A stretch of 64,000 nucleotides of DNA. Source: Escherichia phage UB. The DNA lies in the sequence record MH383160. One strand, given 5' to 3'. A program made the translations under genes and the position numbers. This document shows, in pieces, positions 1-64,000 of the stretch; within the stretch, counting starts at the first letter, position 1; the number at the start of each line of letters is the position of its first letter. Under the pieces are notes generated by a model, which did no database searches, had not been told where the DNA came from, and was given only the letters and a program-made list of their open reading frames with translations.

Positions 1-52
1 ATTCATAAATTGTGTATGCCATCATCTATTCTCTCTTATAATATTAGTACTT

Positions 53-646
53 TTAATATTTTAAAACATCAAACTCTTCGCTTACGCTTGTTACATTATC
101 ACTAACAATTTTAAAAATTGATTTGATACGTTCGTGTAGTGGTTTTTTAGATTCGTTCTCAACTTCAATATATGCTTGCATTGCTGCAATTGCATGATAT
201 GTCCCACTACCTACTGCGGTAATTCTTGTTTTAGGTTGTAGTACTGAAAAGTCTTCTTGAACTTCATAGATTGTATGATTGTGGAGAATGATAAATTGTC
301 CACCACCTACATCTTGTGATGCATCTCGTGCACCCCATTCTTCTTTAAACATTTGACGAATAATTGGAATAACTTTAAGAACCAAATATTGTGAAAATGT
401 TTGACTAGCATCTTGTTCAGGTAAATTAAGGTTATAATTTAACAACTGACCCATACGAAATGATGTAGTATAACCCAATGCCATTACTTCTTTAGTTCTA
501 GTTAGTCCATCATCATGTAACTTGATAAATTCTTTCTCGAATACCTTTGGCTCAGTTTGAACAGTTTTTGTAAATCCATTGCTTCCTAACTTATCCCCAG
601 CAATAAAAGAACTTACTCCGTCAGTGTGTGCAATAATACAGGTCAT
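53..646 (-). CDS. HslV-like / proteasome beta-like Ntn-hydrolase peptidase
   Basis: Track ORF 53..715; internal ATG at about 646 gives N-terminus M-TCIIAHTDGVSSFIAGD with Thr directly after Met (N-terminal nucleophile position); ITAVGSGTYHAIAAMQAY resembles the HslV GSGG-x-A-x-AA segment; ATG overlaps stop of upstream ORF (ATGA). Confidence 0.65.
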   Translation of the reverse strand: MTCIIAHTDGVSSFIAGDKLGSNGFTKTVQTEPKVFEKEFIKLHDDGLTRTKEVMALGYTTSFRMGQLLNYNLNLPEQDASQTFSQYLVLKVIPIIRQMFKEEWGARDASQDVGGGQFIILHNHTIYEVQEDFSVLQPKTRITAVGSGTYHAIAAMQAYIEVENESKKPLHERIKSIFKIVSDNVTSVSEEFDVLKY

Positions 647-903
647 AAAATAGCTCCAATTGCAAATAATGTTGTGTATAAGATATAAATTAGTGCTCCT
701 AACAACATTAGGCACACCAAGTATGAAGTTGATAGTACATAATAAATTATTGCTTCGAATTTTGAATTGAACTTCATTGTAGTTGGATCAATAAAGCCAT
801 TACGATAATCTTTGTAAATGAAAACTGTTAGAAAAAGTACTGTAGCATACATTACTACAGTAGCATAAAAAATAATAGATGTCAAGTTTTGGATGTTTGT
901 CAT
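643..903 (-). CDS. small membrane protein, two predicted TM helices
   Basis: 86 aa ORF; two long hydrophobic stretches (SIIFYATVVMYATVLFLTVFIY and LVCLMLLGALIYILYTTLFAIGAIL); stop overlaps start of downstream peptidase gene. Confidence 0.5.
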   Translation of the reverse strand: MTNIQNLTSIIFYATVVMYATVLFLTVFIYKDYRNGFIDPTTMKFNSKFEAIIYYVLSTSYLVCLMLLGALIYILYTTLFAIGAIL

Positions 904-973
904 AGTTATATAATCTCAATATAATTAATAACAAAGGAAGTACATCATAATCATCCTGTTATTTTAATTATTT

Positions 974-1597
974 TTATTGTTTGACTGAACCGTAAAAAAC
1001 CAGTTCTGGTTTTGTTAATATTACAACATCTTCACCACGAGAACGACTAACTCTAAATAGAACTTCTGGTGGGATTCCATTTGCTGCATATAGTGAAAAA
1101 AGGAAACCTACCTTTGTTGCCATTTCTTCGGTAAAAGTTGATAGCTGTCTTACAGACACAAATGAATTATCACCATCAGTAACATTACTTTTAATCGAAA
1201 TGTTATGAAGACCCAGTACTGAGCGATTTGTCATATATCGCTTTTCGGGAGATACACTAAAGAATACCACAGTACATGCTGAGTTGCAATACCTAGAAAC
1301 AATTAAATTTATACCATTGTCTCTAACGAAGTTTGCCATTTTAATCCCAGCATCAAAATCACCACCAGGAGATGTAATTGTGATGGTATCATAGTGTTCT
1401 TTATCATACAACTCTATCATACGCTTGAGTGACCCATCTGTAATATCTGATATGAAATATACATTTCGGGTTTCAGGATTATACTTTATCACATTTTTAC
1501 TTTCAATACCAGCACTAGCTGGAAAATTTATTAACAATAGAAACATTGCTGCTTGTACCACTTCAAGCCATAGTCTTTTCATATAACAAGTCCTCAA
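974..1597 (-). CDS. secreted ClpP-fold serine protease-like protein
   Basis: N-terminal signal-peptide-like segment (LLLINFPASAG); TITITSPGGDFDAG resembles ClpP/SppA SPGG motif; candidate Ser in CNSACT and His in GLHN. Confidence 0.55.
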   Translation of the reverse strand: MRTCYMKRLWLEVVQAAMFLLLINFPASAGIESKNVIKYNPETRNVYFISDITDGSLKRMIELYDKEHYDTITITSPGGDFDAGIKMANFVRDNGINLIVSRYCNSACTVVFFSVSPEKRYMTNRSVLGLHNISIKSNVTDGDNSFVSVRQLSTFTEEMATKVGFLFSLYAANGIPPEVLFRVSRSRGEDVVILTKPELVFYGSVKQ

Positions 1598-1808
1598 TTT
1601 TGTTTAGGAAGATATAAATAATATAGTACTTAAACACTTAAGTCAAACTTTTTCTGTACTTAACTCAAATTTTTAAAAATAAAACTTAAGGTGTACAGTT
1701 TATAACAGATCATATCATACCACTGATGTTTTGTCAACTAGTTCATGGTGCATCTGATGTAAAAAAACAAATATATTTCATACTTATATTTAAAAAAGGA
1801 AATAAAAT

Positions 1809-2186
1809 ATGAAAGCTATCGCAGCACAAGGTAAACTACCATTCAATATCGGCGGGTTTTGTGTAACCGCAGCTAATATAAACGGTGAATTGAAATATAA
1901 CTTGAACATCTTTAATCAACGTTCTAGTTGTGTTTACGATCTCATTGATACTGATTTTAATGTTTATCGTTTTGTAACTATCACTAGTTATGATAAAGAT
2001 AAAATTAGATTAGATGCATCTAAAACAGCATTGGAAATTGCACCAACTCTAGCCAAAAACACTTTTTGTATTAAGATTGACGATAGTGCATTTGCCGAAT
2101 CATTCCAGTTTCATAAAATTAAATTGAGTACTGGTGCGATGAAATATCACCCTTGGGATTTGTATTATTGTAACCTCCCTGGTTAA
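1809..2186 (+). CDS. hypothetical protein (only convincing plus-strand gene)
   Basis: 125 aa ORF in a gap between minus-strand genes; aagga RBS-like sequence about 8 nt upstream of ATG; followed immediately by a strong hairpin terminator. Confidence 0.5.
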   Translation: MKAIAAQGKLPFNIGGFCVTAANINGELKYNLNIFNQRSSCVYDLIDTDFNVYRFVTITSYDKDKIRLDASKTALEIAPTLAKNTFCIKIDDSAFAESFQFHKIKLSTGAMKYHPWDLYYCNLPG

Positions 2187-2218
2187 CAAAAAAGGAGCCA
2201 TACGGCTCCTTTTTTTTA
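2187..2218. terminator. bidirectional rho-independent terminator
   Basis: A-run, GGAGCC-ATAC-GGCTCC perfect 6-bp stem hairpin, then T8 run; sits between convergent genes 1809..2186(+) and 2216..2473(-). Confidence 0.7.
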
Positions 2219-2473
2219 TTCTACAGTATTAAGCTTCTGACAAATCATATCAGCTTCTACTCGGTCTTTATAATAAATGGTAAATCCAAATCTACTTGTT
2301 ACCCTTTTCTCACTACGGTGTATACAGTTTACAATATAGTACTTATTATTTTGTGCAGAAAAACGAACTTCATAATTTCGAAAAGAAGTATTAGGTTCAT
2401 CCATAGCAACTATATATAACATAAAAATAAAAAACACTGTTATTAGAAAAGCAATAATAATTATTACTGTCAT
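2216..2473 (-). CDS. small membrane protein
   Basis: 85 aa ORF with hydrophobic N-terminus (MTVIIIIAFLITVFFIFMLYIVAM). Confidence 0.45.
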   Translation of the reverse strand: MTVIIIIAFLITVFFIFMLYIVAMDEPNTSFRNYEVRFSAQNNKYYIVNCIHRSEKRVTSRFGFTIYYKDRVEADMICQKLNTVE

Positions 2474-2961
2474 TTATCAAGACCCTTATCATAAATGCAA
2501 TTAACAATAATTCCAGCATCTTCCAGTACTTTAATAGCTTCTGGTGGTGTACGAGGATAATTTTTGAGATAAATTACACGTGAAATCCCACTACCTGCAA
2601 TCAACTTAGAACAAGTATAACATGGTTGTAGTGTTGTGTAAAGAGTAGCACCTTGACGTTCAGTAGGAGAACTATAGAGTAAAGCGTTCATTTCAGCATG
2701 GATTTCATGAATATTACTCCACTCATGATGTTCATGCTTTGCTTCATCACTAACCCAGTCTTGAAAACGTCCATCATTGACTAAGTGTTGATTCACATCA
2801 CAACAATTTGGTTGTTTTGATGGAGTACCATTGTATCCAGTACTCAATACTCGATTATTTTTGACAATAACACAACCAACTTTTTGTGAAATACATTTAC
2901 TTTCCTCAGCAACTACTTCTGCTATCTTCAACCAAGTCGTATGTTTCATTATAAGCTCCAA
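2470..2961 (-). CDS. cd: dCMP deaminase (deoxycytidylate deaminase)
   Basis: Cytidine/deoxycytidylate deaminase zinc motifs H-A-E-x-N-A (IHAEMNALL) and P-C-x-x-C (LQPCYTCSK); overall colinear with T4 Cd as recalled (ESKC, STGYNG, CCD segments). Confidence 0.9.
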   Translation of the reverse strand: MELIMKHTTWLKIAEVVAEESKCISQKVGCVIVKNNRVLSTGYNGTPSKQPNCCDVNQHLVNDGRFQDWVSDEAKHEHHEWSNIHEIHAEMNALLYSSPTERQGATLYTTLQPCYTCSKLIAGSGISRVIYLKNYPRTPPEAIKVLEDAGIIVNCIYDKGLDK

Positions 2962-3430
2962 TACTTAACAATGCGTTTTTACACAAATCATGAATTTTCA
3001 TAACTCGAATATAGTTTAACACATCTGTTTCATTAATTTCAAATGGTTTATCTGCATATGTAGACCACGTTTGATTTAATTCAATAACAAATGTAATTTT
3101 ATCTGTATCCATAATATTATCACAAAATCTACGAAAATCTTGCTCTTCATCGGAAAGTCTGAAATTTAAATCATTTTTTAAACCATTAACTGTGAAGCAA
3201 ATACCAGTACTGTAACCGATGCAAATATCTTCAATATCATATAATCCATAAATTAATTTAGAGATAAACGTGCTATATTTGTTTCTATGATAATAGTTTA
3301 ATATTTCTTGTTTAATATTAATTTCAATATCAGTAGTTTTTTGTAATGTAAGTTTAATTAATTCTAATGTCTTGATTATGTTATCTAACCAGATATTAGT
3401 ATCATCTATACTTAGGTGTGTGTATTTCAT
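2906..3430 (-). CDS. hypothetical protein
   Basis: 174 aa minus-strand ORF in tight tandem arrangement; no motif recognised. Confidence 0.5.
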   Translation of the reverse strand: MKYTHLSIDDTNIWLDNIIKTLELIKLTLQKTTDIEINIKQEILNYYHRNKYSTFISKLIYGLYDIEDICIGYSTGICFTVNGLKNDLNFRLSDEEQDFRRFCDNIMDTDKITFVIELNQTWSTYADKPFEINETDVLNYIRVMKIHDLCKNALLSIGAYNETYDLVEDSRSSC

Positions 3431-3956
3431 TATGTCCCTCTAGATTCCAATCATCAACGAGTTTAGAACAAACTTCCATATGATTATAGTACTTTTCATC
3501 CAATACATACGGTTTATTATGATATTGTCGTACATCAGTGAATATATCATAATTTCTATATATGAATGACATATTTTTATGCATTAATTCTATAGTTTTC
3601 CAAATTTTCTCAATATCATATAGAATTGTTTCTAATGACAAACCTGTTAACTTGGAAATTCTTTCAACTTTAAACCCTGATAACATCATAGTACTATTGT
3701 GTTTAGTTAAGTAACTATATCCAATAGAACTATGTATTAACTCAATACTATCAGTATATGTGATTGTTTTTAGAAATGATTTTATATTTCTATTTAACCA
3801 ATACCACTTTTTGTTTTTATTATAACATCTATACCATTTCTTCAATATATCAATTGCTTCAGAATTAATTTTTAAAGCAAATTCATCAATTAAAAACATA
3901 TGATGGTAAAAAATATCACTTTGTTCTTCAGTTAAATTATATTGCTGCATATTCAC
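3402..3956 (-). CDS. hypothetical protein
   Basis: 184 aa minus-strand ORF; no motif recognised. Confidence 0.5.
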   Translation of the reverse strand: MNMQQYNLTEEQSDIFYHHMFLIDEFALKINSEAIDILKKWYRCYNKNKKWYWLNRNIKSFLKTITYTDSIELIHSSIGYSYLTKHNSTMMLSGFKVERISKLTGLSLETILYDIEKIWKTIELMHKNMSFIYRNYDIFTDVRQYHNKPYVLDEKYYNHMEVCSKLVDDWNLEGHNEIHTPKYR

Positions 3957-4074
3957 CTACCCTAGTAACAATGATTCCTTGGGTATTTAGCTCATATAGA
4001 TCAAAATATGATCAATGGAAATTGATATACAGCAATAAAAATAGGAATCCATGATAGGATTCCTTTTCACGATA

Positions 4075-4521
4075 TTATTTTTGATATGGGGTGTACTGAT
4101 ATTTTTCACAATCAGCGACAGTTAGAACACCTTCATCATAACCATATTGAAGTACAAGGTCAAATGCTTTATCAACCATAGCAACAACATCTTTATAACG
4201 AACAATCTTATGAGATTGATTCTCAACTGCTTTCATAATCCCCATTAGCAACCAGCGACCTTCATCGGTGTGTAATTTAGCAAAGCGTGGACGCTTTGTC
4301 GCTGCCATAATATCAGTCCATTCAGCTTTAAAAATGTGTGGACGTTTTGGAATATCATATAGTGTAGTAGGAAAAGTTACATTATTTTTCTTCATTGCTT
4401 CTGCTTGTGCTGCACGATAGCCCTGACGATATAATGGATGCTGCATTTTTAGCTGTTCAGCACTTAGAACTACTTTTGCTTTGTATGCGTCATAACCATC
4501 TTTATATTGTGCATTGGACAT
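4075..4521 (-). CDS. hypothetical protein
   Basis: 148 aa minus-strand ORF; no motif recognised. Confidence 0.5.
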   Translation of the reverse strand: MSNAQYKDGYDAYKAKVVLSAEQLKMQHPLYRQGYRAAQAEAMKKNNVTFPTTLYDIPKRPHIFKAEWTDIMAATKRPRFAKLHTDEGRWLLMGIMKAVENQSHKIVRYKDVVAMVDKAFDLVLQYGYDEGVLTVADCEKYQYTPYQK

Positions 4522-4522
4522 A

Positions 4523-4840
4523 TTATTCTTTTACCTCATCAGTTTGAATGTATTTTTTGTCAGAGAATGTACCGTGTTCTTTACGCACAGCTTCTGCATG
4601 TTGAACCGCATCAACTGGATTAATGTTCTTTTTAATTAGTACTTCCTTCATTAATTCAAGTACAATTGCAAAACCATTCAGCACACGCTCAGATTCATCT
4701 ACATTTTTTAATTCAAGTGCTACTGCACTAATTTGATCGAACGCAACATTAATAAAATCGGAATCTTCTAATACATTTGCTACTTCCGTATTATTACGTA
4801 CTAGTACTTTCATATAATCTCCACAAAGATGATGCCCCAT
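4523..4840 (-). CDS. hypothetical protein
   Basis: 105 aa ORF immediately upstream of and abutting 4075..4521. Confidence 0.5.
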   Translation of the reverse strand: MGHHLCGDYMKVLVRNNTEVANVLEDSDFINVAFDQISAVALELKNVDESERVLNGFAIVLELMKEVLIKKNINPVDAVQHAEAVRKEHGTFSDKKYIQTDEVKE

Positions 4841-4861
4841 ATTGAGGCATCAAAATCTATC

Positions 4862-5557
4862 TTACACCCACTCTTCCACGCCACCGCGACGCTTAACTAA
4901 GTACTTACCTTCTTCATTGCGTGGCCCAAGAATAATACCATCGATGAAACCATGTTCACCATATTCAAGAGCTTCTTCTGCATTTAACCACAAATCACGG
5001 TCTGCATCTTTAAGTAGTTGTTCGTGTGTTACACCAACTGCTTCTGCAATTTCTTTAGTCAATAGAGTGTTTAGGGCATCAGAATGTTTAAGTGAAATCT
5101 TCTGGTCAGTAATTAGACCTTGTGTACCAGAACTTACTTGGTGACACATGAAATAAGAACGCTTACCACCTAAACGGAAACCTTTAGTGCCAATTACAGA
5201 TTGTGTATAGCAACCCATTGATGCTGCATAGCCCATTACTACAGTGCGAATTGGAGAAATACAAGACTTAGCAACATCTGCAATACCCAAACCTGCGTGT
5301 ACTGAACCACCCGGTGAACTAATGTAGAATGTAATAGGGGAATCACCTTGTGAGTCTAACCATACCAATTGTTGTTTGATGATATGTGCCATTTGATCAT
5401 TGAAATCAGTATCAAGGAAAATGATACGGTCTTGCATCATACGAGATGCTAGATCATATGTACGTTCTGAACCATTAACTTTCTCAACTACGTAAGGAAT
5501 AGAAATGTTACGTACTTCGCCATTAGCATAACCACCAAACATGAATTGTTCAACCAT
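4862..5557 (-). CDS. clpP: ATP-dependent Clp protease proteolytic subunit (ClpP) homologue
   Basis: Canonical ClpP segments: YISSPGGSV, MGYAASMG (catalytic Ser), MCHQ (His), DADRD (Asp); colinear with bacterial ClpP as recalled. Confidence 0.85.
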   Translation of the reverse strand: MVEQFMFGGYANGEVRNISIPYVVEKVNGSERTYDLASRMMQDRIIFLDTDFNDQMAHIIKQQLVWLDSQGDSPITFYISSPGGSVHAGLGIADVAKSCISPIRTVVMGYAASMGCYTQSVIGTKGFRLGGKRSYFMCHQVSSGTQGLITDQKISLKHSDALNTLLTKEIAEAVGVTHEQLLKDADRDLWLNAEEALEYGEHGFIDGIILGPRNEEGKYLVKRRGGVEEWV

Positions 5558-5621
5558 TATTTATTTCCTCTATTATTTCGTTGTTGTGAGTATTATATCA
5601 CTAAGATTTAAAATGTCCAAA

Positions 5622-6062
5622 CTATTTTACTGGAATATTTGAAAAGAAATCAGTCATCCAATACGCCGTCTCTTTGTTGAATAATACTGGATCAAACTTA
5701 AGTAACTCAACATGACTTGTATCATACACGCTTGTATCGGTAATGTCAAACAAAGTTTTAGTACTGAATAGTGGATTACTCACTAGAAAGTAGTAATCAG
5801 CAGTAGTGCTAATGTCATCATAAAACACACCGTCATACCATCCATCATCATATACATAAACAGAATCGTCATGAAGATAGTAAACTTCTATATGTAAACT
5901 CAAGTTCTTCATGGTTTCAATCATTTTTGCCGTATGAGGATTTAACTTATTGACATTTTCAAAAACATAAGAGTGTTTTTTATTCATATCAACAAATGAA
6001 AATATTCGTACTGAACGTATATTCATATTACTCCAAATAAACAAGTGAATTAATGAAATCAT
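5622..6062 (-). CDS. hypothetical protein
   Basis: 146 aa minus-strand ORF. Confidence 0.45.
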   Translation of the reverse strand: MISLIHLFIWSNMNIRSVRIFSFVDMNKKHSYVFENVNKLNPHTAKMIETMKNLSLHIEVYYLHDDSVYVYDDGWYDGVFYDDISTTADYYFLVSNPLFSTKTLFDITDTSVYDTSHVELLKFDPVLFNKETAYWMTDFFSNIPVK

Positions 6063-6411
6063 ATTTCAATTTATCATCAACATAATTCAAATCAACTTTA
6101 ATCATCGGAGCATGGGAACGTATAGACAGTGTTTCCATAAAGTACTGATTAAGTTTGTATGTATGGAAAAGATGAATATCTCGTTTCAACACCACCATTA
6201 CTTCCCCGAACAGATCACAGAGTTCAACTTCAGTGTTAGTTGGGTCAAACCCATAACGATTCTTTAATGTACGTGGTTCTTTATTTCGATAATAATGCAC
6301 AGCTTTATTACTATTCACTAACAAGTGATGATATGCATTACTATAAACTGAGCAAATAACTCGGCTTGGATAATTGGTATATTCTGGTAGTTCAAAATAA
6401 ATTAATGACAC
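6028..6411 (-). CDS. hypothetical protein
   Basis: 127 aa minus-strand ORF. Confidence 0.45.
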   Translation of the reverse strand: MSLIYFELPEYTNYPSRVICSVYSNAYHHLLVNSNKAVHYYRNKEPRTLKNRYGFDPTNTEVELCDLFGEVMVVLKRDIHLFHTYKLNQYFMETLSIRSHAPMIKVDLNYVDDKLKYDFINSLVYLE

Positions 6412-6423
6412 AATATCCTCTCA

Positions 6424-7215
6424 TTAAATTTCAAATACAAATTTAGGATTGTAATCAAAATTCTCACAAGCTCCACTGTATGATTCATAGCCTCGTGGAT
6501 TACAAATGATACGTGTCTTACCAATGTGGTAGTCAAAGCTACTATGAACATGACCATGAATCCAAACATCAGCACCCAAATCTTCAATGTACTGATCCAT
6601 ATCGGAACAGTAACAACCATTCAGTGAATCATTTTTATATTTTGGTGAAACACTTTGATAACTTGGTGCGTGATGGGTAACCACGATGACCTTGAAATCA
6701 TTATCATGCATAAAGCGAACTGTGTCAATAGAATTTTTGATAAATTGTTTATCTTTGTGATGCATAAACTCAGTATCATCTGGTGTCAGTTTCTTACGCC
6801 AAGGCTCTGATGTTGTTCCATGACGGATATGTTTGTAATCGTTCATCTTCTGACGAGCATCAAACTTCGTCAAAGAATTACCTTTATCGAAGTCTGTCCA
6901 CAGAGTACTACCAACAAGCAGTACTCCATCCAGCCATACAAATTTGTTTTGCAAAAAGATGAAATTTGGAATCTCATCTTGTATATCGGACAGTACTTGG
7001 TGCGTCTTGTGAATGTTTGAACCGTAATATTCATGGTTACCTGGAACCAGTACTACATTCTTAAACTGCTTACACAGGGATTCAATGCCAGTACGATAAC
7101 GACTACGTTTAACTTCATCAAAATCCCCAGCAATAATCAGTACTGTATCACTGTAATCACCACTATGGAGGTAATCAGTACCACCGTGTACGTCAGACGT
7201 TACAACAAATTTCAT
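6424..7215 (-). CDS. calcineurin-like metallophosphoesterase
   Basis: Metallophosphatase signature blocks: SDVHGG (D-x-H), GDFD, GNHE, VTHHAP, GHVH. Confidence 0.75.
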   Translation of the reverse strand: MKFVVTSDVHGGTDYLHSGDYSDTVLIIAGDFDEVKRSRYRTGIESLCKQFKNVVLVPGNHEYYGSNIHKTHQVLSDIQDEIPNFIFLQNKFVWLDGVLLVGSTLWTDFDKGNSLTKFDARQKMNDYKHIRHGTTSEPWRKKLTPDDTEFMHHKDKQFIKNSIDTVRFMHDNDFKVIVVTHHAPSYQSVSPKYKNDSLNGCYCSDMDQYIEDLGADVWIHGHVHSSFDYHIGKTRIICNPRGYESYSGACENFDYNPKFVFEI

Positions 7216-7234
7216 AATTACCTCCTATAAGTGT

Positions 7235-8653
7235 TTAGCCAAGTGATTCAATGATACTGTTTGAGAACACCTCAACAGCACTATCACGAATTTCTAAAAT
7301 ACGAGTATAGTCGTCACAAGTGTTTTTGTCAAATCTAAATTCAATAAACACTGGTAAGAACAGTGATGGCTCACCAGTACGCTTGTCGAATACAATGTCA
7401 TTACACTCAACTGTAACCACTTTACCAATAAGTTCTTGCATTCTTTCCCAAATGGTTTTAAAGGTCCATTCAGCATCTTTCTCTTTGATACCAGTACCCA
7501 CATTAACTTTCAATGAACCACAAGCACTTTCCAGTTGTAAAGAACCTAGGCTTCCTTTACGTTTACCTTCACCTTCATTGAAACCAACAATACGCAAGTC
7601 TAGTTGCATTTTCAATTTCATTTTCAACTGCTTCGGAGAAGTGTGAGATTTCCAGATACCATCTTCACATTTCAGTACTGAACCCTCTTCACCTTCGTTC
7701 ATTAGTTCACTATTGTACTCAAATGCTTCTTTGATGTTTAGAACTTTACGGAATCTAACCATACGAACAAAATCACTATTGAGTTCGTTAATTGCATCTA
7801 CTAAGATCTCGCGACGTTCTTTACGTTTTACATCCCATACACCTTCACAAAATGCATCATATGGAACAACATCCCATAGAACGAATACAGTACGCATTGC
7901 TTCATTCTGACTGATGCTATCTTTACCAGCTTTCTGAATTATACCGTTGCCAGTAGTGCGTGGGAGAATGGTTTCTCCATCATTGTCCAGTACTACACCT
8001 TCCCCCATAAAGACCACACCACTACTAAAACGTTCATCTTTACTTTGGATGATGTGAGCAAGACCTGCCATCTCACCATCACGACAACCCAGGAAGTCGT
8101 ATAGTTTACCATTACGGGATGTAGAAGTTAATGAACCATTAATGACAACGTGGTTCAAGTACTGACCATCCATTTTCACTTCTGATATAGCGTAACCATA
8201 ATCTTTGAAGTTGATGTTCTTTGCAGTCTTTTTGTCAATCAAAGAACAACGCATATATGGTTCGTCTTTAATAAAGCCTTTACCAAATACATCATTGCAG
8301 TTCTTTTCTTGAATACCACAATCAAGGTTTTTAGTAAGCATTTTACGGAGAACTTCCTGATCATCTTCAGATACAGAACCCAGTACTGAAGCAATGAAAT
8401 CACGCCCCGCATTTCCTGTCACATCACGCTTGTAAATGCATTCTAGCTTATCAATTGCTTCATCTAACGTCATATGTTGATATACGTCATCAGCGGCAGG
8501 GAGCTTCTTATAGCCACTAACGATAGAAGGGTCTAGAGTATATTTCAGTACTTTTTGTAAAGTTACATTATCTTTATTTTGTTCAAGAATAGCTTTTTTG
8601 CCTAGTGTACTGCTAGTATTTTTAATGCTTTCAAGAATTGCTAAAATGCTCAT
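7235..8653 (-). CDS. 30: ATP-dependent DNA ligase (T4 gene 30-like)
   Basis: Nucleotidyltransferase motif I K-x-D-G (EVKMDGQYL); N-terminal region MSILAILESIK..STLGKKAILEQNKDN closely parallels T4 DNA ligase N-terminus as recalled; 472 aa. Confidence 0.9.
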   Translation of the reverse strand: MSILAILESIKNTSSTLGKKAILEQNKDNVTLQKVLKYTLDPSIVSGYKKLPAADDVYQHMTLDEAIDKLECIYKRDVTGNAGRDFIASVLGSVSEDDQEVLRKMLTKNLDCGIQEKNCNDVFGKGFIKDEPYMRCSLIDKKTAKNINFKDYGYAISEVKMDGQYLNHVVINGSLTSTSRNGKLYDFLGCRDGEMAGLAHIIQSKDERFSSGVVFMGEGVVLDNDGETILPRTTGNGIIQKAGKDSISQNEAMRTVFVLWDVVPYDAFCEGVWDVKRKERREILVDAINELNSDFVRMVRFRKVLNIKEAFEYNSELMNEGEEGSVLKCEDGIWKSHTSPKQLKMKLKMQLDLRIVGFNEGEGKRKGSLGSLQLESACGSLKVNVGTGIKEKDAEWTFKTIWERMQELIGKVVTVECNDIVFDKRTGEPSLFLPVFIEFRFDKNTCDDYTRILEIRDSAVEVFSNSIIESLG

Positions 8654-8664
8654 TGTATATTCCT

Positions 8665-9867
8665 TTATAGATAATACTTTCCAATATAAAGTGGATTACT
8701 AATTGATAGTTGAACGTGACACGGCTTATCTTGGTAGTAACGAGAACTTGATGTTTTGCGTTCATTTGGTGGGAAGAATGGGGAACGATAGCCATTCCAT
8801 GTACTAAATGATGAGTGTTCATTAATATCAACATCCATTACCATAATCCCATTATCATCAATTTGAACTGGATATGCACTAAAGCGTTCAAATTTATCAT
8901 TATAATGGATATTATAATCTCCACTACGCCCATAATAACTACGCGTTGTATTATTACTTACACCAAAAAATACGCGATATGTTTGTTCATTATCTTTAGT
9001 CATAAATGGTACGTTCTCGTTGAAACGTCCATTATTCATAAGATCATCAACATTTATTTCTTCATATTTAATTTTTAGGTCTTTTGCTTTAAATGATTTA
9101 TTGTGTACCAGTACTGGAATGTTAGATTCACCTAATGGGTTATGTCTGTTTGTTCTATAGCTTTGCCAAAATTCATTAGCAAGTTTAATTTCTTCATCTG
9201 CCGTAGTCTTCTTATTCAAGAGTGCACGAGGTTCAAGATTGTAATTATCCAAACGTTGATTCAATGCATAAGTTCCACGAGTACTGTTAAAAAGTAAATG
9301 ATAAACTGAACTTTTGTCTGGATATGCAAATTCTTTAGTTTTCTTTATACAAATTGCATGTACTTTACCGCAGTAATAGTAATCTTCTTTAAGATAAGTG
9401 AAACCATCACCAACTTTAAGACCTGCTACAGTTTCTTTTTGTTGTTCTTTTTTATTTTCTTTTTCAACTAACTTAGCAAACGTTTTTGTTTTACCATTAA
9501 TTAATTCTAAGTTATTGTTGAAAAACATTGGGTCTACAAAAACACCTTTGATTATATCGTTATTGATAATTAAATCATTCATGTTTTTTGCACTAATCAT
9601 AAATTCAAATCCTTCTGGGTGACGGATCGTGAAATATGTTTCTCGTGCATGAGTTGTTAATTTATCAACTACACAAAATCCCGTAGTTGGAACGTTGTCA
9701 ATATATAACGATGGAAGATTGTTCTTCTTTGCCCAGTACTCTGCTCTCTCTTTCTTTGTTTCAAACGCTTTTGTATGTGATTTTGTTGCATCGATAATAA
9801 AACCATCAACTTGGTTGTGGTTTACATAGGAACGTGCAACAAATAACTTCTCTGGAAAATCCATCAA
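8665..9867 (-). CDS. hypothetical protein
   Basis: 400 aa minus-strand ORF directly downstream of ligase; no motif recognised. Confidence 0.55.
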   Translation of the reverse strand: MMDFPEKLFVARSYVNHNQVDGFIIDATKSHTKAFETKKERAEYWAKKNNLPSLYIDNVPTTGFCVVDKLTTHARETYFTIRHPEGFEFMISAKNMNDLIINNDIIKGVFVDPMFFNNNLELINGKTKTFAKLVEKENKKEQQKETVAGLKVGDGFTYLKEDYYYCGKVHAICIKKTKEFAYPDKSSVYHLLFNSTRGTYALNQRLDNYNLEPRALLNKKTTADEEIKLANEFWQSYRTNRHNPLGESNIPVLVHNKSFKAKDLKIKYEEINVDDLMNNGRFNENVPFMTKDNEQTYRVFFGVSNNTTRSYYGRSGDYNIHYNDKFERFSAYPVQIDDNGIMVMDVDINEHSSFSTWNGYRSPFFPPNERKTSSSRYYQDKPCHVQLSISNPLYIGKYYL

Positions 9868-10283
9868 ATTGTCCTCATTGTGCTGATTGCTTTTAATGTG
9901 TCAAACAATGCACCATATTTTACTTGCATTAGTTGATCACCAGCAGGAAGATTCATACGCATAACAGCCATGTCTTCAATCATTTCAGACGTACACAGTA
10001 CTGCTACACAGGTAATAGCATCATTCAATCCAGCTTCATTGAATTTGGCAAACGGAACTTTTCCCTGTTTGCTAAGGTTGTTATAATAAGAATTTAACTT
10101 ATCATGTCCACCAGCATTTAGTACTACAATAGTTTCGTGTTCATAGTACCATTCATCAATAATAGTACTGAAAGCAGTACCTTCATATTCTTTAATTAGT
10201 TTAACACCAGCATGGAATGCTTGAATACCAGCTTGGACACCTTGGCAGTACATATTAGTTAAACAATACAATTTCATTTCCAT
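9864..10283 (-). CDS. hypothetical protein
   Basis: 139 aa ORF; start overlaps upstream stop. Confidence 0.5.
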   Translation of the reverse strand: MEMKLYCLTNMYCQGVQAGIQAFHAGVKLIKEYEGTAFSTIIDEWYYEHETIVVLNAGGHDKLNSYYNNLSKQGKVPFAKFNEAGLNDAITCVAVLCTSEMIEDMAVMRMNLPAGDQLMQVKYGALFDTLKAISTMRTI

Positions 10284-10501
10284 ACCTCTTGTTTTTCTAA
10301 AAACCCTTTACCATCACAGCGTGGACATGCATAATAGCTGCGATAGTCTTCAGATGGCACTTGTTGTGTTCCATTACATGTAGGACACACTTTACGTGCA
10401 CCTGAAATAATACGTTCATGATGTTCAGCTTGTTTAGCTGAATCAAAAATGCGACCATCTTCAGTTTGGTATTTTTCTACCATAACTTGAATTACTTTCA
10501 T
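10274..10501 (-). CDS. small zinc-ribbon protein
   Basis: 75 aa with two Cys pairs, CPTC and CPRC, spaced about 20 residues apart. Confidence 0.5.
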   Translation of the reverse strand: MKVIQVMVEKYQTEDGRIFDSAKQAEHHERIISGARKVCPTCNGTQQVPSEDYRSYYACPRCDGKGFLEKQEVWK

Positions 10502-10511
10502 TTCTATTTCC

Positions 10512-10781
10512 TTATAAAAATGTTAAATCTTCAGTACTTAATTGTGATAATTTACCATCATATTCAATTTCAACATATACATTTTGGTCATAAACAGCAA
10601 CTACACGTTTAATAACTCCAACCTTCACGACATTCTTTTTGTAGTTGAACTCAACTGAACAACCAATAAGTTTATTTGATAGAATCTCACGTATTTGATT
10701 TGCATGATCTTTTAGGATAGAATTAATAGATTTTTTCATAATATATCTATCATTCAAATATTTTTTAACTACATCATGCAT
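10512..10781 (-). CDS. hypothetical small protein
   Basis: 89 aa ORF. Confidence 0.45.
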   Translation of the reverse strand: MHDVVKKYLNDRYIMKKSINSILKDHANQIREILSNKLIGCSVEFNYKKNVVKVGVIKRVVAVYDQNVYVEIEYDGKLSQLSTEDLTFL

Positions 10782-10786
10782 AATTA

Positions 10787-11545
10787 TTACCTTTTGAAAC
10801 GATTGAATGAGTACTCATCTTTTTCTTTACGTAAGTATCTCATTCCACCACTTTGTGGAGTAGCGAGAGTTAAGTCACCCGTCAAGAACTGACTATCAAT
10901 CCAAATGCGATTACCGTAAATTAGTGGATCTGTAACTGCTGTATGTCCACTAAAGACACAATGCACTCCATCTAACTTAGGTGCATAATATGTATTATTA
11001 GTTCTACAATAATCGAATGTTTTTCTATCCCACAAGCACTTATCAATTATATCAGCACTAAGTGATTTTGTCCCATTAACAAATCGTTCCCATGTTGTAT
11101 ATTCCAACGGAACTCCAGCATGAACTAACCCAATCTTCAATCCTCGGTGATTGATTTGGATAATCATAGGGAGATCCTTTAAGTACTGACGAAAGAATTG
11201 AATGCCTGTTCCTCCAACTTCATCAAGGAATTTATCACCACCATTACTTATCCAGCAATGATACCAATCTCGAAGTGTTTCCGAATCAACGCACATCATC
11301 TCATGATTACCCGCAATCATGTAACGATTTTCTCCGAACAAAAATTCAAAAAGGAGCTTTGAATTTTGTTCTCCACGGTCGATAATATCACCTACACTGA
11401 AAACATAATCATTGTGTGTAATACCAAATTCTTTCACTGTAGCATCCCATAGTTTTCCATTACCATGCAAATCACCTACAATGTATAAATCTTTATCATC
11501 AGGTACGGTTACTTCTAAGAAGTGTTTCATTATTACTCCAACCAT
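10787..11545 (-). CDS. Ser/Thr protein phosphatase (lambda PPase-like metallophosphatase)
   Basis: PPP-family motifs GDLHG, GDIIDRG, GNHE, plus downstream His-containing blocks (VHAG, SGHT). Confidence 0.75.
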   Translation of the reverse strand: MVGVIMKHFLEVTVPDDKDLYIVGDLHGNGKLWDATVKEFGITHNDYVFSVGDIIDRGEQNSKLLFEFLFGENRYMIAGNHEMMCVDSETLRDWYHCWISNGGDKFLDEVGGTGIQFFRQYLKDLPMIIQINHRGLKIGLVHAGVPLEYTTWERFVNGTKSLSADIIDKCLWDRKTFDYCRTNNTYYAPKLDGVHCVFSGHTAVTDPLIYGNRIWIDSQFLTGDLTLATPQSGGMRYLRKEKDEYSFNRFKR

Positions 11546-11784
11546 ATAATATTAGTGTGTTTAGTAACTTGTGTTCCAGCAAAAGAACCATCTTTAAGAT
11601 AAGTATTAATTTTAAAACGCCATTCACCACCACTAATATACATATCAGTAATAATATACTTTCCATACCCTCTGGAGTTTATTAATCGTACTTCTTGACC
11701 AATATATTTTGGCTTCAGATCATTTATAAAATCATCAGCCAAAGACATAAGATATCGCAGATGTGATAAGTCAGTGTTGAACAT
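11533..11784 (-). CDS. hypothetical small protein (K-Y-x-G family)
   Basis: 83 aa; motif LKPKYIGQEVRL shared with several other small ORFs in the window. Confidence 0.45.
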   Translation of the reverse strand: MFNTDLSHLRYLMSLADDFINDLKPKYIGQEVRLINSRGYGKYIITDMYISGGEWRFKINTYLKDGSFAGTQVTKHTNIIWLE

Positions 11785-11999
11785 TATTTCTTTCTCTTAT
11801 ATTTGTTAATAATATCTTGGGTAAGTGAAATAAAAATATATACTAATGTTACAGGCCAAATAATAGCCATCAGTGCTGCTGTTTGGAGATTCATGATAAT
11901 CATGATTTCATCTTTAAAACAACCCCAATTGAGTACTAGAAAGTTGGTTATAAATGTAACAAATGCTACAAATCCATATATTGCAAAAAATGTTATCAT
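11784..11999 (-). CDS. small membrane protein
   Basis: 71 aa, two hydrophobic helices. Confidence 0.4.
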   Translation of the reverse strand: MITFFAIYGFVAFVTFITNFLVLNWGCFKDEIMIIMNLQTAALMAIIWPVTLVYIFISLTQDIINKYKRKK

Positions 12000-12001
12000 A
12001 A

Positions 12002-12331
12002 TTATTCCTCATCATCCACTAAAACAAGATAATCCAAACTCAACTCGGTATCTATGTAACAATCACAATTCAAGTACTCAATTTCAGCACCTATAGTTCT
12101 CCCATTCTTAAATATCTCAATGATTTTCATTCTAGTATTGGGATTAATGTGTTCAATGTCGTATTCGTATTCAGGGTCAATATACTGACTTGTCATACGT
12201 TTGATGTATTGTTCCGAATATCGTACAGTTTTACCTATAAGATCATTACTCAACGTCTGATAAAAATCATCTTGAATTTTGAATAATGACCTATAAAAAA
12301 TATTATGTTGAATTAGTGGTTTCATTGACAT
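12002..12331 (-). CDS. hypothetical small protein
   Basis: 109 aa ORF; contains LIGKTVRY similar to the K-Y-x-G family. Confidence 0.45.
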   Translation of the reverse strand: MSMKPLIQHNIFYRSLFKIQDDFYQTLSNDLIGKTVRYSEQYIKRMTSQYIDPEYEYDIEHINPNTRMKIIEIFKNGRTIGAEIEYLNCDCYIDTELSLDYLVLVDDEE

Positions 12332-12960
12332 TAATCACAACTTCCAGACGATGAACTTGAATCAGAACTAGAGCTATCATAGGAACAAGAATCAGAGGAA
12401 GAACTGCTGTGACGGCTATAATCACTGTAATCATCATTGTTGTAGATTGGTGATGTTACGATTGCTGCTGCGGTCGCTGCCGTTGCAATTTGTGCAGTAT
12501 GGTCATGAACATCTAGTTTTGGTTCATCCTTAGATTTACCTTTGTTCTTACCTTTAGTGTAACGAGCTTTCTTTGCAGTTTTAGTATTTTTCTGTACTTT
12601 AGGAGCTTTTGGTTTCACATCTTCAACTACTGGAACTACATTCACTACAACTTTAGGATCAGTTTCTTCAAGTGTATTATACACTTTAACTTGCATTTGA
12701 ACTTCAACTTCTTTAACTTCTTCTTTAACTTCTGGAATAACTGTTTCTGGTGCTGGAGTGATTTTATCAAGTTCTTTAGTAATAAAGAAGCTTGTATTTT
12801 TCTCACCTAGCATAACAAGAAGACCAATGGCAATCACTGGACTTAGTACTGTACCAAGTACTACATAACCTAGAACACTTCTGTTATAGTTATATGCAAG
12901 CATACCAGAAATAATAATACCGATTACATATGCACTGCTAAGAATAATTGGGGTTAACAT
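12331..12960 (-). CDS. membrane protein with Lys-rich linker and Ser-rich C-terminal tail
   Basis: Two N-terminal TM helices, Lys-rich segment (KAPKVQKNTKTAKKARYTKGKNKGKSK), C-terminal low-complexity SSSSSDSCSYDSSSSDSSSSSGSCD. Confidence 0.5.
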   Translation of the reverse strand: MLTPIILSSAYVIGIIISGMLAYNYNRSVLGYVVLGTVLSPVIAIGLLVMLGEKNTSFFITKELDKITPAPETVIPEVKEEVKEVEVQMQVKVYNTLEETDPKVVVNVVPVVEDVKPKAPKVQKNTKTAKKARYTKGKNKGKSKDEPKLDVHDHTAQIATAATAAAIVTSPIYNNDDYSDYSRHSSSSSDSCSYDSSSSDSSSSSGSCD

Positions 12961-13264
12961 ATTCTACTCCTTTGTATATAAATTTACTAACTTCTTCGAT
13001 GTATAAAGACAACCCTGAACGTTCATTTAGAACTAACCAAGCACCAAAACCACATCGAATCTCGGATATACGAAACTCTTCTACACTATAAATTGAATAC
13101 GCGTTAAATGGACATATTTCATCAGATATACTTACCACATAGTTATTATTAATTGAATCTAACACCTGGGTATTGTATAAATTATTAGTACTGAAAATCT
13201 GCATTAACGAGCTAGAAAGCATCTCGGTTGTCTTTTCTAATATTGTTAAAAACGAACCATTCAC
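12938..13264 (-). CDS. hypothetical small protein
   Basis: 108 aa ORF. Confidence 0.4.
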   Translation of the reverse strand: MNGSFLTILEKTTEMLSSSLMQIFSTNNLYNTQVLDSINNNYVVSISDEICPFNAYSIYSVEEFRISEIRCGFGAWLVLNERSGLSLYIEEVSKFIYKGVEYVNPNYS

Positions 13265-13321
13265 TTCAACTTCTCCCTATTGGTGATGTAATCAAATTAT
13301 ATCACCGAATTCTGATACGTC

Positions 13322-13627
13322 TCATGATATTCGCATTTCATCTATATATAATGAACATGATTCAGAATTATCGTCTAAACTTAAACCTAAATCGACCATC
13401 AAACCGCAATGCGTTCCCCAGAATTTCTTTATGTATAGTTTTTTGCTACTATTACCTAAATCATAAACATATTCATTTTTAAATATACTTTTTAATTCTT
13501 CACATATACATTTTATTATCTTCATTACTTGATTATGATATTCGTATGGTATTCCATCAAGTTCGTTAATTATTAATGCAAAACCATTATCATAGTACTT
13601 AAGTTTATTGAATGTTTGTATATCCAT
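13322..13627 (-). CDS. hypothetical small protein
   Basis: 101 aa ORF. Confidence 0.4.
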   Translation of the reverse strand: MDIQTFNKLKYYDNGFALIINELDGIPYEYHNQVMKIIKCICEELKSIFKNEYVYDLGNSSKKLYIKKFWGTHCGLMVDLGLSLDDNSESCSLYIDEMRIS

Positions 13628-13924
13628 TTAATATATAATCTCACTAGCTTCTATTGTGTAGACACCATCATCAGTCATTAATCTTACTGCAACTTTAATA
13701 TTACTAGACATTCGTGTAACTATCAATCCAATAATTATACCATTCTTTAAAGTACCATTATGGTATCTAACTTTTACTTCAGTTTTATTATCAATTAAGT
13801 ATCTTCTAATTATGTGTATTTCATTTCTGAATAATTCTAAAAAAGCTTCACTATTTTCTTTATCTGACCCGTCTGAACACCAGTACAATAAATTTACTTG
13901 TTCAAATAATTTTTTTATATTCAT
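13628..13924 (-). CDS. hypothetical small protein
   Basis: 98 aa ORF. Confidence 0.4.
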   Translation of the reverse strand: MNIKKLFEQVNLLYWCSDGSDKENSEAFLELFRNEIHIIRRYLIDNKTEVKVRYHNGTLKNGIIIGLIVTRMSSNIKVAVRLMTDDGVYTIEASEIIY

Positions 13925-14280
13925 AAAAATCTCACAGATTTAATATTACTGGTTACATGATTTACCCAAGTGTTATCGAACTTGTAAACAATTGTATTAA
14001 GTGATTTATGAAAATTAACCTCGCACACTAAAGCCTTGGAACCATTGATTGTACAGACCGTGGATGGTAAGTTGTTTGCTAATATCTCTTTTTCATCTAA
14101 ACATAGTGAACTAATACAATCATAATAGAGAGGTTCAAGAACTTTTTCAGTACTGAGAAATTCAAAAGAAAGATCATCTATTAGTTTTATGTAATCGAAT
14201 AAATTATGATAATATTCATTCATTGTAGATCCTTTTAAATTTAGCATTATTAGAATATGTATATGAATGACCAAAATCAT
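13921..14280 (-). CDS. hypothetical small protein
   Basis: 119 aa ORF; start uncertain. Confidence 0.4.
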   Translation of the reverse strand: MILVIHIHILIMLNLKGSTMNEYYHNLFDYIKLIDDLSFEFLSTEKVLEPLYYDCISSLCLDEKEILANNLPSTVCTINGSKALVCEVNFHKSLNTIVYKFDNTWVNHVTSNIKSVRFL

Positions 14281-14467
14281 TTACACCATGTACATTTAGT
14301 ACACCGTCACTGAAATAAATTCGATCAATAGTGAGTTCACGTTTATAATCCCAATCATCATACCAGCACAGAACACGAATGCCTTTGTACTTTGTAGTTA
14401 AATCATTTTCTAATATAGTCAAGTAATCAATATGACTTTTGAATATCTCTAAGTCCTGCTCAAACAT
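14216..14467 (-). CDS. hypothetical small protein (K-Y-x-G family)
   Basis: 83 aa; LTTKYKGIRVL motif. Confidence 0.4.
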   Translation of the reverse strand: MFEQDLEIFKSHIDYLTILENDLTTKYKGIRVLCWYDDWDYKRELTIDRIYFSDGVLNVHGVNDFGHSYTYSNNAKFKRIYNE

Positions 14468-14727
14468 TATTGTTCCTCGTATAATTCTATATCATCAACT
14501 CCAACTTGGCGAATTGCAGTACTTCTGATGAATGTATTTTTTTCAAACAAACATACTGTTAAACGTATTTCACACTTCAATGCACTGTAATAAATCATAT
14601 CAATAACACCATATGTTTCATACATTTCTACGTATACATTTCGACCTAAGTACTTTTCTTCTAAATCAGTAATTAGACTATTGATAAGATTACCTATCTG
14701 TGTTATATCTGTGTGAAATTTATCCAT
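14467..14727 (-). CDS. hypothetical small protein (K-Y-x-G family)
   Basis: 86 aa; LEEKYLGRNVYV motif. Confidence 0.4.
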   Translation of the reverse strand: MDKFHTDITQIGNLINSLITDLEEKYLGRNVYVEMYETYGVIDMIYYSALKCEIRLTVCLFEKNTFIRSTAIRQVGVDDIELYEEQ

Positions 14728-14972
14728 TATAATAAACCTCTCACATAAAACATTGATGAAAATAGATAATCATCAGTACTTGTGTTTAGATGTTTAGAAA
14801 AGCTATATTTTTTATTTTTATTTTCGTATAAAGACAATCTATAGAACATTTCTATATTTTCTAAGTATTCTTTTTGTAATAACATCTGTGTTTTTACATT
14901 CATTATAATATTCCTTAAAAGAAAAAGGGACCAACATATGATCCCTTTTGTATTAGAAATTTCCTTCTGCAA
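14727..14972 (-). CDS. hypothetical small protein (start probably at an internal Met)
   Basis: 81 aa track ORF; its 5' part overlaps pseT 3' end and a weak hairpin, so the real start is likely downstream. Confidence 0.3.
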   Translation of the reverse strand: MQKEISNTKGIICWSLFLLRNIIMNVKTQMLLQKEYLENIEMFYRLSLYENKNKKYSFSKHLNTSTDDYLFSSMFYVRGLL

Positions 14973-15885
14973 CTTGAAAAACTTTCAAGCCAAGTAGCTT
15001 ACGCCACATGAATACGACTTGTGCTCGGTCATCATATACCTTTTTAACATCGTAATGATCAACCACATTTTTCATGTACAGGTCGAATTTTACAACATCA
15101 TCAGGACGTTTATCATCGATATCTCGCATAAACAATGCATCGTAAGGAACACCCCAATTCTTAAGCCACTGTTCGGTATCAGCACGACACCCTTCAGTAC
15201 GCCCACTCATGACGATAATCTTGCGTTTATGAAAAACTGCTTCAGCGATAATAGACAAAATAACTTCTTCATCAGGTGTATCCTGAAGAACAGTACTTTC
15301 ATCGTAAGGATTACGACCCCATTTATGAGCAAGAGTACCGTCAATATCAACGATAACAGCAGCTTCGCGTGAATTACCATAGTAACCAATGTGTAATGCT
15401 TTACTATAATAGTACGTATCTGCCATTTTGTCAATGATATCATCTGGTACTGAACGCCCACGCTGGAGGTTATATTTCTTACAAAGTTTTACGAACTCTT
15501 TAATCTTAAAGAATTCATGAACATCTGCACCACGGTCTTCATTAGGTACAAAATCATCATAGAAGTTCTTTTCTTTGTAATCATAACCATTATCTGTAGC
15601 CCATACTTTCCAGAGATCACGGAAATGTGGTTTAAGGTTCGTATCGGATACGATGATGTTCCAACCATTCTCTGCTGCTGAATTTGCTGCACTGAACTGT
15701 AAATTATCTACGTACTGCTCATTAGCATCGTTGAATTTGTAAGCATCATGTGACCCAGCCATAGATTCACGAATATCATCACGGTTGATGTTGATAGTCT
15801 TGGATTTGGCTTTTTTAATCTCTTGCACTGCCCATGTAGTTTTACCACACCCAGGCAATCCAACTGTTAATGTGATAGTTGGCAT
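14953..15885 (-). CDS. pseT: polynucleotide 5'-kinase / 3'-phosphatase
   Basis: Walker A GLPGCGKTT near N-terminus; HAD-like phosphatase motif VIVDIDGTLA; C-terminal DDVVK, DDRAQVVFMWR and QVAEGNF colinear with T4 Pnk as recalled. Confidence 0.9.
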   Translation of the reverse strand: MPTITLTVGLPGCGKTTWAVQEIKKAKSKTININRDDIRESMAGSHDAYKFNDANEQYVDNLQFSAANSAAENGWNIIVSDTNLKPHFRDLWKVWATDNGYDYKEKNFYDDFVPNEDRGADVHEFFKIKEFVKLCKKYNLQRGRSVPDDIIDKMADTYYYSKALHIGYYGNSREAAVIVDIDGTLAHKWGRNPYDESTVLQDTPDEEVILSIIAEAVFHKRKIIVMSGRTEGCRADTEQWLKNWGVPYDALFMRDIDDKRPDDVVKFDLYMKNVVDHYDVKKVYDDRAQVVFMWRKLLGLKVFQVAEGNF

Positions 15886-15888
15886 CCT

Positions 15889-16218
15889 TTAATCCTCTAA
15901 AAATTTAACATGCTCTATATTATGATAGGTGAGCCATTCCTGTGGTGTTCCCTTTCGTATTAAAACACCAATATACGCAATACCATTAATTAGACCATTA
16001 CTATCAGTATTCACATCAACTTTCACAATCTCGGAATCGTACCAGTGTTTAAATGTGTAATCCCAACATCTGACTTTCTTCCCAATAAGATTGCTCTTGT
16101 ATTTGTCAATCATTTCATCGACGATAGTTTGCACTGAATTTTTAATTTCAGCTTCTACTGACTTTATATATAGTAAATTACTTTGTGCATTGTTTATCAT
16201 TATATTTCCCAACTCCAA
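15889..16218 (-). CDS. hypothetical small protein (K-Y-x-G family)
   Basis: 109 aa; IDKYKSNLIGKKVRC motif. Confidence 0.45.
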   Translation of the reverse strand: MELGNIMINNAQSNLLYIKSVEAEIKNSVQTIVDEMIDKYKSNLIGKKVRCWDYTFKHWYDSEIVKVDVNTDSNGLINGIAYIGVLIRKGTPQEWLTYHNIEHVKFLED

Positions 16219-16414
16219 ATCGCTTGGAGATTTTCACAAGTACAGATTCATCACAACGAATACTAGCAGTATCATTGGATGAACTGTACTTTAATGGGGT
16301 CCACTGTAATTGAGATTCTTCTAGGAACTTGATACATCTGAAATAATCTTTCAAGGAAAGAAATTTAACTACTGACATATCCTGAACAATACTATGCTGA
16401 ACTTCAACTTTCAT
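16178..16414 (-). CDS. hypothetical small protein
   Basis: 78 aa ORF. Confidence 0.4.
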   Translation of the reverse strand: MKVEVQHSIVQDMSVVKFLSLKDYFRCIKFLEESQLQWTPLKYSSSNDTASIRCDESVLVKISKRFGVGKYNDKQCTK

Positions 16415-16423
16415 ATGAACTCC

Positions 16424-16681
16424 TTATAGTGGGTCGAATTTATTTTCACGTTTCGATGTATAGCGAGTTACATCATGTATTCTCGGCTTAACACCTTTTG
16501 GTTTCCTTTTCTTCTTGTATTCAGTACTACTACATCCGAAGGTATTCTCGATTCGTTTCTTACTTATCTTCACACCTTTCATTGAGCGTTTGTGCTGTAA
16601 TTCATCGATTTCTTCTTGTATTTTCCTGAACTCAGTCGGAGAAAGGGAACCGTCATTTTTATACTTAGGTTTAGCCATCAC
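16424..16681 (-). CDS. small basic protein
   Basis: 85 aa, Lys/Arg-rich (KKKRKPKGVKPR). Confidence 0.45.
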   Translation of the reverse strand: MMAKPKYKNDGSLSPTEFRKIQEEIDELQHKRSMKGVKISKKRIENTFGCSSTEYKKKRKPKGVKPRIHDVTRYTSKRENKFDPL

Positions 16682-16708
16682 TTCTCCTTGTGCTTAGGCT
16701 AGATAGTA

Positions 16709-17851
16709 CTAAAAATCCTTTAGTACAATTTTCATGTATTTTATAAGAGTCTCTTTGTAATCAACTTTCTTATTGTTATACATTGCAAAGGCCAAGCCCT
16801 GACGATTCAGTTCATTAGTTAAACACTCCTGAACCTTCATTGCGAATTCCTTTCGCTCCAAGTGCTTGTGTTCCTTGACGAAGCTTTCTACTTCATCTTG
16901 TAATGCATTATAGCACGAAAATACCAATTGTTCCATTCTTAATATCTTTTGCATAGCATATTCATCAGTACTGAACAATTGTTTTAAATCATCACTTGAA
17001 CCATTTAATACTGCTTCATATAAATGAGAATCAATAATAATACTATCTTTTGTAAGATGTAATGAACTGTACCAGTCAGTCTTTATTTTACACATTGTCC
17101 CATTATTTAGGATGCACACAAAACCCTCAATATCAAGCATTTTATGAACTTCCTCCACGCTTTCACGGAAGGTATTTCGTACCGGAAAAGTGTGATGAAT
17201 ATCTTTTCCAGTCATATTAGTACTGTACTGTGCAAGACATGGAAACTTATCACGTAGTGCTTTACCACATAGCAACTCACCACTCACACGATGACGAACG
17301 TTCAGTACAAACAGTTGTTCTACCTGATATGGTAATACAATTCGGTACTCTGGGCTTGTATACTCCATATTAACTGTGTAACCTAAACGTTCCGCTTCGT
17401 CGATGTACTGATACAAATTCTGGTTCTCGTTAATAAGTCGAGTACTGTTAATCGCATGGTCAGAATACAATGCTGTATGTGATTTACAACGAATCTCACC
17501 ATCATTATCACGGTAAGTACTGATAATCGAACCATCCAACTTAGGCATCACTACCGCAATGTCATCGCATGTGGTGTTAGCAGGGAACATTGTAGCAGGA
17601 TTCTCGTAAGCATTGAAGAACTTTTTCATTGTACGTGCTGCACAACGTATCATGTCACCTTCTTCATCAATTTCCCACATAGAGCCACGGGTTTCCAATG
17701 CATTTGGTTGCATGAAATCAGTGTATGATGCTAGACGATAACTGAATACACGATACGTGCCACCAGCAGGACTTTTATGATCCACATAAAAGAATGCATC
17801 GTTTGTATTACATAAGTGCATTAAATCTTCATATATTTGCAAAAGGGTCAT
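16709..17851 (-). CDS. rnlA: RNA ligase 1 (T4 gene 63 / Rnl1 homologue)
   Basis: Adenylylation lysine motif K-x-D-G (MPKLDGSIIS); blocks FFY, RVFSY, ASY, EGFV, KIKTDWY, GSSDDLK, DEY colinear with T4 Rnl1 as recalled; 380 aa. Confidence 0.88.
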   Translation of the reverse strand: MTLLQIYEDLMHLCNTNDAFFYVDHKSPAGGTYRVFSYRLASYTDFMQPNALETRGSMWEIDEEGDMIRCAARTMKKFFNAYENPATMFPANTTCDDIAVVMPKLDGSIISTYRDNDGEIRCKSHTALYSDHAINSTRLINENQNLYQYIDEAERLGYTVNMEYTSPEYRIVLPYQVEQLFVLNVRHRVSGELLCGKALRDKFPCLAQYSTNMTGKDIHHTFPVRNTFRESVEEVHKMLDIEGFVCILNNGTMCKIKTDWYSSLHLTKDSIIIDSHLYEAVLNGSSDDLKQLFSTDEYAMQKILRMEQLVFSCYNALQDEVESFVKEHKHLERKEFAMKVQECLTNELNRQGLAFAMYNNKKVDYKETLIKYMKIVLKDF

Positions 17852-18156
17852 TTTATTACCTCTATATCTACATCAGTTCCATAATATGATATTAATCCAT
17901 CATCAGATTCACACTGAATAGACAACTCAGATTCATAGTATGTTACTTTATTCACTGTTAGTACTTGTTCTTCAATTACTCCAGAAAAATAATTCATCTC
18001 ACGTACACGAACTTTAGTTCCTTTAGGTAGTTCATCTGAGATTTTTCGAACAAGATCATAAGCAGCCTGTTCAAGTGTGTACAGTAATTGTAATCTATCT
18101 TGAATATTCATATTATTTCCACCAACTGGTATCACGTCCATTAGACAAAGATTCAT
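17848..18156 (-). CDS. hypothetical small protein
   Basis: 102 aa ORF. Confidence 0.45.
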   Translation of the reverse strand: MNLCLMDVIPVGGNNMNIQDRLQLLYTLEQAAYDLVRKISDELPKGTKVRVREMNYFSGVIEEQVLTVNKVTYYESELSIQCESDDGLISYYGTDVDIEVIK

Positions 18157-18802
18157 TGTACTGATGCCTAAAATTAGTTTTTGGATTATTGTTCATAGTA
18201 CTAATAAAATCAAATTTAACATTCTCTTGAATATATTTTTTAACACTATCTTTAAATTTAATAGTACTGAAGTCTAAATCTAGATGTTCATACAATACCG
18301 GATGACAAAACTCATGTGTACGCAACGCTGGCATGGTATCCTTAATGTATTGCACAGTGTTAATCATTGCATTGTATTCAGGCATAGCACGCATCATCAT
18401 TAGCTGAAAGTGTTCTTCCTCTGACATTGACTCATCCAAATCAATAACGACTTCATCATTTTTAGAGTCATAAACTTTAATGGTACTCTTGGTTGGATCA
18501 AGCATAGCCCACTCTGGATACAGGCATGTTTTCCAAAAAGGATTATTGCACTGAAACATACTAATGAGATTTTGATCTTTATCAAAAATAGCAAATCCAA
18601 GATCCGAACTTGGTTGTACTTCACATACACAAATATCGTAAGACGAGTCTTCAGTACTGAGTGAACCAACTACATTTGATATATGTGAATATGGAGTTTC
18701 TCTTGACTCCAACTGAAATGTACTTTCAATTCGATTGATTTGTGGATGTAATGTAATTACACCCCTTAGTACATATAAAATTCTATCTAAATCTTTAATC
18801 AA
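18113..18802 (-). CDS. hypothetical protein with FQ-family-like motif
   Basis: 229 aa; contains SEEEHFQLMMMRAM, resembling the family A motif of the large array. Confidence 0.5.
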   Translation of the reverse strand: MIKDLDRILYVLRGVITLHPQINRIESTFQLESRETPYSHISNVVGSLSTEDSSYDICVCEVQPSSDLGFAIFDKDQNLISMFQCNNPFWKTCLYPEWAMLDPTKSTIKVYDSKNDEVVIDLDESMSEEEHFQLMMMRAMPEYNAMINTVQYIKDTMPALRTHEFCHPVLYEHLDLDFSTIKFKDSVKKYIQENVKFDFISTMNNNPKTNFRHQYNESLSNGRDTSWWK

Positions 18803-19377
18803 AATTCTATCCCCGTATCAGTTAATTTCGTTCCGTCCATGTACTTAACAGTTATTTCAATGCGTCGATCAGTACTCAATTTTTGAAGATCATTGTAGTA
18901 CAATTTAAATTCTTCAAAGAATTCAAGTGGTGGAATATCGTATAAAGTACTAATCTGGAAGTGCTCAGGTAATCCAAATTCCAATATATCAATCTTAGGC
19001 ATAAGTCCATCGGCTGCTGCACCTTCTGGAGTACTGCTGTCTGCTACATAAAACATAGAATTACCATGACGCTGGATAACGAATACGCAATCATCTTCAC
19101 TTATATAAATCATATTTCCAAGGTATGGATCGTTATCACACCAATTGTCATGGACGAATTGATCAACTTGAAGTAAATCGTGTATAATTCCTCGACCACT
19201 ATCATCGATTCTAATATGTAAACCAGAATCACTTTTGCTCAACCAGCGGTATCTTGAATCACATCCTGATTCCATAAATGGATATTTTGAAAAATCCATA
19301 TCAGTACCATTATAAAACCAATCGTACCACTCATTACGCATACTAATCAGCTTAGTACTTAATTCTAATACATTCAT
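18799..19377 (-). CDS. hypothetical protein
   Basis: 192 aa ORF. Confidence 0.5.
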   Translation of the reverse strand: MNVLELSTKLISMRNEWYDWFYNGTDMDFSKYPFMESGCDSRYRWLSKSDSGLHIRIDDSGRGIIHDLLQVDQFVHDNWCDNDPYLGNMIYISEDDCVFVIQRHGNSMFYVADSSTPEGAAADGLMPKIDILEFGLPEHFQISTLYDIPPLEFFEEFKLYYNDLQKLSTDRRIEITVKYMDGTKLTDTGIEF

Positions 19378-19384
19378 TTTAGTT

Positions 19385-19687
19385 TTATCCTCTTAATTTA
19401 ATAGTACTGGCTGGATATTCTACAAAAGTATTATCTGGTAATCCTATACAGTAATAAGGTAAATACCCCATCTTTATATTAATACCAATTAAAATTCCTG
19501 TTTTATATGAAGTATTAATTCCATAGTAATCGTCTATATCAACAGCAAGTCCATATAATGATATGTTACAATCCTTGATGTATCGGTCAAACATTTTATA
19601 CATTGATGGATATAAAGTTCCATTGGATTGTCTCACCAAATCAGCCAACATTTTGATAGTACTGTTAATTAAATCTATACTGAACAT
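19385..19687 (-). CDS. hypothetical small protein
   Basis: 100 aa ORF. Confidence 0.45.
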   Translation of the reverse strand: MFSIDLINSTIKMLADLVRQSNGTLYPSMYKMFDRYIKDCNISLYGLAVDIDDYYGINTSYKTGILIGINIKMGYLPYYCIGLPDNTFVEYPASTIKLRG

Positions 19688-19700
19688 CTTTGTACCTGCG

Positions 19701-19726
19701 AAAAAAGACCAGCAAACGCTGGTCTA
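19701..19726 (-). terminator. rho-independent terminator
   Basis: AGACCAGC-AAAC-GCTGGTCT perfect 8-bp stem; A6 run on plus strand immediately 5' (T-run after hairpin on minus strand); just downstream of 19732..20013. Confidence 0.6.
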
Positions 19727-19731
19727 AGAAT

Positions 19732-20013
19732 TTAAATTATTTCATAAAGACAATATACACCATCAACGCCAGCATCAGGAAAATCAACATAGAAATTCAC
19801 ACTAACAGTGTCGTAATCTATATTAGTGATTCGTCCGGTTTTACCTACACTTTTTACAAATATATCAGACCCAAGATACACAAACTCGAACTCGTCAGCA
19901 TACTCTTTTATGATATCTGCGAACCAACAACCACACCTAGGTTCTGTGTTAATAATTTCAAGATATAATGTAATATATTGTTCGTATGTCCATGTGTGTA
20001 GATAAAAATCCAT
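19732..20013 (-). CDS. hypothetical small protein
   Basis: 93 aa ORF. Confidence 0.45.
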   Translation of the reverse strand: MDFYLHTWTYEQYITLYLEIINTEPRCGCWFADIIKEYADEFEFVYLGSDIFVKSVGKTGRITNIDYDTVSVNFYVDFPDAGVDGVYCLYEII

Positions 20014-20023
20014 AGAAGTTTCC

Positions 20024-20761
20024 TTAGAAATATATCATACCCATCAATTCAGAATCGGCGGGGCGAGTGTAACCTTGCTTCTTAACTTTAAAATAGAATG
20101 ATTCATGCTCTTCTAAATTATAACGTTTTTTCAAGCAACGAGTGTATGTCTGACAATTTGGGTGAACCCATTCATAAATGTGAATGCCATTTTCGTCATA
20201 ACCATTTATACTACAACGATTTCCTTCATGCTTCATGAAGTTTTTACTTTTTTCAGTAAATTCTTTCACTGTAGTTGTATATGGAGATTTGTATTCAAAA
20301 GGAACTTCAGTCATACGAAAATAATAGTATTCTTCGTCTTCATCATATCCCAAGAGCACTGTGTTAGTTTCACGTACATTGTAATGATTCTTACTTTTTA
20401 ATTCATTTTCGTATATATCTTTCAGTACTTCTGCAAAAACTTCCTCGCTTGATGCATTAGGATTAGATACACCTGATACTCGGCGTTCAATAATAAAATC
20501 AGTGAATTTACGGTCTTCGGCAATATCTTCGTTCATATAAAGACTAACAAACTTATCCTTATATGTCTTTACACTATATTGCTTACTTTGCACTTCACTA
20601 TAAACATCTGCTAACATATTCTCCTGACCACACTGCACACCACTTACAGAATAAGCACATGCATGTTCAGCCATTACTGATGTTAACATTTGGAAATTTG
20701 CCATGTTTAATTCATTCGCCATCTCTGTAGCGAAACGGATACGGTCAAGCATTTCACACAC
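20024..20761 (-). CDS. hypothetical protein
   Basis: 245 aa ORF. Confidence 0.5.
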   Translation of the reverse strand: MCEMLDRIRFATEMANELNMANFQMLTSVMAEHACAYSVSGVQCGQENMLADVYSEVQSKQYSVKTYKDKFVSLYMNEDIAEDRKFTDFIIERRVSGVSNPNASSEEVFAEVLKDIYENELKSKNHYNVRETNTVLLGYDEDEEYYYFRMTEVPFEYKSPYTTTVKEFTEKSKNFMKHEGNRCSINGYDENGIHIYEWVHPNCQTYTRCLKKRYNLEEHESFYFKVKKQGYTRPADSELMGMIYF

Positions 20762-20810
20762 TCCTTGTGTTAATTATTGTTCCTTACCCATTATTATATC
20801 ATGAATTAAA

Positions 20811-21107
20811 CTATTGTCCCTGTTTATAGCAATAAAGATTCTCTAATTTAAAGTCCACTAGGTCACATTCAGAACGTACTCGATTCTTGTTCCAGAATAA
20901 AATACGAATCCTTTCATAATCACGATAAACACTAATAATGCTTCGGTGCTTGGATTTGTAGTACTCCTGTACTATCCCCAGATACACAGTCCTCAATAAA
21001 GACTTAGTTGGATAGGGCATATTCTGTGCTGACGTGATATTGTAAATCATCTTCATTGTTTCAGCAATAAGTACTTCATTTGTTCTCATTGTAATCCTTA
21101 CATACAC
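20811..21107 (-). CDS. hypothetical small protein
   Basis: 98 aa ORF. Confidence 0.4.
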   Translation of the reverse strand: MYVRITMRTNEVLIAETMKMIYNITSAQNMPYPTKSLLRTVYLGIVQEYYKSKHRSIISVYRDYERIRILFWNKNRVRSECDLVDFKLENLYCYKQGQ

Positions 21108-21248
21108 TATGCAAAGTAAACCCTAAACCAACACCGACAAATGGAAATAGTAAATTGATATACCAAGTATTAATTGATGAAAGGAAACAAATCCCACATA
21201 CTGTCAGTACTGCCAATGAAAAAAGACTCCAGATAAAAAATACTGTTC

Positions 21249-21539
21249 TCATAAAAATATTACCTCATCAAATGAAAAGTTTAAGTACGTTGTTGAATCT
21301 TGGTCTAAACTATGAATAGTAATATGACCATTGAAATAAAAAGAAACATCAACTATTTGAAGTTTTGGGTATTTTCTAGTACTGAAATATCTACCCACTA
21401 ACACAGCATATATATAATCCCTGTACTCTTGAGTAATGAATTCATACATATTATGATTTGCACTGCACTTTTCATCATAAGTATTAGTATATTCTTTCAT
21501 CAGTAGAGCATATGTTTTTTGTATTAATATGATATTCAT
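21249..21539 (-). CDS. hypothetical small protein
   Basis: 96 aa ORF. Confidence 0.4.
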   Translation of the reverse strand: MNIILIQKTYALLMKEYTNTYDEKCSANHNMYEFITQEYRDYIYAVLVGRYFSTRKYPKLQIVDVSFYFNGHITIHSLDQDSTTYLNFSFDEVIFL

Positions 21540-21799
21540 AAATCACCTAATACCTCAAAAATTACTGATATTGGGTATAATGGGTTACCAGTTGAAGTAA
21601 TACATACAATTAGTACGTTTTTTCCTGGTCCCACATCCGTTATAGTGAAATTAATATTATTAATATTCAGTGATTTACCAATATAATGCTCTTTCAATAA
21701 TTCAACAAAATAATCCAGTACTGGATTATCTGCACTATATGATAACTCAGTACTTGATATCATTTTATATGTATGAACTATTAGTTCAGCTTTAGTCAT
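21536..21799 (-). CDS. hypothetical small protein (K-Y-x-G-like)
   Basis: Track ORF 21536..21922 trimmed to internal Met (MTKAEL...) to avoid overlap with upstream gene; contains KEHYIGKSL. Confidence 0.35.
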   Translation of the reverse strand: MTKAELIVHTYKMISSTELSYSADNPVLDYFVELLKEHYIGKSLNINNINFTITDVGPGKNVLIVCITSTGNPLYPISVIFEVLGDL

Positions 21800-21992
21800 G
21801 AACACGCTCACAATTAAGGCAATAAATGCACTCAATGTCAGGTCGCCATGATTTATCAAAATCTTTGTGCTGTTCTTCGGTGTATTCTGCATCATCATTA
21901 ATAGGGAAGAAATCACCAGCACCAGTCGCCCAGTCTGAATCTAAACGGAAACGAGCTAATTGAGTACTGTTACAATATGGACATTTATTCAA
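21792..21992 (-). CDS. small zinc-ribbon protein
   Basis: 66 aa with CPYC near N-terminus and CIYCLNC near C-terminus. Confidence 0.45.
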   Translation of the reverse strand: MNKCPYCNSTQLARFRLDSDWATGAGDFFPINDDAEYTEEQHKDFDKSWRPDIECIYCLNCERVHD

Positions 21993-22269
21993 AATTTATT
22001 CCTTCTAACTGATATACGTTTAATGAAAATGACCCACTATTATTATCGCATCTGAAACACAGTGTTAAAGAACCATTAAAACTAACTACATCCGTACAGA
22101 TACATTTTTCACCATTGGATATGATAGATTTTCCTATATATAAATCTCTTACTATAGTACGGTAATGTTGCCATAAAAAATAATACACACTTTCATAGTA
22201 CTCATCTTTTACATATGATAAGTATAAGAATTTATAAAATACTTGTATTTCCTTTAAGTTGTTTTTCAT
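21985..22269 (-). CDS. tandem paralogue family C member
   Basis: 94 aa; N-terminal LKEIQVFYKFLYLSY resembles neighbours. Confidence 0.45.
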   Translation of the reverse strand: MKNNLKEIQVFYKFLYLSYVKDEYYESVYYFLWQHYRTIVRDLYIGKSIISNGEKCICTDVVSFNGSLTLCFRCDNNSGSFSLNVYQLEGINFE

Positions 22270-22543
22270 TCTTCAATTCCAGTAAATTTACACCAATCCA
22301 ATCAACATCACTATCAGTACTTAATTCCAATCGTAGCTTACCGCTATGACTAACAATATCGCGGAATTTGTATATTTTATTATCACGAACTATACACAAA
22401 TCATGGTAATAATCATGTAATTCATCCAAAAACTTTATCCATACCGAACGATAGATTTCACTGTAGAGATATTCTCCAGCATCAACCGTAGCGTATTGGA
22501 TATACAAAAATTTGTATGTGAATTGTATATCATTTAATAACAT
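22232..22543 (-). CDS. tandem paralogue family C member
   Basis: 103 aa; MLLNDIQFTYKFLYIQY N-terminus. Confidence 0.5.
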   Translation of the reverse strand: MLLNDIQFTYKFLYIQYATVDAGEYLYSEIYRSVWIKFLDELHDYYHDLCIVRDNKIYKFRDIVSHSGKLRLELSTDSDVDWIGVNLLELKNEKQLKGNTSIL

Positions 22544-22553
22544 ATGTAACCTC

Positions 22554-22865
22554 TTATAAATTCACCAACTTCACAACTTTAATCTCGATAAATCCCCTAT
22601 CGGTTATTTCCTGAAATTGAACATGGATTATACCATTATATGATTGCACACCATAGAAATCGAATTTATCATTTCCATCGATAAAAGTACTGTAATTCTT
22701 TTTTATATATTCACCTACTGAATCTAAGTACTCAATATATAAATCAATAAATGGTTGTTCTTTGTATCGGTTATGTGAACCTATGTTGTTACTAACAAGG
22801 TATACATCATACAAATCATATAGGATCTTATAAGTGAATTGTATATCATTTAAATTTAATCCCAA
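22554..22865 (-). CDS. tandem paralogue family C member
   Basis: 103 aa; LNLNDIQFTYKILYDLYD N-terminus. Confidence 0.5.
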   Translation of the reverse strand: MGLNLNDIQFTYKILYDLYDVYLVSNNIGSHNRYKEQPFIDLYIEYLDSVGEYIKKNYSTFIDGNDKFDFYGVQSYNGIIHVQFQEITDRGFIEIKVVKLVNL

Positions 22866-23122
22866 GGGAATATCTCCAACGGAATACTGGTAAATCCAAA
22901 ATCAGTGTAGTACTGAACCTCAACTTTACCATCACGTCTAATGATTATATCAGAAAATTCTGCATGGTCATCACCAATAATAACAGTACTGAATTTTTTT
23001 TTAATCTTACCACGAATCGTATGAATCATTTCAGTGCCTGTGTCTTCTAGACTAGGGCTATCATTGTCGTGTGCTAAATCTCGAATAATCTTGTATGTTA
23101 GTAGGAAATCTTTATAATTCAT
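22856..23122 (-). CDS. tandem paralogue family C member
   Basis: 88 aa; MNYKDFLLTYKIIRDLAHD N-terminus. Confidence 0.5.
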   Translation of the reverse strand: MNYKDFLLTYKIIRDLAHDNDSPSLEDTGTEMIHTIRGKIKKKFSTVIIGDDHAEFSDIIIRRDGKVEVQYYTDFGFTSIPLEIFPWD

Positions 23123-23394
23123 ATGTCCACCAAATCTATACTATATCTTTCATTAGTATTACTATCTATAAATGATAGTACTAATTTACCACCAAAACTA
23201 TTAACTTGTTCTATCTTCTGTTTTTTACCACGAATGATTATCTCACTATTAACAAAATATTCACGTATCATTATTAAGTGATTAATCCAGATAGTATGAG
23301 TGAATGTGTTTTCTCGTATTGTATTGAGATATCTTCCATTGTGATGTAAATCAAACAAAACACTGTATGTATATTGTAGAACTTTATAATTCAT
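23119..23394 (-). CDS. tandem paralogue family C member
   Basis: 91 aa; MNYKVLQYTYSVLFDLHH N-terminus. Confidence 0.5.
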   Translation of the reverse strand: MNYKVLQYTYSVLFDLHHNGRYLNTIRENTFTHTIWINHLIMIREYFVNSEIIIRGKKQKIEQVNSFGGKLVLSFIDSNTNERYSIDLVDI

Positions 23395-23404
23395 ATATCC
23401 CCTT

Positions 23405-23433
23405 ACAAAAATAGCCCGAACTTATGTCGGGCT
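23405..23433 (-). terminator. rho-independent terminator
   Basis: AGCCCGA-ACTTATG-TCGGGCT 7-bp stem; A-rich run 5' on plus strand (T-rich after the hairpin on minus strand); downstream of 23441..24127. Confidence 0.55.
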
Positions 23434-23440
23434 ATGTACA

Positions 23441-24127
23441 TTATTCATCGTCGTCATCGTCATCTAGATCGATATAGATACTATCATCACCATCATCAAA
23501 GTACTCCACAATAACTCCTGGAATATTAAGAGCAGTAAACATTGCATCATATTTCTCATCAGATGGAATCAAAACAAATTCATCAATGTTTTGGACTTCT
23601 GGCATTTTATCTTCGGGGATACCCATATCAACAAGTGACTGAATAATCTTTTCTTTGAATTCTAAAAACTTCTCTTCAGATTCAAAATCCATAATAAGCT
23701 GTGCAACATATCCTTCATCGTTACCGAATGAAATTGACATTTGTGCATCAGTACCGACATAGCACCAAACACGTTTGCCTGTGTGTTGCTCAATAAAGTT
23801 TTGAATCTGTAACACAATGTCATGGCGAGAACTGTTAGCAATGTTGTTAAGATTTTCTACACCAGCATTAATTCCAGTACTGTCATTTGTTTCTTCAAAT
23901 TCACCATAATCACCCAATACATACTGTACACCTTCATGATGTAATGCATATGCATAGTCAAGGTCAGCGAGTGAATCGCACTTTCCACGGATCGGACGTA
24001 GGGAAAGACCTAAGCGAAGATAACGGAAGTATGTATTAGTATTTGTATTTGTCAACGTAATGCTCCTTAACAATATAAAAGTAGTTGCTGTTATTGTCAA
24101 AAAAGATAACCATCCCTTTATAGACAT
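23441..24127 (-). CDS. hypothetical acidic protein (start uncertain)
   Basis: 228 aa track ORF; C-terminal poly-Asp (DDDDDDE); N-terminal part overlaps a short TATTTG-type repeat and may be untranslated. Confidence 0.45.
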   Translation of the reverse strand: MSIKGWLSFLTITATTFILLRSITLTNTNTNTYFRYLRLGLSLRPIRGKCDSLADLDYAYALHHEGVQYVLGDYGEFEETNDSTGINAGVENLNNIANSSRHDIVLQIQNFIEQHTGKRVWCYVGTDAQMSISFGNDEGYVAQLIMDFESEEKFLEFKEKIIQSLVDMGIPEDKMPEVQNIDEFVLIPSDEKYDAMFTALNIPGVIVEYFDDGDDSIYIDLDDDDDDE

Positions 24128-24315
24128 TTACACCAATTTTGATTTCACATATGTTATTTGATTTACTGGCTTCAGTCAATAACATTTTGTGCTCTTTACT
24201 GAAAGTGTGGAACAGTGGTTTGACATGCCACATTTCGATACCATCCAGTACTGAAAATTTATCACTAAATTTAATCATTGATTCTTGTAAAAAATATCCT
24301 GTAAGATTTATTTCA

Positions 24316-24609
24316 TCACACATGTAAGTTTCCAAGAAAATTAATCACATCTTCATGGGTTAATGTATCATTACCTTCTAGTACATTAATGATAAACGGC
24401 ACTTGACGATATAGTTCAGCCAGGAATTGAACCTCATCAGATGTGTAAGAATATCCCATAGGAACAACCTGTGCAGTCCAGTTTCCTAGAGTTTTGTTAG
24501 CAATAATTGCAACTACAGTATTACCTTTGTATTCAACATGGATGGAACGAAATCCTGATTGCTCATTTTGATCCCAAAGTACTGGATTGGTTTTGAACAG
24601 TACTGACAT
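24316..24609 (-). CDS. hypothetical small protein
   Basis: 97 aa ORF. Confidence 0.45.
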   Translation of the reverse strand: MSVLFKTNPVLWDQNEQSGFRSIHVEYKGNTVVAIIANKTLGNWTAQVVPMGYSYTSDEVQFLAELYRQVPFIINVLEGNDTLTHEDVINFLGNLHV

Positions 24610-24611
24610 AA

Positions 24612-25145
24612 TTATTTCCTCATGTATTTTATAACGTCTTCAAATAATTGTATTTTTAAGTCCTCGTCATTTCCAGGTAAAAACTCACGAAAACTATCAA
24701 AATCTTCATTTTTTGCGAAGTTACGCATTTGTGTTGAGCTATATTGACTTGATTGGCGGTCAATACCTGCTTGAATTGCTTTTATATTACAAAAATTATA
24801 CAACTTCCCATTGTAACTGTCAAGTGTTTTCTGAAAAGAATCAATACGGTCTGAACCACATATAAAAAATACATCTAAATATTTTCCATCTAATTCACGC
24901 ATTATATCAAAAAGATTATCTTCAGTATAAATGTTTTCTTGAACCGAAGGATAGAAACCCTCAGTGTAATACATCTTTAATTCAGGAGGAAGCGGGTTTT
25001 TTATATTATCAGTACTGGTGCTTAGATATATTTTCAAATCTGCATTGTACTGTTCTTGTAATGTTTTGGCCTTTTCAAAAACTAAACCATGACCATTGTG
25101 GACTGGGTTACATCTCATAAATGATAATATACATGTTTCTTTCAT
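24612..25145 (-). CDS. HxGH-motif nucleotidyltransferase (NMN/NaMN adenylyltransferase-like)
   Basis: N-terminal SFMRCNPVHNGH fits the (H/T)xGH signature of the nucleotidyltransferase alpha/beta phosphodiesterase superfamily; SSTQMR near C-terminus resembles the ISSTxxR motif. Confidence 0.55.
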   Translation of the reverse strand: MKETCILSFMRCNPVHNGHGLVFEKAKTLQEQYNADLKIYLSTSTDNIKNPLPPELKMYYTEGFYPSVQENIYTEDNLFDIMRELDGKYLDVFFICGSDRIDSFQKTLDSYNGKLYNFCNIKAIQAGIDRQSSQYSSTQMRNFAKNEDFDSFREFLPGNDEDLKIQLFEDVIKYMRK

Positions 25146-25663
25146 AAATTCTTCATCACCAATCCAAGAGATTTAAGATAATTGATTTTAGCAGTGGTTA
25201 AGTACTTATCTAGTACTATCAGACACGAAGGAAATGGTGCTGAATCTGTTTTCTTCTCTGGTTCTTCTGGGATACCAAATCGTAACCTTCCCTTAATAAA
25301 ACAAATACAATCACAAACTTTCGCAGCATAATCCTGAAAAGCTATAGTATCCGTTCTTGATGGTACAAGAATTAATACAGTTGCCCCTTTATTATACGCA
25401 TCTACTGCTTTAGATAACCATGTTTTCAAATCACTATATGGAGGGTTCAACCAAACTATATTCTTTCCCCAATCCTGTGAAAGAGAATCATCATTTGGTG
25501 TAAAATAATTCTCACATAATGCAGTCTCATCAACACAAGCAGCATCAAGCGTAAATCCCCATAACTCATCTAACTCTTCAAAGAAATCTTTTGGAGTTGT
25601 CCAGTTATCTTTACCAGTACTGAAGTGTACTGAATGTTTGTTCGAAGTATCCTTCTTCGACAT
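25142..25663 (-). CDS. phage Dam-type DNA N6-adenine methyltransferase
   Basis: Motif IV NPPY (WLNPPYSD) and upstream FTLDAAC block typical of small phage N6A methyltransferases; 173 aa. Confidence 0.65.
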   Translation of the reverse strand: MSKKDTSNKHSVHFSTGKDNWTTPKDFFEELDELWGFTLDAACVDETALCENYFTPNDDSLSQDWGKNIVWLNPPYSDLKTWLSKAVDAYNKGATVLILVPSRTDTIAFQDYAAKVCDCICFIKGRLRFGIPEEPEKKTDSAPFPSCLIVLDKYLTTAKINYLKSLGLVMKNL

Positions 25664-25679
25664 GTTATAAATCCTTTTG

Positions 25680-26300
25680 TTATAGACAGTTCTGTACTAT
25701 CTTATCAAAAGTACTACTGTCAATGTTATATTCATACAAAAATTTAAAATGTGAACCATAACGCATCATCAGATTAAACTCTTCTTCAGTATTAAATTTG
25801 TAATCATGAAGAGTTTCAGGGGTACATGTTAAACCTAAAAACTCAATTATTTCAGATGTTACATCATTTCCTGAATTGAAGTATTTAACCCAAACACATT
25901 TTCCTTGTGGGTTGTATTTTCTATATTCTCCTTCTAGTTCTCCTTTTATAATATGAGCCTTAACACTTATTAAATTATTACTATATCTTTCCTCGAAATA
26001 ATTACCATACTGTGCTTTTAATATTGTTGGTTTTTGTGTAGGAAGTAATTTGACTGAAGTAACTTCAATGCCGTTCTGTAATTCCTTTATGTACGAAATG
26101 CATCCTTTTTCTTTAATAACAACAAATCCTGTAAAGTTATCTTCATCTTGTAATTGGTTTTCACAATCAACAAAATCCAAAGTCTTATAGGTAAAAGTTT
26201 TTTGTTTTCTAATAAATGCCATCATTATTCCTATGGAAACATCAATGAATATACGTGACGTTGATTTCATCAACATCAGTAGAATTACCATGCTACGCAT
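25680..26300 (-). CDS. hypothetical protein
   Basis: 206 aa ORF; start uncertain. Confidence 0.5.
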   Translation of the reverse strand: MRSMVILLMLMKSTSRIFIDVSIGIMMAFIRKQKTFTYKTLDFVDCENQLQDEDNFTGFVVIKEKGCISYIKELQNGIEVTSVKLLPTQKPTILKAQYGNYFEERYSNNLISVKAHIIKGELEGEYRKYNPQGKCVWVKYFNSGNDVTSEIIEFLGLTCTPETLHDYKFNTEEEFNLMMRYGSHFKFLYEYNIDSSTFDKIVQNCL

Positions 26301-26840
26301 GTCTAATTCTACAAGTACTATTTTCTTTTAATTAATATTGACGGGGTTTGCTTGAGCATATTTCATCCCCCCGCAGGGGAAAGAACAAAAAAGTTTGACG
26401 CTGGTGGCCTTCACATAGTTCATATCACGAATTCTCTTACGAGACGAAAGCGGGTTGCTCTGTTTCTCTCTATCGCGGTTCTTGTAGCAACGGTCGTCGG
26501 TCTTAAACATCCCGACACATAATACAAATACCATATGACCAGTACTTGTATTTGATTTCACAAAATTTGGACGCAACTATATTGTATAATTCCGACCGCA
26601 TATTTCTTATGAAATCTCCCTTAGATAATTGGTAAGGTGCGATCCTTATATGTCTATCGAGGAACTCTCTTTATCCTATTGGAGTTCTTTATACAGCCGC
26701 ATTGCCGTGAGTGGTTCAAACTATGCCATCATCTAACGGGTTTCATCTGCTGTTCGTACTGAAAGGACTACTCATCTACCCTCTACATTTTCGAGTGGAT
26801 TAGGCTTTTAATCATTTCCTCATAGGAACCTTTCAGGATT
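26301..26840. other. GC-richer non-coding island (candidate structured RNA or regulatory region)
   Basis: About 540 bp without a convincing ORF; visibly higher GC than surroundings (runs such as CCCCCCGCAGGGG, GGTCGTCGGTC); flanked by terminator at 26841-26874. Confidence 0.35.
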
Positions 26841-26874
26841 AAAAAAAAGGTGACAACAACATCTGCTGTCACCT
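26841..26874 (-). terminator. rho-independent terminator
   Basis: GGTGACA..loop..TGTCACC 7-bp stem with A8 run on plus strand 5' side (T8 after hairpin on minus strand); immediately downstream of 26904..27758. Confidence 0.7.
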
Positions 26875-26903
26875 TACATTATATCATTAACTTATTCTTT
26901 GTC

Positions 26904-27758
26904 TCAGTTATATTCTGTTTTTTCAGTAAAATTTGTCAGTATATCAACGCTTACGCATCTAATAATTTCAATCTTACTTGGCATTAAACGGTGTTTATTT
27001 TTAACGTACAATTCATCATCTTCAATAAAAGACGTAAAAATGAATGCCATATCTTCACGTGGAATTTGTAAAATATCACACATTTCATTTGCCGATGCTA
27101 CTGGTGAATCATTGTAATACTTAGAGTATGCATTGGATTGGCGACCGATTATAATAGAATTTCTGATTAGAAAATTACTACAGTACTGAAAATCTTTGTA
27201 GTACTTTTCAATAATGTACGGCATAAGTGCTTCTTTCACGTCTTCATACCCATTAGTACTATCAATTGCTATACAGTAATCTTCACGTTCTTTTTTCTCA
27301 TGATGGTAATCATAAACATACTCAAAGAATGAATTTTTATTTAATGAATCATTTAAACCAACTGATCCACTATAGTATGATTTTCTATCATTCAATCGAT
27401 CATCTGGGCATGATGCATACATAGAAGTGTCATGTGATGATGTACCAATATAAATTTTCTTAGTAATATGATTATATGCTATGTAATCATAATCTTGAAC
27501 TCCAGTTAGCATTAACTGGAACATTAAATCATCAGGAACATCAATTAACGGGTACTCAAACTTCGAATATCTACTGCGGCAGAAGTTCTTTTCAAATGCT
27601 CGGTATGTGATAAAATCTTTTAGATTTTTACAAGATTCATGTTCATGAGCACTACTGATACGTACATTGACATTAGTCGATGTGCAATATCCATCCGAAT
27701 CTTCGGTGAAGTTACCAGCATAATCCTTATTGTAGTCAACGATTAGATAAAGTTTCAT
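26904..27758 (-). CDS. hypothetical protein
   Basis: 284 aa ORF; contains PDDLMFQLML, a degenerate family A-like motif. Confidence 0.55.
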   Translation of the reverse strand: MKLYLIVDYNKDYAGNFTEDSDGYCTSTNVNVRISSAHEHESCKNLKDFITYRAFEKNFCRSRYSKFEYPLIDVPDDLMFQLMLTGVQDYDYIAYNHITKKIYIGTSSHDTSMYASCPDDRLNDRKSYYSGSVGLNDSLNKNSFFEYVYDYHHEKKEREDYCIAIDSTNGYEDVKEALMPYIIEKYYKDFQYCSNFLIRNSIIIGRQSNAYSKYYNDSPVASANEMCDILQIPREDMAFIFTSFIEDDELYVKNKHRLMPSKIEIIRCVSVDILTNFTEKTEYN

Positions 27759-27770
27759 ACATCTCCAGAC

Positions 27771-27802
27771 AAAAAAAAAGGACGAGATAACAAATCCCGT
27801 CC
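27771..27802 (-). terminator. rho-independent terminator
   Basis: A9 run then GGACG..CGTCC hairpin on plus strand, i.e. hairpin followed by T9 on minus strand; downstream of 27812..28117. Confidence 0.65.
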
Positions 27803-27811
27803 TTTGGTTTA

Positions 27812-28117
27812 TTAGTGACTTGCCCAGCAGTAAACAGGACGTAGATTTTCCATTGGATTTACTTCAGGCTTCAGTACTGTTACACGTACTTCATATGGAG
27901 TTCCATCTGCATGATGGAATGTTTCATAATGAATACTTTCAATAAATGTTTCGTATTCTTCTTGTGAACGTGAACGTACTGCTGATGAATATTTCTTCTT
28001 AGAATCTGCTTTAAGTGTAACACTGACTAGTTCTGATTCCTCACCTTCTTCAAGTTTGTTGAAATCGAACTCTGGTACACCTTCAAACATATCAAATTTC
28101 ATTCCATTGTCTTCCAT
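27812..28117 (-). CDS. hypothetical small protein
   Basis: 101 aa ORF. Confidence 0.5.
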   Translation of the reverse strand: MEDNGMKFDMFEGVPEFDFNKLEEGEESELVSVTLKADSKKKYSSAVRSRSQEEYETFIESIHYETFHHADGTPYEVRVTVLKPEVNPMENLRPVYCWASH

Positions 28118-28166
28118 TTTTAAATTCCTTTTATATAATGTTAATTAGATATTTTTAATAAGCAGA

Positions 28167-28553
28167 TTAGATTGTGTCATACTGTAGTGTTCCGTGACGG
28201 AATTTTTCAAGTCGTGCTAGGACTTCTTTTCGTTCGACAATTTCTGGAACATCTTCTTGTAGTTGATCACAAACTTCAACAATGAAGTCCCAATCACTCT
28301 CACAACTTTGTCGTACCGCCTCAATTGTTTTCCAATCAGTACTGATATCACCATCAGCATTTTGATATACAGGCCAAACTTTTCCATAATCAGCAATGGA
28401 TTTGTCATTTAGAATACGAATGGCATTGAAAATCTGACCAGTACTGAAGTGTTTTGTATTCTTCATATCTTCTAAACAGCATAGCTTTGGTTCACCTTTT
28501 ACTTCAATGAGTAAAACACCACCAATTGCTTTTAGGATTGAACTTGTATTCAT
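28167..28553 (-). CDS. hypothetical protein
   Basis: 128 aa ORF. Confidence 0.5.
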   Translation of the reverse strand: MNTSSILKAIGGVLLIEVKGEPKLCCLEDMKNTKHFSTGQIFNAIRILNDKSIADYGKVWPVYQNADGDISTDWKTIEAVRQSCESDWDFIVEVCDQLQEDVPEIVERKEVLARLEKFRHGTLQYDTI

Positions 28554-28577
28554 CTATATCTCCGTTATCAAAAAAAG

Positions 28578-28616
28578 ATGTGAACATTATATCACAAGAA
28601 TCTAATATGTTCACAT
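28578..28616 (-). terminator. perfect 10-bp inverted repeat (terminator or operator)
   Basis: ATGTGAACAT ... ATGTTCACAT separated by about 19 nt; A7 run on plus strand 5' side; downstream of 28625..28918. Confidence 0.45.
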
Positions 28617-28624
28617 TATTTTCA

Positions 28625-28918
28625 TTAGATTTTAATAATATTGTACCAGTTATCAAAATCCTCAATTGCTAGAATGAACATATTTTCATCATTGAAATCT
28701 AAAATATGTTCATTGTATAGGTAACTAATGTACTTGTTTTTGCATAGTCTAGCATTCATTAGTAACATTTCTACTGCACGTTCATAAGAACAAGGAACAA
28801 GGTATAACTTTGTACCATCTTGGTGAATAATTTCCTCAGCACCATGTGGTATAAAACGTTCTGCTGTATGTGGAATATACGGCTTAGTTTTAAAAATAAT
28901 TTTGAATTTAGTATCCAT
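28625..28918 (-). CDS. hypothetical small protein
   Basis: 97 aa ORF. Confidence 0.45.
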   Translation of the reverse strand: MDTKFKIIFKTKPYIPHTAERFIPHGAEEIIHQDGTKLYLVPCSYERAVEMLLMNARLCKNKYISYLYNEHILDFNDENMFILAIEDFDNWYNIIKI

Positions 28919-28934
28919 ACCAAATCCTCCAGAT

Positions 28935-29789
28935 TTATAATGTTTCTTTTATGTTATGTAACATAGTATTAACTATGCACATCTTACCACCTAACTTGTA
29001 GTAATATTCTAACTTATTAATAATATTACTTTTTAATATATCAAATATTTGATATTCATTTGGATCGAAACTAAGTTCGAATTGGAATGTATATAAATTG
29101 TTAAAGATGTGAACTAATGATGCATCTGGTGATTCCATTGTAACTGTATATTTTTCACGATAACCAGTACTAATCACTACTTCGGATATATCACCTTTCA
29201 TGTATATGTCAATATTGTACATCATTGGTCTGCCTGTGGCAATATCTTTCATGCGAAAGAATGCAGTGCTACGATATACAATGCCTTCTGAAACCTGTTC
29301 TTGTATAGTGATATTTGAAACTTCACTCTCTTGGAATTTGGACTCGAATGAATGAGTGTAATTTGTTTTTTCATTATCCGTGTGCATAGTACATGTGTAT
29401 TTTCCAAAATCATCTCTAGATGTATATGATTTATCACTGCTAGTTTTATAGAACGAAACACCATTGATATGTTGTTCTTTATACATCATCGTGTCATGTG
29501 ATTTGTAGTATGAACAATTAGGTGTTGCAAGAGATTCAAACTTGTTCACATCATGACAGTAAGAAATAGAAGAATCGCTATACATTACTACATCACGAAT
29601 TGCAACTTCTTTTGTAAAACCTTTTTTGACGGAAATTTGAAAGTCATTGTATGGGAAGATTGTATATCCATCGTATGCATCTGATGTACTGATACCAAAT
29701 GGTGTAGTAGAATTCAGAAATTCGTTGATATGTTCAAGTACTGAATACTTTTTAAAATTAAGAAAATCTGAAATGTCTAACATATACAA
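28935..29789 (-). CDS. hypothetical protein
   Basis: 284 aa; track start is a non-ATG codon, probable ATG start about 6 nt downstream preceded by GAGGA RBS. Confidence 0.55.
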   Translation of the reverse strand: MYMLDISDFLNFKKYSVLEHINEFLNSTTPFGISTSDAYDGYTIFPYNDFQISVKKGFTKEVAIRDVVMYSDSSISYCHDVNKFESLATPNCSYYKSHDTMMYKEQHINGVSFYKTSSDKSYTSRDDFGKYTCTMHTDNEKTNYTHSFESKFQESEVSNITIQEQVSEGIVYRSTAFFRMKDIATGRPMMYNIDIYMKGDISEVVISTGYREKYTVTMESPDASLVHIFNNLYTFQFELSFDPNEYQIFDILKSNIINKLEYYYKLGGKMCIVNTMLHNIKETL

Positions 29790-29814
29790 TCCTCATAAAT
29801 TTAGACAAAAAATT

Positions 29815-29835
29815 AGTCGAGAATAAATCTCGACT
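29815..29835. terminator. hairpin, possible bidirectional terminator
   Basis: AGTCGAGA-ATAAA-TCTCGACT 8-bp stem flanked by A-run upstream and T-rich run downstream. Confidence 0.45.
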
Positions 29836-29946
29836 TGTGTTTTACTTTACCATTTTTCATTTCTTTTTTACGATCCACATGTGTCTGTGGCTTGTTAAAC
29901 TCATTCATGTGTTTCTGTACGAAATTGTTTACTTTCTTAGCCATAC

Positions 29947-30420
29947 TTACTCCAAACTGGGATCTTTAACTGTTAGACTTTCTATGTCACTCGCATAAAG
30001 AACTACATTGGATTGATTTTCAGATACTTTAAAGTCGTGATAACTGTCTTTTACAATAAAATTATCTAATATAAACCCTTTACTACAGCACATCATAATT
30101 TTATCATCTTTGATTGTGTAGGTGTTTTTCTTTTTACGTACTTCAGATTGTGGCGTAATACTATCGTTATTACGAATAACACAATCAATATATTGTTCAT
30201 TTGTACTCATAGGCATACCCATGATAAACGAGTTTTCAGTACTGATTGTTAGTATAAAAACGTTAGTATTTGGGTTGTGAAAAAAATCATGCATTGTCTT
30301 GCTACACAAAAATAGACATTGAATAATGTCCTTCACATTAAACATTATATCATGAACTTTGAATGCGTCCAACTCTAAAATGTCATCAATTTTCCCATTT
30401 TCAACAGTTTTAATCTCCAT
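29947..30420 (-). CDS. hypothetical protein (array, no clear motif)
   Basis: 157 aa ORF; ATG start confirmed by reverse-complement reading (MEIKTV). Confidence 0.5.
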   Translation of the reverse strand: MEIKTVENGKIDDILELDAFKVHDIMFNVKDIIQCLFLCSKTMHDFFHNPNTNVFILTISTENSFIMGMPMSTNEQYIDCVIRNNDSITPQSEVRKKKNTYTIKDDKIMMCCSKGFILDNFIVKDSYHDFKVSENQSNVVLYASDIESLTVKDPSLE

Positions 30421-30462
30421 GATCTATCCTTGATCTTCTAATGCACTCCATGTGCGTTTTTA

Positions 30463-30960
30463 TTAAGTCACTGCATTATACTTCTCTATAGCATTAGTAA
30501 TATTTAATATAGCTTCAGGAACCATTTCTTTATTGTATTCACGTTTTAAATTTTCCATTTTCTTAATAATTTCCAAGAAAAATGGCAAAATACATGAAGT
30601 ATCTGTAAAATTACATGAGTACAAAGTACTCATTTGAAATAATTCACCTGAATCAATATTAAGAGTATTGTATTCCTTAACAATGTTTTCGTTTGAATTG
30701 AAAATGTGAAATACTGTTCCCATGTGATGAAGATATACACCATTCTCATTTTGAATATTGCATGGTGTGATTACAATAGCAGTGTTGTCAATATTATTTA
30801 CTATTGATAAACGCAGACTATGTAAACCAAAAATAACAGTGCAATCACTTGAACTGCTTTGAATTTGGTCAGCAGTTTGTGTAACACTTGTAATATTTTC
30901 TCCATCAAGACAACTCTTGATTTTATCAAATGAATTTTTCATTGATTTAGTTAGATACAT
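30463..30960 (-). CDS. family A protein
   Basis: 165 aa; motif GELFQMSTLY. Confidence 0.55.
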   Translation of the reverse strand: MYLTKSMKNSFDKIKSCLDGENITSVTQTADQIQSSSSDCTVIFGLHSLRLSIVNNIDNTAIVITPCNIQNENGVYLHHMGTVFHIFNSNENIVKEYNTLNIDSGELFQMSTLYSCNFTDTSCILPFFLEIIKKMENLKREYNKEMVPEAILNITNAIEKYNAVT

Positions 30961-31364
30961 TTATGAACACCTTCGAAATATTTGATTAATGATTTTATCA
31001 TATCGCTACTAATGCCATGTAAGTCAACACCTAAACACTCGTATTGAAAAAAATCAATATCCTCCAGCGTGTTTAGATCAATTTCCACCTTATCATGACC
31101 CAACGAATTCATAATAACGTTTTTATCATTAATTGTCAAGAAAGTTTTATTACTTGAACCTAAAAAGATTTTAACATGTTTATTTGGCATTGCATCATAA
31201 GACAACGATTGTGAACCATAAATGTATGTACCTTCCATCGAACCAGTATCTATAAAGTATAGACGAATCCCTTTATGGTATTTTGACTCCTTAGTGATCG
31301 CCTCTATTAGTTCATCTGTGGTTGTTAACCTTGTTTCTTTCTTCTCTAAATTGCTCAAATGCAT
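30951..31364 (-). CDS. family A protein (variant motif)
   Basis: 137 aa; DIDFFQYECLG. Confidence 0.5.
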   Translation of the reverse strand: MHLSNLEKKETRLTTTDELIEAITKESKYHKGIRLYFIDTGSMEGTYIYGSQSLSYDAMPNKHVKIFLGSSNKTFLTINDKNVIMNSLGHDKVEIDLNTLEDIDFFQYECLGVDLHGISSDMIKSLIKYFEGVHKCI

Positions 31365-31785
31365 AAAATAATACCTTGATCATTTGTAATGTTTCCGACA
31401 TTACATCAGCAGAAAATTGAACATCAGTGTATTTTACCATAGTACTTTGAGTAAAGAAAGTAGCTTCAATATCTTCAAGGTCAAATGGCTCATCAAATAA
31501 ATTAGTACTGAACATATCAGTTTTTTTCTTATAAGTCAACATAAACTTAGCACTGTATCTCAATACAATTTCATCTTTACTTACTAAAATTCGTGCAATG
31601 TTCTGTCTACCCAGTGTTGTAATGTTAACATTAAACGTATTCTTTCGTGCCTCAACAATATCAACGAAATAACCATCACCTTGGTAAACGTTATGACGAA
31701 CTTCTAATCCTTGTTGAACTGTATTGAACAGTGCGTCCTGGATAAAATAATTTGCAGTATCGATGTTTCCTAAAATATCTAACAT
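31312..31785 (-). CDS. family A protein (variant motif)
   Basis: 157 aa; ATFFTQSTMV. Confidence 0.45.
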   Translation of the reverse strand: MLDILGNIDTANYFIQDALFNTVQQGLEVRHNVYQGDGYFVDIVEARKNTFNVNITTLGRQNIARILVSKDEIVLRYSAKFMLTYKKKTDMFSTNLFDEPFDLEDIEATFFTQSTMVKYTDVQFSADVMSETLQMIKVLFYAFEQFREERNKVNNHR

Positions 31786-32315
31786 AACTTCTCCTTTATA
31801 GCTGTCATATTTAGAAGAAATTCAGTAAGCAATTCCTCCGTAACATGCTCTGTATACCAGAATATCACAATATCTTTTGAAAGTCGTGTATTCATAAAAA
31901 TATCTACTAACTCTTTGTAGTACTCTAGCGTTTCGAGATTTGTGAGAATTAACGAGTACTGAAAGAGTAATTCTTCCGTTAGATTAAATTCTGGATAAAG
32001 TAAATCATTGAACTCATGTGATGCAGTTTGAACTTTAATTTCTTTGAAGTTATTGGTTATACAACCGGAATAAATATTTCGGTGCAACTCTCTGTACAAC
32101 GCAGCATAATCTATGAATTTTGCTTTAGGGTTAAAATCAAGAACACTTTCACCTTTATATGACAATCGGTGGAACGCCGAGAACATAGTCACTTCCCACG
32201 GTTGCTTAATATCTAGCTCAGTAATATCAATATTATTGGACAGAAGAACCGTAAAAATCTCACCAATCTTTAATAGTAACTTAGTACGTGCTAGTACTGT
32301 CATAGGTTCAATCAT
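31779..32315 (-). CDS. family A protein
   Basis: 178 aa; EELLFQYSLIL. Confidence 0.55.
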   Translation of the reverse strand: MIEPMTVLARTKLLLKIGEIFTVLLSNNIDITELDIKQPWEVTMFSAFHRLSYKGESVLDFNPKAKFIDYAALYRELHRNIYSGCITNNFKEIKVQTASHEFNDLLYPEFNLTEELLFQYSLILTNLETLEYYKELVDIFMNTRLSKDIVIFWYTEHVTEELLTEFLLNMTAIKEKLC

Positions 32316-32728
32316 TATACACCTTCATATTCATCAAGGAAATCTTCGATGATCATTTCAGCTTCATCCATATGCATCGCATCAACTTCAATAATACGAA
32401 TTTTAGATGTATCCCAAATCATAAAGCTAGGAACATTGTCTGGCTCGTAATCATTTTTGTACTGAACAGCATCATAACCTTGAGCCGTGCAATTCTCAAT
32501 AAGTGAACGCCACTCATCATCACTGCCTAAATCTTCACACAGAAGCACGTTATCAACATCAACTTCTAAGGTATGCAAGTATACTGTACATGCGTCAACA
32601 ACGTTTAGTGGGCTTCTCAGCTTGCGTAAGGCAGCTTCCAAAGCACTGTGTTTACCTCCCATATGAAGTCCACCATACGGGATATAAAAGTTATCAATTT
32701 TTACAGTACTCGCATGATACAGTTTCAT
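32315..32728 (-). CDS. hypothetical protein (array, no motif)
   Basis: 137 aa ORF. Confidence 0.5.
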   Translation of the reverse strand: MKLYHASTVKIDNFYIPYGGLHMGGKHSALEAALRKLRSPLNVVDACTVYLHTLEVDVDNVLLCEDLGSDDEWRSLIENCTAQGYDAVQYKNDYEPDNVPSFMIWDTSKIRIIEVDAMHMDEAEMIIEDFLDEYEGV

Positions 32729-32737
32729 ATTTCATTC

Positions 32738-33322
32738 CTATTTCAGTACTTTAGTCAATGCTTTCACAGCGGTTTCGAGTTGAGCATAGTCGTTAATTGT
32801 AAGGTAATGAATACCATGTGCATTCATTTCAGCATCTATTTTACTATATAAATCAAACATGTCAAGGATATGATTGTATGCATATGAAGTATTTGAAACA
32901 CACAATTCTTGGAACAAACGTTCTTCCAAGTCATTCACAACTTCACCATGAATGTCAAGTACTACACCATCTTTGTAAGTATAGTATTCTTCACTCCACT
33001 CTTCAGAAAGTCGGAACAGTAACGGATTCCCGCCGAACACTTCCATGTCATAGGAATTTATCTCACTAAGTAGTGTTTCACCTGGTTCTGGTGTGAAGTC
33101 GAAATATGCGAGTGTTGAACCATCATAGTCCTTGAGTGATATACCAGTATGATTTAAGCTTACTTCACCATAATTATTATTCTTGAACTTAATTTTGATA
33201 TTAATCTCAATGTATTTTATTGTCTCATCATCACTGAAATTGTAATCAATTTTATACTTTTCCCAAAGAAGTTTGATATCTTTGAAGTACTTTAATTTAC
33301 TTTCAATTTCTTTAAAGTCCAT
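32738..33322 (-). CDS. family A protein
   Basis: 194 aa; EERLFQELCV. Confidence 0.55.
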   Translation of the reverse strand: MDFKEIESKLKYFKDIKLLWEKYKIDYNFSDDETIKYIEINIKIKFKNNNYGEVSLNHTGISLKDYDGSTLAYFDFTPEPGETLLSEINSYDMEVFGGNPLLFRLSEEWSEEYYTYKDGVVLDIHGEVVNDLEERLFQELCVSNTSYAYNHILDMFDLYSKIDAEMNAHGIHYLTINDYAQLETAVKALTKVLK

Positions 33323-33914
33323 CTGGAACCACCATTTCTTGAATGTGCTTACATTTTATATTTCCCATATTAGTATGCAATATAAGGGTGTGATTACGCA
33401 ATGATTTTACTTTATAGCACTCATTGAGTACTGAAATAATTCCCCATAACTCTTCTACACTAATAGTGATAGGTTCACTTGTACTCAGTTGCATTAGTGC
33501 TGCTTCAACATCATCTTTGTTATTAATAGTGAACTGAATTCCTCTTTTGAGAATTTTAGTTTTTGGATTGTATTCAGCTAATACATCACCTTCTGGATAA
33601 CCCTCATGAAGTAATAATGTTGTTTCAAAATCACCGCAGTTGAAGTTAATTTCATCATAATCAGGTACACAAATGTTTCCTTCCCCGTACTCATTAGGTT
33701 CAGATTCTAGTGTTAAAATACGCTGAGTCTCATTGCTCAGGATGATAGAATCATTCCAGTACTGGGTAGTGAATGCTCTACGTTTCTTTTGAAAGCACAT
33801 ACTCGACATTGACCCATACTTCTTGTATATGGACTTCTTGAACTCAATAGCAGCAGGAGCCACCTTGATAACTTCACGAATTAAGTCAATAGCTTCTTGA
33901 TAACTTTTTCTCAT
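33312..33914 (-). CDS. hypothetical protein (array)
   Basis: 200 aa ORF; motif not evident. Confidence 0.5.
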   Translation of the reverse strand: MRKSYQEAIDLIREVIKVAPAAIEFKKSIYKKYGSMSSMCFQKKRRAFTTQYWNDSIILSNETQRILTLESEPNEYGEGNICVPDYDEINFNCGDFETTLLLHEGYPEGDVLAEYNPKTKILKRGIQFTINNKDDVEAALMQLSTSEPITISVEELWGIISVLNECYKVKSLRNHTLILHTNMGNIKCKHIQEMVVPDGL

Positions 33915-34462
33915 TTATCGTATCCATATAAAATATGATCTAGTGTACTTTGGACTTCTTCATGAAAGAATGAAGGGTAAACTTGTATTAATTTATCTTT
34001 AAGTTCAAGGGAATGGCATAGTTCTAATGTTTTGTAACAATCCTCGTACTGTGCCAGTACATGCAATGTACTTAACTGAAAATGTTGTTCTTCGGAGTAC
34101 AATAAATCATAAACCATATTATCGGATAAAAGATTAGATTTGATTGAAGGATCAAGTACTGTCTGATGGTGACCAACCCAAAAGATAGCTTTGGAGTTAA
34201 TGTTATTACAACCCCATCCTTTCCCCATCTTTTGGTGAATAGCAAATACACAGGAATCATACAAATTAATGTTCAGACGTTCTTCGTCTGCATGGATAGT
34301 TACACCATCAATAGATAGTGTATATTTGAAATCCATAGCCCCCTCACTTCGTGCACGGGAACTAAAGACGAGATATCGATGAATTATGGTATTGATTTTA
34401 TCTGCCCATCCTTCAACACATTTGGATGCACATAATGTAAAAAGATCATGATTGTAGTTCAT
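33911..34462 (-). CDS. family A protein
   Basis: 183 aa; EEQHFQLSTLH. Confidence 0.55.
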   Translation of the reverse strand: MNYNHDLFTLCASKCVEGWADKINTIIHRYLVFSSRARSEGAMDFKYTLSIDGVTIHADEERLNINLYDSCVFAIHQKMGKGWGCNNINSKAIFWVGHHQTVLDPSIKSNLLSDNMVYDLLYSEEQHFQLSTLHVLAQYEDCYKTLELCHSLELKDKLIQVYPSFFHEEVQSTLDHILYGYDK

Positions 34463-34523
34463 AAAATTCTCCTTGAGAACAATGTATCATACAAAAAAAC
34501 CAGAGTCAACCCCTGGTACAAAT

Positions 34524-35105
34524 TTAATCCATCATAAGTGGGATGATTGCCCATATCTTTTTCATAATCATATCTTCAGTAAAAACAAATGTTTTAGGAG
34601 CAGTATATGATATTGACACACCAAATGGAAGTTTGATTGCATCATCAATTATATTATGAATATCAAACCATGTTTTAACATAATCATATGGTGGAAGTTC
34701 ATGAATTGTACTTAACTGAAAGTAATGTTCTTCACCAAAATCATTATATTCAATTTCACAAATTTTAGTGAATTGTTGATTCCATTTAGATATAATACTA
34801 TTTTTATTATTGTACATAGTAGTTCTATGCATAAAACCATTTTTGCTAGTATGATTTGATATTATGTTTTCTTCAATGTCAGTATCTATTTTAAAATTCA
34901 TATCAAAGTTGTAGTACGGACTCGAAGATTCTTTGAATTTTAAATGTAAATTGCGATTGTTATTAATTTCAATTTCAATACAAAACACATCTGAATCAAA
35001 ACGATTAAACTTGTAATCGTTATCTTCCGGTAGATTCTGTATTTTTTTCATAATACTAAGCATAGGGTGTACTACACTTTTAATAAAATCATTTGTTATT
35101 TTCAT
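34524..35105 (-). CDS. family A protein
   Basis: 193 aa; EEHYFQLSTIH. Confidence 0.55.
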   Translation of the reverse strand: MKITNDFIKSVVHPMLSIMKKIQNLPEDNDYKFNRFDSDVFCIEIEINNNRNLHLKFKESSSPYYNFDMNFKIDTDIEENIISNHTSKNGFMHRTTMYNNKNSIISKWNQQFTKICEIEYNDFGEEHYFQLSTIHELPPYDYVKTWFDIHNIIDDAIKLPFGVSISYTAPKTFVFTEDMIMKKIWAIIPLMMD

Positions 35106-35598
35106 AGTATTCCTTTAGAACTTTATATGATTCAACAATACTATCTTGTGTATAATTTGAACTATATACAACAGCACTTGTTTTAGTTGACCATAGATAT
35201 GACATAAAGGTTATAACACTACTACATGGACTTAATGTATTGTTTTGAAATTCAATTTCTTCAATGTTATCAGTACTGGTATAGATGAATTGGAAAGTAT
35301 CTCGTTTCTGATTCGATACCGAAACTAAAGTGCAATCAGTATAAGGGTTGTATATAAATGTCTCATTACTAATTGAACTATCATTAGTATATGAAGGTTT
35401 GGGAATATAAATCAAACGCATGATATCACGTTCAAGACCTGACTTATTACTTTCCACCAAAGAAATCATATCTATAATTGTCATATGTTCAACACTGACA
35501 TGGAACTTTTTGTTTAGAATTACATCTTTTGGAGAATTTTTATATGAAGACAAAATCTCATACATCTCAACCAATTCGCGTGCATTTAATAAACTCAT
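35089..35598 (-). CDS. hypothetical protein (array)
   Basis: 169 aa ORF; motif not evident. Confidence 0.5.
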   Translation of the reverse strand: MSLLNARELVEMYEILSSYKNSPKDVILNKKFHVSVEHMTIIDMISLVESNKSGLERDIMRLIYIPKPSYTNDSSISNETFIYNPYTDCTLVSVSNQKRDTFQFIYTSTDNIEEIEFQNNTLSPCSSVITFMSYLWSTKTSAVVYSSNYTQDSIVESYKVLKEYYENNK

Positions 35599-36023
35599 AT
35601 TTTGTCTCTTAATGAAAGAATATCCTTAGTATAAACTGAAACAGAAATATGATTATATTTCATCATTAATTTATACACATAAGAAGCTAGTACTAAATCG
35701 TAAATTAATTTAGTATTATATAGTACTTGGTATTGTAACGCAAGTGAATCAATATCATCTTTACTTTCAATATCCAGAAATGTACCAAAAATTGTAGTAC
35801 CGTAGAGATGAAAAGTGGAATTAATGCAATCAATGCATTCATTGTCCAACAGAGTAGATGATGATGCCCTCGGTGAATCCCAAATAGTCACTGCGTGTAT
35901 GCCCTCAACGAACAAATCTATCCATATTTTGTGTCGTTGTCTTTTTTTTGTTTTATAATTTTCTGGATTTGAAAGTGTAGTTTCAATTATATCCCATATG
36001 TACAAACAATCATCTCTTGTCAT
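35595..36023 (-). CDS. hypothetical protein (array)
   Basis: 142 aa ORF; degenerate LALQYQVLY. Confidence 0.45.
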   Translation of the reverse strand: MTRDDCLYIWDIIETTLSNPENYKTKKRQRHKIWIDLFVEGIHAVTIWDSPRASSSTLLDNECIDCINSTFHLYGTTIFGTFLDIESKDDIDSLALQYQVLYNTKLIYDLVLASYVYKLMMKYNHISVSVYTKDILSLRDKI

Positions 36024-36601
36024 TATAGCACCTTATCCATTGCTGCATTTAATGCTTTTAAACGATCTACATTCAAATTATTGAAGATGTATGTTCCTAA
36101 CATGTGGAAATCGAACTGGTACTTTTTGTATTCATGATAAATTAAACTACAAAAAATAACAGTACTAAGAACCTCTTCAGGTATAACAGTGCTCATCTGG
36201 AACAGTTCTTCTTCAACTGTACTTGATTCTGGATTGATAGATTTTAACACATACTCTTCATCACCGAATAGTACTTTAATATTATATAAAACACCAATAG
36301 TACTAATATGGAATGGGTGGTGTGAAAAACTTCCATCATCCTTAATTTGTATATCGGTTCTAATCTCACACTCTTGATTACTTTTATTTTTATTTTTTAC
36401 AATACAAATATTTCTAGCCCCAGAAATAGTAAGAATACCGTGATCGTAATATTCATTGGACCAACATTTAGATGAAATTGCTACATCACGGATGAGGTAT
36501 TGTTTTTCAATTTCTTTCGCACTACTAACAATTGATAACATTTTTGTACTGATATCATATAATAACTGATGGCGTTCTGTCATATAACTATAAGCGTTCA
36601 T
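36023..36601 (-). CDS. family A protein
   Basis: 192 aa; EEELFQMSTVI. Confidence 0.55.
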   Translation of the reverse strand: MNAYSYMTERHQLLYDISTKMLSIVSSAKEIEKQYLIRDVAISSKCWSNEYYDHGILTISGARNICIVKNKNKSNQECEIRTDIQIKDDGSFSHHPFHISTIGVLYNIKVLFGDEEYVLKSINPESSTVEEELFQMSTVIPEEVLSTVIFCSLIYHEYKKYQFDFHMLGTYIFNNLNVDRLKALNAAMDKVL

Positions 36602-37172
36602 ATTTTTCCTTAACCGATTCTATATTTTGAAGTAGTGTATTCAGAACATCAGTCTTGTAATTGATAAAATCATTGTACATAACTAGTTCACCACAATCAA
36701 GAACTTTTGCAGTATCGTAACAAAGCATTAAGTACTCGAATTCTTTGTAATTGTCCAACAATGATTTCTGGAAAATGAATGCATCTCGAATATCTTCACT
36801 TTGGTCTAATTCTGGTGGAACATCCAACCCAATAAAACCATCATCTTCACTGAAATCAGATTCTACAATTTTATTCATTTTTTCATGTAATGCATTCGCA
36901 AATACCATATTAGAAGAAATAGAACCAATACGTTCACGATTTCTGGATGTGCGAATGTACATAGTAATCGTATCCCATGAACTTTTAATTTTTTTAGAAA
37001 ATTCATAAGTTTTATATACATCCAACTGAACTGATCCAAAACGATGTTTGGATTTGTTTTCAATTTTCAGTCGATAATCATCAAATTCAACAATTTCTGT
37101 AATGTCATGAATCTCTGAAAGTTCTGCAATGTCATGCATGAGTCTCAAAATTTTAGTTCTGATATGGTTCAT
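36588..37172 (-). CDS. family A protein
   Basis: 194 aa; DAFIFQKSLL. Confidence 0.55.
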   Translation of the reverse strand: MNHIRTKILRLMHDIAELSEIHDITEIVEFDDYRLKIENKSKHRFGSVQLDVYKTYEFSKKIKSSWDTITMYIRTSRNRERIGSISSNMVFANALHEKMNKIVESDFSEDDGFIGLDVPPELDQSEDIRDAFIFQKSLLDNYKEFEYLMLCYDTAKVLDCGELVMYNDFINYKTDVLNTLLQNIESVKEKYERL

Positions 37173-37735
37173 TGTGCATCCTCGAATTTAACAGGTACAT
37201 GTTCATTAATGAAATTCTTAAGAGCCTGTACTAAATCCTCTAATTCTTTTGTACTGTATTTTAAAATAGTTTTAAAGTGAATCAAATCTTTTCTTTCCAT
37301 GATCTTTGGAATTTTATATGCTAACTCTAAACAGCGTACAGTACTGGCATCATACAAAAGGTTTGCGTTGAACATTAGCACATTGTATTCATCAGATGAA
37401 ATTTTATAATTATATGTATCAATCACTTCATGTGTGTATAAATTCTTATACACAATTTTATTCTCACTGAAGTTTGAGCAAACACACAGATAATCGTTGT
37501 AAAATGAAGAACGATAATCTTGTTTACGTTGTACATCTGCTATGATTTGTAATACTGTATATTTTTCTTCAGAATCCAACTCAATGTTAGCATAACTGCT
37601 CGCAGTTTCAGATACAAGGATATTGATGTTATATTTCTCATTAACTTTAATGTACTGGCGTGAACCAGTATCAGGAATGAACTTAAAACAATGCTTCAGA
37701 AGTAAGGTAACTTCTTTAATTAATTCAGTACTCAT
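37169..37735 (-). CDS. hypothetical protein (array)
   Basis: 188 aa ORF; degenerate motif. Confidence 0.5.
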   Translation of the reverse strand: MSTELIKEVTLLLKHCFKFIPDTGSRQYIKVNEKYNINILVSETASSYANIELDSEEKYTVLQIIADVQRKQDYRSSFYNDYLCVCSNFSENKIVYKNLYTHEVIDTYNYKISSDEYNVLMFNANLLYDASTVRCLELAYKIPKIMERKDLIHFKTILKYSTKELEDLVQALKNFINEHVPVKFEDAQ

Positions 37736-37822
37736 ATCTTCTCCTGTCCTCTATTAAAAGCGATTATAACACATCTAAATGCTACTGTAAAGACATAAAC
37801 ACAAAAAGACCCATAAGGGTCT

Positions 37823-38389
37823 TTATTTTGGTAAAACACTGTCAATGTACGCTAGAGCTTCATCTCCGAGGTACGTTCCATCTATTGTTATGTAATAGTT
37901 CATGGGAATATCACACCCAACCTTCTCATAAATTTTCATACATGATATCACATCTTCATCACAAATGGTACTCAATTGAAAAAGTACTTCATCAGTTAAA
38001 GGTACGATATCATGTTTAGATATAGGATTGGTATTTTCATTTAAAACAATATCAAACAAGTTGGGAGTATTCTTTGACGAAATGTAACGATGCTTACTAC
38101 GAATTACCATTCTCGATAGTGAAATACTGGAACTCCATCTTGGATCAACATCTTCATATGATAACGATATTAACATCTCGTGAAAATCTTGGAATTTCAT
38201 TGATGCATAATATGTTTTTTCCTCACCGTACATTCCAAATGATTTGAATTCAATGTCACCTATATTGTGTGTATCACTGGCACTATTCACGAAATTTAAC
38301 AGACTATTGATTAGTCTGATTAGAATATCATCTTTATCCATTCTTAAATAACTCCAAGTGCATGTCGTATAAATCTCTGAAGTCTTCAT
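37823..38389 (-). CDS. family A protein
   Basis: 188 aa; DEVLFQLSTIC. Confidence 0.55.
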   Translation of the reverse strand: MKTSEIYTTCTWSYLRMDKDDILIRLINSLLNFVNSASDTHNIGDIEFKSFGMYGEEKTYYASMKFQDFHEMLISLSYEDVDPRWSSSISLSRMVIRSKHRYISSKNTPNLFDIVLNENTNPISKHDIVPLTDEVLFQLSTICDEDVISCMKIYEKVGCDIPMNYYITIDGTYLGDEALAYIDSVLPK

Positions 38390-38897
38390 AGAAATCTTTT
38401 TCTTCCAGAATATCCTTTAAACTAGGAAACTCTTCCATAATTTCTTCTATATCCGATTCTATGAAAAACCCTGATGGATTATCGTAGTTTTGTAACAGAT
38501 AACTGAAAGTAATAATGTAAAGAAGTTCATTAGGATCGTGAATTAAACTTAGCTGGAACATAGCTGATTCTAAATCGGATTCAGTACTAAGATCAACCCA
38601 ACGTGAATTTCTATAATCAATTCGTACTTGACTTGTATTTGGATTCCATGTGAAGCAATGTGTACCAATATGACCTATACAACCAACCCTTGTACTGTCT
38701 CCGGTATCAACACTGATATCAACAAATAGTTCAACACTGATATCGGATGATGTTACACGACCTTTTTTCAGAAATAAATCATTATCCTTACGAAATTGTT
38801 TGGATGAAAGAGTGTCAATGATGCACATCAATGTTTTTGCAAATGCAACACAATGACGAAATTCAAGCCTATGAAATTGGTAATCATTGATATTCAT
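38334..38897 (-). CDS. family A protein
   Basis: 187 aa; ESAMFQLSLIH; 5' end overlaps neighbour so start is likely internal. Confidence 0.5.
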   Translation of the reverse strand: MNINDYQFHRLEFRHCVAFAKTLMCIIDTLSSKQFRKDNDLFLKKGRVTSSDISVELFVDISVDTGDSTRVGCIGHIGTHCFTWNPNTSQVRIDYRNSRWVDLSTESDLESAMFQLSLIHDPNELLYIITFSYLLQNYDNPSGFFIESDIEEIMEEFPSLKDILEEKDFYEDFRDLYDMHLELFKNG

Positions 38898-39436
38898 AAT
38901 TCAACCCCCAATATTTTATCAGCAATTGATATAACCTTATCATTGAATACATTACCAATCTCAATCCTTATATACATAGCAGGTGGAATCTTTCCTTGTA
39001 GTGAATAATATGTTTGTATACCTAAGTACTCATTATCTGATAATGAAAATTTGATTCTCTCCATATCAATGTCTGTTACTGGTAAATCAATCATTTCATA
39101 ATGGTAGTCAACGTTTTCAGTGTATATTTTATCGAAGTAATTTGAATAATCACTACTAATATAGATGCTATCATCACGAATAATCACTTTATAATCAGAA
39201 GGTTCAAATTTATCTTTAGAAGAAAAGAATGCATCATCTATCTTCTCTTCTCTTATACCGAATAACATTTTACCATCATATTTTACATCAAGAATACTAC
39301 CTAGTATATTAATGGTACAATGCTCATCAATATTATGACGTAAAGAACGAGTCTTGTATTTTGGGTTAATGAAAATTTTCATTAATTTTATACAAATGTC
39401 AGTAATGCATTTTACATTCTCATTTTCTATGTACAT
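38894..39436 (-). CDS. hypothetical protein (array)
   Basis: 180 aa ORF; motif not evident. Confidence 0.5.
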   Translation of the reverse strand: MYIENENVKCITDICIKLMKIFINPKYKTRSLRHNIDEHCTINILGSILDVKYDGKMLFGIREEKIDDAFFSSKDKFEPSDYKVIIRDDSIYISSDYSNYFDKIYTENVDYHYEMIDLPVTDIDMERIKFSLSDNEYLGIQTYYSLQGKIPPAMYIRIEIGNVFNDKVISIADKILGVEL

Positions 39437-39914
39437 TAAAAGCCCTCTTTAATTCTTTTACATTTTTAATGAATACTTTCATTGCAGAAATCTCAAAAGA
39501 TAATGTATTAAATTTGCAGTACTTTTTAAAGTACGACATTATGAATAACATTTTGAGTTCTTTTTCTGTGTAAATTAAACTATTTTGAAAGTAACTTTCT
39601 TCTGATAAATCATCAAGAAACGGATATAAAACTCCATTTGTTCTCAAGAACATGATACCTTCACTCCATGATCTAAATGAAAGGTAATCAGTCTTACCAC
39701 ATTCATATAAGGAGTTTATCATTCCATCAATCATTAAGGAGAACTCAATACTGTATCCTAATCTTTCACACTTGTATCTCTTATCTTCTTTCTTTGTAAT
39801 TACGAAGTGATGACCCAGTGAGTCTTTGTTATCGAAAATGAAATCAACTGTCTCTAAACACTCCTTAGCGAACTTCATAGTTTCTCTGTACTTTCGGTTC
39901 ATTAGTCTCTCCAA
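39420..39914 (-). CDS. family A protein
   Basis: 164 aa; EESYFQNSLIY. Confidence 0.55.
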   Translation of the reverse strand: MERLMNRKYRETMKFAKECLETVDFIFDNKDSLGHHFVITKKEDKRYKCERLGYSIEFSLMIDGMINSLYECGKTDYLSFRSWSEGIMFLRTNGVLYPFLDDLSEESYFQNSLIYTEKELKMLFIMSYFKKYCKFNTLSFEISAMKVFIKNVKELKRAFNVHRK

Positions 39915-40315
39915 ACTTTACCAGGGAAGTGTTTCTCGTAGTACTCATCATCACTTAACATATAATCAGGAGTTTCTACTTCTATGGTTTTGAAGATTGT
40001 TTCTGGAATGTGTGTGACTTTATTGGGTTGTACTTTATGTTCGCGTAAAACCTTCTGTATCGCTCCTAGACGTTGTAAATCGATACATGTAGGAAAGACT
40101 AAGCTGTACTGAAATAGCTCGTCGGGGGTCATTATAGACACATCCTTAGCTTGTTTGATTTTATTGTTGGCATCAATGAATATATCAAATCCTTGTACAG
40201 CATTATAGCTTACATAGGTTGTTTTATTTTTGTCAATAGGAGCACTTAAACGATATCCATATACCCCGTGTTGGTCAACAATGCATCGTTGCATAATTTT
40301 AATCATTTCGAACAT
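39902..40315 (-). CDS. family A protein
   Basis: 137 aa; DELFQYSLVF. Confidence 0.55.
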   Translation of the reverse strand: MFEMIKIMQRCIVDQHGVYGYRLSAPIDKNKTTYVSYNAVQGFDIFIDANNKIKQAKDVSIMTPDELFQYSLVFPTCIDLQRLGAIQKVLREHKVQPNKVTHIPETIFKTIEVETPDYMLSDDEYYEKHFPGKVWRD

Positions 40316-40661
40316 AATTTACCTCGTATGTGTTATAATTCCACGCTTTAACACTATCCATTTGTATATCCTGAACTTCATGGAAATATTTAAGTACCTT
40401 CTGGTATTCCATTATTTCATATACATCTTCAGTATTGACAGTGCTCTCCTGAAACAATTCCTCTTCTGATAAAGTACTATAATCCGGGATTTTTATTTCA
40501 GAATATATCTCATTCATATATGAATCATTTTGGTAAATCTGTAGATAAAACTGATTATATTCAGGGATATAGGTTACGAAATGGTTCTTGTTGAATTCAT
40601 ATCTTGAAGCAAAGCATTCATTGCCATCCGTCATGTACTGAATTGTTTTCTTATTTTGCAT
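40299..40661 (-). CDS. family A protein
   Basis: 120 aa; EEELFQESTV. Confidence 0.55.
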   Translation of the reverse strand: MQNKKTIQYMTDGNECFASRYEFNKNHFVTYIPEYNQFYLQIYQNDSYMNEIYSEIKIPDYSTLSEEELFQESTVNTEDVYEIMEYQKVLKYFHEVQDIQMDSVKAWNYNTYEVNYVRND

Positions 40662-41121
40662 TCAAATAATCCACGCATTTATAGTAGACTGCTAAATCTA
40701 AAAAGAATCGTTGATTGTATTTGTAATGATTAAGTAGTGCACCATAAAATAACATAGCATTAAGTACTTTTACATCATGAATACAAGAACCCTGAAAGTA
40801 CATTTCCTCTGACATGAAGACTAAATCATTATACGGAACAAATACTGCTTCTCTAAATGTATCAATATTAATCTTCAAATCAGACCCAGGGCAATATGAA
40901 ATGTATTCGGCTTTGTAATGAAAGTCATTATCATCAAAGTACTCCGCGTAGATTTGATTACCTCTACCATTAGTAAATGCTAGTCTTCCTTTAGATGAAC
41001 TGAACTCATCGTATTGAAACATACCACCAAAAGGCTTAGGACTTCTGAACTCCTTTGCAATGCGATAGATATTTTCTGTAAATTCTAAAACACCATAGTA
41101 ATCATATTCTGTAGTAATCAT
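40651..41121 (-). CDS. family A protein
   Basis: 156 aa; EEMYFQGSCIH. Confidence 0.55.
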   Translation of the reverse strand: MITTEYDYYGVLEFTENIYRIAKEFRSPKPFGGMFQYDEFSSSKGRLAFTNGRGNQIYAEYFDDNDFHYKAEYISYCPGSDLKINIDTFREAVFVPYNDLVFMSEEMYFQGSCIHDVKVLNAMLFYGALLNHYKYNQRFFLDLAVYYKCVDYLNAK

Positions 41122-41594
41122 AAACCATTTTTCTCCAGGTACTCAATAATACAATCGACATTGTTCAGGTCCAAGTAGAAATGATCACTATCGGAATTTA
41201 GTTCATTTTTAAGGGCTGTTAAAATCACTGAACTGAAAACAATCCTCTCTGGATACACAGTACTGTACTGGAAGAACTCTTCTTCAGTGTTAATTACAAT
41301 CGTATTAAATGCTTCATTTATAAGAAGATGATTGTAGTATTTGAAATTATCTGAACTTGGAAAATGGTATGAAATAAAATCACCACTTGGTACTTCATCA
41401 AGTACTCTAATGCTACAAGTTGATTCATCTGAACTATAGAGTAACCCATCCATAAAGGAAAGGTATCCATTTCGTTTAATAACTTTATGTTCCCCCACGG
41501 AAAAATCTTCAGTAACATTCGCAAGGAATTTATAAACCCTGATAATGTCTTTTGCTATTTTTTGTGCATTGCTAAATGATAGGTCTTTGGACAT
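41118..41594 (-). CDS. family A protein
   Basis: 158 aa; EEEFFQYSTVY. Confidence 0.55.
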   Translation of the reverse strand: MSKDLSFSNAQKIAKDIIRVYKFLANVTEDFSVGEHKVIKRNGYLSFMDGLLYSSDESTCSIRVLDEVPSGDFISYHFPSSDNFKYYNHLLINEAFNTIVINTEEEFFQYSTVYPERIVFSSVILTALKNELNSDSDHFYLDLNNVDCIIEYLEKNGL

Positions 41595-41653
41595 TGTGAT
41601 ATAACCCTTTACAATTAATATAAAGAGATTATATCACAAAGAATCGGAGGGTG

Positions 41654-42238
41654 TCAAGATGGGTTGCGAAGTTCTACCATTTCTTTCCAAACTAATTGGT
41701 AATCTTCTAAGTCCAGATAGAAGTCTTCATTCCAGTGCTCATGAAAGTACTTATACATGAATAGAACTCCTAAATCGTATGCAGGAAACAATAATGATAG
41801 TTGAAAGTAGTATTCCTGATTTAAAACTATATCAATGAACTCTAATGTACGTATGCCACCTTTCGATGAACGTATCTCAATGTGTGAGGTATCCTTTATA
41901 CTGTAACACATGAAACCGCCTCTGAATTCTGGATCATATTCACATTCGAACTGCTCACTGTTGTTATAGAAATCTCTCCCACTTTCTTTATCTTTCGGTC
42001 TACGTACTGATACATGAATATTGTTATCACGGTACATTGAACGATTTAGTATTTTCAAACATTTGAACTTATTTTCTTTAATGAACTTGATAATATCAAT
42101 TATATCTTGTGCAGTACTGATAGCTGATTCGAATGTATCCAACTTAAGATGATTATATTGTGTTCCATTGTTCATTTTTTCATCTAACATATAAACCTCA
42201 TAATTCATACATTTTTGATTTGAACTGCATATGACCAC
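41654..42238 (-). CDS. family A protein
   Basis: 194 aa; QEYYFQLSLLF. Confidence 0.55.
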   Translation of the reverse strand: MVICSSNQKCMNYEVYMLDEKMNNGTQYNHLKLDTFESAISTAQDIIDIIKFIKENKFKCLKILNRSMYRDNNIHVSVRRPKDKESGRDFYNNSEQFECEYDPEFRGGFMCYSIKDTSHIEIRSSKGGIRTLEFIDIVLNQEYYFQLSLLFPAYDLGVLFMYKYFHEHWNEDFYLDLEDYQLVWKEMVELRNPS

Positions 42239-42533
42239 CTATTTCACATGGATAACAATTCATAATTTTGTTCAATAAAATCTGGTATTTTTTAATAACT
42301 TCTATATCAATTTTTATATTACTATTAAAAACTAATGATTCTTGAAATAATTCACCCTCGTCAAGTGAAGTAAAATCATTTATCTTCAACGGTATATTGT
42401 TGCATCGCAAGGAGAATGTATTTTCATCACGAATTAAAGTATAGAAATCATTATGTTTTTTATTATAATCAAATTTCACAAGTAGTAGTTTAATATGAGT
42501 AGCGTACATTACTTTCACTAATTCAGTCTTCAT
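42198..42533 (-). CDS. family A protein
   Basis: 111 aa; EGELFQESLVF. Confidence 0.55.
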   Translation of the reverse strand: MKTELVKVMYATHIKLLLVKFDYNKKHNDFYTLIRDENTFSLRCNNIPLKINDFTSLDEGELFQESLVFNSNIKIDIEVIKKYQILLNKIMNCYPCEIGGHMQFKSKMYEL

Positions 42534-42885
42534 AACGGAATAAAATTCTCCTGTACTGCTCCGGTCCAGTACTCAATCTCTTCACTGGATAATTATCAAA
42601 GATTCTTTTCATTTCTTTCTGGATTAAACATAAGAAATCAAAGTTACAATCGTACTTATTATCCCATACTAAACTTTCTTGGAATAACTCATCCTCTTGC
42701 ATTAGTGTAGTGTCAATTACATCTTCACGAACATAGCTATATACTTCATAGCTCTTGAAGCCATCTTCTGATAATTCTAATTCATATGCCGCCATATCAA
42801 ACATATCATCATGGTTTGTCTTCAATGATATTAAACAAGTAACTAATTTTTTAGTTGTATAGTATGTAATACTTAATGTGTTCAT
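42523..42885 (-). CDS. family A protein
   Basis: 120 aa; EDELFQESLVW. Confidence 0.55.
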   Translation of the reverse strand: MNTLSITYYTTKKLVTCLISLKTNHDDMFDMAAYELELSEDGFKSYEVYSYVREDVIDTTLMQEDELFQESLVWDNKYDCNFDFLCLIQKEMKRIFDNYPVKRLSTGPEQYRRILFRYED

Positions 42886-42890
42886 TTGTT

Positions 42891-43493
42891 TTATACCTCA
42901 GTATAAAGCTTACAATAGCTTTCATCAAAATCACAAACACTTCTCAAGTACTGACACAGGTCAGTAAAAATATTTACATTTGCTATATATACATTATCAA
43001 ATTCTACTCGTTGAAAGAATGTATGCATAGAATTTGTAATATATCTCATTGCAGATTCACGTTCCATCGTTAAATCATTTGTGAACATTGCATCTTCATC
43101 AGTACTGACTAATTCAATATCAAATGATTGCATATATGGAATACTCTTTCCTAGGGCATAACTATCACCATATGATGCTTCTACTGCACCTTTAGAATAC
43201 ACCAATTGATATAAGTCCGAAATAGGGTTATAAAACGTGCGGCAAATTGAGGAACATAATTTATTATTCATCCAATAGAAAACCCTATTTGAATTACCGT
43301 CAAATGCTATACGCAATCCATCACCATCTAGAGTAATAATCCCATCCAGCATAAAAGAGAACTGAACTAATGCTTTTTCTAAGTCCATTCTTTTGTGATA
43401 AATGATTTCTTGCATATAGATAATATCATTTACTAATTTCTTAAAAAACAAATGCACATCTGCACTACAACATTTATTTGCATTTATTGGCAT
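42891..43493 (-). CDS. hypothetical protein (array, degenerate motif)
   Basis: 200 aa; DEDAMFTNDL. Confidence 0.5.
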   Translation of the reverse strand: MPINANKCCSADVHLFFKKLVNDIIYMQEIIYHKRMDLEKALVQFSFMLDGIITLDGDGLRIAFDGNSNRVFYWMNNKLCSSICRTFYNPISDLYQLVYSKGAVEASYGDSYALGKSIPYMQSFDIELVSTDEDAMFTNDLTMERESAMRYITNSMHTFFQRVEFDNVYIANVNIFTDLCQYLRSVCDFDESYCKLYTEV

Positions 43494-44044
43494 AATAGTT
43501 CCTTATACATATTATGTACTTTACAAATCTCATTATAGTATTTCATATCAATATCATTTGTATTAAAAACGGAAACAGACAATACCGCTAAATCATCAAT
43601 GAAGTAATTATTATCGGCGTACTCTTTTAACTTATTGAACATATAGATGCATTTTATACTTAATTCATCATGCAACACACTGTTCTGAAAAATATTCTCT
43701 TCAGTATTAGGAGATAAGTAATCTTCAATTATATACGATAAACTACTATCGCAATCTTTATAGATTGAAATTGATGGATGTAATGTGTCATACATTACAC
43801 TAAACAGATCACCGTCATATGTGGATATTAAACTATTATTGGAAACAGTAGGATGATAATATTTCAGTACTGAAAACTTTGAACAATCAGTGCAGTAAAA
43901 ATGATCCATCCCTCGACGACTTTCGTATGAGAATAGTTTACTTGTATATTCAATCCCTTTGGTGCGACGGATTGTTTCATGCATTTCTGCACATTGCATT
44001 AAAATTACCATACGTTCAAACGCAAGATCTAAATCATCGTACAT
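43484..44044 (-). CDS. family A protein
   Basis: 186 aa; EENIFQNSVLH. Confidence 0.55.
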   Translation of the reverse strand: MYDDLDLAFERMVILMQCAEMHETIRRTKGIEYTSKLFSYESRRGMDHFYCTDCSKFSVLKYYHPTVSNNSLISTYDGDLFSVMYDTLHPSISIYKDCDSSLSYIIEDYLSPNTEENIFQNSVLHDELSIKCIYMFNKLKEYADNNYFIDDLAVLSVSVFNTNDIDMKYYNEICKVHNMYKELLCQ

Positions 44045-44225
44045 AACGGATATCCTTCTTCAACGAATTAATATATTCCAAAATAACTTGTTCCTGATAT
44101 TGAGTTCCCAAGTACATCAGGACTTTCAACTCTTTGAATTCAGTACTATATGAGTCTGTTTGCATCATTCTAGTAGAATATATATTGAATAGTTTAGCAA
44201 TGTCATTTTGGTCTATTATTTTCAT
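44034..44225 (-). CDS. family B small protein (outlier copy)
   Basis: 63 aa; LMYLGTQYQEQV. Confidence 0.45.
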   Translation of the reverse strand: MKIIDQNDIAKLFNIYSTRMMQTDSYSTEFKELKVLMYLGTQYQEQVILEYINSLKKDIRYVR

Positions 44226-44421
44226 ATATTCTCTTCTGGATTAGTTCCTGTAAGTGCTGAATATAACCCTTCATTGCAACATCCTGTTTGTTAGAGCCAA
44301 CGAAGAACAAGAGCTTAAAGTCATGGTAATCCATTTTTGGTTTAGTAGTGAACCATATGTCCCACACTGCACTCACAGTTCTCATGTATTCAATTCGATT
44401 AAATGTTTTTGAATACTTCAT
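44203..44421 (-). CDS. family B-like small protein (outlier copy)
   Basis: 72 aa; FFVGSNKQDVAMKGY. Confidence 0.4.
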   Translation of the reverse strand: MKYSKTFNRIEYMRTVSAVWDIWFTTKPKMDYHDFKLLFFVGSNKQDVAMKGYIQHLQELIQKRIYENNRPK

Positions 44422-44935
44422 CGATGTTCATCGCCAATAAGTTAATATACAAATTACTGTTAAATGCTATCTGCAATTCCATATAGAACTGAATGATAGC
44501 ATAGTCAGGGTCAGTACACGATAGTTGAAAGCACTGTTCTTCAAATGAATTGTAATTGTACTTAGGGATGTGAATTTCACGCTTCAAATCAGGTTGACCC
44601 CACTTCATCGCGTACACACCAATGTTATTGTTCTTTTTCCTTTTCTTAAATGTTAATTGTTGAATATTTCCTGCGTCATCCAGGAAAATAGTATTATTCG
44701 ACACAGGTGCACCAATAGAAAACAATGATGTATCAATTACGTGTGTCGCACGCACCTCACACTTCTGGAATGCCCCAGTACCCTGTAATACATAATGAAA
44801 ATTGTACTTCTCATTAACAACAGTACTAGGATCGATTAAACCAGTACTGCATTTTTTGAGTACTGGTACAATGGTGCGAATCTTTTTTGATAAATCTTGT
44901 AATGCATCAAAGTCATTGATGTTAACTTTCATCAC
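44399..44935 (-). CDS. family A protein
   Basis: 178 aa; EEQCFQLSCT. Confidence 0.55.
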   Translation of the reverse strand: MMKVNINDFDALQDLSKKIRTIVPVLKKCSTGLIDPSTVVNEKYNFHYVLQGTGAFQKCEVRATHVIDTSLFSIGAPVSNNTIFLDDAGNIQQLTFKKRKKNNNIGVYAMKWGQPDLKREIHIPKYNYNSFEEQCFQLSCTDPDYAIIQFYMELQIAFNSNLYINLLAMNIDEVFKNI

Positions 44936-45381
44936 TCGAATGTAGCCTCTTCAGTAGTAACAAAATTGGTTAGTGTATCCAGTTCAGCAGTGTCAAGATA
45001 AAATACATCTAGTACAGATTTCTGATATATTACACTGAATGTGCATAGATTGTCAAGTGTTCCTTGTTCATAAACAGTACTACCCTGGAAGTACCCTTCT
45101 TCAGTACTCAGGGATAAAATATCTGAAATTTTAAAAGATTCTTCAGTTGCATGTCTTTCTATATTAACTATATTGCCGTTTCGGTTCAATGAAATATAAT
45201 CGTATGCTAACTCAATTAGACTATAATTATCCGCATTAGTGTCAAATAAAGCGACAATTTTTCGTCTCAATCTCTCATCGTGATCATGGTTTTCATCAGC
45301 TAAGTATTCAGGATTTTCTTTGAAGAATTTAACGACGCGTAGAATATCATTTGCTTTCTTGATTGCACTTTCGTAACTCAT
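44932..45381 (-). CDS. family A protein
   Basis: 149 aa; EEGYFQGSTVY. Confidence 0.55.
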   Translation of the reverse strand: MSYESAIKKANDILRVVKFFKENPEYLADENHDHDERLRRKIVALFDTNADNYSLIELAYDYISLNRNGNIVNIERHATEESFKISDILSLSTEEGYFQGSTVYEQGTLDNLCTFSVIYQKSVLDVFYLDTAELDTLTNFVTTEEATFE

Positions 45382-45686
45382 AATAATTCAACCACTCCAT
45401 CTCTAAAGTACATATAACTACCACCATTGGATACTGTGAATTCTATTGTCCCCAATAATATATTATATTTTTTTATTTCACATGTAGTACTTGTAGTGTA
45501 AGGCTCACCATCTCCTAAGTACATTGACATATGACATAGAACTTTTCTACCAGCATATTTCTCTTCAAACGATTGTTCAAAACTATGCATAATTTGATTT
45601 AAAGCTGAAATGTAATTAATAAAGTCAGGTATTTCTGTCAATGAATTATAAACCGTACAAAGTGAATCAAATTCATTTTTAGTCAT
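45378..45686 (-). CDS. hypothetical small protein (K-Y-x-G family)
   Basis: 102 aa; EEKYAGRKVLC. Confidence 0.45.
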   Translation of the reverse strand: MTKNEFDSLCTVYNSLTEIPDFINYISALNQIMHSFEQSFEEKYAGRKVLCHMSMYLGDGEPYTTSTTCEIKKYNILLGTIEFTVSNGGSYMYFRDGVVELL

Positions 45687-46000
45687 TATATTTCTATCTC
45701 AATGTAATCCTGTGTGATTAAATAATCCCAATGATACTTCACCTGCTTTTGTAATTCAATTAACGTAAAGAAGTTGATCGATTTATCCCATACGAGCGAT
45801 TCCTGGAAAATAAATGATTCATGTTCATCGTAATAATCACACTCTAAAAAATCAGGTATATATTCACTATCGTGAATGTATTCAACAAACGAACTAGCTT
45901 GGCATTTCTTTACTACTAGTAATAATGAATTATCATGATCAAACAGATACAATAAACTAATTTCACCAGGGACGTACTGAACACTGAATAAGTTTTTCAT
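45686..46000 (-). CDS. family A protein
   Basis: 104 aa; ESFIFQESLVW. Confidence 0.55.
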   Translation of the reverse strand: MKNLFSVQYVPGEISLLYLFDHDNSLLLVVKKCQASSFVEYIHDSEYIPDFLECDYYDEHESFIFQESLVWDKSINFFTLIELQKQVKYHWDYLITQDYIEIEI

Positions 46001-46449
46001 TCTATACCTTCTGGATCTTTACGAAGTTCTTCGAAATCCAAATAAAATCGAGGACAGTTAACACTCTTTAAGTACCACATAATAACTAATGCTTCAAGTA
46101 CTTCATCATCGTAAACAGTACTGTTTTGGAAGTAATACTCTTCACTATCCCACGGACCTTCCAGTACTTCATAATTCAAAATTAATGGTTTTTTGCGATT
46201 AATAAAACGAATGCTACCATTTTCAACATAACTAATAAATTCTGCATCTCTATTGTATTCAGAAAACGATATAGGACTATTGGAATTCAACCCAAGAATA
46301 ACCCTTACACCAACGGAGTTATTATACATTTCATCCTTGTAGTAGTTGCCGTTCTCGGCTTTGTACACTTCTTTGAACTTTCCTGCCTTTATATCGTCAA
46401 AGTATCCATGTAGTTCTTTTGCTTTTTCAAGAGCACTTTGTAATGACAT
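45997..46449 (-). CDS. family A protein, MSLQSAL subfamily
   Basis: 150 aa; N-terminus MSLQSALEKAKELH; EEYYFQNSTVYDDEVLEALVIMWYLKSV. Confidence 0.6.
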   Translation of the reverse strand: MSLQSALEKAKELHGYFDDIKAGKFKEVYKAENGNYYKDEMYNNSVGVRVILGLNSNSPISFSEYNRDAEFISYVENGSIRFINRKKPLILNYEVLEGPWDSEEYYFQNSTVYDDEVLEALVIMWYLKSVNCPRFYLDFEELRKDPEGIE

Positions 46450-46915
46450 TACCTTCTCCTACAGTATTCTCTACATATTCATAATCAAAATAGAAACTAC
46501 TGGAGTCAATACTTTTGAAATACCACATAATTACAATAACATCTAATTCTTCTTCATTGTACAACGTACTATTCTGGAAGTAATATTCTTCACTATCCCA
46601 CGGTCCTTCCAGTACTGAATAAGGAATGATAGTGTCATCAGCATCACTATCTGTGTTGTAGATGGTAATATCTTCATTACGGCAATAACTAATGTACTGA
46701 TTGTACATATGATATTCACAGTTATCACTGTCACCAGTATCAGTGTGCAGTACTAATGTTTCTGCACATATCTCGGACTCGTCATAATCGTCACGGTCTT
46801 TTACAAAAAATTCAGTATCAGATGTTTTATACACCCCAGGTACTGAACCTTCCTGTACCATAATCATGTACTCATGAATCTTCTTTGCTTCTTTCAATGC
46901 ACTTTGTAACGACAT
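46427..46915 (-). CDS. family A protein, MSLQSAL subfamily
   Basis: 162 aa; MSLQSALKEAKKIH; EEYYFQNSTLYNEEELDVIVIMWYFKSI. Confidence 0.6.
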   Translation of the reverse strand: MSLQSALKEAKKIHEYMIMVQEGSVPGVYKTSDTEFFVKDRDDYDESEICAETLVLHTDTGDSDNCEYHMYNQYISYCRNEDITIYNTDSDADDTIIPYSVLEGPWDSEEYYFQNSTLYNEEELDVIVIMWYFKSIDSSSFYFDYEYVENTVGEGNVITKCS

Positions 46916-47358
46916 TACAAATCCCCTGTACTTAAATATTCACATGCTCCCCAGTCAAGAAAAAATGGTTCAAACTTCAATTCCTTAAAGTACCACAAAA
47001 CAACCAAGGAATCAAGCATTTCTTGGTTAAAAATAAGACTCTGTTGGAAGTAATACTCTTCAGTACCCCACGGGCCATCAAGTACCCCGAAGTCAACAGG
47101 TGTATTTGATGTGTCAAACGTAATCTTAGTACCTGGAATATATACAAAAAAACTAGTATATTGACTACATGAAGAGTACTGTATAGTATTGTCTTTATCC
47201 TGTCCCATAAGTAAAATATCATCAGAGTATGTCTTTATACCTGATAGATAATACTCATCACCAAATGCACTTACTTTATCACCATAGAACCCACTTTTTA
47301 TGTTATCGTGGAAGTGATGTATTCTGTGTGCTAGTTCAAGTGCACTTGCTAAACTCAT
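46915..47358 (-). CDS. family A protein, MSLQSAL subfamily
   Basis: 147 aa; MSLASALELAHRIH; EEYYFQQSLIFNQEMLDSLVVLWYFKEL. Confidence 0.6.
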   Translation of the reverse strand: MSLASALELAHRIHHFHDNIKSGFYGDKVSAFGDEYYLSGIKTYSDDILLMGQDKDNTIQYSSCSQYTSFFVYIPGTKITFDTSNTPVDFGVLDGPWGTEEYYFQQSLIFNQEMLDSLVVLWYFKELKFEPFFLDWGACEYLSTGDL

Positions 47359-47825
47359 ATATCCTCTTTAATAACTCGTAGTAGATCCAAGTCCAAATAG
47401 AAGCTAGGACAATCTGTATTATTAAAGTACCACAGAATGACAAGCTTGTCAAGTACATCTTCCTCGTAGATAGTATTCTGCTGGAAGTAGTACTCTTCAC
47501 TTCCCCAGTCATTATCCAGTACTGAATACGGAAGATGTTTCTCTGCTGCACCAGATATAATGTCAGAATCTTGTATTAAAATATCAGCATCACGACAGAA
47601 GTACATGTAATTATCTTCCAAATTAACATCACACCCATTGAGTGTTGTTTCAGAAGAATCTAAGTTTTCTTCATACATGTGAATGTACTCACTACTGTCA
47701 TCGTATCTCATTCGACAATAAGATTTACCTTCCTTGAATAGATATCCATTAAGACAATTTGCTACAATTTCTTTGCTGCATAAATCAATTAACTTCGCAA
47801 TCTCTAATGCTCTTTCTAAACTCAT
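47355..47825 (-). CDS. family A protein, MSLQSAL subfamily
   Basis: 156 aa; MSLERALEIAKLID; EEYYFQQNTIYEEDVLDKLVILWYFNNT. Confidence 0.6.
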   Translation of the reverse strand: MSLERALEIAKLIDLCSKEIVANCLNGYLFKEGKSYCRMRYDDSSEYIHMYEENLDSSETTLNGCDVNLEDNYMYFCRDADILIQDSDIISGAAEKHLPYSVLDNDWGSEEYYFQQNTIYEEDVLDKLVILWYFNNTDCPSFYLDLDLLRVIKEDI

Positions 47826-47826
47826 T

Positions 47827-48318
47827 TCAACCCCTGTTAATACCGTTATCTACAGTTTTCTTTACGTATTTGTAATCGAAATAGAAGTTCCCAGAACCAA
47901 TACTTTTAAAGTACCACATAATTATAATAACATCAAGTACTTCATTATCATATACAGTACTTTGTTGGAAGTAATACTCTTCACTATCCCACGGACCTTC
48001 CAGTACTTCACTCGGAATTATAATGTCATTGGAATCGCTGTCAGTACTGTTGATGGTATCTGTATCATTAATATAGACCATGTACTCATTATGCATATTA
48101 ATGAAGCATTCATAATCATTAGGGTCGGTATCTAGTATGCACGTTTCTGTATCCAGTACGCACGTTTCTGTATCTGAGCAGTCATTATAAAGGAGGTTAT
48201 CCGGTACATAATATTGAGTACTTGTGTCTTTGAAAACACCGTAAACTGAACCTTCTTTTGCCATATTCATGTACTCATGAATCTTCTTTGCTTTTTCCAA
48301 TGAACTCTGTAATGTCAT
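47827..48318 (-). CDS. family A protein, MSLQSAL subfamily
   Basis: 163 aa; MTLQSSLEKAKKIH; EEYYFQQSTVYDNEVLDVIIIMWYFKSI. Confidence 0.6.
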   Translation of the reverse strand: MTLQSSLEKAKKIHEYMNMAKEGSVYGVFKDTSTQYYVPDNLLYNDCSDTETCVLDTETCILDTDPNDYECFINMHNEYMVYINDTDTINSTDSDSNDIIIPSEVLEGPWDSEEYYFQQSTVYDNEVLDVIIIMWYFKSIGSGNFYFDYKYVKKTVDNGINRG

Positions 48319-48327
48319 TTTATAATC

Positions 48328-48687
48328 TCATATATTGAAATAATAATTATTCGTTCTTGATGGGGATGGATTAAATACGTTTTCTTTTTCAAATCTCTTC
48401 ATTTCATTTTGCAAAGAAACCATTTCTTCAAATGTACAGGAGTACTTATTCTTATCAAACACTAATGCAGCCTGAAATAGTTCGCCATCGTCCAGTACTG
48501 TATAATCTATAAGACTCTCAGATTCATAGTCATAGTCGTCATGTGATACATGAATAAATTTAAAACAAGAATCTTTGTAATGCATATATAAACTCAACTC
48601 ATGTTCCGAGTCGCCCTTAATAAGATTACAGCACAAGTCCCATCCTTTAGGTAACTTATAATAGTACATAGAATAATCATATGTCAT
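48328..48687 (-). CDS. family A protein, LVFDK subfamily
   Basis: 119 aa; DGELFQAALVFDKNKYSCTFEEMVSLQNEMK. Confidence 0.55.
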   Translation of the reverse strand: MTYDYSMYYYKLPKGWDLCCNLIKGDSEHELSLYMHYKDSCFKFIHVSHDDYDYESESLIDYTVLDDGELFQAALVFDKNKYSCTFEEMVSLQNEMKRFEKENVFNPSPSRTNNYYFNI

Positions 48688-49043
48688 TCTTGAATTCCTA
48701 AATTGAATTTGTATTCTTGATTAATACTTGCATTGGGTTTATGCAAAGCAGCATACTCTTTCATTTCATTTTGTATTGCAATAACTTCTTCAAATGTACA
48801 CAAGTACTTCTTATCAAATACTAATGATTCTTGGAATAGTTCTGCGGTATCCATTAATGTATAGTCCGGCATATCTTGGTGTGGATACTGTAATGAACTG
48901 TAATCAATGAATGTAAATTTACCCTGAGTGTAATGAATATACTCATTCGCACTGTGCATTAAATCACCTTTGTTTAAATTACAAAAGTACTGATAACTGT
49001 GCTTGAAAGTATGTACTGATATTAAAAAATCAAATTCCATCAC
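48684..49043 (-). CDS. family A protein, LVFDK subfamily
   Basis: 119 aa; TAELFQESLVFDKKYLCTFEEVIAIQNEMK. Confidence 0.55.
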   Translation of the reverse strand: MMEFDFLISVHTFKHSYQYFCNLNKGDLMHSANEYIHYTQGKFTFIDYSSLQYPHQDMPDYTLMDTAELFQESLVFDKKYLCTFEEVIAIQNEMKEYAALHKPNASINQEYKFNLGIQE

Positions 49044-49417
49044 TCTTCTCCTAGATTAAAAAATTTCCAGAAATCGGCCTCACCAGTACTGCACCAGATA
49101 TCTATACATTCCCTGTGAATACATTTAATTCTACGCTGTAATTCAATCATCTCTTCTAATGTACAGATGTACTTCTTATCAAATACTAATGCCTCCTGGA
49201 ACAGTGCAGCATCATCAAGTACTGTATAGTCCGGCATCTCGATAGATATCCCATGAAACCCAGTACTAAAATCCATCAAATAAAAGTCAGCATTCCAGTA
49301 CTTTAAAATCTTGTCCCTAGCGTAGTTTAAATCACCCTTGTATAAGTTAGAGTGCGTAACTAACTCACCAGTGTACATCCATGTCCTTGCACAAAATTCA
49401 TTATATTTTATTTCCAT
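49040..49417 (-). CDS. family A protein, LVFDK subfamily
   Basis: Track ORF 49040..49525 trimmed to internal Met (MEIKYNEF) by analogy with paralogue length; DAALFQEALVFDKKYICTLEEMIELQRRIK. Confidence 0.5.
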   Translation of the reverse strand: MEIKYNEFCARTWMYTGELVTHSNLYKGDLNYARDKILKYWNADFYLMDFSTGFHGISIEMPDYTVLDDAALFQEALVFDKKYICTLEEMIELQRRIKCIHRECIDIWCSTGEADFWKFFNLGEE

Positions 49418-49614
49418 CTTAATCTCTACTATAATTAATAAGGTAAACTCCAATATAAGGAGCACGTTGCGGGGGCGGGGTATTTTTTGTTTCAGGAAAC
49501 ATGAACTGTACTCTGAAAAACACAATATAAAACTTTATATTAAACATATACCTTAGCATGTTTTTCAGCGGAAATTTTTTTGACCCCCCTGCGGCCTGTA
49601 AAAATGAAACGTCT

Positions 49615-49824
49615 CTATTTATTCAGCCTAGAAAGCTTGATTTCTTCAATCCTTTTCATCGCACAAAGCCTTCGACTCGTCATCTCGTATAAATTCAATA
49701 CTCGGTGTACCGTATTATCTACACTCTGAACCAAATATGTATCCTTCAAAATCAAATCCATCATGTATTCAAAACCCTTAATACTATGCGAACTTAACAC
49801 TTCCGGCTCTTCAAACGTAATCAT
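49615..49824 (-). CDS. hypothetical small protein
   Basis: 69 aa ORF. Confidence 0.4.
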   Translation of the reverse strand: MITFEEPEVLSSHSIKGFEYMMDLILKDTYLVQSVDNTVHRVLNLYEMTSRRLCAMKRIEEIKLSRLNK

Positions 49825-50041
49825 AATTCCAATCCCCTATCCCATCTAACCTTCTAAGATATCTTGCGTAAATTATTTCGAAATATCTGTGCAACGAAAT
49901 TACGGATTGCTCATAATCATCATTCCTGTACATTGTGCATGTAAGAAAATCATTTAACCCAAAATCTAAACTGCACTTGAACTTCTCCTTTGCAATATCA
50001 CTATTACTTGCACTTTTCATAATAAACCCTTTGTACCGCAT
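49811..50041 (-). CDS. hypothetical small protein
   Basis: 76 aa ORF. Confidence 0.4.
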   Translation of the reverse strand: MRYKGFIMKSASNSDIAKEKFKCSLDFGLNDFLTCTMYRNDDYEQSVISLHRYFEIIYARYLRRLDGIGDWNYDYV

Positions 50042-50195
50042 TGGTGTACTGTGAACTCAGCACCACTAATAGGTAATCTATATTGTAAGCACGATTTCCT
50101 CGTTGACTAGCACGGCTGGAATAAAGAATATTATCCACATATGTATTGAACTGATCTTCAAATAACTCTTTCATCAGCATTATCCCATCACATAA

Positions 50196-50819
50196 TCATA
50201 CATTAACAACTTTATCGATGTAATCTTCTAACATATCAATATATCTGGTATTGGTTCTAACTAAAAGGTATGCAAATCCAGAGAACTCATGTGTATAATG
50301 CTTTACAGCGTACATACAACGAAGCTTATCATTGTCATACATTGTACTGTACTGAAACAAACTCTCGTCTGATAGCTCTAATAACGCTTGGGCTTCACTT
50401 CTCGTGAACTTCATAGGGTCATGTACTGCATCACAAAAACAAACCTGTGTCTCGCTATTGAAACCCTGTGATAGATATATACCTTCACACTCTGAACGCA
50501 CCGATACTGCATTATAACTATGTGTTGCCCCCATCATATCTGAACTCAAAACTAAAATCAACCCATTTTTATTTTTAATCAACAAATCTGACTTAAGGGA
50601 TTTGATCTCCGTATGGGAAATATCACCAAATCTTCCTGGGACTTCAAACTTATCAACGTTGTATACAATCTTTTGTACTTGCTCTTTTAAACGCTTAATT
50701 GCACTTCTGTCTTTTTCTAATGTATCTAATAAACTCATTGAACTCATTGTGCTTTCCTTACATATTTGTACCGAACAAAACGGAACTTTGAATGCCATTA
50801 ATCGACACTTCATGTACAT
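50196..50819 (-). CDS. family A protein
   Basis: 207 aa; DESLFQYSTMY; start likely internal. Confidence 0.55.
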   Translation of the reverse strand: MYMKCRLMAFKVPFCSVQICKESTMSSMSLLDTLEKDRSAIKRLKEQVQKIVYNVDKFEVPGRFGDISHTEIKSLKSDLLIKNKNGLILVLSSDMMGATHSYNAVSVRSECEGIYLSQGFNSETQVCFCDAVHDPMKFTRSEAQALLELSDESLFQYSTMYDNDKLRCMYAVKHYTHEFSGFAYLLVRTNTRYIDMLEDYIDKVVNV

Positions 50820-51102
50820 ATATATTTTGTCTGAACAAAGGAACTAATTGAACTAAACTCGTTTGCATAATAATATGCATATGTACATTGTCATATGCCG
50901 TTTCGTATTGGAAACGTGCAGCTTCATCTTCTATGAAATTCGGAACTTGGACTGGATTCTCAAAATTTGTCCTTGTACTGAACTGTACATCATTGTCCTG
51001 TACCTTAATACCATATGAATTATCATTGTTATCAACTACATCAAATTCAATTAAACTACCATCTTTACTGACGTTTACTATATAAACCGAAAATCGACTC
51101 AT
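50758..51102 (-). CDS. family A protein (variant motif)
   Basis: 114 aa; EAARFQYETAY. Confidence 0.5.
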   Translation of the reverse strand: MSRFSVYIVNVSKDGSLIEFDVVDNNDNSYGIKVQDNDVQFSTRTNFENPVQVPNFIEDEAARFQYETAYDNVHMHIIMQTSLVQLVPLFRQNIYVHEVSINGIQSSVLFGTNM

Positions 51103-51647
51103 AAACCTATTTCCTCTAAATCTTTGACAAATGTATCATAATCCGATAATGACAAAAATATGTCTGTACTGATGTTTTGACGTAATGTATTAAACAAATT
51201 ATGTACCTGTAATAAATCAGGTGCATAAATCAGGGATTGCTGGAAATACGATTCTTCTGTATCTAATATATCCCTGCACTCAATTTCACGAACTCGTTGG
51301 TATATTGAATTTAATAATACATTTTCATCTTTGAGCATTGGAAGGTATCGGATGTACATGTGCTCCATCAACTCATCCTGGATTGAACCCCTGAACTGCA
51401 ACACGTATTCAAAACACATCACTACATCTTGTAGGTAATTGGCACTGTAATTATTGCTGTAAACAATCTTATGACTTCTGAACTCATCATCATTTCTGAA
51501 CCAATTGTCACCTACTTTGGTGTACTTATGACTAAGCTTCCCATCCTCCAACGCTCGAATGAACTTCATAATGTTAATTGCAAAATCATATGAATGATGC
51601 TTGTGTTGATGCATTTTTACCTCAATTCTGTCCGAAAAAATAACCAA
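51099..51647 (-). CDS. family A protein
   Basis: 182 aa; EESYFQQSLIY. Confidence 0.55.
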   Translation of the reverse strand: MVIFSDRIEVKMHQHKHHSYDFAINIMKFIRALEDGKLSHKYTKVGDNWFRNDDEFRSHKIVYSNNYSANYLQDVVMCFEYVLQFRGSIQDELMEHMYIRYLPMLKDENVLLNSIYQRVREIECRDILDTEESYFQQSLIYAPDLLQVHNLFNTLRQNISTDIFLSLSDYDTFVKDLEEIGL

Positions 51648-51817
51648 AATGTTTAAAGCAAGAAAGCATTACTATGTTCATCACTCTATCATCAAATTCA
51701 TCTTGTGTTTCTGCACATAATGTTTCACAGATATTCAAATGTAATAATTCAAGCTGGAAACTGTCGGTGAACCAATCAAACTTACGGTATTTTTGTTTAA
51801 CATCAACTGTAAGCATA

Positions 51818-52441
51818 CTATATATCCAACCCTTTTACAACATCTACGAAATGTTCAAACACTTCTTTTGAAAAATAACCACCTTCACAAAAAAGCATAC
51901 TAAACGGTGGCAGCATGTCCGATAACTCTTTAGCTAAATTGATTTCTGCTCTTAACTCTTGAACATCAATGATATCATGTACTAAAGATAATTGAAACAT
52001 GAATGCATCTACATCTTCATTCATTTCTGAATTGTAATATAACTCTTCAGGGAATTTGTCGGTTTCGTAATAATAAAAAACTTTATTGTTGAACACACCA
52101 CTAATAGGAACATCATTTTCATCTTTCTTTGAAATGTTTGTTTCCCATGACTCTATATTATTAGGAACAAAAAAATCATAGGCTGACTTTGAACCCTGTA
52201 CTGAATCCAACTTTATTCCATAATATTCCGTATCCATGTATTTCTGCTGTAATGTAATACCACGTGTACTGACATTCACTTGGAATATATCATCTTTATC
52301 TGGAACACTAAATGGAATACATAACACTGAATTCTCAGGGTATTTGGCAATGAATGCATCCAGCACTTTATTAAGCACTGGAATGGCAATTTTACTGTAC
52401 TGCATCAAATCATACATTTTAATTCTGGTCATATCATTCAC
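51818..52441 (-). CDS. family A protein
   Basis: 207 aa; DAFMFQLSLVH. Confidence 0.55.
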   Translation of the reverse strand: MNDMTRIKMYDLMQYSKIAIPVLNKVLDAFIAKYPENSVLCIPFSVPDKDDIFQVNVSTRGITLQQKYMDTEYYGIKLDSVQGSKSAYDFFVPNNIESWETNISKKDENDVPISGVFNNKVFYYYETDKFPEELYYNSEMNEDVDAFMFQLSLVHDIIDVQELRAEINLAKELSDMLPPFSMLFCEGGYFSKEVFEHFVDVVKGLDI

Positions 52442-52973
52442 CTGTGTATGTTTTCACCCTTAGCGATTCAAAATCCCATACATCACTGATTGTACCATTG
52501 TGCCTGTAATCATAATATTCTACTAATACATTATACAATAACTTCAACGATACAAATTCATGATTCCACGGAGCTTTATTGTCATGAACACATTTGGTGA
52601 TATAAGGTATAATATATAAACTAAACAACACTAATGGTGAATGTATACATTGCATTTGAAAATATTCTTCTTCTTGCATACAATGTTCAGGAATAATTAG
52701 ATCATAATGTGTCTCAAATAAATGTAAACCTATTGTGGTTTTTTTCGTATCACATGCGTACCATATTGTACTATCCGAAATAAATGGAATGATACCATTA
52801 TTGTTTGCAATGTACATCATATGGTAAGAGCGATTTGTCTTGTTAAATATCTCGATACTTTCGATATTACTACAAATCATGTATTCAAGGCAATCAATGA
52901 TCTTATCTTTAAATGTACCAATTTCATTGAATGACATTGCTTTCTGTACTTTTGATACTGTTGTACTGCTCAT
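52434..52973 (-). CDS. family A protein
   Basis: 179 aa; EEEYFQMQCIH. Confidence 0.55.
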   Translation of the reverse strand: MSSTTVSKVQKAMSFNEIGTFKDKIIDCLEYMICSNIESIEIFNKTNRSYHMMYIANNNGIIPFISDSTIWYACDTKKTTIGLHLFETHYDLIIPEHCMQEEEYFQMQCIHSPLVLFSLYIIPYITKCVHDNKAPWNHEFVSLKLLYNVLVEYYDYRHNGTISDVWDFESLRVKTYTGE

Positions 52974-53512
52974 ATGTTCTCCTTAAAAAAATCCAAATAC
53001 TCTTCATTGAAAGCATATGTATCATCTTTTTTGTTATGCACCACATAATCATAAAGAGCTATGAATGCAGGGATTATGATCTTACATGATTTATTATTGT
53101 ATTTGTACTGCTCCAAATCAACGGTGTTCAATTTAGCAATAAGCATAGCAGCAAAGATATCTTCATGGCGGTGTACTGTGCTGTACTGAAAATACTCATC
53201 CTCTCCAATATCGGGATGATATAACGGTATAACCAAATTATTACGAATTGACATTTTATATTTTTGTAATGCAGCTAAATGCATGAACCACAATCTATCT
53301 TCATGGAAAGATGGAAAAATAATTTTGTCTGTGCTAATAAAAATTTCTTCATTTCGATTATTTGTCACAAGAGGTGCATACATTTTAATTTTTGCAGATT
53401 TAATAATTAAATTAAAAATATAATGAATCTTATGAACTGCACTTGATGCATCTTCGTATGTACTTGGGATTATGAAACTCACTATATGTTCTCCTTTAAA
53501 ATGAATACACAT
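52970..53512 (-). CDS. family A protein
   Basis: 180 aa; EDEYFQYSTVH. Confidence 0.55.
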   Translation of the reverse strand: MCIHFKGEHIVSFIIPSTYEDASSAVHKIHYIFNLIIKSAKIKMYAPLVTNNRNEEIFISTDKIIFPSFHEDRLWFMHLAALQKYKMSIRNNLVIPLYHPDIGEDEYFQYSTVHRHEDIFAAMLIAKLNTVDLEQYKYNNKSCKIIIPAFIALYDYVVHNKKDDTYAFNEEYLDFFKENI

Positions 53513-53564
53513 GATAACAGCTTTGGTCTTCTATGTCAATACCAAAACGAAAAAAGCCCATATC

Positions 53565-54071
53565 TTACGATACAGGCGTTATGGGCATGTTGATTTGAAT
53601 TTCATTGTACAAATCATCAATATATAGACATGAAAAAAATACACTATCTTGTACTATATTGTTGTGATAAAGCATTTTAAATACTACATAAAAAAATAAA
53701 TCAATATCATCGTGGACTAAATTCTGCTGGAACCACCACTCGTCTGTTAAATCTTGTGCATTAAAATCATCAGGAACTTCAATGAACGACATATCACAAT
53801 CTTCTTTGTACTCAAACCACATGTCGTCATTCGGATAACGTTCATGCTTCTCTGGGTAACAATTGCTGGGATTAAATGTTAAAATATTAAACCCCGTAGA
53901 GCAACGTTCTTTATTTAAAAATGTATTATTCCATACCTGATATTTTTCACCAACATCAAGCTCTTCTGTTACTGATTTTATTGCACATAATGTACTGTAT
54001 ATTGTTTCTATCTTGTGAACATATTTAAATGCAGCATCTAAGCTGAACTCTAAATCATACATGTACTGCAT
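53565..54071 (-). CDS. family A protein
   Basis: 168 aa; DEWWFQQNLVH. Confidence 0.55.
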   Translation of the reverse strand: MQYMYDLEFSLDAAFKYVHKIETIYSTLCAIKSVTEELDVGEKYQVWNNTFLNKERCSTGFNILTFNPSNCYPEKHERYPNDDMWFEYKEDCDMSFIEVPDDFNAQDLTDEWWFQQNLVHDDIDLFFYVVFKMLYHNNIVQDSVFFSCLYIDDLYNEIQINMPITPVS

Positions 54072-54391
54072 AAAATTACCTCAACTAAAGCAAGGACTGT
54101 ATTGAATTCCACTATACTTGTAATTCCTTGAAGGTACATGTACTTTGCTACTACATATTTCTGTACTAAATTATAATTATTAAATTCCTCAAAATTGTAA
54201 TTTAGAACATAATCTGTACTCAAAAATATCTTATGCATCTCTAATGCACTTTGATAATACGCGTACAACTCACGGATATCAATACTGGTTAAATTATATT
54301 GTTCATATCTATGATACGGGATGGCTTCAATTTCAATACTATAAAACCATTCTCTTAACTTATTAATATCAAATGTATTATTCAGCTTCAT
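54050..54391 (-). CDS. hypothetical protein (array)
   Basis: 113 aa ORF; motif not evident. Confidence 0.45.
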   Translation of the reverse strand: MKLNNTFDINKLREWFYSIEIEAIPYHRYEQYNLTSIDIRELYAYYQSALEMHKIFLSTDYVLNYNFEEFNNYNLVQKYVVAKYMYLQGITSIVEFNTVLALVEVILCSTCMI

Positions 54392-54944
54392 AACTCAATA
54401 CCTCCATTAAACACTCATACACACCGTCAATCGCATAAGCACAAAAATTGAAATTAATTTTGTGATTCTTGTGTAATGGACTATTGTGTACTGTACTCAT
54501 TATGACATTATAAAATAACAAACGCACTGGTACAAGCATTGAACCTTGGAAAAATTCTTCCTCTGATTTATATGTATTGTACTCTATTGCGTTGTTCGTT
54601 TCTTTATCATATGTTACCATTACTAACGGGGCATTTTTATTATACCATGCGTACTCTAAATCATTCTTTCCAATAACAGAACCAGGTGCGAAATCCAAAA
54701 GACCAATAACACTACGGGCATTTGGTATATCTGGTGTATTGAATCGTTTATCAAAATGACTCGTGCACGCAATATATGTATTGTACTTCGATGGAATAAT
54801 ACCAATACATTTGTGGAAATGACGCTTGTGATATTTCTGGGCATTATATAAGGCTGCAACAATACAAGCTAACTTTTGTCCCATAAGGATGGCATTAGCG
54901 TAGGTGTACTGAATTTCATTGCTGGTATGGTACTTCGAGGTCAT
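54378..54944 (-). CDS. family A protein
   Basis: 188 aa; EEEFFQGSMLV. Confidence 0.55.
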   Translation of the reverse strand: MTSKYHTSNEIQYTYANAILMGQKLACIVAALYNAQKYHKRHFHKCIGIIPSKYNTYIACTSHFDKRFNTPDIPNARSVIGLLDFAPGSVIGKNDLEYAWYNKNAPLVMVTYDKETNNAIEYNTYKSEEEFFQGSMLVPVRLLFYNVIMSTVHNSPLHKNHKINFNFCAYAIDGVYECLMEVLSYEAE

Positions 54945-55227
54945 AATATTTCCTTTGCCATATCATGGGCTTAAAATCAATAACAGCTTTCTGTATCTTT
55001 TTTAATAATAAGACATCATAACCACCCGTGTCAATCACTAATTGCTGTTGGAACAATTCTTCATCGGATAATGTATTGAAATCTACAAAATAATCTGTAA
55101 CTATCGAATCATTTAAATGTGCCATGTACCAACCTGAACTTCTTGAATAAATCAAATTCCACCCATCGTCATCATCTTCTAATTCAACATAAATCATATC
55201 TGGGGTATACATCATTTTATACTTCAT
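54916..55227 (-). CDS. family A protein
   Basis: 103 aa; DEELFQQQLVI. Confidence 0.55.
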   Translation of the reverse strand: MKYKMMYTPDMIYVELEDDDDGWNLIYSRSSGWYMAHLNDSIVTDYFVDFNTLSDEELFQQQLVIDTGGYDVLLLKKIQKAVIDFKPMIWQRKYYDLEVPYQQ

Positions 55228-55765
55228 AACTATATCCTTGCATTAATAAATCATAAACTACATGGACTAAATTTAATTGAATATAAAATTTTAAACCTTT
55301 AATTAATGAATTCAAATGCATTGTACTGAATAACATTAGATACATCATCTCATGCGGTTTTGTGATTAATGATTTTTGAAATACTTCAGCTTCATCATAA
55401 GGGTCTATGAACTGAAATTTGTCTTCATCATAATTTGTATTGGAATGCTGATATATAAAATAATCATCATTGGTATTGTACCACAAATATCCTTCGAATC
55501 CTGTACTAACATCTTTGGTCAATGGGGATGCTGATACTGGATTTGAACTGATTAATGCACCTACATCAACAATCCCCGTTGTATCATATTCGATTTCAAC
55601 ATCAATATCAATGTATTTCCTTGCGATATCTGCGTTTATGGACAAATATAAACTACCACCTGTCCTCTGACTCAGGATTCCATCTATCTGCGATATAGGA
55701 TGGTTGTTATTGAGGATAAGCATTATTGTACTTATCTTGTGTGCTAATAACTCTATCTCATTCAT
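55217..55765 (-). CDS. family A protein
   Basis: 182 aa; EAEVFQKSLIT. Confidence 0.55.
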   Translation of the reverse strand: MNEIELLAHKISTIMLILNNNHPISQIDGILSQRTGGSLYLSINADIARKYIDIDVEIEYDTTGIVDVGALISSNPVSASPLTKDVSTGFEGYLWYNTNDDYFIYQHSNTNYDEDKFQFIDPYDEAEVFQKSLITKPHEMMYLMLFSTMHLNSLIKGLKFYIQLNLVHVVYDLLMQGYSYEV

Positions 55766-55965
55766 AATTTACCTATCGATGGATACCTAGGATTTGTAGG
55801 ATGTAAAATCCTGTCCTGTACTGAAAGGTGCTCAAATGTAATTAAACTCAAATAATAATCGTAATTATCAATACCACCCTTCAAATGTATATTGTAATAC
55901 ATCTTAATACTATCTAATAATGAATCCTGTAATGCATTTAATGTTATCGTATTAATCTTTTGCAT
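55762..55965 (-). CDS. hypothetical small protein
   Basis: 67 aa ORF. Confidence 0.35.
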   Translation of the reverse strand: MQKINTITLNALQDSLLDSIKMYYNIHLKGGIDNYDYYLSLITFEHLSVQDRILHPTNPRYPSIGKL

Positions 55966-56171
55966 TAATGTTCTTCTCTTAAAAATCGTTTGATAGCATA
56001 ATCTAAATAAAATTCATAACACATGCTATCTCTGTTCTTTATCCATATTTTGTAATCGGATTTTATATTACTCAACAAATAATTTGTATTAATTGTGTAA
56101 TAATCCAAACGACCTAATCGTGCCATTTGATAGGATACTCCGTTCCATTTATTGTATAAGATATAATCCAT
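55965..56171 (-). CDS. hypothetical small protein
   Basis: 68 aa ORF. Confidence 0.35.
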   Translation of the reverse strand: MDYILYNKWNGVSYQMARLGRLDYYTINTNYLLSNIKSDYKIWIKNRDSMCYEFYLDYAIKRFLREEH

Positions 56172-56524
56172 CCGTAATGAATAGGACTATTCTTTTCTCC
56201 TTTAGGAATAAAATATAAAGATGTACTGGGGTTATAACTGAATAAATCGTTGTTACCAAATGTAAAATGCGATAACTCAATTTTCCTTGTACCTGTACTT
56301 GGACGAAGAGCATTCTTAACACCGAAGACTGTACCTTGATATTTCTCGGAAAATTCAAACAATACATCTGTAATTAAATCACGAAACTCCGCATGTATGG
56401 TTTCAAAAAAATCTATATTACACGATGTTTTAATATCCTTGAACTCATTATAAAAAGCATGTCTTGTATTCAAAAGAAATATTACTTTTTTAAGATCCTG
56501 AACTATTTCTGGATTCATATTCAT
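56114..56524 (-). CDS. hypothetical protein
   Basis: 136 aa ORF. Confidence 0.45.
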   Translation of the reverse strand: MNMNPEIVQDLKKVIFLLNTRHAFYNEFKDIKTSCNIDFFETIHAEFRDLITDVLFEFSEKYQGTVFGVKNALRPSTGTRKIELSHFTFGNNDLFSYNPSTSLYFIPKGEKNSPIHYGWIISYTINGTEYPIKWHD

Positions 56525-56756
56525 TTATCTCATTCTGTAACTTAAGCATCAAAATTTGCATATTAATTTTTTGTAAAAGGTGCTTGATAAATTTCTGTGC
56601 CATTTCTTCTTGTTCTTTTGTACCAAGATAAAATAACAGATTAAATTCTGATAATCGCAAAGAAAAATCTTCATCACCACCCTTTAAACAAAAATCCCTG
56701 TACTTTGTAGCGTACAAATATTGGTTTACCTTTTTATAATACCCTGTGTTTTGCAT
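56490..56756 (-). CDS. family B small protein (outlier copy)
   Basis: 88 aa; FYLGTKEQEEMAQKFIKHL. Confidence 0.45.
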   Translation of the reverse strand: MQNTGYYKKVNQYLYATKYRDFCLKGGDEDFSLRLSEFNLLFYLGTKEQEEMAQKFIKHLLQKINMQILMLKLQNEINEYESRNSSGS

Positions 56757-56944
56757 ACTATCTCCGTTCGCAACGAATTTATATAATAATGAACAAATTG
56801 TTCTTGTGAACGTGTTCCAAGAAAAATAAACATATCAAACTCTGTTGTTTTTAAATTCAATGCATCTTTTGTAAAATTCCTGTTGAATTCCCTGTACTTT
56901 TGGGTCTTCCATTCTTGATTAATTGTCTTGTATATCGATTTCAA
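56726..56944 (-). CDS. family B small protein (outlier copy)
   Basis: 72 aa; IFLGTRSQEQFVHYYINSL. Confidence 0.45.
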   Translation of the reverse strand: MKSIYKTINQEWKTQKYREFNRNFTKDALNLKTTEFDMFIFLGTRSQEQFVHYYINSLRTEIVCKTQGIIKR

Positions 56945-57239
56945 TGATTCTCCCTGACATACCTTGTATTAGCTTATCATACATATCGAGCATCACTTTT
57001 TGAATATTAATTAGTACTGGCATCGTGCAAATATCAATGTCGTATACTAAGCTGTACTGGAATAATTCATCTTCCTGCATTTGTACTAAATTAGGTAAAA
57101 GATAATTGTCTGCCTCTTCATCCTGGTACTTGAAATGCATAACACCATCCTTTTTGTACAAAAGAATGTCAATATCACCTAACTCTTCTGCATAACCAAA
57201 AATACATATACTCGATGTTTTTGCTATATTAAATTTCAT
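56919..57239 (-). CDS. family A protein
   Basis: 106 aa; EDELFQYSLVY. Confidence 0.55.
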   Translation of the reverse strand: MKFNIAKTSSICIFGYAEELGDIDILLYKKDGVMHFKYQDEEADNYLLPNLVQMQEDELFQYSLVYDIDICTMPVLINIQKVMLDMYDKLIQGMSGRIIEIDIQDN

Positions 57240-58045
57240 GATTTATATTGTTCCTTAAAAACACCACAATGATAATTTTTATTGTATTGTGTAATACTAT
57301 AATCACACGGCATTGTCCCGCACGAAGCTCTGTGTTTTAAACGTTCCAATACCTTATCGTAATCTTTACTGAAAATGCCATTTTCATTGGGCGTAGCAAT
57401 CATTAATGCTTGCTCATATAAATCTTTTGTTCTTGTTGAACCATGCGAATGTTTGTTAAAATAAAATACATATTCAACTTCCCAATTACTTCTTAAATAG
57501 GATATTCCGTAATTGATAATCATATAATAATGTAAATCCTTGTAATAATTGAATGTCTTATCTGTATTAATCAAAATATATGAAGAACTATCATTGTCCT
57601 TAATAACAAATAAACGACCAATCTTATTTTCTTTATCTTTAACTAATTGTCTAATTTCATCACCTTCTTCAAATTTACGATGCACTTCAATTACAGATTT
57701 AGCAATCCCAGTCTGTACTAAAGATTCATATGTTGCGTACATAAAATCACTTACATGACCTAAACCAACATCTTCTTTTCTTGGTGTCTCTGTTGTATTG
57801 ACAAACATATTCAATAACTTTTGAATTGAAAAATCAGTACTGCAATCTTTATTAATTTTAATTTTTTCTCGAATCTCTTCCTTTAATGCATTAATATATT
57901 GCTCTTGTGCTGCTTCCTGATAATTTGTACCAAGATATAAACTCAAGGCAACTGAACCTTTGTAAGATGCTGATTTCTTTAAATCACCAGAACTAAATTT
58001 TTTCATAATCAAATTGGTTGCTTCAGATTCTGTTAAAAATTTCAT
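57236..58045 (-). CDS. family B module fused to a larger C-terminal domain
   Basis: 269 aa; N-terminal about 75 aa carries LSLYLGTNYQEAAQEQYINALKEEI; followed by about 190 aa unrelated region. Confidence 0.55.
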   Translation of the reverse strand: MKFLTESEATNLIMKKFSSGDLKKSASYKGSVALSLYLGTNYQEAAQEQYINALKEEIREKIKINKDCSTDFSIQKLLNMFVNTTETPRKEDVGLGHVSDFMYATYESLVQTGIAKSVIEVHRKFEEGDEIRQLVKDKENKIGRLFVIKDNDSSSYILINTDKTFNYYKDLHYYMIINYGISYLRSNWEVEYVFYFNKHSHGSTRTKDLYEQALMIATPNENGIFSKDYDKVLERLKHRASCGTMPCDYSITQYNKNYHCGVFKEQYKS

Positions 58046-58153
58046 ATCATTGTACCTTATCTTAAAATTGAATAGGTAAACATGTTAACACTATTCAAAT
58101 GGAGTGTCAACATTGATCTTCATTCTGTGAATATTAAATTTCATATTATTCTC

Positions 58154-58486
58154 TTATATATTGAATTCACATACGTGTTGAACAAAATTCTTTGGAAGAT
58201 GACAATGTGCAATCATCTGCTGTTGCACTTTCTTCATATCTTCTAATGTAAAACCTAAAGAATCATCGTGTACTAACATGTACTGAAACTCTTCTTCTTC
58301 AGAGATAGAACATAAATTCGGTACTGAAATTGTTTTTGTTTTTCTTGCACCTAATTTCCAATGAAAAGAATTATTGCATTTTCTGTACTCAAATATCTTC
58401 AACCCAGCACCTCTATTAAAATCAGCTACTACAATGTAACATGAATTCTTACGTACAATACAATTAAATTTACGCATTATCTCCAC
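58154..58486 (-). CDS. family A protein
   Basis: 110 aa; EEEEFQYMLVH. Confidence 0.55.
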   Translation of the reverse strand: MEIMRKFNCIVRKNSCYIVVADFNRGAGLKIFEYRKCNNSFHWKLGARKTKTISVPNLCSISEEEEFQYMLVHDDSLGFTLEDMKKVQQQMIAHCHLPKNFVQHVCEFNI

Positions 58487-58722
58487 CTCTCTCCGTCATC
58501 GCAAGAGTACTGGTACGTTGTCGTTAGGGTAGGGACCATGTTGGTAATGGGCATATTATTAACAATAACCGTAACAGGCATAAGAATCGTCTCTACTCTA
58601 CTCTGTCCTGTCCTTGTGCAATTCATCTTTTGCATTTCATCTGAATCCATGAAATACAATACAAATGGTGCAATCCCAAGAACAATACACAAGACGATAA
58701 GGAAATTTAAAAAATTTAACAT
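58477..58722 (-). CDS. small membrane protein
   Basis: 81 aa with N-terminal hydrophobic helix (FLNFLIVLCIVLGIAPFVLYF). Confidence 0.4.
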   Translation of the reverse strand: MLNFLNFLIVLCIVLGIAPFVLYFMDSDEMQKMNCTRTGQSRVETILMPVTVIVNNMPITNMVPTLTTTYQYSCDDGERWR

Positions 58723-58781
58723 AATTTTTACCCTATGATTAACGTTAGTGTACTATATCAGTAATGAAAAGTACTGTCAAG

Positions 58782-59177
58782 CTAGTACTGCACTGTTCTA
58801 ATGAAAGTACCTTTACTCATGGATTTAAGCTTATGAACCTCTTCCTGCATACCCTTAATTAACCCTAAAGGTATAGGTAAATCATGTACTAAGCTGTACT
58901 GAAAGTATTCTTCTTCAGATAAAGTACTAACATCTGGGACTCCAATTTTAGTTAGATAATCTTGATGTGTTGACCAATAAATTATATCTTCAGTACTATT
59001 GTACTCCCCATATACTGAACAATATTGATGAATATCTTTCCTGTACCCTTGAGCAATAAAGAACTTATCTACTGCATTACCAGCATTAATAGAATTCACT
59101 TCTATTGTCACAGTACTTGAGCTTGTATAACTCTTAATATTATCAGTACTCAATAATGTGTTCTTCATAATCACCAT
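58782..59177 (-). CDS. family A protein
   Basis: 131 aa; LSEEEYFQYSLVH. Confidence 0.55.
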   Translation of the reverse strand: MVIMKNTLLSTDNIKSYTSSSTVTIEVNSINAGNAVDKFFIAQGYRKDIHQYCSVYGEYNSTEDIIYWSTHQDYLTKIGVPDVSTLSEEEYFQYSLVHDLPIPLGLIKGMQEEVHKLKSMSKGTFIRTVQY

Positions 59178-59487
59178 TAGGCTCCTGTTTAGATTCTTTC
59201 ATTAGTACTATCATCTTATGTACTAATGGCATAGGAAACTCTAAATCCCATACTAATGATTCCTGAAAGTATTCTTCTTCAGATAAAGTACTTAAATCTT
59301 TAATATCAACGTGCTTGTATATTTTATTTTCGTAATTAACAAATGATATATATAAATCACTAACATAAGAATCATAGGTAATTGTGAATGGCTTACCCTT
59401 GTAATCCATTACATCTCTACATAGACTACTTTTGATATATGTATGTTCAAATGATTTATATACCTTGAGTTGTATATTAGTTTTCAT
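59143..59487 (-). CDS. family A protein
   Basis: 114 aa; LSEEEYFQESLVW. Confidence 0.55.
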   Translation of the reverse strand: MKTNIQLKVYKSFEHTYIKSSLCRDVMDYKGKPFTITYDSYVSDLYISFVNYENKIYKHVDIKDLSTLSEEEYFQESLVWDLEFPMPLVHKMIVLMKESKQEPNGDYEEHIIEY

Positions 59488-59752
59488 ATTTCTCTTTATT
59501 AGCTTGTTTTGTTTTATGGTGAATTAAATCTATTAATGTAATCAAGTACAACGTCAAATAGTACTCTTGTTGATCTGTACCTAATGATACAAAGAACTTG
59601 TGCTCATAGATTAAAACCTGTTTCTCTTCAAATGGACATTTAATCCTCTGTATAGGCTTAAGTAAATGATAGTACTTATTAAATCTATGATACATTTCTA
59701 GTTCTGTCAGTACTTTCATATTAAACACGTACTCCATTAGCAGTAGCATCAC
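59477..59752 (-). CDS. family B small protein
   Basis: 91 aa; VSLGTDQQEYYL. Confidence 0.5.
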   Translation of the reverse strand: MMLLLMEYVFNMKVLTELEMYHRFNKYYHLLKPIQRIKCPFEEKQVLIYEHKFFVSLGTDQQEYYLTLYLITLIDLIHHKTKQANKEKYEN

Positions 59753-59942
59753 GTAAAGCTGTCAAATACTTCTGTACTGCTTGCTCTTGTTTATTTGTAC
59801 CTAAAAGTATATACATCCATAATTCACTGTAATGTACATCTTCTGTATAAGGGTTGTTGTAACTTTTTGATAATATAGCATCAAATTCAGATGCATGAAC
59901 CCTTGTGAACTTAAGAATATCTTGTTGTGTTATGATTCTCAT
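59721..59942 (-). CDS. family B small protein
   Basis: 73 aa; ILLGTNKQEQAV. Confidence 0.5.
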   Translation of the reverse strand: MRIITQQDILKFTRVHASEFDAILSKSYNNPYTEDVHYSELWMYILLGTNKQEQAVQKYLTALRDATANGVRV

Positions 59943-60154
59943 ATCTTTTCCTGTACAATCTGTATAAGAATACCTATGTGTGAATTAACAGTTCTCTCTT
60001 GATGCTGTGTTCCTAAGAGTGTCAGTACTATCATATCTGAACGCAAAAGATTTTTTTCAAGTTCACTTATATCAGTTCTTGAATCAAGTGCCATATATTT
60101 GTGATTATTCTTCCTGAATAGTGCCAAGTACTCTTGATTTGATATTTCCTTCAT
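59939..60154 (-). CDS. family B small protein
   Basis: 71 aa; LTLLGTQHQERTV. Confidence 0.5.
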   Translation of the reverse strand: MKEISNQEYLALFRKNNHKYMALDSRTDISELEKNLLRSDMIVLTLLGTQHQERTVNSHIGILIQIVQEKI

Positions 60155-60372
60155 AGTTTATTCCTGATGCCATTTAAAAGTGCTCTAATATGCTCATTGA
60201 CAAATCGCTCTTGGGAATCTGTTCCTAGAGTGAGTAGCAATCTTAAATCTGAACTTTTGATGTGATATTCTAAATCATTATTTGATTCTTGCATCAGTTT
60301 CTTAAAGGATGAGAAGTTTGCAGCCATTAGTTCAATGTATTCTGCTGTTCCTAGTGGTTTGTGTGTTGACAT
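60151..60372 (-). CDS. family B small protein
   Basis: 73 aa; LLTLGTDSQERFV. Confidence 0.5.
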   Translation of the reverse strand: MSTHKPLGTAEYIELMAANFSSFKKLMQESNNDLEYHIKSSDLRLLLTLGTDSQERFVNEHIRALLNGIRNKL

Positions 60373-60584
60373 TTGAGTTGTATTACCCTTTTGAGTGTAT
60401 TAATGTAATTATACACATTGGCTTCTTGATAGTTTGTTCCTAGAGTAGCTTGAACATAGATTTCATTTAACTTAATAATTTTATCAGTATCTGGTAGTTT
60501 TGATGTGTTAATGGCAAATAACTTCAAAAACAGTCCATTTAAGATTGTTAGGTATTCTTCGTCGGTAATGATTCGCATTTGCAT
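60351..60584 (-). CDS. family B small protein
   Basis: 77 aa; ATLGTNYQEANV. Confidence 0.5.
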   Translation of the reverse strand: MQMRIITDEEYLTILNGLFLKLFAINTSKLPDTDKIIKLNEIYVQATLGTNYQEANVYNYINTLKRVIQLKCQHTNH

Positions 60585-60796
60585 TGGATAAACCTTTTTA
60601 GTTCTTTGATGTAATCATTAATATTGCATTCTTGGTAGTTAGTTCCCAGTGTAGCTTGAACATAGATTTCACTTACTAGAATACTTATTTCATCATCTGG
60701 TAATTTCATGCTTTTTGTTATAAACAACTTTAGAATTAAACTACTTAATAGTTGGTTGTATTCTGTGGGTGAAATGATTTTCATTTTCATTTGCAT
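60548..60796 (-). CDS. family B small protein
   Basis: 82 aa; ATLGTNYQECNI. Confidence 0.5.
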   Translation of the reverse strand: MQMKMKIISPTEYNQLLSSLILKLFITKSMKLPDDEISILVSEIYVQATLGTNYQECNINDYIKELKRFIQCKCESLPTKNT

Positions 60797-61002
60797 TTTC
60801 TCAGTACTGATTCTTTAAGTTCATTGATGTAGTCCTCAACGAATTGTTCTTGTAGGTTTGTTCCGAGATATAACAGTACTCTTAAATCTGCTCTAAGTAC
60901 TTCTTTGTCATCTTCATCTATATCAGACAGTGTTATGTTTAAGAATTTACTTGAATTCTCTACAAGTAATATTACTTCTTCACCTTCTCTTAAAATTTTC
61001 AT
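60787..61002 (-). CDS. family B small protein
   Basis: 71 aa; LYLGTNLQEQFV. Confidence 0.5.
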   Translation of the reverse strand: MKILREGEEVILLVENSSKFLNITLSDIDEDDKEVLRADLRVLLYLGTNLQEQFVEDYINELKESVLRKCK

Positions 61003-61208
61003 AATCTTAGTGCTTTCCTCGACAGTAGGTACAGGTAACGTTCAGTGCATTGTTCTTGATAGTTTGTTCCTAATAAATGAACTAAATGTTGTTCAGCTAT
61101 AGAAAGCTGCTTGTCTTCATAACAAGCGTATCGTTGTTTCCTATGGTATTCTTTATTGATAACATCAAGGATGATAACACCGTATTCGTCATCTGTCAAG
61201 TGTTTCAT
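60999..61208 (-). CDS. family B small protein
   Basis: 69 aa; HLLGTNYQEQCT. Confidence 0.5.
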   Translation of the reverse strand: MKHLTDDEYGVIILDVINKEYHRKQRYACYEDKQLSIAEQHLVHLLGTNYQEQCTERYLYLLSRKALRL

Positions 61209-61446
61209 GCTTTTTTCTTTTTCTTATATGTTTAGTTAAAAGGTATATTAGTTTTCTGATGTATTCTTCCTGATAGTTTGTTCCTAAGAGTGCAAGAAGT
61301 TTTGCTTCAACTAAAGCTAATTGACGTTCTTCGAATGTGTGTTCCAGTATGTACTTGGGGTTTGATTTTTTAGCGTAAGCACTATTAGTCTTCATTACAA
61401 TCTTATGATATTCATTAGCTGTTAGGATTTTTAAATACTTGATCAT
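61189..61446 (-). CDS. family B small protein
   Basis: 85 aa; ALLGTNYQEEYI. Confidence 0.5.
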   Translation of the reverse strand: MIKYLKILTANEYHKIVMKTNSAYAKKSNPKYILEHTFEERQLALVEAKLLALLGTNYQEEYIRKLIYLLTKHIRKRKKHETLDR

Positions 61447-61666
61447 GTATCTTTTCCTTTATAGAGAATTTAAGATATCGAAGCATACTTTCAATGTAAT
61501 ACTCTTGTCTGTCAGTGCCAAGAAAGTACATGAGTTGAATGTATAAAACTTCTGCACTCCTTTCCGCTGGAGACTTGTTTGTGTCGTTTGGAAGTTGATT
61601 TGTATGTTTTCTTGATTTAATTAGTCGTTCTTTTAACTCATCGTCTGTTAAGTATTTCATTTTCAT
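61415..61666 (-). CDS. family B small protein (PAERSAEVL subtype)
   Basis: 83 aa; PAERSAEVLYIQLMYFLGTDRQEYYI. Confidence 0.5.
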   Translation of the reverse strand: MKMKYLTDDELKERLIKSRKHTNQLPNDTNKSPAERSAEVLYIQLMYFLGTDRQEYYIESMLRYLKFSIKEKIHDQVFKNPNS

Positions 61667-61892
61667 TTACTTTTTCCTTAATAGTAATTTTAAGATATCT
61701 AATCATACGTGCAACATATTCCTCTTGTCTATCAGTTCCCAGAAGATATGGTAGTGATTGGAATAATACTTCTGCACTCCTTTCTGCTGGGGTTTGGTTT
61801 AGGTCAATTGGACGTTTATTGGTATATCTCTTGGCACGAACTAATCTCTCGACGTATTCATTATAGGTTAAGTATATCATTTCATTTTGCAT
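61638..61892 (-). CDS. family B small protein (PAERSAEVL subtype)
   Basis: 84 aa; PAERSAEVLFQSLPYLLGTDRQEEYV. Confidence 0.5.
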   Translation of the reverse strand: MQNEMIYLTYNEYVERLVRAKRYTNKRPIDLNQTPAERSAEVLFQSLPYLLGTDRQEEYVARMIRYLKITIKEKVNENEILNRR

Positions 61893-62118
61893 TTACTTTT
61901 TCCTTAATAGTAATTTTGAGATATTTAATTATACGTTCAATGTGATACTCTTGCCTATCAGTTCCAAGAAGGTATGGTAATCTTTGGAATAAAACTTCCG
62001 CACTCCTTTCTGCTGGGGTTTGATTTGTGTTGTGAGGAAGTTTATTTGTAAGTCTTTTGGATTTATCTAGTCTTTCTGTTAACTCATCATGTGTTAAGTA
62101 TATCATTTCATTTTGCAT
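61882..62118 (-). CDS. family B small protein (PAERSAEVL subtype)
   Basis: 78 aa; PAERSAEVLFQRLPYLLGTDRQEYHI; N-terminus MQNEMIYLT identical to neighbour. Confidence 0.5.
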   Translation of the reverse strand: MQNEMIYLTHDELTERLDKSKRLTNKLPHNTNQTPAERSAEVLFQRLPYLLGTDRQEYHIERIIKYLKITIKEKVNAK

Positions 62119-62345
62119 TTAATGTTCCTTACGTAAATTGTCTGGATTAAACAATCAATCCAAGTTTGAATATATTGGTTTTGATACTGTGTGCCTAAGA
62201 GACTCTGCATTTTAAACTCTGCTTCAAGTTCATATCTCTTTTCTATAGAAAAGCTCAAATGACCATATTCTTTATCGTATCTTCTCAGTGCTTCCCCAAT
62301 TCTATTAAATCTTTCTGCTAATCTGATGTTATTCACAATATTCAT
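62103..62345 (-). CDS. family B small protein
   Basis: 80 aa; SLLGTQYQNQYI. Confidence 0.5.
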   Translation of the reverse strand: MNIVNNIRLAERFNRIGEALRRYDKEYGHLSFSIEKRYELEAEFKMQSLLGTQYQNQYIQTWIDCLIQTIYVRNIKCKMK

Positions 62346-62632
62346 CGATCAGTATACCTCAGTGGTTGGGTCATTTGATAAAAGTACAGCTTACCTTTGA
62401 TTTCCAGTAGTAACTCCGCGATTAAGCGATTTACTTCTGTATCTTGATAGTTTGTTCCTAAGAATACACCCATCTTTAACTCACGCATCATAATCATTTT
62501 CTTACTGTGTTGGATTTCTGGGTTGTGATAAATTGTATTACGTTTGTGCGTAATTTTTGTCATACGCTCGGTATATTCATCTTTACTTAAATTGATCATT
62601 TGCATGTTAATTACCCTTACATTTATTTTCAA
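62342..62632 (-). CDS. family B small protein
   Basis: 96 aa; VFLGTNYQDTEV. Confidence 0.5.
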   Translation of the reverse strand: MKINVRVINMQMINLSKDEYTERMTKITHKRNTIYHNPEIQHSKKMIMMRELKMGVFLGTNYQDTEVNRLIAELLLEIKGKLYFYQMTQPLRYTDR

Positions 62633-62837
62633 TACTATTCATGAGTTCTATAAGATAGTTTTCTACCTTACCTTCCTGATAGTTAGTCCCTAGGAAGTTG
62701 CACAACACGGCTTCTATGATTTTGATTTTCCTGATATCAGGCTTCAATCTTTTGTTATTGAATATTTGAATCCTTATATCTCTGGATGCATTTAAACGTT
62801 TTTGATATTCATGGTAAGTTAAATGAATCATTTTCAT
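62607..62837 (-). CDS. family B small protein
   Basis: 76 aa; NFLGTNYQEGKV. Confidence 0.5.
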   Translation of the reverse strand: MKMIHLTYHEYQKRLNASRDIRIQIFNNKRLKPDIRKIKIIEAVLCNFLGTNYQEGKVENYLIELMNSIENKCKGN

Positions 62838-63052
62838 TTACGTTTAACCTCTCGCTGGAGGGCATCAATTAACATCAGTACAGCATTCTCTTGATAGTTT
62901 GTTCCTAAGACTGAAAGCATCTTTATCTCATTTACTAAAATCAACTTCTTTGAGGGTTCAATAATGTGACTATCATAAACGGCCTTACGTGCTGGATAAG
63001 TTTTCGCCAGTATAACATAAAATTCGTCTTTACTTAAATTAATCATTTGCAT
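62834..63052 (-). CDS. family B small protein
   Basis: 72 aa; SVLGTNYQENAV. Confidence 0.5.
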   Translation of the reverse strand: MQMINLSKDEFYVILAKTYPARKAVYDSHIIEPSKKLILVNEIKMLSVLGTNYQENAVLMLIDALQREVKRK

Positions 63053-63261
63053 TTACTTTTAACCTCTTTCTGTAGAGCGTCAATCCATAGATCTACATAC
63101 ATTTGTTGATAGTTTGTGCCTAAGAGTGCACCTACATAGAGTTCAGTTACTAGTGCGTGCTTAAGGTTAGCTTGGATGCTCTTATCGCTTGATATCATTC
63201 TCCTTCTGCTTCCACATGTTTTCAGGAGTCTGATGTATTCAAAGCCTTGTAAATTTCTCAT
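63043..63261 (-). CDS. family B small protein
   Basis: 72 aa; ALLGTNYQQMYV. Confidence 0.5.
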   Translation of the reverse strand: MRNLQGFEYIRLLKTCGSRRRMISSDKSIQANLKHALVTELYVGALLGTNYQQMYVDLWIDALQKEVKSKCK

Positions 63262-63473
63262 ATTTTGGATACCACCTTGTTACGTAAGGAACTTAATAAT
63301 ACGTCAGTGTAGATGTTTTGATAGTTTGTCCCTACGAATACACCCAACTTCATTTCAGCTATTATAACACATTTGTCCTCTTGTGCAATAGATTTGTTTA
63401 ACACAATACTATACACTTTTGATTTGATAGTTTGTAACCTCCAATGATACTGATACTCATTAAGGATTATCAT
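63258..63473 (-). CDS. family B small protein
   Basis: 71 aa; VFVGTNYQNIYT. Confidence 0.5.
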   Translation of the reverse strand: MIILNEYQYHWRLQTIKSKVYSIVLNKSIAQEDKCVIIAEMKLGVFVGTNYQNIYTDVLLSSLRNKVVSKI

Positions 63474-63708
63474 TCTCTTTCCTCCAGATTTCGGTTCTCA
63501 TGTGTTGGCAGTGTGCTTCGATGAACATATCTATTGATTTGGCAATTGCGTTTTTATCAGTGCCTGTCATCAGTACAAGCATCTCGGCCTCACAGTGAAG
63601 TAAACGCATGATATCATAGGGTAATATTTCAGATACAGTGTCATAGTGTTTCTGTGCCAGTGTCTGCAATAGTTTACAATACATTTTGTGATTTAGTCTT
63701 TGTCGCAT
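63460..63708 (-). CDS. family B-like small protein (divergent)
   Basis: 82 aa; LVLMTGTDKNAIAKSI. Confidence 0.4.
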   Translation of the reverse strand: MRQRLNHKMYCKLLQTLAQKHYDTVSEILPYDIMRLLHCEAEMLVLMTGTDKNAIAKSIDMFIEAHCQHMRTEIWRKENDNP

Positions 63709-63965
63709 TGTTTATTCCATTCTTTTTTGGCCTTGATGGTTTTATATTGGATTTGGTTTCTTAATGCTGATAAGTATCGTTGAATGAACAGATCTTGATA
63801 GTTTGTTCCAATGAATTTCATAAGATAAAGTTCACCGTTGATAACATCCACTTCAGGTGCACCATATAAGGCATTGTTTTTTCTAAGGGCATGGATTAAA
63901 GAGAATAGGGCAGTTTGATACTCAACTCCTGATAAAGTCTTCATGTTTTGTGAGCAAATAATCAT
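63693..63965 (-). CDS. family B small protein
   Basis: 90 aa; KFIGTNYQDLFIQRYL. Confidence 0.5.
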   Translation of the reverse strand: MIICSQNMKTLSGVEYQTALFSLIHALRKNNALYGAPEVDVINGELYLMKFIGTNYQDLFIQRYLSALRNQIQYKTIKAKKEWNKQCDKD

Positions 63966-64000
63966 CTAGTTTATCCTGTATAACATTCGTTAATTGTTCG

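Follow-up and report, generated by a model that had tools for sequence, protein, structure and literature searches.

Introduction

Short DNA words that recur across a genome have been described in several settings. The USS of Haemophilus and the DUS of Neisseria are bacterial, non-palindromic words of 9-12 bp, present about once per kb, which are linked to natural competence and form no part of promoters. The stoperators of Cluster A mycobacteriophages, sites for the L5 gp71 repressor, are 13 bp long, asymmetric and mostly intergenic, and number about 25-35 per genome in these temperate phages. Nucleoid-occlusion sites include the SBS of SlmA in E. coli (a 12-mer, GTGAGTACTCAC, in tens of copies) and the NBS of Noc in Bacillus. 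Finally, the PeSL cassettes of T4-type phages are repeated sigma70 early promoter units that lie between small early ORFs in plastic regions; we know of no PeSL whose defining feature is a palindromic hexamer found at saturating density in coding DNA as well.

The word described here, the palindromic hexamer AGTACT, was studied in 64,000 nucleotides of Escherichia phage UB (record MH383160; hereafter the window), whose source is a PBECO4/121Q-type Asteriusvirus jumbo coliphage. The promoter cassettes that contain it in relatives are like PeSLs in being repeated, regulatory and of the sigma70 early type, and in their place between small early ORFs in plastic regions. Restriction-site avoidance is strong in the same genome, where GCGC and many GC-rich 6-bp palindromes do not occur at all; unlike such avoidance, the bias of AGTACT has the opposite sign, a 9-11x excess held by selection. 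We found no prior report of this excess, and AGTACT is probably a previously undescribed, genome-wide protein recognition mark.

Results

AGTACT is roughly ten times too frequent in this phage and its relatives. The window contains 184 exact copies dispersed over positions 1-64000 (no strand assigned), mostly intragenic and with a mean spacing of about 300 bp outside two exempt zones. The strong over-representation claimed in the preliminary description is thus borne out: 100 dinucleotide-preserving shuffles of the window gave 16.8 ± 4.4 copies (maximum 32), an order-2 Markov model predicts 35, and base composition predicts 21.4, close to the figure of about 20 given there. A maximal-order Markov model expects 158.6, most of the count, because the sub-words GTAC (z=13), GTACT (z=12) and AGTAC (z=9.5) are the same signal. 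Among palindromic hexamers ranked by enrichment AGTACT is far ahead, with ATGCAT second at 2.7x. GTACTG, which had been thought commoner, is in fact rarer (132 copies vs 184), and only its observed/expected ratio is higher (14x). The flanks are also biased, with C at -1 in 81/184 sites and G at +6 in 77/184, giving the symmetric extended form cAGTACTg; the octamer CAGTACTG occurs 39 times against about 4.8 expected for 184 sites with background flanks. Since these flanks are symmetric, they point to a two-fold symmetric reading of duplex DNA.

A representative copy at 28338-28343 (no strand assigned) and that at 28440-28445 lie exactly where they had first been placed, and two others (45076-45081 and 45103-45108) fit the range 45080-45115 given for them, whereas the pair put at 60003 and 60125 is really at 60024-60029 and 60127-60132. 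The earlier impression of a site every few hundred bp in all regions spot-checked does not extend to the whole window: there are no sites at 49303-57012 or after 60901.

The excess is not a by-product of coding, as null models that respect coding reproduce just the smaller part of the sites. There are 174 copies in coding regions, against 48.9 ± 6.3 after permuting synonymous codons inside each gene and 23.3 ± 4.4 after permuting the order of codons. The suggestion that codon or dipeptide bias is a partial cause therefore holds for a minority of sites (48.9 ± 6.3 of 174), and the ratio of observed to expected clearly does not fall to about 1 after codon usage is controlled for, the outcome by which the preliminary description would have abandoned the signal. 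A codon or dipeptide artefact should occupy one phase and be absent from non-coding DNA. Instead, all three codon phases are used (73/41/57), copies embedded in promoters exist, and 11 copies (2.2 per kb) fall outside crude gene calls, though real genes may contain some of them. About half of the peptide contexts able to encode AGTACT do so: it spells 67/110 Ser-Thr dipeptides (61%; 17 expected), 35/78 x-Tyr-x contexts (6.7 expected) and 49/107 x-Val-Leu contexts (9.1 expected).

Conversely, the dipeptides Ser-Thr, Val-Leu and Gln-Tyr are themselves enriched 1.7-1.8x, and the window has many paralog arrays. Both would suit an account in which the word has no function and arises from the usage of codons or dipeptides, from expanded paralog families or from a mutation or repair bias of the very-short-patch type. 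Such an account is extremely unlikely and largely refuted, as the excess outlasts both the synonymous and the codon-order shuffles and its synonymous positions are conserved. A repair drive of the Vsr/CCWGG type would moreover deplete one-mismatch precursor words, which is not seen: 15/18 one-mismatch neighbours stand at 0.95-1.9x expectation, TGTACT reaches 4.5x, and only ACTACT (0.67), ATTACT (0.83) and AGTCCT (0.49) fall below it.

AGTACT is kept by natural (positive/purifying) selection on the DNA itself. At 2.3% divergence 160/165 sites (97%) are retained, vs 89.8% for hexamers of the same composition, and at 15% divergence 67/86 (78%) vs 50%. Synonymous third positions changed about four times less often inside AGTACT (4/109) than in the same codons elsewhere (99/654; p=4e-4). 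In CBB orthologs 9/40 sites occupy the identical codon and phase, where 0.21 would be expected by chance; DNA ligase is among the enzymes that carry AGTACT, and some of these enzymes have site positions in common with CBB. The sites are also spaced more evenly than random placement allows (CV 0.77 vs 0.99; 0/2000 simulations that low), and genes lacking a site are fewer than expected (11/97 vs 24.6; 0/5000 simulations that low). No helical phasing between sites was found beyond the promoter pairs described below. The preliminary description had held a DNA-level role to be worth checking, and the survival of the excess under coding nulls, the use of all phases, the intergenic copies and the conserved synonymous positions bear this out.

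The trait follows a particular group of phages. PBECO4 (348 kb) carries 891 copies, and enrichment is 7-11x in CBB, RaK2, fHe-Yen9-04, Munch and Ecwhy_1. The excess is common to 5/5 enterobacterial RaK2-like lineages sampled, each of which also lacks any GCGC (0 per 348 kb in the phage, where host DNA has about 7 per kb). Only 3-4 AGTACT per 50 kb are present in PA5oct, T4 and E. coli, V07 (Vibrio) and Atu_ph07 are at chance level, and neither the excess nor the absence of GCGC was found in any of these five. The density of AGTACT in phage DNA is 40-100x that of host DNA. It is greatest, at about 6 per kb, in the terminal repeat with the early promoters, and falls to its minimum of 1.7-2 per kb in core genes for structure and replication, where the sparser sites may simply reflect stronger protein constraint.

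Since the enriched lineages all infect Enterobacterales, while their Pseudomonas, Agrobacterium and Vibrio relatives lack the trait, the sites could be bound by an Enterobacterales host protein that the phage exploits (e.g. a nucleoid-occlusion-type factor). The SlmA site GTGAGTACTCAC does share the central hexamer AGTACT. We consider a host protein very unlikely, as T4, which has the same host, is not enriched. A reading of the copies as SlmA sites themselves was rejected: GTGAGTACTCAC occurs 0x and GAGTACTC 2x in 114 kb, and the least used flanks are G at -1 (15/184) and C at +6 (26/184).

A subset of copies has a fixed position in promoters. In the terminal repeats of relatives, a conserved class of sigma70-type early promoters has its -35 and -10 boxes bracketed by a pair of AGTACT copies spaced by 20-22 bp, each copy placed directly upstream of its box; site spacing in the CBB terminal repeat peaks at 21-22 bp. 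Nineteen cassettes from CBB and Ecwhy_1, with two copies each, give the consensus attatcAAaAGTACTTG...gAGTACTtTATAATg, in which the hexamers are conserved between genera and the spacers differ. These copies could be partly inherited with the duplicated cassette, and not selected independently. In the window, a sigma70-like promoter read from the sequence at 1618-1646 (minus strand; TTGACT, 17-bp spacer, TATTAT), 5' of a protease gene, has AGTACT at 1625-1630, one base upstream of the -10 box, like the second site of the relatives' cassette. In a second sigma70-like promoter at 58752-58789 (minus strand; TTGACA, 17-bp spacer, TATAGT), copies at 58784-58789 and 58770-58775 flank or overlap the -35 box. 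Among the DNA-level roles that may be envisaged (binding, nicking or modification), the promoter-bracketing arrangement would favour binding.

Promoter copies also bear on cleavage. A perfect palindrome of 6-8 bp is the classic format of type II nucleases and dimeric cleavers, and AGTACT could be the cut, nick or strong cleavage site of a two-fold symmetric phage enzyme (an endonuclease or a T4-type topoisomerase II). The ends or nicks so made would then power recombination-dependent replication, the loading of clamps or the unlinking of a 350-kb genome. T4-like recombination and topoisomerase genes are present in the clade, and the even spacing is suitable. Nevertheless, we judge this quite improbable: sites that get cut tend toward loss, not gain, cuts within early promoters make little sense, and packaging requires intact 370-kb molecules. 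No candidate nuclease was found; gp009, annotated "HNH", is actually a VWA/metallopeptidase protein.

Modification of the site would suit the copies in promoter spacers, as methylation there could alter how RNA polymerase binds. AGTACT may be the target of a phage-encoded enzyme, the modified word serving as an epigenetic mark that distinguishes injected from replicated DNA or gates promoters. The clade has Dam-family N6-adenine and C5-cytosine methyltransferases, and the window encodes a single candidate DNA "writer", a Dam-family N6-adenine DNA methyltransferase at 25142-25663 (minus strand; PF05869, E=6e-32), for which neither a specific link to AGTACT nor a solved structure was found. Enzymes of this type are generic: homologs occur in over 1800 phage records of many kinds, T1-like and Stx phages among them. 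DNA of RaK2 has been reported to be methylated, a point in favour, but its m5C is in the CpG context and AGTACT contains no CpG (PMC3622015). In addition, methylation alone selects neither a 10x enrichment nor even spacing, and some protein would have to read the mark as well. On balance, we think modification an improbable explanation.

Both exempt zones are gene arrays that adjoin the left terminal repeat of Asteriusvirus on its inner side. Zone 1 (49303-57012, minus strand) has no AGTACT, and carries instead 40 copies of AGTACA on the coding (minus) strand against 0 in the opposite orientation (shuffles, 3.65 ± 2.1). The variant has the consensus cAGTACAg (C at -1 in 20/40, G at +6 in 15/40), uses all three codon phases (21/23/14) and is retained in 45/64 cases vs a 50% background; the zone is conserved in PBECO4 and Ecwhy_1. 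A site-rich interval follows (57013-60901, no strand assigned; 19 AGTACT, about 4.9 per kb) and then zone 2 (60902-64000, minus strand), which also has no AGTACT. Its 6 GTAC in 3.1 kb are not an enrichment. In relatives, zone 2 would reach approximately to the inner boundary of the terminal repeat, as placed by mapping to fEgEco12. It coincides with the greater part of an array of very small paralogs (59721-63965, minus strand; about 70-95 aa, LGTNYQE motif), to which BLASTP clustering assigns 17 of the 19 such paralogs in the window; 15/17 aligned members have 0 AGTACT and 0-4 GTAC, and two have 2-3 sites. The zones obey the GCGC ban yet lack AGTACT, which argues that the pressure is regional and not a genome-wide mutational bias.

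The oriented variant raises the prospect of a one-strand signal for a moving machine (a primase start, a Chi-like helicase-nuclease signal or a translocase guide), with the palindrome serving both directions over most of the genome and the oriented form used where traffic is one-way. Even spacing, at least one site per gene, and the annotation in the clade of a T4-type primase, helicases and recombination proteins would all fit, as would zone 1 itself, which adjoins the terminal repeat and in which the variant is equally enriched, conserved, in one orientation and with the same C/G flanks. The fixed two-copy placement at the -35 and -10 boxes of early promoters would be left unexplained, almost all copies of the oriented variant fall within 7.7 kb, and zone 2 has no signal either way. 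The recognition words of known phage primases are of 3-5 bases, shorter than the 6-8 seen here. A polar signal of this kind would be expected to point along the direction of replication or end-processing; the bulk of the sites, being palindromic, is uninformative in this respect, and the zone 1 variant is 100% co-oriented. We therefore regard a moving machine as fairly unlikely.

Discussion

We tentatively propose, with a confidence that falls somewhat short of even, that AGTACT is the dispersed recognition site of a putative clade-specific, homodimeric protein that binds double-stranded DNA, and that it acts as both operator and genome mark. The enrichment, the selection on the DNA, the symmetry of the site, its spread across the clade, its fixed promoter position and the exempt zones are what the data show; a dimeric protein as the reader, a repressing action and marking as the purpose are inferred. 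As an operator, the protein at paired sites would control early promoters, most plausibly by shutting them off. As a mark, sites placed about every 300 bp, and at least once in nearly every gene, would label phage DNA, so that the silencing, organising or protecting action of the protein would be selective for the phage genome. The two exempt arrays would escape the mark. Pfam screens of 10 conserved window proteins of no assigned role, together with several annotated nucleases and regulators, gave no candidate for the binding protein.

Some observations sit uneasily with a binding site of this kind, among them the absence of helical phasing other than in the promoter pairs. It is not obvious why a repressor would require about 900 sites within genes, and a homodimer leaves the strictly oriented, asymmetric variant of zone 1 (40 vs 0) unexplained.

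The dispersed binding site may be part of something broader. It is possible, if doubtful, that these phages use an identity code written in sequence, with AGTACT as the positive word (dense, evenly spaced, about 900 per genome and almost missing from the host) and GCGC as the strictly forbidden one, both read by dedicated phage proteins to tell phage from host DNA. If so, the code could contribute to early-promoter control and ensure that the correct molecule is transcribed, protected or destroyed. It would be a functional counterpart of the hydroxymethyl-cytosine of T4, in sequence and not in chemistry, for unmodified RaK2-like jumbo phages.

How does AGTACT relate to the systems described to date? 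Like SBS and NBS, it is palindromic and covers the replicon save for a defined exempt region, and the SBS core is AGTACT; the SBS flanks, however, are absent or disfavoured here and the density is orders of magnitude higher. As with stoperators, copies lie at early promoters and are scattered genome-wide, the same word being found in the early-promoter cassettes of CBB and Ecwhy_1 and at about 3 per kb elsewhere, and the zone 1 variant is oriented as stoperators are with transcription. Stoperators, which have a known repressor, are asymmetric, mostly intergenic and oriented, whereas the bulk of AGTACT, about 900 mostly intragenic palindromes in a virulent jumbo phage, is none of these, only the zone 1 variant being oriented. 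The pattern of USS and DUS, a genome-wide excess in all frames with even spacing, is found for AGTACT. All are dispersed across the genome, intragenic in all frames and spaced more evenly than chance, and they shape peptide composition; USS and DUS sometimes pair as terminator arms, to which CBB Torf26 may be compared. Unlike USS and DUS, AGTACT is palindromic, occurs at 3-6 per kb, belongs to a lytic phage and is part of promoters. USS and DUS are self-recognition marks read by a protein, as is proposed here for AGTACT.

Results

The palindromic hexamer AGTACT occurs 184 times in the 64,000-bp window by exact count, against 21.4 sites expected from base composition, 35 under an order-2 Markov model and 16.8 ± 4.4 (maximum 32) in dinucleotide shuffles. 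The preliminary description had judged the word strongly over-represented by eye and had put the number predicted by base composition at about 20, and exact counting bears out both statements. Among the palindromic hexamers of the window AGTACT alone is strongly enriched, and many GC-rich palindromes have a count of zero. The signal is nested: GTAC (n=507), GTACT and AGTAC come first (z of 13, 12 and 9.5, respectively, against a maximal-order Markov model), followed by the hexamer and then by its flanks, with C at position -1 in 81/184 sites and G at +6 in 77/184. The extended form CAGTACTG is found 39 times. Flanks that mirror each other in this way suggest that duplex DNA is read with two-fold symmetry.

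Codon or dipeptide bias, suggested as a partial explanation of the excess, accounts for only a minority of the sites. A crude gene call (141 genes, 92% coding) places the sites in all three codon phases (73 as AGT-ACT, 41 as xAG-TAC-Txx and 57 as xxA-GTA-CTx), and 11 sites fall outside called genes. Coding regions hold 174 sites, compared with 48.9 ± 6.3 after a within-gene shuffle of synonymous codons and 23.3 ± 4.4 after a shuffle of codon order. Ser-Thr dipeptides are spelled AGTACT in 67 of 110 cases (17 expected), and the word is likewise used in 35 of 78 compatible x-Tyr-x contexts (6.7 expected) and 49 of 107 x-Val-Leu contexts (9.1 expected). Since the encoded proteins also show a 1.7-1.8x excess of the dipeptides ST, VL and QY, the pressure extends to protein sequence. 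Given these shuffles and the conservation at synonymous sites, bias in codons or dipeptides was rejected as the origin of the enrichment, and a by-product explanation is essentially excluded. A repair-driven (Vsr-like) word was also rejected, as the one-mismatch neighbour words are not depleted.

Selection on the sites is apparent at several depths of divergence. Against PBECO4 (2.3% divergence) 160/165 sites are intact, compared with 89.8% of hexamers of the same composition, and against Ecwhy_1 (15% divergence) 67/86 are intact over a background of 50%. For AGT, ACT, TAC and GTA codons, the synonymous third position had changed in 4/109 cases inside sites versus 99/654 outside (Fisher p=4e-4). 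Across 23 ortholog pairs shared with Pectobacterium phage CBB (protein identity 26-70%), 9 of 40 window sites lie at the same codon and phase, where chance would give 0.21; the remainder have turned over with density maintained. Spacing is more even than expected from random placement: outside the two exempt zones described below the coefficient of variation of the gaps is 0.77 versus 0.99 (0/2000 simulations as low), and genes devoid of AGTACT number 11/97 versus 24.6 expected (0/5000 simulations as low). Helical phasing is absent apart from the pairs spaced 20-22 bp at promoters.

The window belongs with the Asteriusvirus jumbo phages of Escherichia, positions 7000-12000 being 98-99% identical to JP4, phAPEC6 and PBECO4. 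Every ORF of more than 150 aa lies on the minus strand, and no tRNA genes were found in the window. The synteny with PBECO4 takes in genes for a protease, a dCMP deaminase, a DNA ligase, phosphatases, a polynucleotide kinase, an RNA ligase and a Dam-family methyltransferase; after these come extended arrays of genes for 150-200 aa proteins of unknown function, and then very small genes. The tandem arrays at 29000-49500 (minus strand) include two paralog families of eight and four members. A BLASTP cluster of 19 paralogs occupies 59721-63965 (minus strand), with outliers at 44034-44225 and 57236-58045; most are very small (~70-95 aa) genes in tandem, arranged end-to-end, that have an LGTNYQE motif in common, and they match PHROG 4148. 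Island-1 proteins gave only weak cross-matches, to shared PHROGs.

The preliminary description had proposed a comparison with related phages, and the enrichment recurs there: 891 AGTACT in the 348 kb of PBECO4, 153 in 41 kb and 178 in 30 kb of CBB (Mimasvirus), 96 in 50 kb of RaK2 (Alcyoneusvirus), 180 in 48 kb of Ecwhy_1, 111 in 50 kb of Yersinia phage fHe-Yen9-04 (Eneladusvirus) and 56 in 25 kb of Salmonella phage Munch (7.9 expected). Several loci were analysed by pattern counts only. No enrichment was seen in samples of Pseudomonas phage PA5oct (3 per 50 kb), Agrobacterium phage Atu_ph07 (1 per 25 kb), Vibrio phage V07 (4 per 25 kb), T4 (4 per 50 kb) or E. coli K-12 (3 in 50 kb). That the word is there to be bound by a factor of the host seems very improbable.

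A second word follows the same distribution in reverse. GCGC is absent from the window (about 43 expected), from the complete 348-kb genome of PBECO4 and from the sampled stretches of CBB, RaK2, Ecwhy_1, fHe-Yen9-04 and Munch, and it occurs 37-342 times per sampled stretch in PA5oct, T4, V07, Atu_ph07 and E. coli. Across the sampled genomes its absence matches AGTACT enrichment perfectly. Broad avoidance of restriction could account for it, as could a phage nuclease that targets the word. Other words are also scarce in the window pooled with locus L003 (114 kb): TAAATA, which forms the core of the T4-like late promoter ATAAATA, falls 5x short of expectation (63 vs 322); GATC and CTAG reach roughly half, and CCGG, GGCC and CGCG roughly one third, of the numbers expected.

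AGTACT is also associated with early promoters. The 22.5-kb terminal repeat of CBB carries 6.4 sites per kb, with pair spacings that peak sharply at 21-22 bp. The paired sites occupy the intervals separating small early genes and bracket near-consensus sigma70 promoters, e.g. attatcaaaAGTACTtTGACAaaatggttagAGTACTtTATAATg. Ecwhy_1, an Asteriusvirus, has the matching architecture (AGTACTaTTGACAtagtttgatAGTACTgTATAATa), and nineteen cassettes from the two phages yield the consensus attatcAAaAGTACTTG...gAGTACTtTATAATg, in which the hexamers are invariant and the spacers variable. This class of sigma70-type promoter, with two AGTACT 20-22 bp apart (CBB 1-22456; positions 36000-48000 of the Ecwhy_1 locus), is conserved between genera. 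Within the window, one promoter (1618-1646) has AGTACT a single base upstream of the -10 box and another (58752-58789) has two AGTACT around its -35 box. The sigma70-like promoters in the supplement of the CBB paper form a separate class lacking AGTACT, and the bracketed class is not among the promoters in the text of that supplement. The annotated rho-independent terminator Torf26 of CBB (10171-10208) has the AGTACT word as its stem arms, AGTACTGG...CCAGTACT.

Two stretches of the window, 49303-57012 (zone 1) and everything beyond 60901 (zone 2), contain no AGTACT. PBECO4 shares the two gaps, as does Ecwhy_1 (~79% identical there), and CBB has no comparable gaps. Shuffled zone 1 sequence is expected to hold only 0.9 sites, so the zeros show that the word is not enriched there but do not prove that it is avoided, and a "zero tolerance" of the word in the zones is not demonstrable. 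DNA similarity to the zone 1 segment (49001-57000) is confined to Escherichia and Salmonella jumbo phages with Asteriusvirus-type genomes; both zones obey the GCGC ban, which makes recent import from outside the clade unlikely. Zone 2 overlaps most of the LGTNYQE mini-gene array, whose members mostly lack any GTAC.

The GenBank record of phage Sharanji begins at window position ~48930, which would suggest that the zones lie within the terminal repeat. The experimentally defined termini of fEgEco12 (terminal repeat of 20,993 bp) and vB_Ec-M-J contradict this: they place the repeat boundary at ~65.9 kb of the window and zone 1 ~10-17 kb inside the unique region, and the Sharanji start is probably arbitrary. 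Mapped to fEgEco12, the zones sit just inside the left terminal repeat and not within it, and the early region dense in AGTACT corresponds to the repeat.

Zone 1 has a word of its own. GTAC is 3x enriched there and is followed on the coding strand by A in 60/68 cases; the variant AGTACA occurs 40 times on the minus strand (3.65 ± 2.1 expected) and never in the opposite orientation. All three codon phases are used, 20/40 copies have C at -1 and 15/40 have G at +6, and the extended variant CAGTACAG (cAGTACAg) is enriched to the same degree as AGTACT elsewhere. It is kept in 45/64 cases versus a background of 50%, is conserved in PBECO4 and Ecwhy_1, and is rare outside zone 1. Its strict orientation is accounted for by none of the explanations so far. 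This oriented variant keeps in play a machine that reads one strand, with the word serving as a primase, Chi-like or translocase signal, although we consider such a machine rather unlikely.

No reader protein for AGTACT was found among the candidates examined, and island genes and conserved unknown proteins, screened against Pfam and PHROGs, yielded neither a function nor a DNA-binding domain. Methylation of AGTACT is an unlikely explanation. The Dam-family methyltransferase of the window (PF05869) is generic, widespread and without a solved relative, and was set aside as a specific writer; the m5C of RaK2 has been reported in a CpG context (PMC3622015). Digestion of fEgEco12 DNA with ten common enzymes is normal, so gross hypermodification can be discounted. 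Use of the word as a cleavage or topoisomerase site is improbable. PBECO4 gp009 (8513-9937 of its locus L007), labelled an HNH endonuclease in RefSeq, matches DUF2201 metallopeptidase-like and VWA domains, so that the annotation looks wrong; its gene adjoins that of an AAA ATPase, and the pair was rejected as a sequence-reading nuclease.

Discussion

The data establish AGTACT as a two-fold symmetric word selected at the DNA level, which combines a regulatory position in early promoters with an almost uniform spread over the genome. As the most economical explanation we tentatively propose a putative dimeric DNA-binding protein that would use the word both as an operator and as a phage-specific mark.

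Short palindromes are normally purged by phages, whereas here, in five or more viral lineages, selection drives one to about tenfold excess and is strong enough to dictate which synonymous codons, and even which dipeptides, are used over a 350-kb genome. The finding indicates a DNA-reading system that has so far gone unrecognised in therapeutically relevant jumbo coliphages, a group in which more than 80% of genes have no known function. It bears on the timing of early transcription in phages without hypermodified DNA or a phage nucleus, on how these phages may tell their own DNA from that of the host, and on the total absence of GCGC. In practice, any recoding or engineering of these phages, like the expression of their genes, will create or destroy sites under selection.

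We did not find the AGTACT enrichment, the AGTACT-bracketed promoters or the absence of GCGC reported in the literature on these phages, and the published descriptions of CBB, phAPEC6, RaK2, Sharanji and fEgEco12 leave AGTACT unmentioned. Among known phenomena, uptake sequences, stoperators and nucleoid-occlusion sites come closest, and each of them differs from AGTACT in symmetry, density, location or host.

Follow-up and report, generated by a model that had tools for sequence, protein, structure and literature searches.

The two proteins analyzed here have their closest described counterparts in different branches of the metallophosphoesterases. One branch includes lambda phosphatase (NinI; PDB 1g5b), T5.035, and PrpA/PrpB. 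The natural substrate of lambda phosphatase has not been identified (PMC2190708). Like the homologous phosphatase domain of CthPnkp, an RNA end-healing 2',3'-phosphatase from Clostridium thermocellum, it cleaves 2',3'-cyclic phosphates/nucleotides in vitro (PMC2190708, PMC3675462). R53 of lambda phosphatase contacts a phosphate-mimicking sulfate. The equivalent arginine in CthPnkp is essential for monoesterase activity (PMC2190708). For the second protein, the nearest described enzyme is PptH (Rv2795c) of M. tuberculosis, which cleaves bis-pNPP and not pNPP and is thus a diesterase rather than a monoesterase (PMC8557913). In sequence alignment, PptH carries an arginine four residues past the motif II aspartate despite having no pNPP activity (PMC8557913); judged from such alignments, the motif II arginine rule for monoesterase activity is a mere heuristic.

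The gene array around the DNA ligase

The window, a 64,000-nucleotide stretch of Escherichia phage UB (MH383160), represents a PBECO4/121Q-type (Rak2-like) jumbo coliphage and shares 99.3% identity with phage JP4. Two metallophosphoesterase genes, ORF1 and ORF2, were found on its minus strand with the motifs that the initial annotation had listed. The features of the surrounding region are as follows.

4830..4852, minus strand: terminator-like hairpin after the ClpP gene (consensus scan only; 10-bp stem, T-rich tail)
4862..5557, minus strand: ClpP-family protease in the same co-directional array (Pfam CLP_protease, E 3.8e-41)
6424..7215, minus strand: ORF1, metallophosphoesterase of 263 aa, predicted phosphodiesterase (Pfam PF00149; phrog_1649; structural model)
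7235..8653, minus strand: ATP-dependent DNA ligase of 472 aa (Pfam DNA_ligase_A_M, E 2e-14; phrog_114, E 6e-119)
8665..9867, minus strand: conserved 400-aa protein, directly upstream of the ligase (phrog_14061, E 2e-202)
9864..10283, minus strand: PTH2-like (peptidyl-tRNA hydrolase 2 fold) small hydrolase (Pfam PTH2, E 2.1e-5; phrog_3668 'hydrolase')
10274..10501, minus strand: 75-aa CxxC zinc-ribbon protein, DnaJ/anti-TRAP-like (sub-threshold Pfam Anti-TRAP and DnaJ_CXXCXGXG; phrog_12574)
10512..10781, minus strand: 89-aa protein (phrog_38615 the sole match)
10787..11530, minus strand: ORF2, lambda-phosphatase (NinI/PrpA/PrpB)-type metallophosphatase of 247 aa (Pfam PF00149; phrog_246; 1g5b)
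14923..14949, minus strand: terminator-like hairpin after the Pnkp gene (consensus scan only; 11-bp stem, T-rich tail)
14953..15885, minus strand: T4-type polynucleotide kinase/HAD 3'-phosphatase, Pnkp (Pfam HAD_PNKP, E 1.2e-43; AAA_33, E 5e-13)
16709..17851, minus strand: T4 Rnl1-type RNA ligase (Pfam RNA_lig_T4_1, E 9e-16; T4_Rnl1_C, E 7e-17)

The hairpins at 4830..4852 and 14923..14949 possibly mark the 3' end and the upstream boundary of the array, respectively, and the array holding ORF1 and ORF2 would consist of early or metabolic genes. The ligase is annotated as such in JP4 too. Pfam, NCBIfam, and PDB sequence searches returned no match for the 400-aa protein, whose position next to the ligase is kept in phage CBB (CBB_99), and the PTH2 match of the small hydrolase, at 25.2 bits, exceeded the cut-off (23).

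The two phosphoesterase genes had been described as flanking the ligase. ORF1 does follow it directly, beginning 19 nt past the ligase stop with AGGAGG 5 nt upstream of its own start codon, whereas 2.1 kb containing four ORFs separates ORF2, on the upstream side, from the ligase start. ORF2 itself had been called from 10787 to 11545; the gene and its stop stand, but the start is probably an ATG 15 nt further in. The ATG at 11545 falls within the end of the upstream gene, and the one at 11530, preceded by GGAG at a distance of 5 nt, yields a protein of 247 aa, as in the JP4 annotation and the 244- to 248-aa homologues, so ORF2 most likely spans 10787-11530. No further members of either subfamily were found elsewhere in the window.

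Rak2-like phages share the gene order phosphatase, ligase, metallophosphoesterase, ClpP. Both genes are already named in GenBank records for JP4, PBECO4, 121Q, CBB, and other phages, ORF1 as 'metallo-phosphoesterase' and ORF2 as 'NinI-like serine-threonine phosphatase'. The pairing of the two around a ligase is known from public genomes and is not new; because these annotate both proteins, the presence of two phosphoesterases here is real but ordinary.

Fold, motifs, subfamily placement, and synteny were settled for both proteins by the analysis. ORF1 and ORF2 are separate calcineurin-fold enzymes, as first proposed, and belong to different subfamilies: the models show the beta-sandwich with flanking helices typical of the superfamily, the top Foldseek matches of both were metallophosphoesterases throughout, and the two profiles aligned over the N-terminal 62 columns only (probability, 58%). 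All metal ligands were present in both alignments (ORF1, n = 67; ORF2, n = 20). Profile HMMs and structure prediction identified ORF2 as PPP-like and ORF1 as neither PPP-type nor Mre11-type, which upholds, as a classification, the earlier split between a PPP-type enzyme and another phosphoesterase. As a whole, the initial annotation was partly supported; the roles it suggested, in host signalling for one enzyme and on nucleotides or nucleic acids for the other, are conjectural. It is likely that the array of JP4-like jumbo coliphages combines two unrelated metallophosphoesterase branches, a lambda-type phosphatase (ORF2) and a putative phosphodiesterase (ORF1).

ORF2 and the lambda phosphatase clade

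ORF2 carries the motifs GDLHG, GDIIDRG, and GNHE plus H142 and H201, and matched Pfam Metallophos (PF00149) above the gathering score (E 6.2e-11; 43.5 bits). Across 20 homologues, D25, H27, D53, N80, H81, H142, and H201 were invariant, and the phosphate-binding arginines R57 and R174 were conserved in 20/20 and 18/20, respectively. When aligned with 1g5b, R57 and R174 correspond to lambda R53 and R162, and H142 and H201 to H139 and H186.

The suggested likeness to lambda phosphatase was borne out by both sequence and structure. The best PDB match was 1g5b by sequence (E 2.8e-16), and it also ranked first in Foldseek with the AF2 model (pLDDT 91.6; E 2.5e-15; TM 0.73 for the query and 0.84 for the target), followed by the ApaH-like 2qjc and then PP1/PP2A. 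ORF2 was assigned to phrog_246 'NinI-like' (E 6e-66), a family found in 1321 phage records, and shared 30% identity with T5.035 (E 5e-33). The NCBIfam PrpA/PrpB models were matched with an E value of 3.6e-17 and 63 bits, i.e., below the equivalog cut-off of 326. Placement in the lambda-phosphatase/PPP clade is thus supported by the motifs, the arginines, and the closest structure, and ORF2 is probably related at the orthologue level to lambda NinI, T5.035, and PrpA/PrpB of E. coli. The symmetrical Ap4A hydrolase ApaH (NF001204) was considered for ORF2 and rejected, the match covering the N-terminal half only with 32.1 bits (cut-off, 176).

Lambda phosphatase, T5.035, and PrpA/PrpB have the full motif set, both arginines, and a size similar to that of ORF2. 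Identity between ORF2 and lambda phosphatase is about 22 to 26%, with some 25 additional residues in ORF2. The ORF2 gene belongs to a lytic jumbo phage and not to a lambdoid nin region. The phosphatase domain of CthPnkp has the same active-site residues and, being homologous to lambda phosphatase, is therefore homologous to ORF2. It is, however, fused to a kinase/ligase, whereas ORF2 stands alone, and CthPnkp structures were absent from the 50 Foldseek matches listed for ORF2.

From these comparisons we infer monoesterase chemistry for ORF2. The protein would bind two Mn2+-type ions via D25, H27, D53, N80, H142, and H201, and R57, H81, and R174 would hold the phosphate of the phosphomonoesters that it cleaves. 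Its physiological substrate can be guessed at as most likely phospho-Ser/Thr/Tyr on proteins, and 2',3'-cyclic phosphates would be cleaved as a side activity.

ORF1, its family, and its nearest folds

All five metallophosphoesterase motifs are complete in ORF1: SDVHGG (D8, H10), AGDFD (D31), GNHE (N60, H61), THHAPS (H181), and HGHVH (H222, H224). Pfam Metallophos (PF00149) was matched with an E value of 4.5e-13 and 50.5 bits (cut-off, 21.5). The ligands D8, H10, D31, N60, H181, H222, and H224, together with H61, were invariant in an alignment of 67 sequences; these ligands would form a binuclear site, with H61 as the general acid. The position four residues past D31 is A, V, I, or S across the family, so that the arginine of GDxxDRG is absent, and K/R is frequent at the fifth and sixth positions. 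Further invariant residues (W106, D126, S188, Y229, and G242-Y243) are specific to the family.

ORF1 is a full-length member of phrog_1649 (E 9.7e-72; residues 1-263 against positions 36-306 of the 308-position profile), which includes CBB_102 and proteins of GAP32, KVP40-like vibriophages, T4-like cyanophages and rhizobiophages, phiCbK-like phages, and phage G. These 'metallo-phosphoesterase' members equal ORF1 in length, share its invariant residues, and show no difference of substance from it; a literature search found none with a characterized function. At E<=1e-30 the family comprised 9,742 50%-identity clusters, the best 150 of which were all 248-295 aa. Its members are single-domain proteins and occur in giant eukaryotic viruses (TM up to 0.87) and bacteria (30-38% identity) as well as in big phages. 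Many bacterial chromosomes carry a member as a lone gene, and no conserved operon partner was found for the bacterial relatives; some adjoin RecQ, UvrD, or topoisomerase III.

The AF2 model of ORF1 (pLDDT 96.1) consists of one 263-aa domain with no capping domain. The closest solved fold was PptH (6unc; Foldseek E 1.5e-10; TM 0.65-0.70; 19% identity), and MPPED2 was second (TM 0.58-0.60); TM values to Mre11, Dbr1, 5'-nucleotidase, GpdQ, and Rv0805 were about 0.45-0.54. Since the nearest solved folds, PptH and MPPED2, are phosphodiesterases, the model suggests that ORF1 most likely cleaves a phosphodiester. A PPP-type identity was rejected, there being no motif II arginine and no PPP enzyme among the 50 PDB matches listed.

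The binuclear metallophosphoesterase core of PptH is close in size to that of ORF1. PptH again came first in the PDB sequence-profile search (E 2.5e-8), with the match confined to residues 5-71, i.e., the generic motifs I-III; the C-terminal halves could not be aligned by sequence, and the invariant W106, D126, S188, Y229, and G242-Y243 set the ORF1 family apart from PptH. These matches could be taken to mean that ORF1 is a PptH-like protein phosphodiesterase that strips 4'-phosphopantetheine or another phosphodiester-linked group from carrier proteins of the host and so shuts down host lipid synthesis. A TM of 0.65-0.70 at 19% identity is nevertheless insufficient to fix the substrate, PptH is described as restricted to mycobacteria (PMC8557913), and neither the spread of the family over eukaryotic and bacterial viruses nor its gene neighbors show a link to lipid metabolism. 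We regard this role as extremely improbable.

The position of ORF1 among DNA-metabolism genes would also suit a nuclease acting on host DNA by degradation or nicking. The metallophosphoesterase Gp48 of mycobacteriophage A10ZJ24, which has phosphodiesterase activity, is reported to disrupt the integrity of the host genome, damaging its DNA and silencing defense genes (PMC12287305). T5 A1, whose record annotates a role in host DNA degradation, belongs to the calcineurin-like superfamily according to Iyer et al. 2021 (PMC7824862). ORF1 falls outside the families of both. T5 A1 falls in a different PHROG (phrog_1745; hhalign probability, 0.7%), as does Bxb1 gp47, a Cluster A relative that has been aligned with Gp48 (PMC12287305) (phrog_221; hhalign probability, 0.9%). 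Enzymes of the Mre11/SbcD type combine a nuclease and a capping domain (about 350-400 aa) and have a Rad50/SbcC ATPase gene adjacent; ORF1, with a single domain, no cap, and TM values of 0.44-0.49 to Mre11/SbcD, was rejected as one of them. No SbcC-type ATPase was found in the seven other ORFs scanned across 5622-10781. That many bacteria have lone copies on their chromosomes also argues against a toxic DNase, and a role as host-DNA nuclease is very unlikely.

MPPED2 and the class III cyclic-nucleotide phosphodiesterases (CpdA/Icc, Rv0805, and GpdQ) have the generic motif pattern and the HH-x-P motif IV seen in ORF1 ('HHAP'). ORF1 might accordingly destroy host second messengers, namely the cyclic mono-, di-, or oligonucleotides of CBASS, Pycsar, or type III CRISPR, or cAMP. 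Many of its relatives are labeled 'Icc-related phosphoesterase' by JGI, its structural matches include MPPED2 and Rv0805, and its N-terminal part matches the PADLOC candidate defense protein PDC-S10 (E 1.6e-11). Jumbo phages are also predicted to encode several counter-nucleotide phosphodiesterase families, calcineurin-like ones included (PMC7824862). However, CpdA/Icc itself (NF008359) was rejected, the hit being confined to the C-terminal part and scoring 15.6 bits (cut-off, 225), and TM values to Rv0805 and GpdQ were just 0.45-0.50. The family meant by Iyer et al. is that of T5 A1, of which ORF1 is not an orthologue. The literature searches made here turned up no metallophosphoesterase-fold enzyme degrading a nucleotide immune signal; the papers found assign their characterized examples to the 2H-family phosphodiesterases, to other nucleases, or to sponge proteins. 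With the family also common as a lone chromosomal gene in bacteria, a counter-defense function appears improbable.

Gene neighborhoods and candidate roles

A DNA ligase, ATP- or NAD-dependent, was found within 7 kb of ORF1 relatives in 12 of 43 phage lineages, which are not independent (14 were left at 45% identity). Other neighbors in the 43 lineages were ClpP (11), dCMP deaminase (9), FEN (6), NT5C (6), and DnaB (5). Linkage to ligases is only suggestive, since ClpP and dCMP deaminase occur about as often, and conserved synteny of an early-gene block accounts equally well for the pattern.

One reading of this setting is that ORF1 and ORF2 together heal DNA or RNA ends (3'-phosphates, 2',3'-cyclic phosphates, or adducts) for the DNA ligase and for the tRNA-repair pair Pnkp/Rnl1, and so protect the phage against anticodon nucleases or nicking defenses of the host. 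The ligase lies between the two genes; the minus strand also encodes Pnkp, the Rnl1-type ligase, and the PTH2-like hydrolase no more than 7 kb away, and the cleavage of 2',3'-cyclic phosphates by lambda phosphatase and CthPnkp is in keeping with it. So is a weak match of ORF2 to phrog_8238 'RNA ligase' (E 1.2e-6), which covers the phosphatase-like part. In a few jumbo phages, calcineurin-like domains apparently supply the end-healing phosphatase (Iyer et al. 2021, PMC7824862). Yet the Pnkp of this phage already has its own HAD 3'-phosphatase domain, ORF2 is nearer to lambda phosphatase than to CthPnkp, and neither gene is fused to a kinase or RNA ligase gene or has one as its immediate neighbor. 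Homologues of ORF2 also occur in T5 and lambda without such a module, and the ligase linkage does not clearly exceed what conserved synteny would give. A joint end-healing function is therefore doubtful.

For ORF1, diesterase chemistry is the inferred activity, and any physiological substrate is a guess. The family is spread over phages, giant eukaryotic viruses, and bacteria and tends to lie among genes of DNA and nucleotide metabolism, which makes a nucleotide- or nucleic-acid-linked substrate probable, although the gene-neighborhood evidence is weak. PptH frees a phosphodiester-linked group from a protein, and the ORF1 family recurs beside ligases of both types in unrelated phages and, in some bacteria, beside RecQ, UvrD, or topoisomerase III; on this basis, ORF1 could be a new phosphodiesterase that cleans DNA ends or protein-DNA adducts before ligation, an aprataxin/Tdp-like role served by a metallophosphoesterase fold. 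We consider this specific role, in a family of about 10,000 50%-identity clusters, unlikely.

Two metallophosphatase genes around the DNA ligase

Both of the metallophosphatases proposed in the initial annotation could be confirmed. ORF1 and ORF2 carry all of the motifs named for them, and each product passed the Pfam Metallophos model (ORF1, E value 4.5e-13 and 50.5 bits, where the cut-off is 21.5; ORF2, E value 6.2e-11). A strong AGGAGG sequence precedes the ORF1 start codon. For ORF2, the start of the longest ORF, ATG 11545, overlaps the last codons and stop of the upstream gene. ATG 11530 has a GGAG Shine-Dalgarno sequence 5 nt upstream and yields a 247-aa product, as annotated in Escherichia phage JP4, and ORF2 homologues span 244 to 248 aa. 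Because these three features agree, ORF2 was placed at 10787-11530, with ATG 11530 probably the true start of a 247-aa protein.

Features of the ORF1-ORF2 region, with coordinates and strand
4064-4043, intergenic, below the array: terminator-like hairpin (consensus scan)
4852-4830, intergenic, just after the ClpP gene: terminator-like hairpin (consensus scan)
4862-5557, minus: ClpP-family protease (Pfam E value, 3.8e-41)
6424-7215, minus: ORF1, 263 aa (SDVHGG, AGDFD, GNHE, THHAPS, HGHVH)
7235-8653, minus: ATP-dependent DNA ligase
8665-9867, minus: 400-aa protein, directly upstream of the ligase (phrog_14061)
9864-10283, minus: PTH2-like hydrolase, between ORF2 and the ligase
Between ORF2 and the ligase: 75-aa CxxC zinc-ribbon protein
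Between ORF2 and the ligase: 89-aa protein
10787-11530, minus: ORF2, 247 aa (GDLHG, GDIIDRG, GNHE, LVHAG, SGHT)
14949-14923, intergenic, just after the Pnkp gene: terminator-like hairpin (consensus scan)
14953-15885, minus: T4-type Pnkp (kinase and HAD 3′-phosphatase)
16709-17851, minus: Rnl1-type RNA ligase

The two enzymes had been described as flanking the ligase, which is true only loosely, since four ORFs part ORF2 from that gene. ORF1 starts 19 nt after the ligase stop codon, and ORF2 lies on the upstream side, 2.1 kb from the ligase start. For the 400-aa protein next to the ligase, whose position is also kept in phage CBB (CBB_99), nothing matched in Pfam, in NCBIfam or, by sequence, in the PDB; it may be a factor associated with the ligase. 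Because terminator-like hairpins follow the Pnkp and ClpP genes, ORF1, ORF2, the ligase and ClpP may belong to one transcription unit, as judged by a consensus scan only. A promoter scan remained at chance level (69 found, 70.6 expected). The ClpP gene is named differently across the group, as a head maturation protease in JP4 and as an ATP-dependent Clp protease proteolytic subunit in CBB.

Positions 6000-12000 share 99.3% identity with JP4 and 98 to 99% with phAPEC6, PBECO4, slurp01 and others, a group of 350-kb Rak2-like jumbo myoviruses. The window has a G+C content of ∼32%, and its minus strand carries nearly all genes. Base composition shifts across 60001-64000, with GC skew going up from about −0.15 to near 0 and AT skew down to about −0.2, a pattern suggestive of a switch in coding strand or gene module at the window end. 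In JP4, ORF1 is labeled a metallo-phosphoesterase and ORF2 a NinI-like serine-threonine phosphatase, with the ATP-dependent DNA ligase in between, and equivalent names are found in other GenBank records of the group. The pair is thus already annotated in many deposited genomes, and the finding in itself is ordinary and of little weight. No discussion of ORF1 or ORF2 was found in the published work consulted on PBECO4, 121Q, phAPEC6 and Sharanji.

ORF2, a relative of lambda phosphatase

On proper alignment, the metal ligands proved invariant across 67 relatives of ORF1 and 20 of ORF2. The view that the two represent distinct subfamilies was also upheld: ORF2 groups with lambda phosphatase, ORF1 falls in phrog_1649, and the relationship between the two is distant. 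ORF2 was assigned to phrog_246, annotated as NinI-like serine-threonine phosphatase (E value, 6e-66), and matched PDB entry 1g5b by sequence across residues 12 to 234 (E value, 2.8e-16). Its confident AlphaFold2 model (pLDDT 91.6) returned 1g5b as the top Foldseek match (target-normalized TM score, 0.84), followed by an ApaH-like protein and then PP1, PP2A and PP5. The phosphate-holding residues R53 and R162 of lambda phosphatase align with ORF2 R57 (conserved in 20/20 homologues) and R174 (18/20). By sequence and model, with all lines of evidence agreeing, ORF2 belongs with lambda phosphatase. Matches to the NCBIfam PrpA and PrpB models (E values, 3.6e-17 and 2.2e-14) scored well under the equivalog cut-offs, and ORF2 is therefore a relative rather than an orthologue of these E. 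coli enzymes. ApaH was rejected as its identity, the score being far under the curated cut-off.

The phage enzyme family to which ORF2 belongs is among the best known and is very common (1,321 phage records, with T5-like, rV5-like and lambdoid phages among them). Its T5 relative, T5.035, shares 30% identity (E value, 5e-33). In T5, the small metallophosphoesterase T5.034 and the NinI-like T5.035 are adjacent (16916-18300 in L092, the T5 locus retrieved), with a gene for an "ATP-dependent protease" a few kilobases away (21154-21753), a trio that echoes the grouping of ORF2, ORF1 and ClpP described here.

Keppetipola and Shuman report the physiological substrates of lambda phosphatase to be unknown (PMC2190708). 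The enzyme cleaves 2′,3′-cyclic nucleotides, and a homologous domain of CthPnkp heals RNA ends (PMC2190708; PMC3675462). The best-supported prediction is that ORF2 would cleave phosphomonoesters as a Mn2+-type enzyme of the lambda class, with phosphoproteins as its probable targets and possibly cyclic or 3′-phosphate ends as well. The Pnkp and RNA ligase genes lie on the same strand within 7 kb upstream of ORF2. Together with the PTH2-like hydrolase they form an RNA repair and translation-maintenance set beside ORF1 and ORF2, which suggests a defense against host anticodon nucleases.

ORF1, a predicted phosphodiesterase

ORF1 belongs to phrog_1649, which it matches over its full length (E value, 1e-71), and no meaningful NCBIfam match was obtained. 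A word-indexed search returned 830 matches, and searching 1.84 billion representatives with a profile gave 25,523, with 9,742 at an E value of ≤1e-30. The best 150 of these 25,523 were all 248 to 295 aa, and the protein is therefore stand-alone and single-domain; the same 150 held no domain fusions that could serve as a functional clue. No phrog_1649 member with a tested function was found. Beyond the metal ligands, the family keeps invariant residues of its own, namely W106, D126, P184, S188, Y229 and G242-Y243.

The AlphaFold2 model of ORF1 is very confident (pLDDT 96.1). Its nearest PDB fold is Mycobacterium tuberculosis PptH (6unc; E value, 1.5e-10; TM score, 0.65 to 0.70; 19% identity), followed by MPPED2 (0.58 to 0.60), and scores against Dbr1, Mre11/SbcD, 5′-nucleotidase, GpdQ, Rv0805 and SMPDL3A were about 0.42 to 0.54. 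PptH was also the sole notable PDB sequence-profile match, covering motifs I to III only. PptH cleaves bis-pNPP and not pNPP (PMC8557913). ORF1 lacks the motif II arginine, which CthPnkp requires to act as a monoesterase and which is absent from the diesterase-only MJ0936 and Rv0805 (PMC2190708). Since the nearest fold is that of a diesterase and this arginine is absent, ORF1 is predicted to be a phosphodiesterase. The arginine rule is only a heuristic, because PptH itself has an arginine at this position in the sequence alignment.

The initial annotation had suggested a Ser/Thr phosphatase and a nucleotide or nucleic acid phosphoesterase. For ORF1, the best-supported prediction is a binuclear phosphodiesterase whose substrate would most plausibly be nucleotide or nucleic acid linked. 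A rival explanation, a PptH-like protein phosphodiesterase, draws on the same nearest fold, at 19% identity. A second rival is a counter-defense phosphodiesterase cleaving second messengers. T5 A1 is the calcineurin-like enzyme that Iyer et al. (PMC7824862) describe as a counter-nucleotide phosphodiesterase; orthology of ORF1 to A1, which is in phrog_1745, was rejected (hhalign probability, 0.7%). In a third rival, ORF1 would be a nuclease acting on host DNA. Membership in the family of the host-DNA-damaging mycobacteriophage Gp48 and Bxb1 gp47 (phrog_221) was rejected (hhalign probability, 0.9%), the comparison being made via Bxb1 gp47, a relative from Cluster A that has been aligned with A10ZJ24 Gp48.

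Other identities were likewise set aside. Mre11/SbcD was rejected given the single domain, TM scores of 0.44 to 0.49 and the lack of an SbcC-type neighbor among the ORFs scanned, and equivalence to CpdA/Icc or YfcE was rejected with scores far under curated cut-offs. The small T5.034 falls in phrog_547, and its similarity to ORF1 is confined to the N-terminal motifs. Residues 1 to 111 of ORF1 also matched the PADLOC candidate defense protein PDC-S10 (E value, 1.6e-11), probably through generic motif I to III similarity.

Distribution and gene neighborhoods of the ORF1 family

By tblastn, the ORF1 family was found in 196 phage records, large phages almost throughout, including Rak2-like phages, KVP40-like vibriophages, T4-like cyanophages and rhizobiophages, phiCbK-like phages and phage G. 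A Foldseek search of viral models (BFVD) identified the same fold (TM score, 0.75 to 0.88) in the giant eukaryotic viruses Terrestrivirus, Port-miou virus, Pandoravirus, Pithovirus, Clandestinovirus and Yasminevirus, and the family is therefore common to viruses of bacteria and eukaryotes. Some of these giant-virus proteins are 446 to 492 aa, with extra sequence. Full-length relatives (30 to 38% identity) were identified in bacterial genomes, among them Burkholderiales, Chryseobacterium, Nostoc and Acaryochloris.

Rak2-like phages keep the order phosphatase, 400-aa protein, ligase, metallophosphoesterase and ClpP at ∼52% protein identity, and in more distant phages a DNA ligase was seen 1.3 to 3.4 kb from the ORF1 homologue, NAD dependent rather than ATP dependent in two cases. 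In unrelated metagenomic phage loci the ligase 1.3 to 3.5 kb from the homologue is NAD dependent (L006, 8071-9006; L008, 10153-12129; L019), unlike the ATP-dependent enzyme of this phage, and the two ligase types may have been swapped in place within a conserved gene block.

For an unbiased census of neighbors, ORFs were called in 91 phage loci and clustered by BLASTP, the loci forming 43 lineages at 60% metallophosphoesterase identity with ∼16 kb covered per lineage. DNA ligase led (12/43 lineages; 9 ATP type and 3 NAD type), at a median of ∼2 kb from the ORF1 homologue on either side. It was followed by ClpP (11 lineages), dCMP deaminase and a 220- to 260-aa family with no assigned function (9 each), WYL_2 and an HTH protein (7 each), Hsp20, a 5′-3′ exonuclease and NT5C deoxynucleotidase (6 each), and DnaB and a second small metallophosphoesterase (5 each). 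By chance, a single-copy gene in genomes of 100 to 350 kb would be expected in roughly 5 to 16% of lineages, against 28% for the ligase, which is thus somewhat enriched.

This proximity bears on another rival explanation, in which ORF1 and ORF2 heal ends jointly with the ligases and Pnkp. However, the enrichment of ClpP and dCMP deaminase is similar to that of the ligase, and the 43 lineages merge into 14 at 45% identity and so are not independent. Functional coupling of ORF1 to the ligase was therefore kept only as a weak lead, and the pattern is read as placing ORF1 in a conserved block of early genes that serve DNA and nucleotide metabolism.

No conserved operon partner of ORF1 relatives was found in the bacterial genomes scanned. 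Relatives adjoin RecQ in Nostocales (L093, L100 and L151), a UvrD/Rep-like helicase in Pandoraea (L096 and L104) and one metagenome-assembled genome (L109 is also listed), and topoisomerase III in Chryseobacterium (L126 and L165). These adjacencies, in about four lineages, are not clearly above chance.

The residual value of the pair lies in phrog_1649, a large family present in bacteria and in viruses of both bacteria and eukaryotes, where a substrate found for one member would provide annotation for thousands of genes.

Follow-up and report, generated by a model that had tools for sequence, protein, structure and literature searches.

Organization of the rnlA-pseT locus in phage UB

The window analyzed here, a 64,000-nt stretch of Escherichia phage UB (MH383160), belongs to an Asteriusvirus jumbo coliphage with 99.6% nucleotide identity to phAPEC6 across the region described below. 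A sequence-only reading of this window had proposed that a polynucleotide kinase/phosphatase gene (pseT, with a Walker A kinase and a DxDGT phosphatase) and an RNA ligase 1 gene (rnlA, with a KxDG adenylyltransferase) are both present within 3 kb. This held up on inspection of the DNA: the two open reading frames (ORFs) are encoded on the same strand, 823 bp apart, with three small ORFs between them, and all three diagnostic motifs are present. The features of the locus, listed by position, are as follows.

14923-14949, minus strand: terminator-like hairpin with an 11-bp stem and, after it, a U-rich tail (scan and RNA fold)
14953-15885, minus strand: pseT, bifunctional polynucleotide 5'-kinase/3'-phosphatase (Pnkp), 310 aa (PDB, Pfam, and phrog matches)
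15334-15348, minus strand: phosphatase DxDGT motif, DIDGT, residues 180-184 (checked on DNA)
15496-15561, minus strand: Pnkp insertion of ~22 aa found only in the Rak2-like clade (alignment and DNA check)
15838-15861, minus strand: Walker A/P-loop GLPGCGKT, residues 9-16, including Lys15 and Thr16 (checked on DNA)
15889-16200, minus strand: variable small ORF, 103 aa from ATG (109 aa from TTG at 16218), phrog_31355 match
16178-16414, minus strand: small ORF, 78 aa, predicted beta-beta-alpha-beta-beta-alpha fold
16424-16678, minus strand: basic small ORF, 84 aa from ATG (85 aa from GTG at 16681)
16709-17851, minus strand: rnlA, RNA ligase 1 (Rnl1), 380 aa, adenylyltransferase and Rnl1-specific C-terminal domain
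17081-17089, minus strand: ligase motif V, KIK (alignment and DNA check)
17123-17128, minus strand: ligase motif IV, EG (alignment and DNA check)
17477-17482, minus strand: ligase motif Ia, Ser-His (Ser124-His125; Ser118-Lys119 in T4) (alignment and DNA check)
17531-17542, minus strand: ligase motif I, KLDG (alignment and DNA check)
17848-18111, minus strand: upstream small ORF, 87 aa, phrog_28139 (family of unknown function)

These genes are tightly packed, with successive gaps of -4, 30, 9, -23, and 3 bp along the minus-strand string. The stop of the 87-aa ORF and the rnlA start share 4 nt, and this ORF is probably co-transcribed with rnlA. At the other end, the terminator-like hairpin begins 4 nt past the pseT stop, with a predicted fold of -14.4 kcal/mol (z = -3.6 relative to shuffled sequences), while a sigma-70 promoter scan yielded a signal no higher than the shuffled expectation. 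The healing and sealing enzymes are thus encoded together, and plausibly co-expressed. No tRNA genes were found in the 64,000-nt window.

Conserved catalytic residues in Pnkp and Rnl1

Both proteins are T4-type enzymes, as the sequence-only reading had proposed. Pnkp matched T4 polynucleotide kinase (PDB 1ltq, E = 4.9e-41), the Pfam domains HAD_PNKP (1.2e-43, 149.1 bits for a cutoff of 27.6, profile positions 2-143 of 143) and AAA_33, a P-loop kinase domain (5e-13, 50 bits for a cutoff of 27), as well as phrog_505 (7e-96). All 14 Pnkp catalytic residues checked are conserved. Beyond the P-loop, which fits the Walker A consensus GxxGxGK[ST], the kinase domain retains Asp36, Arg39, and Arg142, corresponding to T4 Asp35, Arg38, and Arg126. 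The apparent loss of T4 Arg126, which is paired with Gln141 in a pairwise alignment, was rejected as a one-residue shift, since Arg142 is equivalent in the multiple alignment and the NLxR motif that includes it is kept across the clade. In the phosphatase domain, Asp180 is the predicted nucleophile (T4 Asp165), and Asp182, Arg191, Ser227, Arg229, Asp262, Lys266, Asp285, and Asp286 are also retained (T4 reference residues Arg176, Ser211, Arg213, Asp254, Lys258, Asp277, and Asp278). The clade-specific insertion follows the kinase core and precedes the helix bearing Arg142. With dN/dS values of 0.12-0.17, pseT is under purifying selection.

Rnl1, which shares 100% identity with the RNA ligase of PBECO4, matched T4 RNA ligase (PDB 2c5u, 1.5e-56) and phrog_562 (3e-109), and passed the cutoff of the NCBIfam equivalog TIGR02308, "T4 RnlA family RNA ligase" (292.6 bits for a cutoff of 242.25, residues 5-370). 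Its N-terminal adenylyltransferase region was recognized by Pfam RNA_lig_T4_1 (9e-16), and its C-terminal domain by T4_Rnl1_C (6.6e-17, 62.4 bits for a cutoff of 27, residues 268-379, profile positions 1-113 of 122), the profile of the all-helical domain specific to Rnl1. Lys104 in the KLDG motif is the predicted nucleophile for AMP attachment, i.e., the counterpart of T4 Lys99. Ten positions were invariant in 13 of 13 aligned homologues (Arg55, Lys77, Phe79, Lys104, Asp106, Gly107, Glu242, Gly243, Lys255, and Lys257), with Arg54, Lys75, and Phe77 of T4 serving as the Rnl1-specific N-terminal reference residues, and Glu163 is conserved as well. Purifying selection is again evident, with rnlA dN/dS values of 0-0.12 and, relative to 121Q, 0 non-synonymous and 13 synonymous changes. 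In T4, tRNA repair is the physiological role of Rnl1, and its C-terminal domain gives specificity for breaks in the anticodon loop (PMC6379707).

Only one of the Rnl1 catalytic residues checked is altered, namely the motif Ia position corresponding to T4 Lys119, which is a histidine in UB. Across the 13-sequence alignment, this histidine is confined to a subclade of Rak2-like phages, namely Asteriusvirus, Alcyoneusvirus, Eneladusvirus, and a single metagenomic relative, while lysine is found in XaC1 and in all eight other aligned homologues. T4 Lys119 is reportedly essential for the RNA-adenylylation step, so the ligase chemistry could differ in this clade. Given the strong purifying selection on rnlA, the histidine variant is nevertheless probably functional, judging from the sequence comparisons.

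Small ORFs associated with the pair

The 84-aa ORF encodes a very basic protein (pI 10.1, 24 Lys+Arg) matching phrog_15306, a family of unknown function. Its homologues were identified in 61 phage records, all from Rak2-like jumbo phages, and it lies directly downstream of rnlA in every locus inspected. The 78-aa ORF is likewise restricted to Rak2-like jumbo phages, and both ORFs are found between rnlA and pseT in all inspected loci, which span at least four genera and one metagenomic contig. The slot immediately upstream of pseT is instead variable: it holds one ORF in UB (15889-16200) and two in 121Q and many other isolates.

Family, fold, and structure searches with the small ORFs gave no match pointing to RNA biology. 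The intervening ORFs were also considered as possible homologues of T4 alc, pseT.1-3, cd.1-5, or 31.1/31.2, and this was rejected for lack of any phmmer match at E <= 0.05. A C-terminal pattern seen by eye suggested that many of the flanking small ORFs form one family, which all-vs-all blastp and phmmer comparisons did not support except for a single link: the ORFs at 15889-16200 and 17848-18111 are weakly related through RaK2_463.

Distribution and comparison with known repair systems

The identification of pseT and rnlA is correct and ordinary, and the pair is already annotated and interpreted in near-identical jumbo coliphages. Both annotations are present in the GenBank records of relatives, with annotated orthologues including phAPEC6 gp372/gp376, PBECO4, 121Q_443/438, RaK2_470/464, pEa_SNUABM_50_74/70, and CBB_83. 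The same reading of the gene pair is in print for Rak2-like jumbo phages (PMC7247149, PMC5259590), and the authors of the phAPEC6 study made the same inference as here, namely a possible action of the phage against the Prr system (PMC7247149). Compared to these Asteriusvirus and Rak2-like orthologues, genes, annotations, and interpretation are the same, and nothing of substance differs.

More broadly, an order of rnlA, small ORFs, and pseT on one strand is observed in T4, JD18, RaK2, pEa_SNUABM_50, XaC1, and a metagenomic relative, and Campylobacter phage F341 carries both genes within 3 kb. Among phages of Gram-negative hosts, co-occurrence of the pair by host genus is almost perfect, with record counts for the two genes of 636 vs 635 in Escherichia, 287 vs 285 in Klebsiella, 77 vs 77 in Aeromonas, and 69 vs 69 in Acinetobacter phages. 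The pair is under purifying selection and retained in every Rak2-like and T4-like phage sampled. Close rnlA-pseT linkage is not universal, however, since a 302-aa ORF downstream of rnlA in Aeromonas phage Asswx_1, considered as a candidate Pnkp, was rejected based on its 20% identity and absence of the catalytic residues. Where gene order is conserved, this may simply reflect inheritance from a T4-like ancestor.

A known counterpart is found in T4, where polynucleotide kinase/phosphatase and RNA ligase 1 reseal host tRNA cut by the PrrC anticodon nuclease. The UB and T4 proteins share the same domains, i.e., a P-loop kinase and DxDGT HAD phosphatase in one and an adenylyltransferase with the Rnl1 C-terminal domain in the other, and their catalytic residues map one-to-one except for the Lys119-to-His change in motif Ia. 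Gene order and strand are also the same, and in both a gene for a gp30-type DNA ligase lies downstream at a distance of a few kb. Conversely, the proteins are only 34-41% identical, the T4 interval holds alc and pseT.1-3, to which the UB intervening genes are unrelated, and T4 Pnkp lacks the ~22-aa insertion. The T4 stp product, which inhibits the type I R-M enzyme and thereby acts as the phage trigger of the nuclease, is a 26-aa peptide. Bacterial Pnkp/Hen1 systems follow the same heal-and-seal logic, and Pnkp1 of the Capnocytophaga Pnkp1-Rnl-Hen1 system (PDB 4xrp) is homologous to UB Pnkp (E = 2.4e-32). These systems however include a ligase from a different clade, along with a Hen1 2'-O-methylation step that protects the mended junction from being cut again. 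In the 33 kb around the UB pair, neither the annotation nor family scans revealed a Hen1-like gene.

Anticodon nucleases in the host species

The sequence-only reading had further suggested that the phage host, or an ancestral host, deploys an anticodon-nuclease defence, and a search of the host species did reveal PrrC-family genes, albeit rarely: these were detected in ~20 of 5,426 complete E. coli genomes (~0.4%), a DNA-level lower bound that applies to the host at the level of the species. They are arranged as hsdM-hsdS-prrC-hsdR in type I restriction-modification loci, and comprise three alleles (6, 9, and 5 genomes; PADLOC PrrC E <= 1e-129). E. coli thus has the PrrC defence, though in few genomes, and the suggestion, while reasonable by analogy to T4 and already published (PMC7247149), is tempered by this rarity. 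Published source data show more than 1e5-fold restriction of T1 by a cloned PrrC system, while T4, which carries the pair, plates normally. UE-S1, a sequenced member of the genus, encodes 8 tRNA genes including none for Lys, and thus carries no replacement for the PrrC target.

A putative heal-and-seal pathway for host tRNA

Taken together, these results suggest that UB carries, in this region, a heal-and-seal RNA repair pathway of the T4 type, most probably reversing the cleavage of tRNA by PrrC-type host anticodon nucleases, a reading to which we assign a probability of about 0.8. By analogy with T4, which is the basis for the activities, tRNA substrate, and counter-defence role proposed here, Pnkp would strip the 2',3'-cyclic or 3'-phosphate and phosphorylate the 5'-OH of a broken RNA. 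Rnl1 would then self-adenylylate at Lys104, pass AMP to the 5'-phosphate, and seal the break, with its C-terminal domain likely steering the ligase to breaks in tRNA anticodon loops. The enzymes would be expressed from the tightly packed minus-strand string of rnlA, three small ORFs, and pseT, predicted to end at the hairpin terminator past pseT, and the nucleases they would counteract are presumably the PrrC-type enzymes encoded within type I restriction loci in a minority of E. coli strains.

Because PrrC is rare in E. coli, a single-defence explanation looks thin for a pair kept across the clade, and other RNA-cutting defences could equally select for it. One possible, if less probable, alternative is that the two enzymes are not specific to PrrC and reseal any tRNA, rRNA, or mRNA, from host or phage, with 2',3'-cyclic-phosphate and 5'-OH ends, after cleavage by, e.g., HEPN-type effectors, toxin-antitoxin RNases, colicin-like tRNases, or retron-associated PtuAB. 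Retention of the pair in every Rak2-like and T4-like phage sampled, despite PrrC genes in ~0.4% of complete E. coli genomes, favors such a broader role, as do the several distinct tRNA-targeting defences now known in enterobacteria (PMC11555353). In addition, Pnkp homologues are common in actinophages, whereas the ten most frequent organism groups in the Rnl1 search do not include Mycobacterium or Streptomyces phages, which suggests that end-healing is useful beyond the T4 pathway. Against this, no physiological substrate other than PrrC-cleaved tRNA-Lys has to our knowledge been shown for the T4 enzymes (Amitsur et al. 1987). UB Rnl1 has also kept its C-terminal domain, and in T4 this domain limits efficient sealing to breaks in the anticodon loop (PMC6379707).

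The PrrC-directed reading is also preferred over an improbable scenario in which rnlA is mainly kept for tail-fibre attachment (gp63), a second role of T4 Rnl1, and its proximity to pseT is inherited and has no current role in RNA repair. This scenario draws on the dual name "RNA ligase and tail fiber protein attachment catalyst" used in PHROG and GenBank, on a gene order shared with T4 that could be purely ancestral, and on the elaborate tail-fibre apparatus described for Rak2-like phages (PMC5259590, PMC7247149). Conservation of rnlA argues otherwise, since a purely non-catalytic, chaperone-like function would not be expected to hold all ligase catalytic residues but one invariant, or to leave the gene free of non-synonymous changes relative to 121Q. 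Conservation is just as high in Pnkp, which occurs together with Rnl1 and for which we know of no role in fibre attachment.

Just as doubtful is a five-gene module in which the basic 84-aa and 78-aa proteins act with Pnkp and the motif Ia variant of Rnl1, for example by binding RNA, by targeting the enzymes, or by inhibiting a host nuclease. The restriction of both small ORFs to Rak2-like jumbo phages, their constant position between rnlA and pseT, the tight packing of the genes, and the high pI of the 84-aa protein, compatible with nucleic-acid binding, are all in line with this proposal. However, Rak2-like genomes are broadly collinear, so that conservation of position says little about functional linkage, and the lack of database matches to RNA biology, the unrelated genes filling the T4 interval, and the free swapping of the adjacent slot between isolates all weigh against it. 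Least probable of all, the Rak2-like pair may represent a distinct module rather than a copy of the T4 one, with His-variant Rnl1, inserted Pnkp, and the 84-aa and 78-aa proteins acting jointly, e.g., to recognize a different damaged RNA or block re-cleavage.

Under the favored reading of tRNA repair directed against PrrC-type nucleases, the cassette may still owe its presence to descent from a common ancestor as much as to selection by present hosts, since both the cassette and its arrangement are common to T4-like and all Rak2-like phages. Its significance beyond correct annotation is slight. Two small new points, the clade-specific histidine in motif Ia and the two conserved small proteins between rnlA and pseT, could interest RNA-repair enzymologists. 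For the phages themselves, any practical effect on host range would be small given how rare PrrC is among complete E. coli genomes. Nevertheless, the T4-type tRNA repair cassette is intact in Asteriusvirus jumbo coliphages, some of which are considered for therapy or biocontrol, and it probably renders them insensitive to abortive infection of the PrrC type.

Identity of the repair pair

The window belongs to a jumbo myovirus of E. coli in the genus Asteriusvirus. Over the 5 kb around the repair pair it shares 99.6% identity with phAPEC6 (MK817115) and 98-99% with PBECO4, SP27, BF17 and others. In our own ORF call, the minus strand carries 146 of the 151 gene-like ORFs of the window, and the two that a sequence-only reading had taken for a T4-type polynucleotide kinase/phosphatase (Pnkp, pseT) and RNA ligase 1 (Rnl1, rnlA) were recovered exactly.

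Genes of the repair locus and the downstream DNA ligase
17848-18111, minus strand: small ORF directly upstream of rnlA
16709-17851, minus strand: rnlA, RNA ligase 1, 380 aa
16424-16678, minus strand: 84-aa ORF, pI 10.1
16178-16414, minus strand: 78-aa ORF
15889-16200, minus strand: ORF directly upstream of pseT
14953-15885, minus strand: pseT, polynucleotide kinase/phosphatase, 310 aa
7235-8653, minus strand: gp30-type ATP-dependent DNA ligase

Homology searches against Pfam, PHROGs, structures and an NCBIfam equivalog upheld both assignments, which we regard as secure. The 310-aa protein matched the full-length HAD_PNKP profile (1.2e-43) and the P-loop kinase family AAA_33 (5e-13) in Pfam, phrog_505 "polynucleotide kinase" (7e-96), and the structures of T4 polynucleotide kinase (1ltq, 4.9e-41) and bacterial Pnkp1 (4xrp, 2.4e-32). 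Similarly, the 380-aa protein matched RNA_lig_T4_1 and T4_Rnl1_C in Pfam, phrog_562 (3e-109) and the T4 Rnl1 structure 2c5u (1.5e-56), and passed the NCBIfam equivalog for the T4 RnlA family with 292.6 bits against a cutoff of 242.25. Identity to T4 Pnkp and Rnl1 is 34-41%, varying with the alignment.

Conservation of catalytic residues

Both proteins were aligned with their T4 counterparts, translated from NC_000866, and with homologues from RaK2, pEa_SNUABM_50, XaC1, JD18, KP15, Konradin, an RB49-like phage, an Aeromonas phage, a 642-kb uncultured phage and a Campylobacter phage; coordinates of the catalytic motifs were verified on the DNA. Pnkp retains the expected residue at all positions checked (Lys15, Thr16, Asp36, Arg39, Asp81, Arg142, Asp180, Asp182, Arg191, Ser227, Arg229, Asp262, Lys266, Asp285 and Asp286). 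The pairwise alignment in which T4 Arg126 seemed lost was shifted by one residue, and Arg142 is kept.

Eleven Rnl1 residues (Arg55, Lys77, Phe79, Lys104, Asp106, Gly107, Glu163, Glu242, Gly243, Lys255 and Lys257) do not vary across the 13 aligned sequences. The sole exception among the Rnl1 residues is motif Ia (17477-17482, minus strand), which reads Ser-His (His125) where T4 has Ser118-Lys119. In the 13-sequence alignment, Ser-His is common to the window phage, RaK2, pEa_SNUABM_50 and one metagenomic relative, placing the His in Asteriusvirus, Alcyoneusvirus, Eneladusvirus and that relative, and the Lys is retained in the Xanthomonas jumbo phage XaC1 and in all T4-like and more distant homologues aligned. 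T4 Lys119 is reportedly essential for the RNA-adenylylation step.

Both genes are maintained by purifying selection, His125 included, since dN/dS against phAPEC6 and 121Q is low (0.12-0.17 for pseT, 0-0.12 for rnlA) and rnlA differs from that of 121Q by 13 synonymous and 0 non-synonymous changes. pseT is far more diverged from 121Q than rnlA (dS 0.26 and 0.06, respectively), suggesting that a recombination boundary separates the two genes. Just upstream of pseT lies a swapped cassette (window 15886-16196 versus 121Q 2887-3470), with one ORF in the window phage and in phAPEC6/PBECO4 and two in 121Q, G17 and others; the ORF at 15889-16200 occupies this slot, which is swapped among isolates and holds two ORFs in 121Q-type phages.

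Gene organisation and the intervening ORFs

Going from the small ORF ahead of rnlA to pseT, successive genes are spaced by -4, 30, 9, -23 and 3 bp. A terminator-like hairpin starts 4 nt past the pseT stop codon, with an 11-bp stem, a U-rich tail and a folding energy of -14.4 kcal/mol (z = -3.6); a scan for sigma-70 promoters gave no excess over shuffled expectation. T4 has the same layout on one strand (rnlA-alc-pseT.3-pseT.2-pseT.1-pseT). Long-range gene order is also partly conserved, since a DNA ligase lies downstream of pseT in both phages: gene 30 about 7 kb further on in T4, the gp30-type ligase about 6 kb downstream in the window. The succession of rnlA, three to five small ORFs and pseT recurs in JD18, RaK2, pEa_SNUABM_50, XaC1 and a metagenomic contig. 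In Campylobacter phage F341 both genes lie within 3 kb in reversed order, and no pseT is present within ~5 kb of rnlA in Aeromonas phage Asswx_1.

Neither the 84-aa nor the 78-aa ORF resembles T4 alc or pseT.1-3. Each is confined to Rak2-like jumbo phages (the 84-aa ORF in 61 and the 78-aa ORF in 70 phage records), and the two lie between rnlA and pseT at every locus inspected. Among 5.8 billion proteins the 78-aa protein formed 30 clusters, all from Rak2-like jumbo phages; its AF2 model is confident (pLDDT 82, beta-beta-alpha-beta-beta-alpha), and a structural-neighbour search returned nothing informative. The ORFs directly upstream of pseT and rnlA may be distant paralogues, since both match RaK2_463 (E about 1e-5). 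A likeness seen by eye among several neighbouring small ORFs was without statistical support.

Other features of the window

Three families of small paralogues, all on the minus strand, were observed elsewhere. The first is a tandem family of ~25 ORFs of roughly 100-195 aa at 39420-59487 (all-vs-all blastp, E <= 1e-3), and the second comprises ~23 head-to-tail ORFs at 44034-63965, mostly 70-96 aa with one of 269 aa; three members scanned from each gave no Pfam match. A third has five tandem ORFs of ~90-100 aa (21985-23394), the one member scanned likewise lacking a Pfam match. The second family forms a dense array at 59477-63965, coinciding with a composition shift over the last 4 kb (AT skew about -0.22 versus about -0.04 elsewhere; GC skew near 0 versus about -0.15). 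ORFs at 4862-5557, 6424-7215, 10787-11545 and 24612-25145 (minus strand) have functions annotated in the collinear phAPEC6 record (a ClpP-like protease, two Ser/Thr protein phosphatases and a cytidylyltransferase), the cytidylyltransferase with support from PHROGs and none from Pfam.

Host PrrC and the proposed role of the pair

In T4, Pnkp and Rnl1 restore tRNA-Lys that PrrC has cleaved (Amitsur et al. 1987, as cited; review, PMC12707154), and the Rnl1 C-domain confers specificity for the anticodon loop (PMC6379707). A cloned PrrC system restricted T1 more than 1e5-fold in published source data, with T4 plating normally. With EcoPrrC as query, its sequence taken from published supplementary data and confirmed by the PADLOC PrrC model (3e-126), we found relatives in at least 532 species-representative genomes; the closest ones are from Enterobacterales.

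A search for PrrC in the host species was positive: of 5,426 complete E. coli genomes searched with prrC DNA, only about 0.4% have PrrC, a DNA-level lower bound. The classical allele, annotated "anticodon nuclease", was found in six genomes, and two divergent alleles in nine and five. A prr locus spans 4375221-4382229 in strain B1 (NZ_CP157955), and strains C51 and MLI023K1 have the divergent alleles. At the one locus examined per allele, the gene is flanked by hsdS and hsdR of a type I R-M system, with a PADLOC PrrC E-value of <=1e-129. E. coli carries at least three alleles, which differ at ~27-31% of nucleotides. RefSeq labels the divergent ones only "AAA family ATPase", and a census of anticodon nucleases that relies on annotation would therefore overlook them.

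Protein identity, as first read from the sequence, is thus borne out by homology and residues; the role against an anticodon nuclease carries over by analogy only. By that analogy the pair would function as in T4, which is the standard reading and has already been published for a near-identical phage. Broad-spectrum RNA repair is a rival of comparable likelihood. Less likely than such general repair is a jumbo-specific five-gene module; the conserved position of the small ORFs is by itself weak evidence that their products work with the repair enzymes, because Rak2-like genomes are broadly collinear. A tail-fibre attachment role of gp63 is also less likely than broad-spectrum repair.

Of 50,697 phage records, 1,631 have an Rnl1 homologue and 2,140 a Pnkp homologue, with near-equal counts by host genus in phages of Gram-negative bacteria; T4-like and Rak2-like phages carry the repair pair as standard. 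One member of the genus of the window phage carries eight tRNA genes, none for Lys, so that it would get past PrrC by repairing the tRNA and not by supplying a new one.
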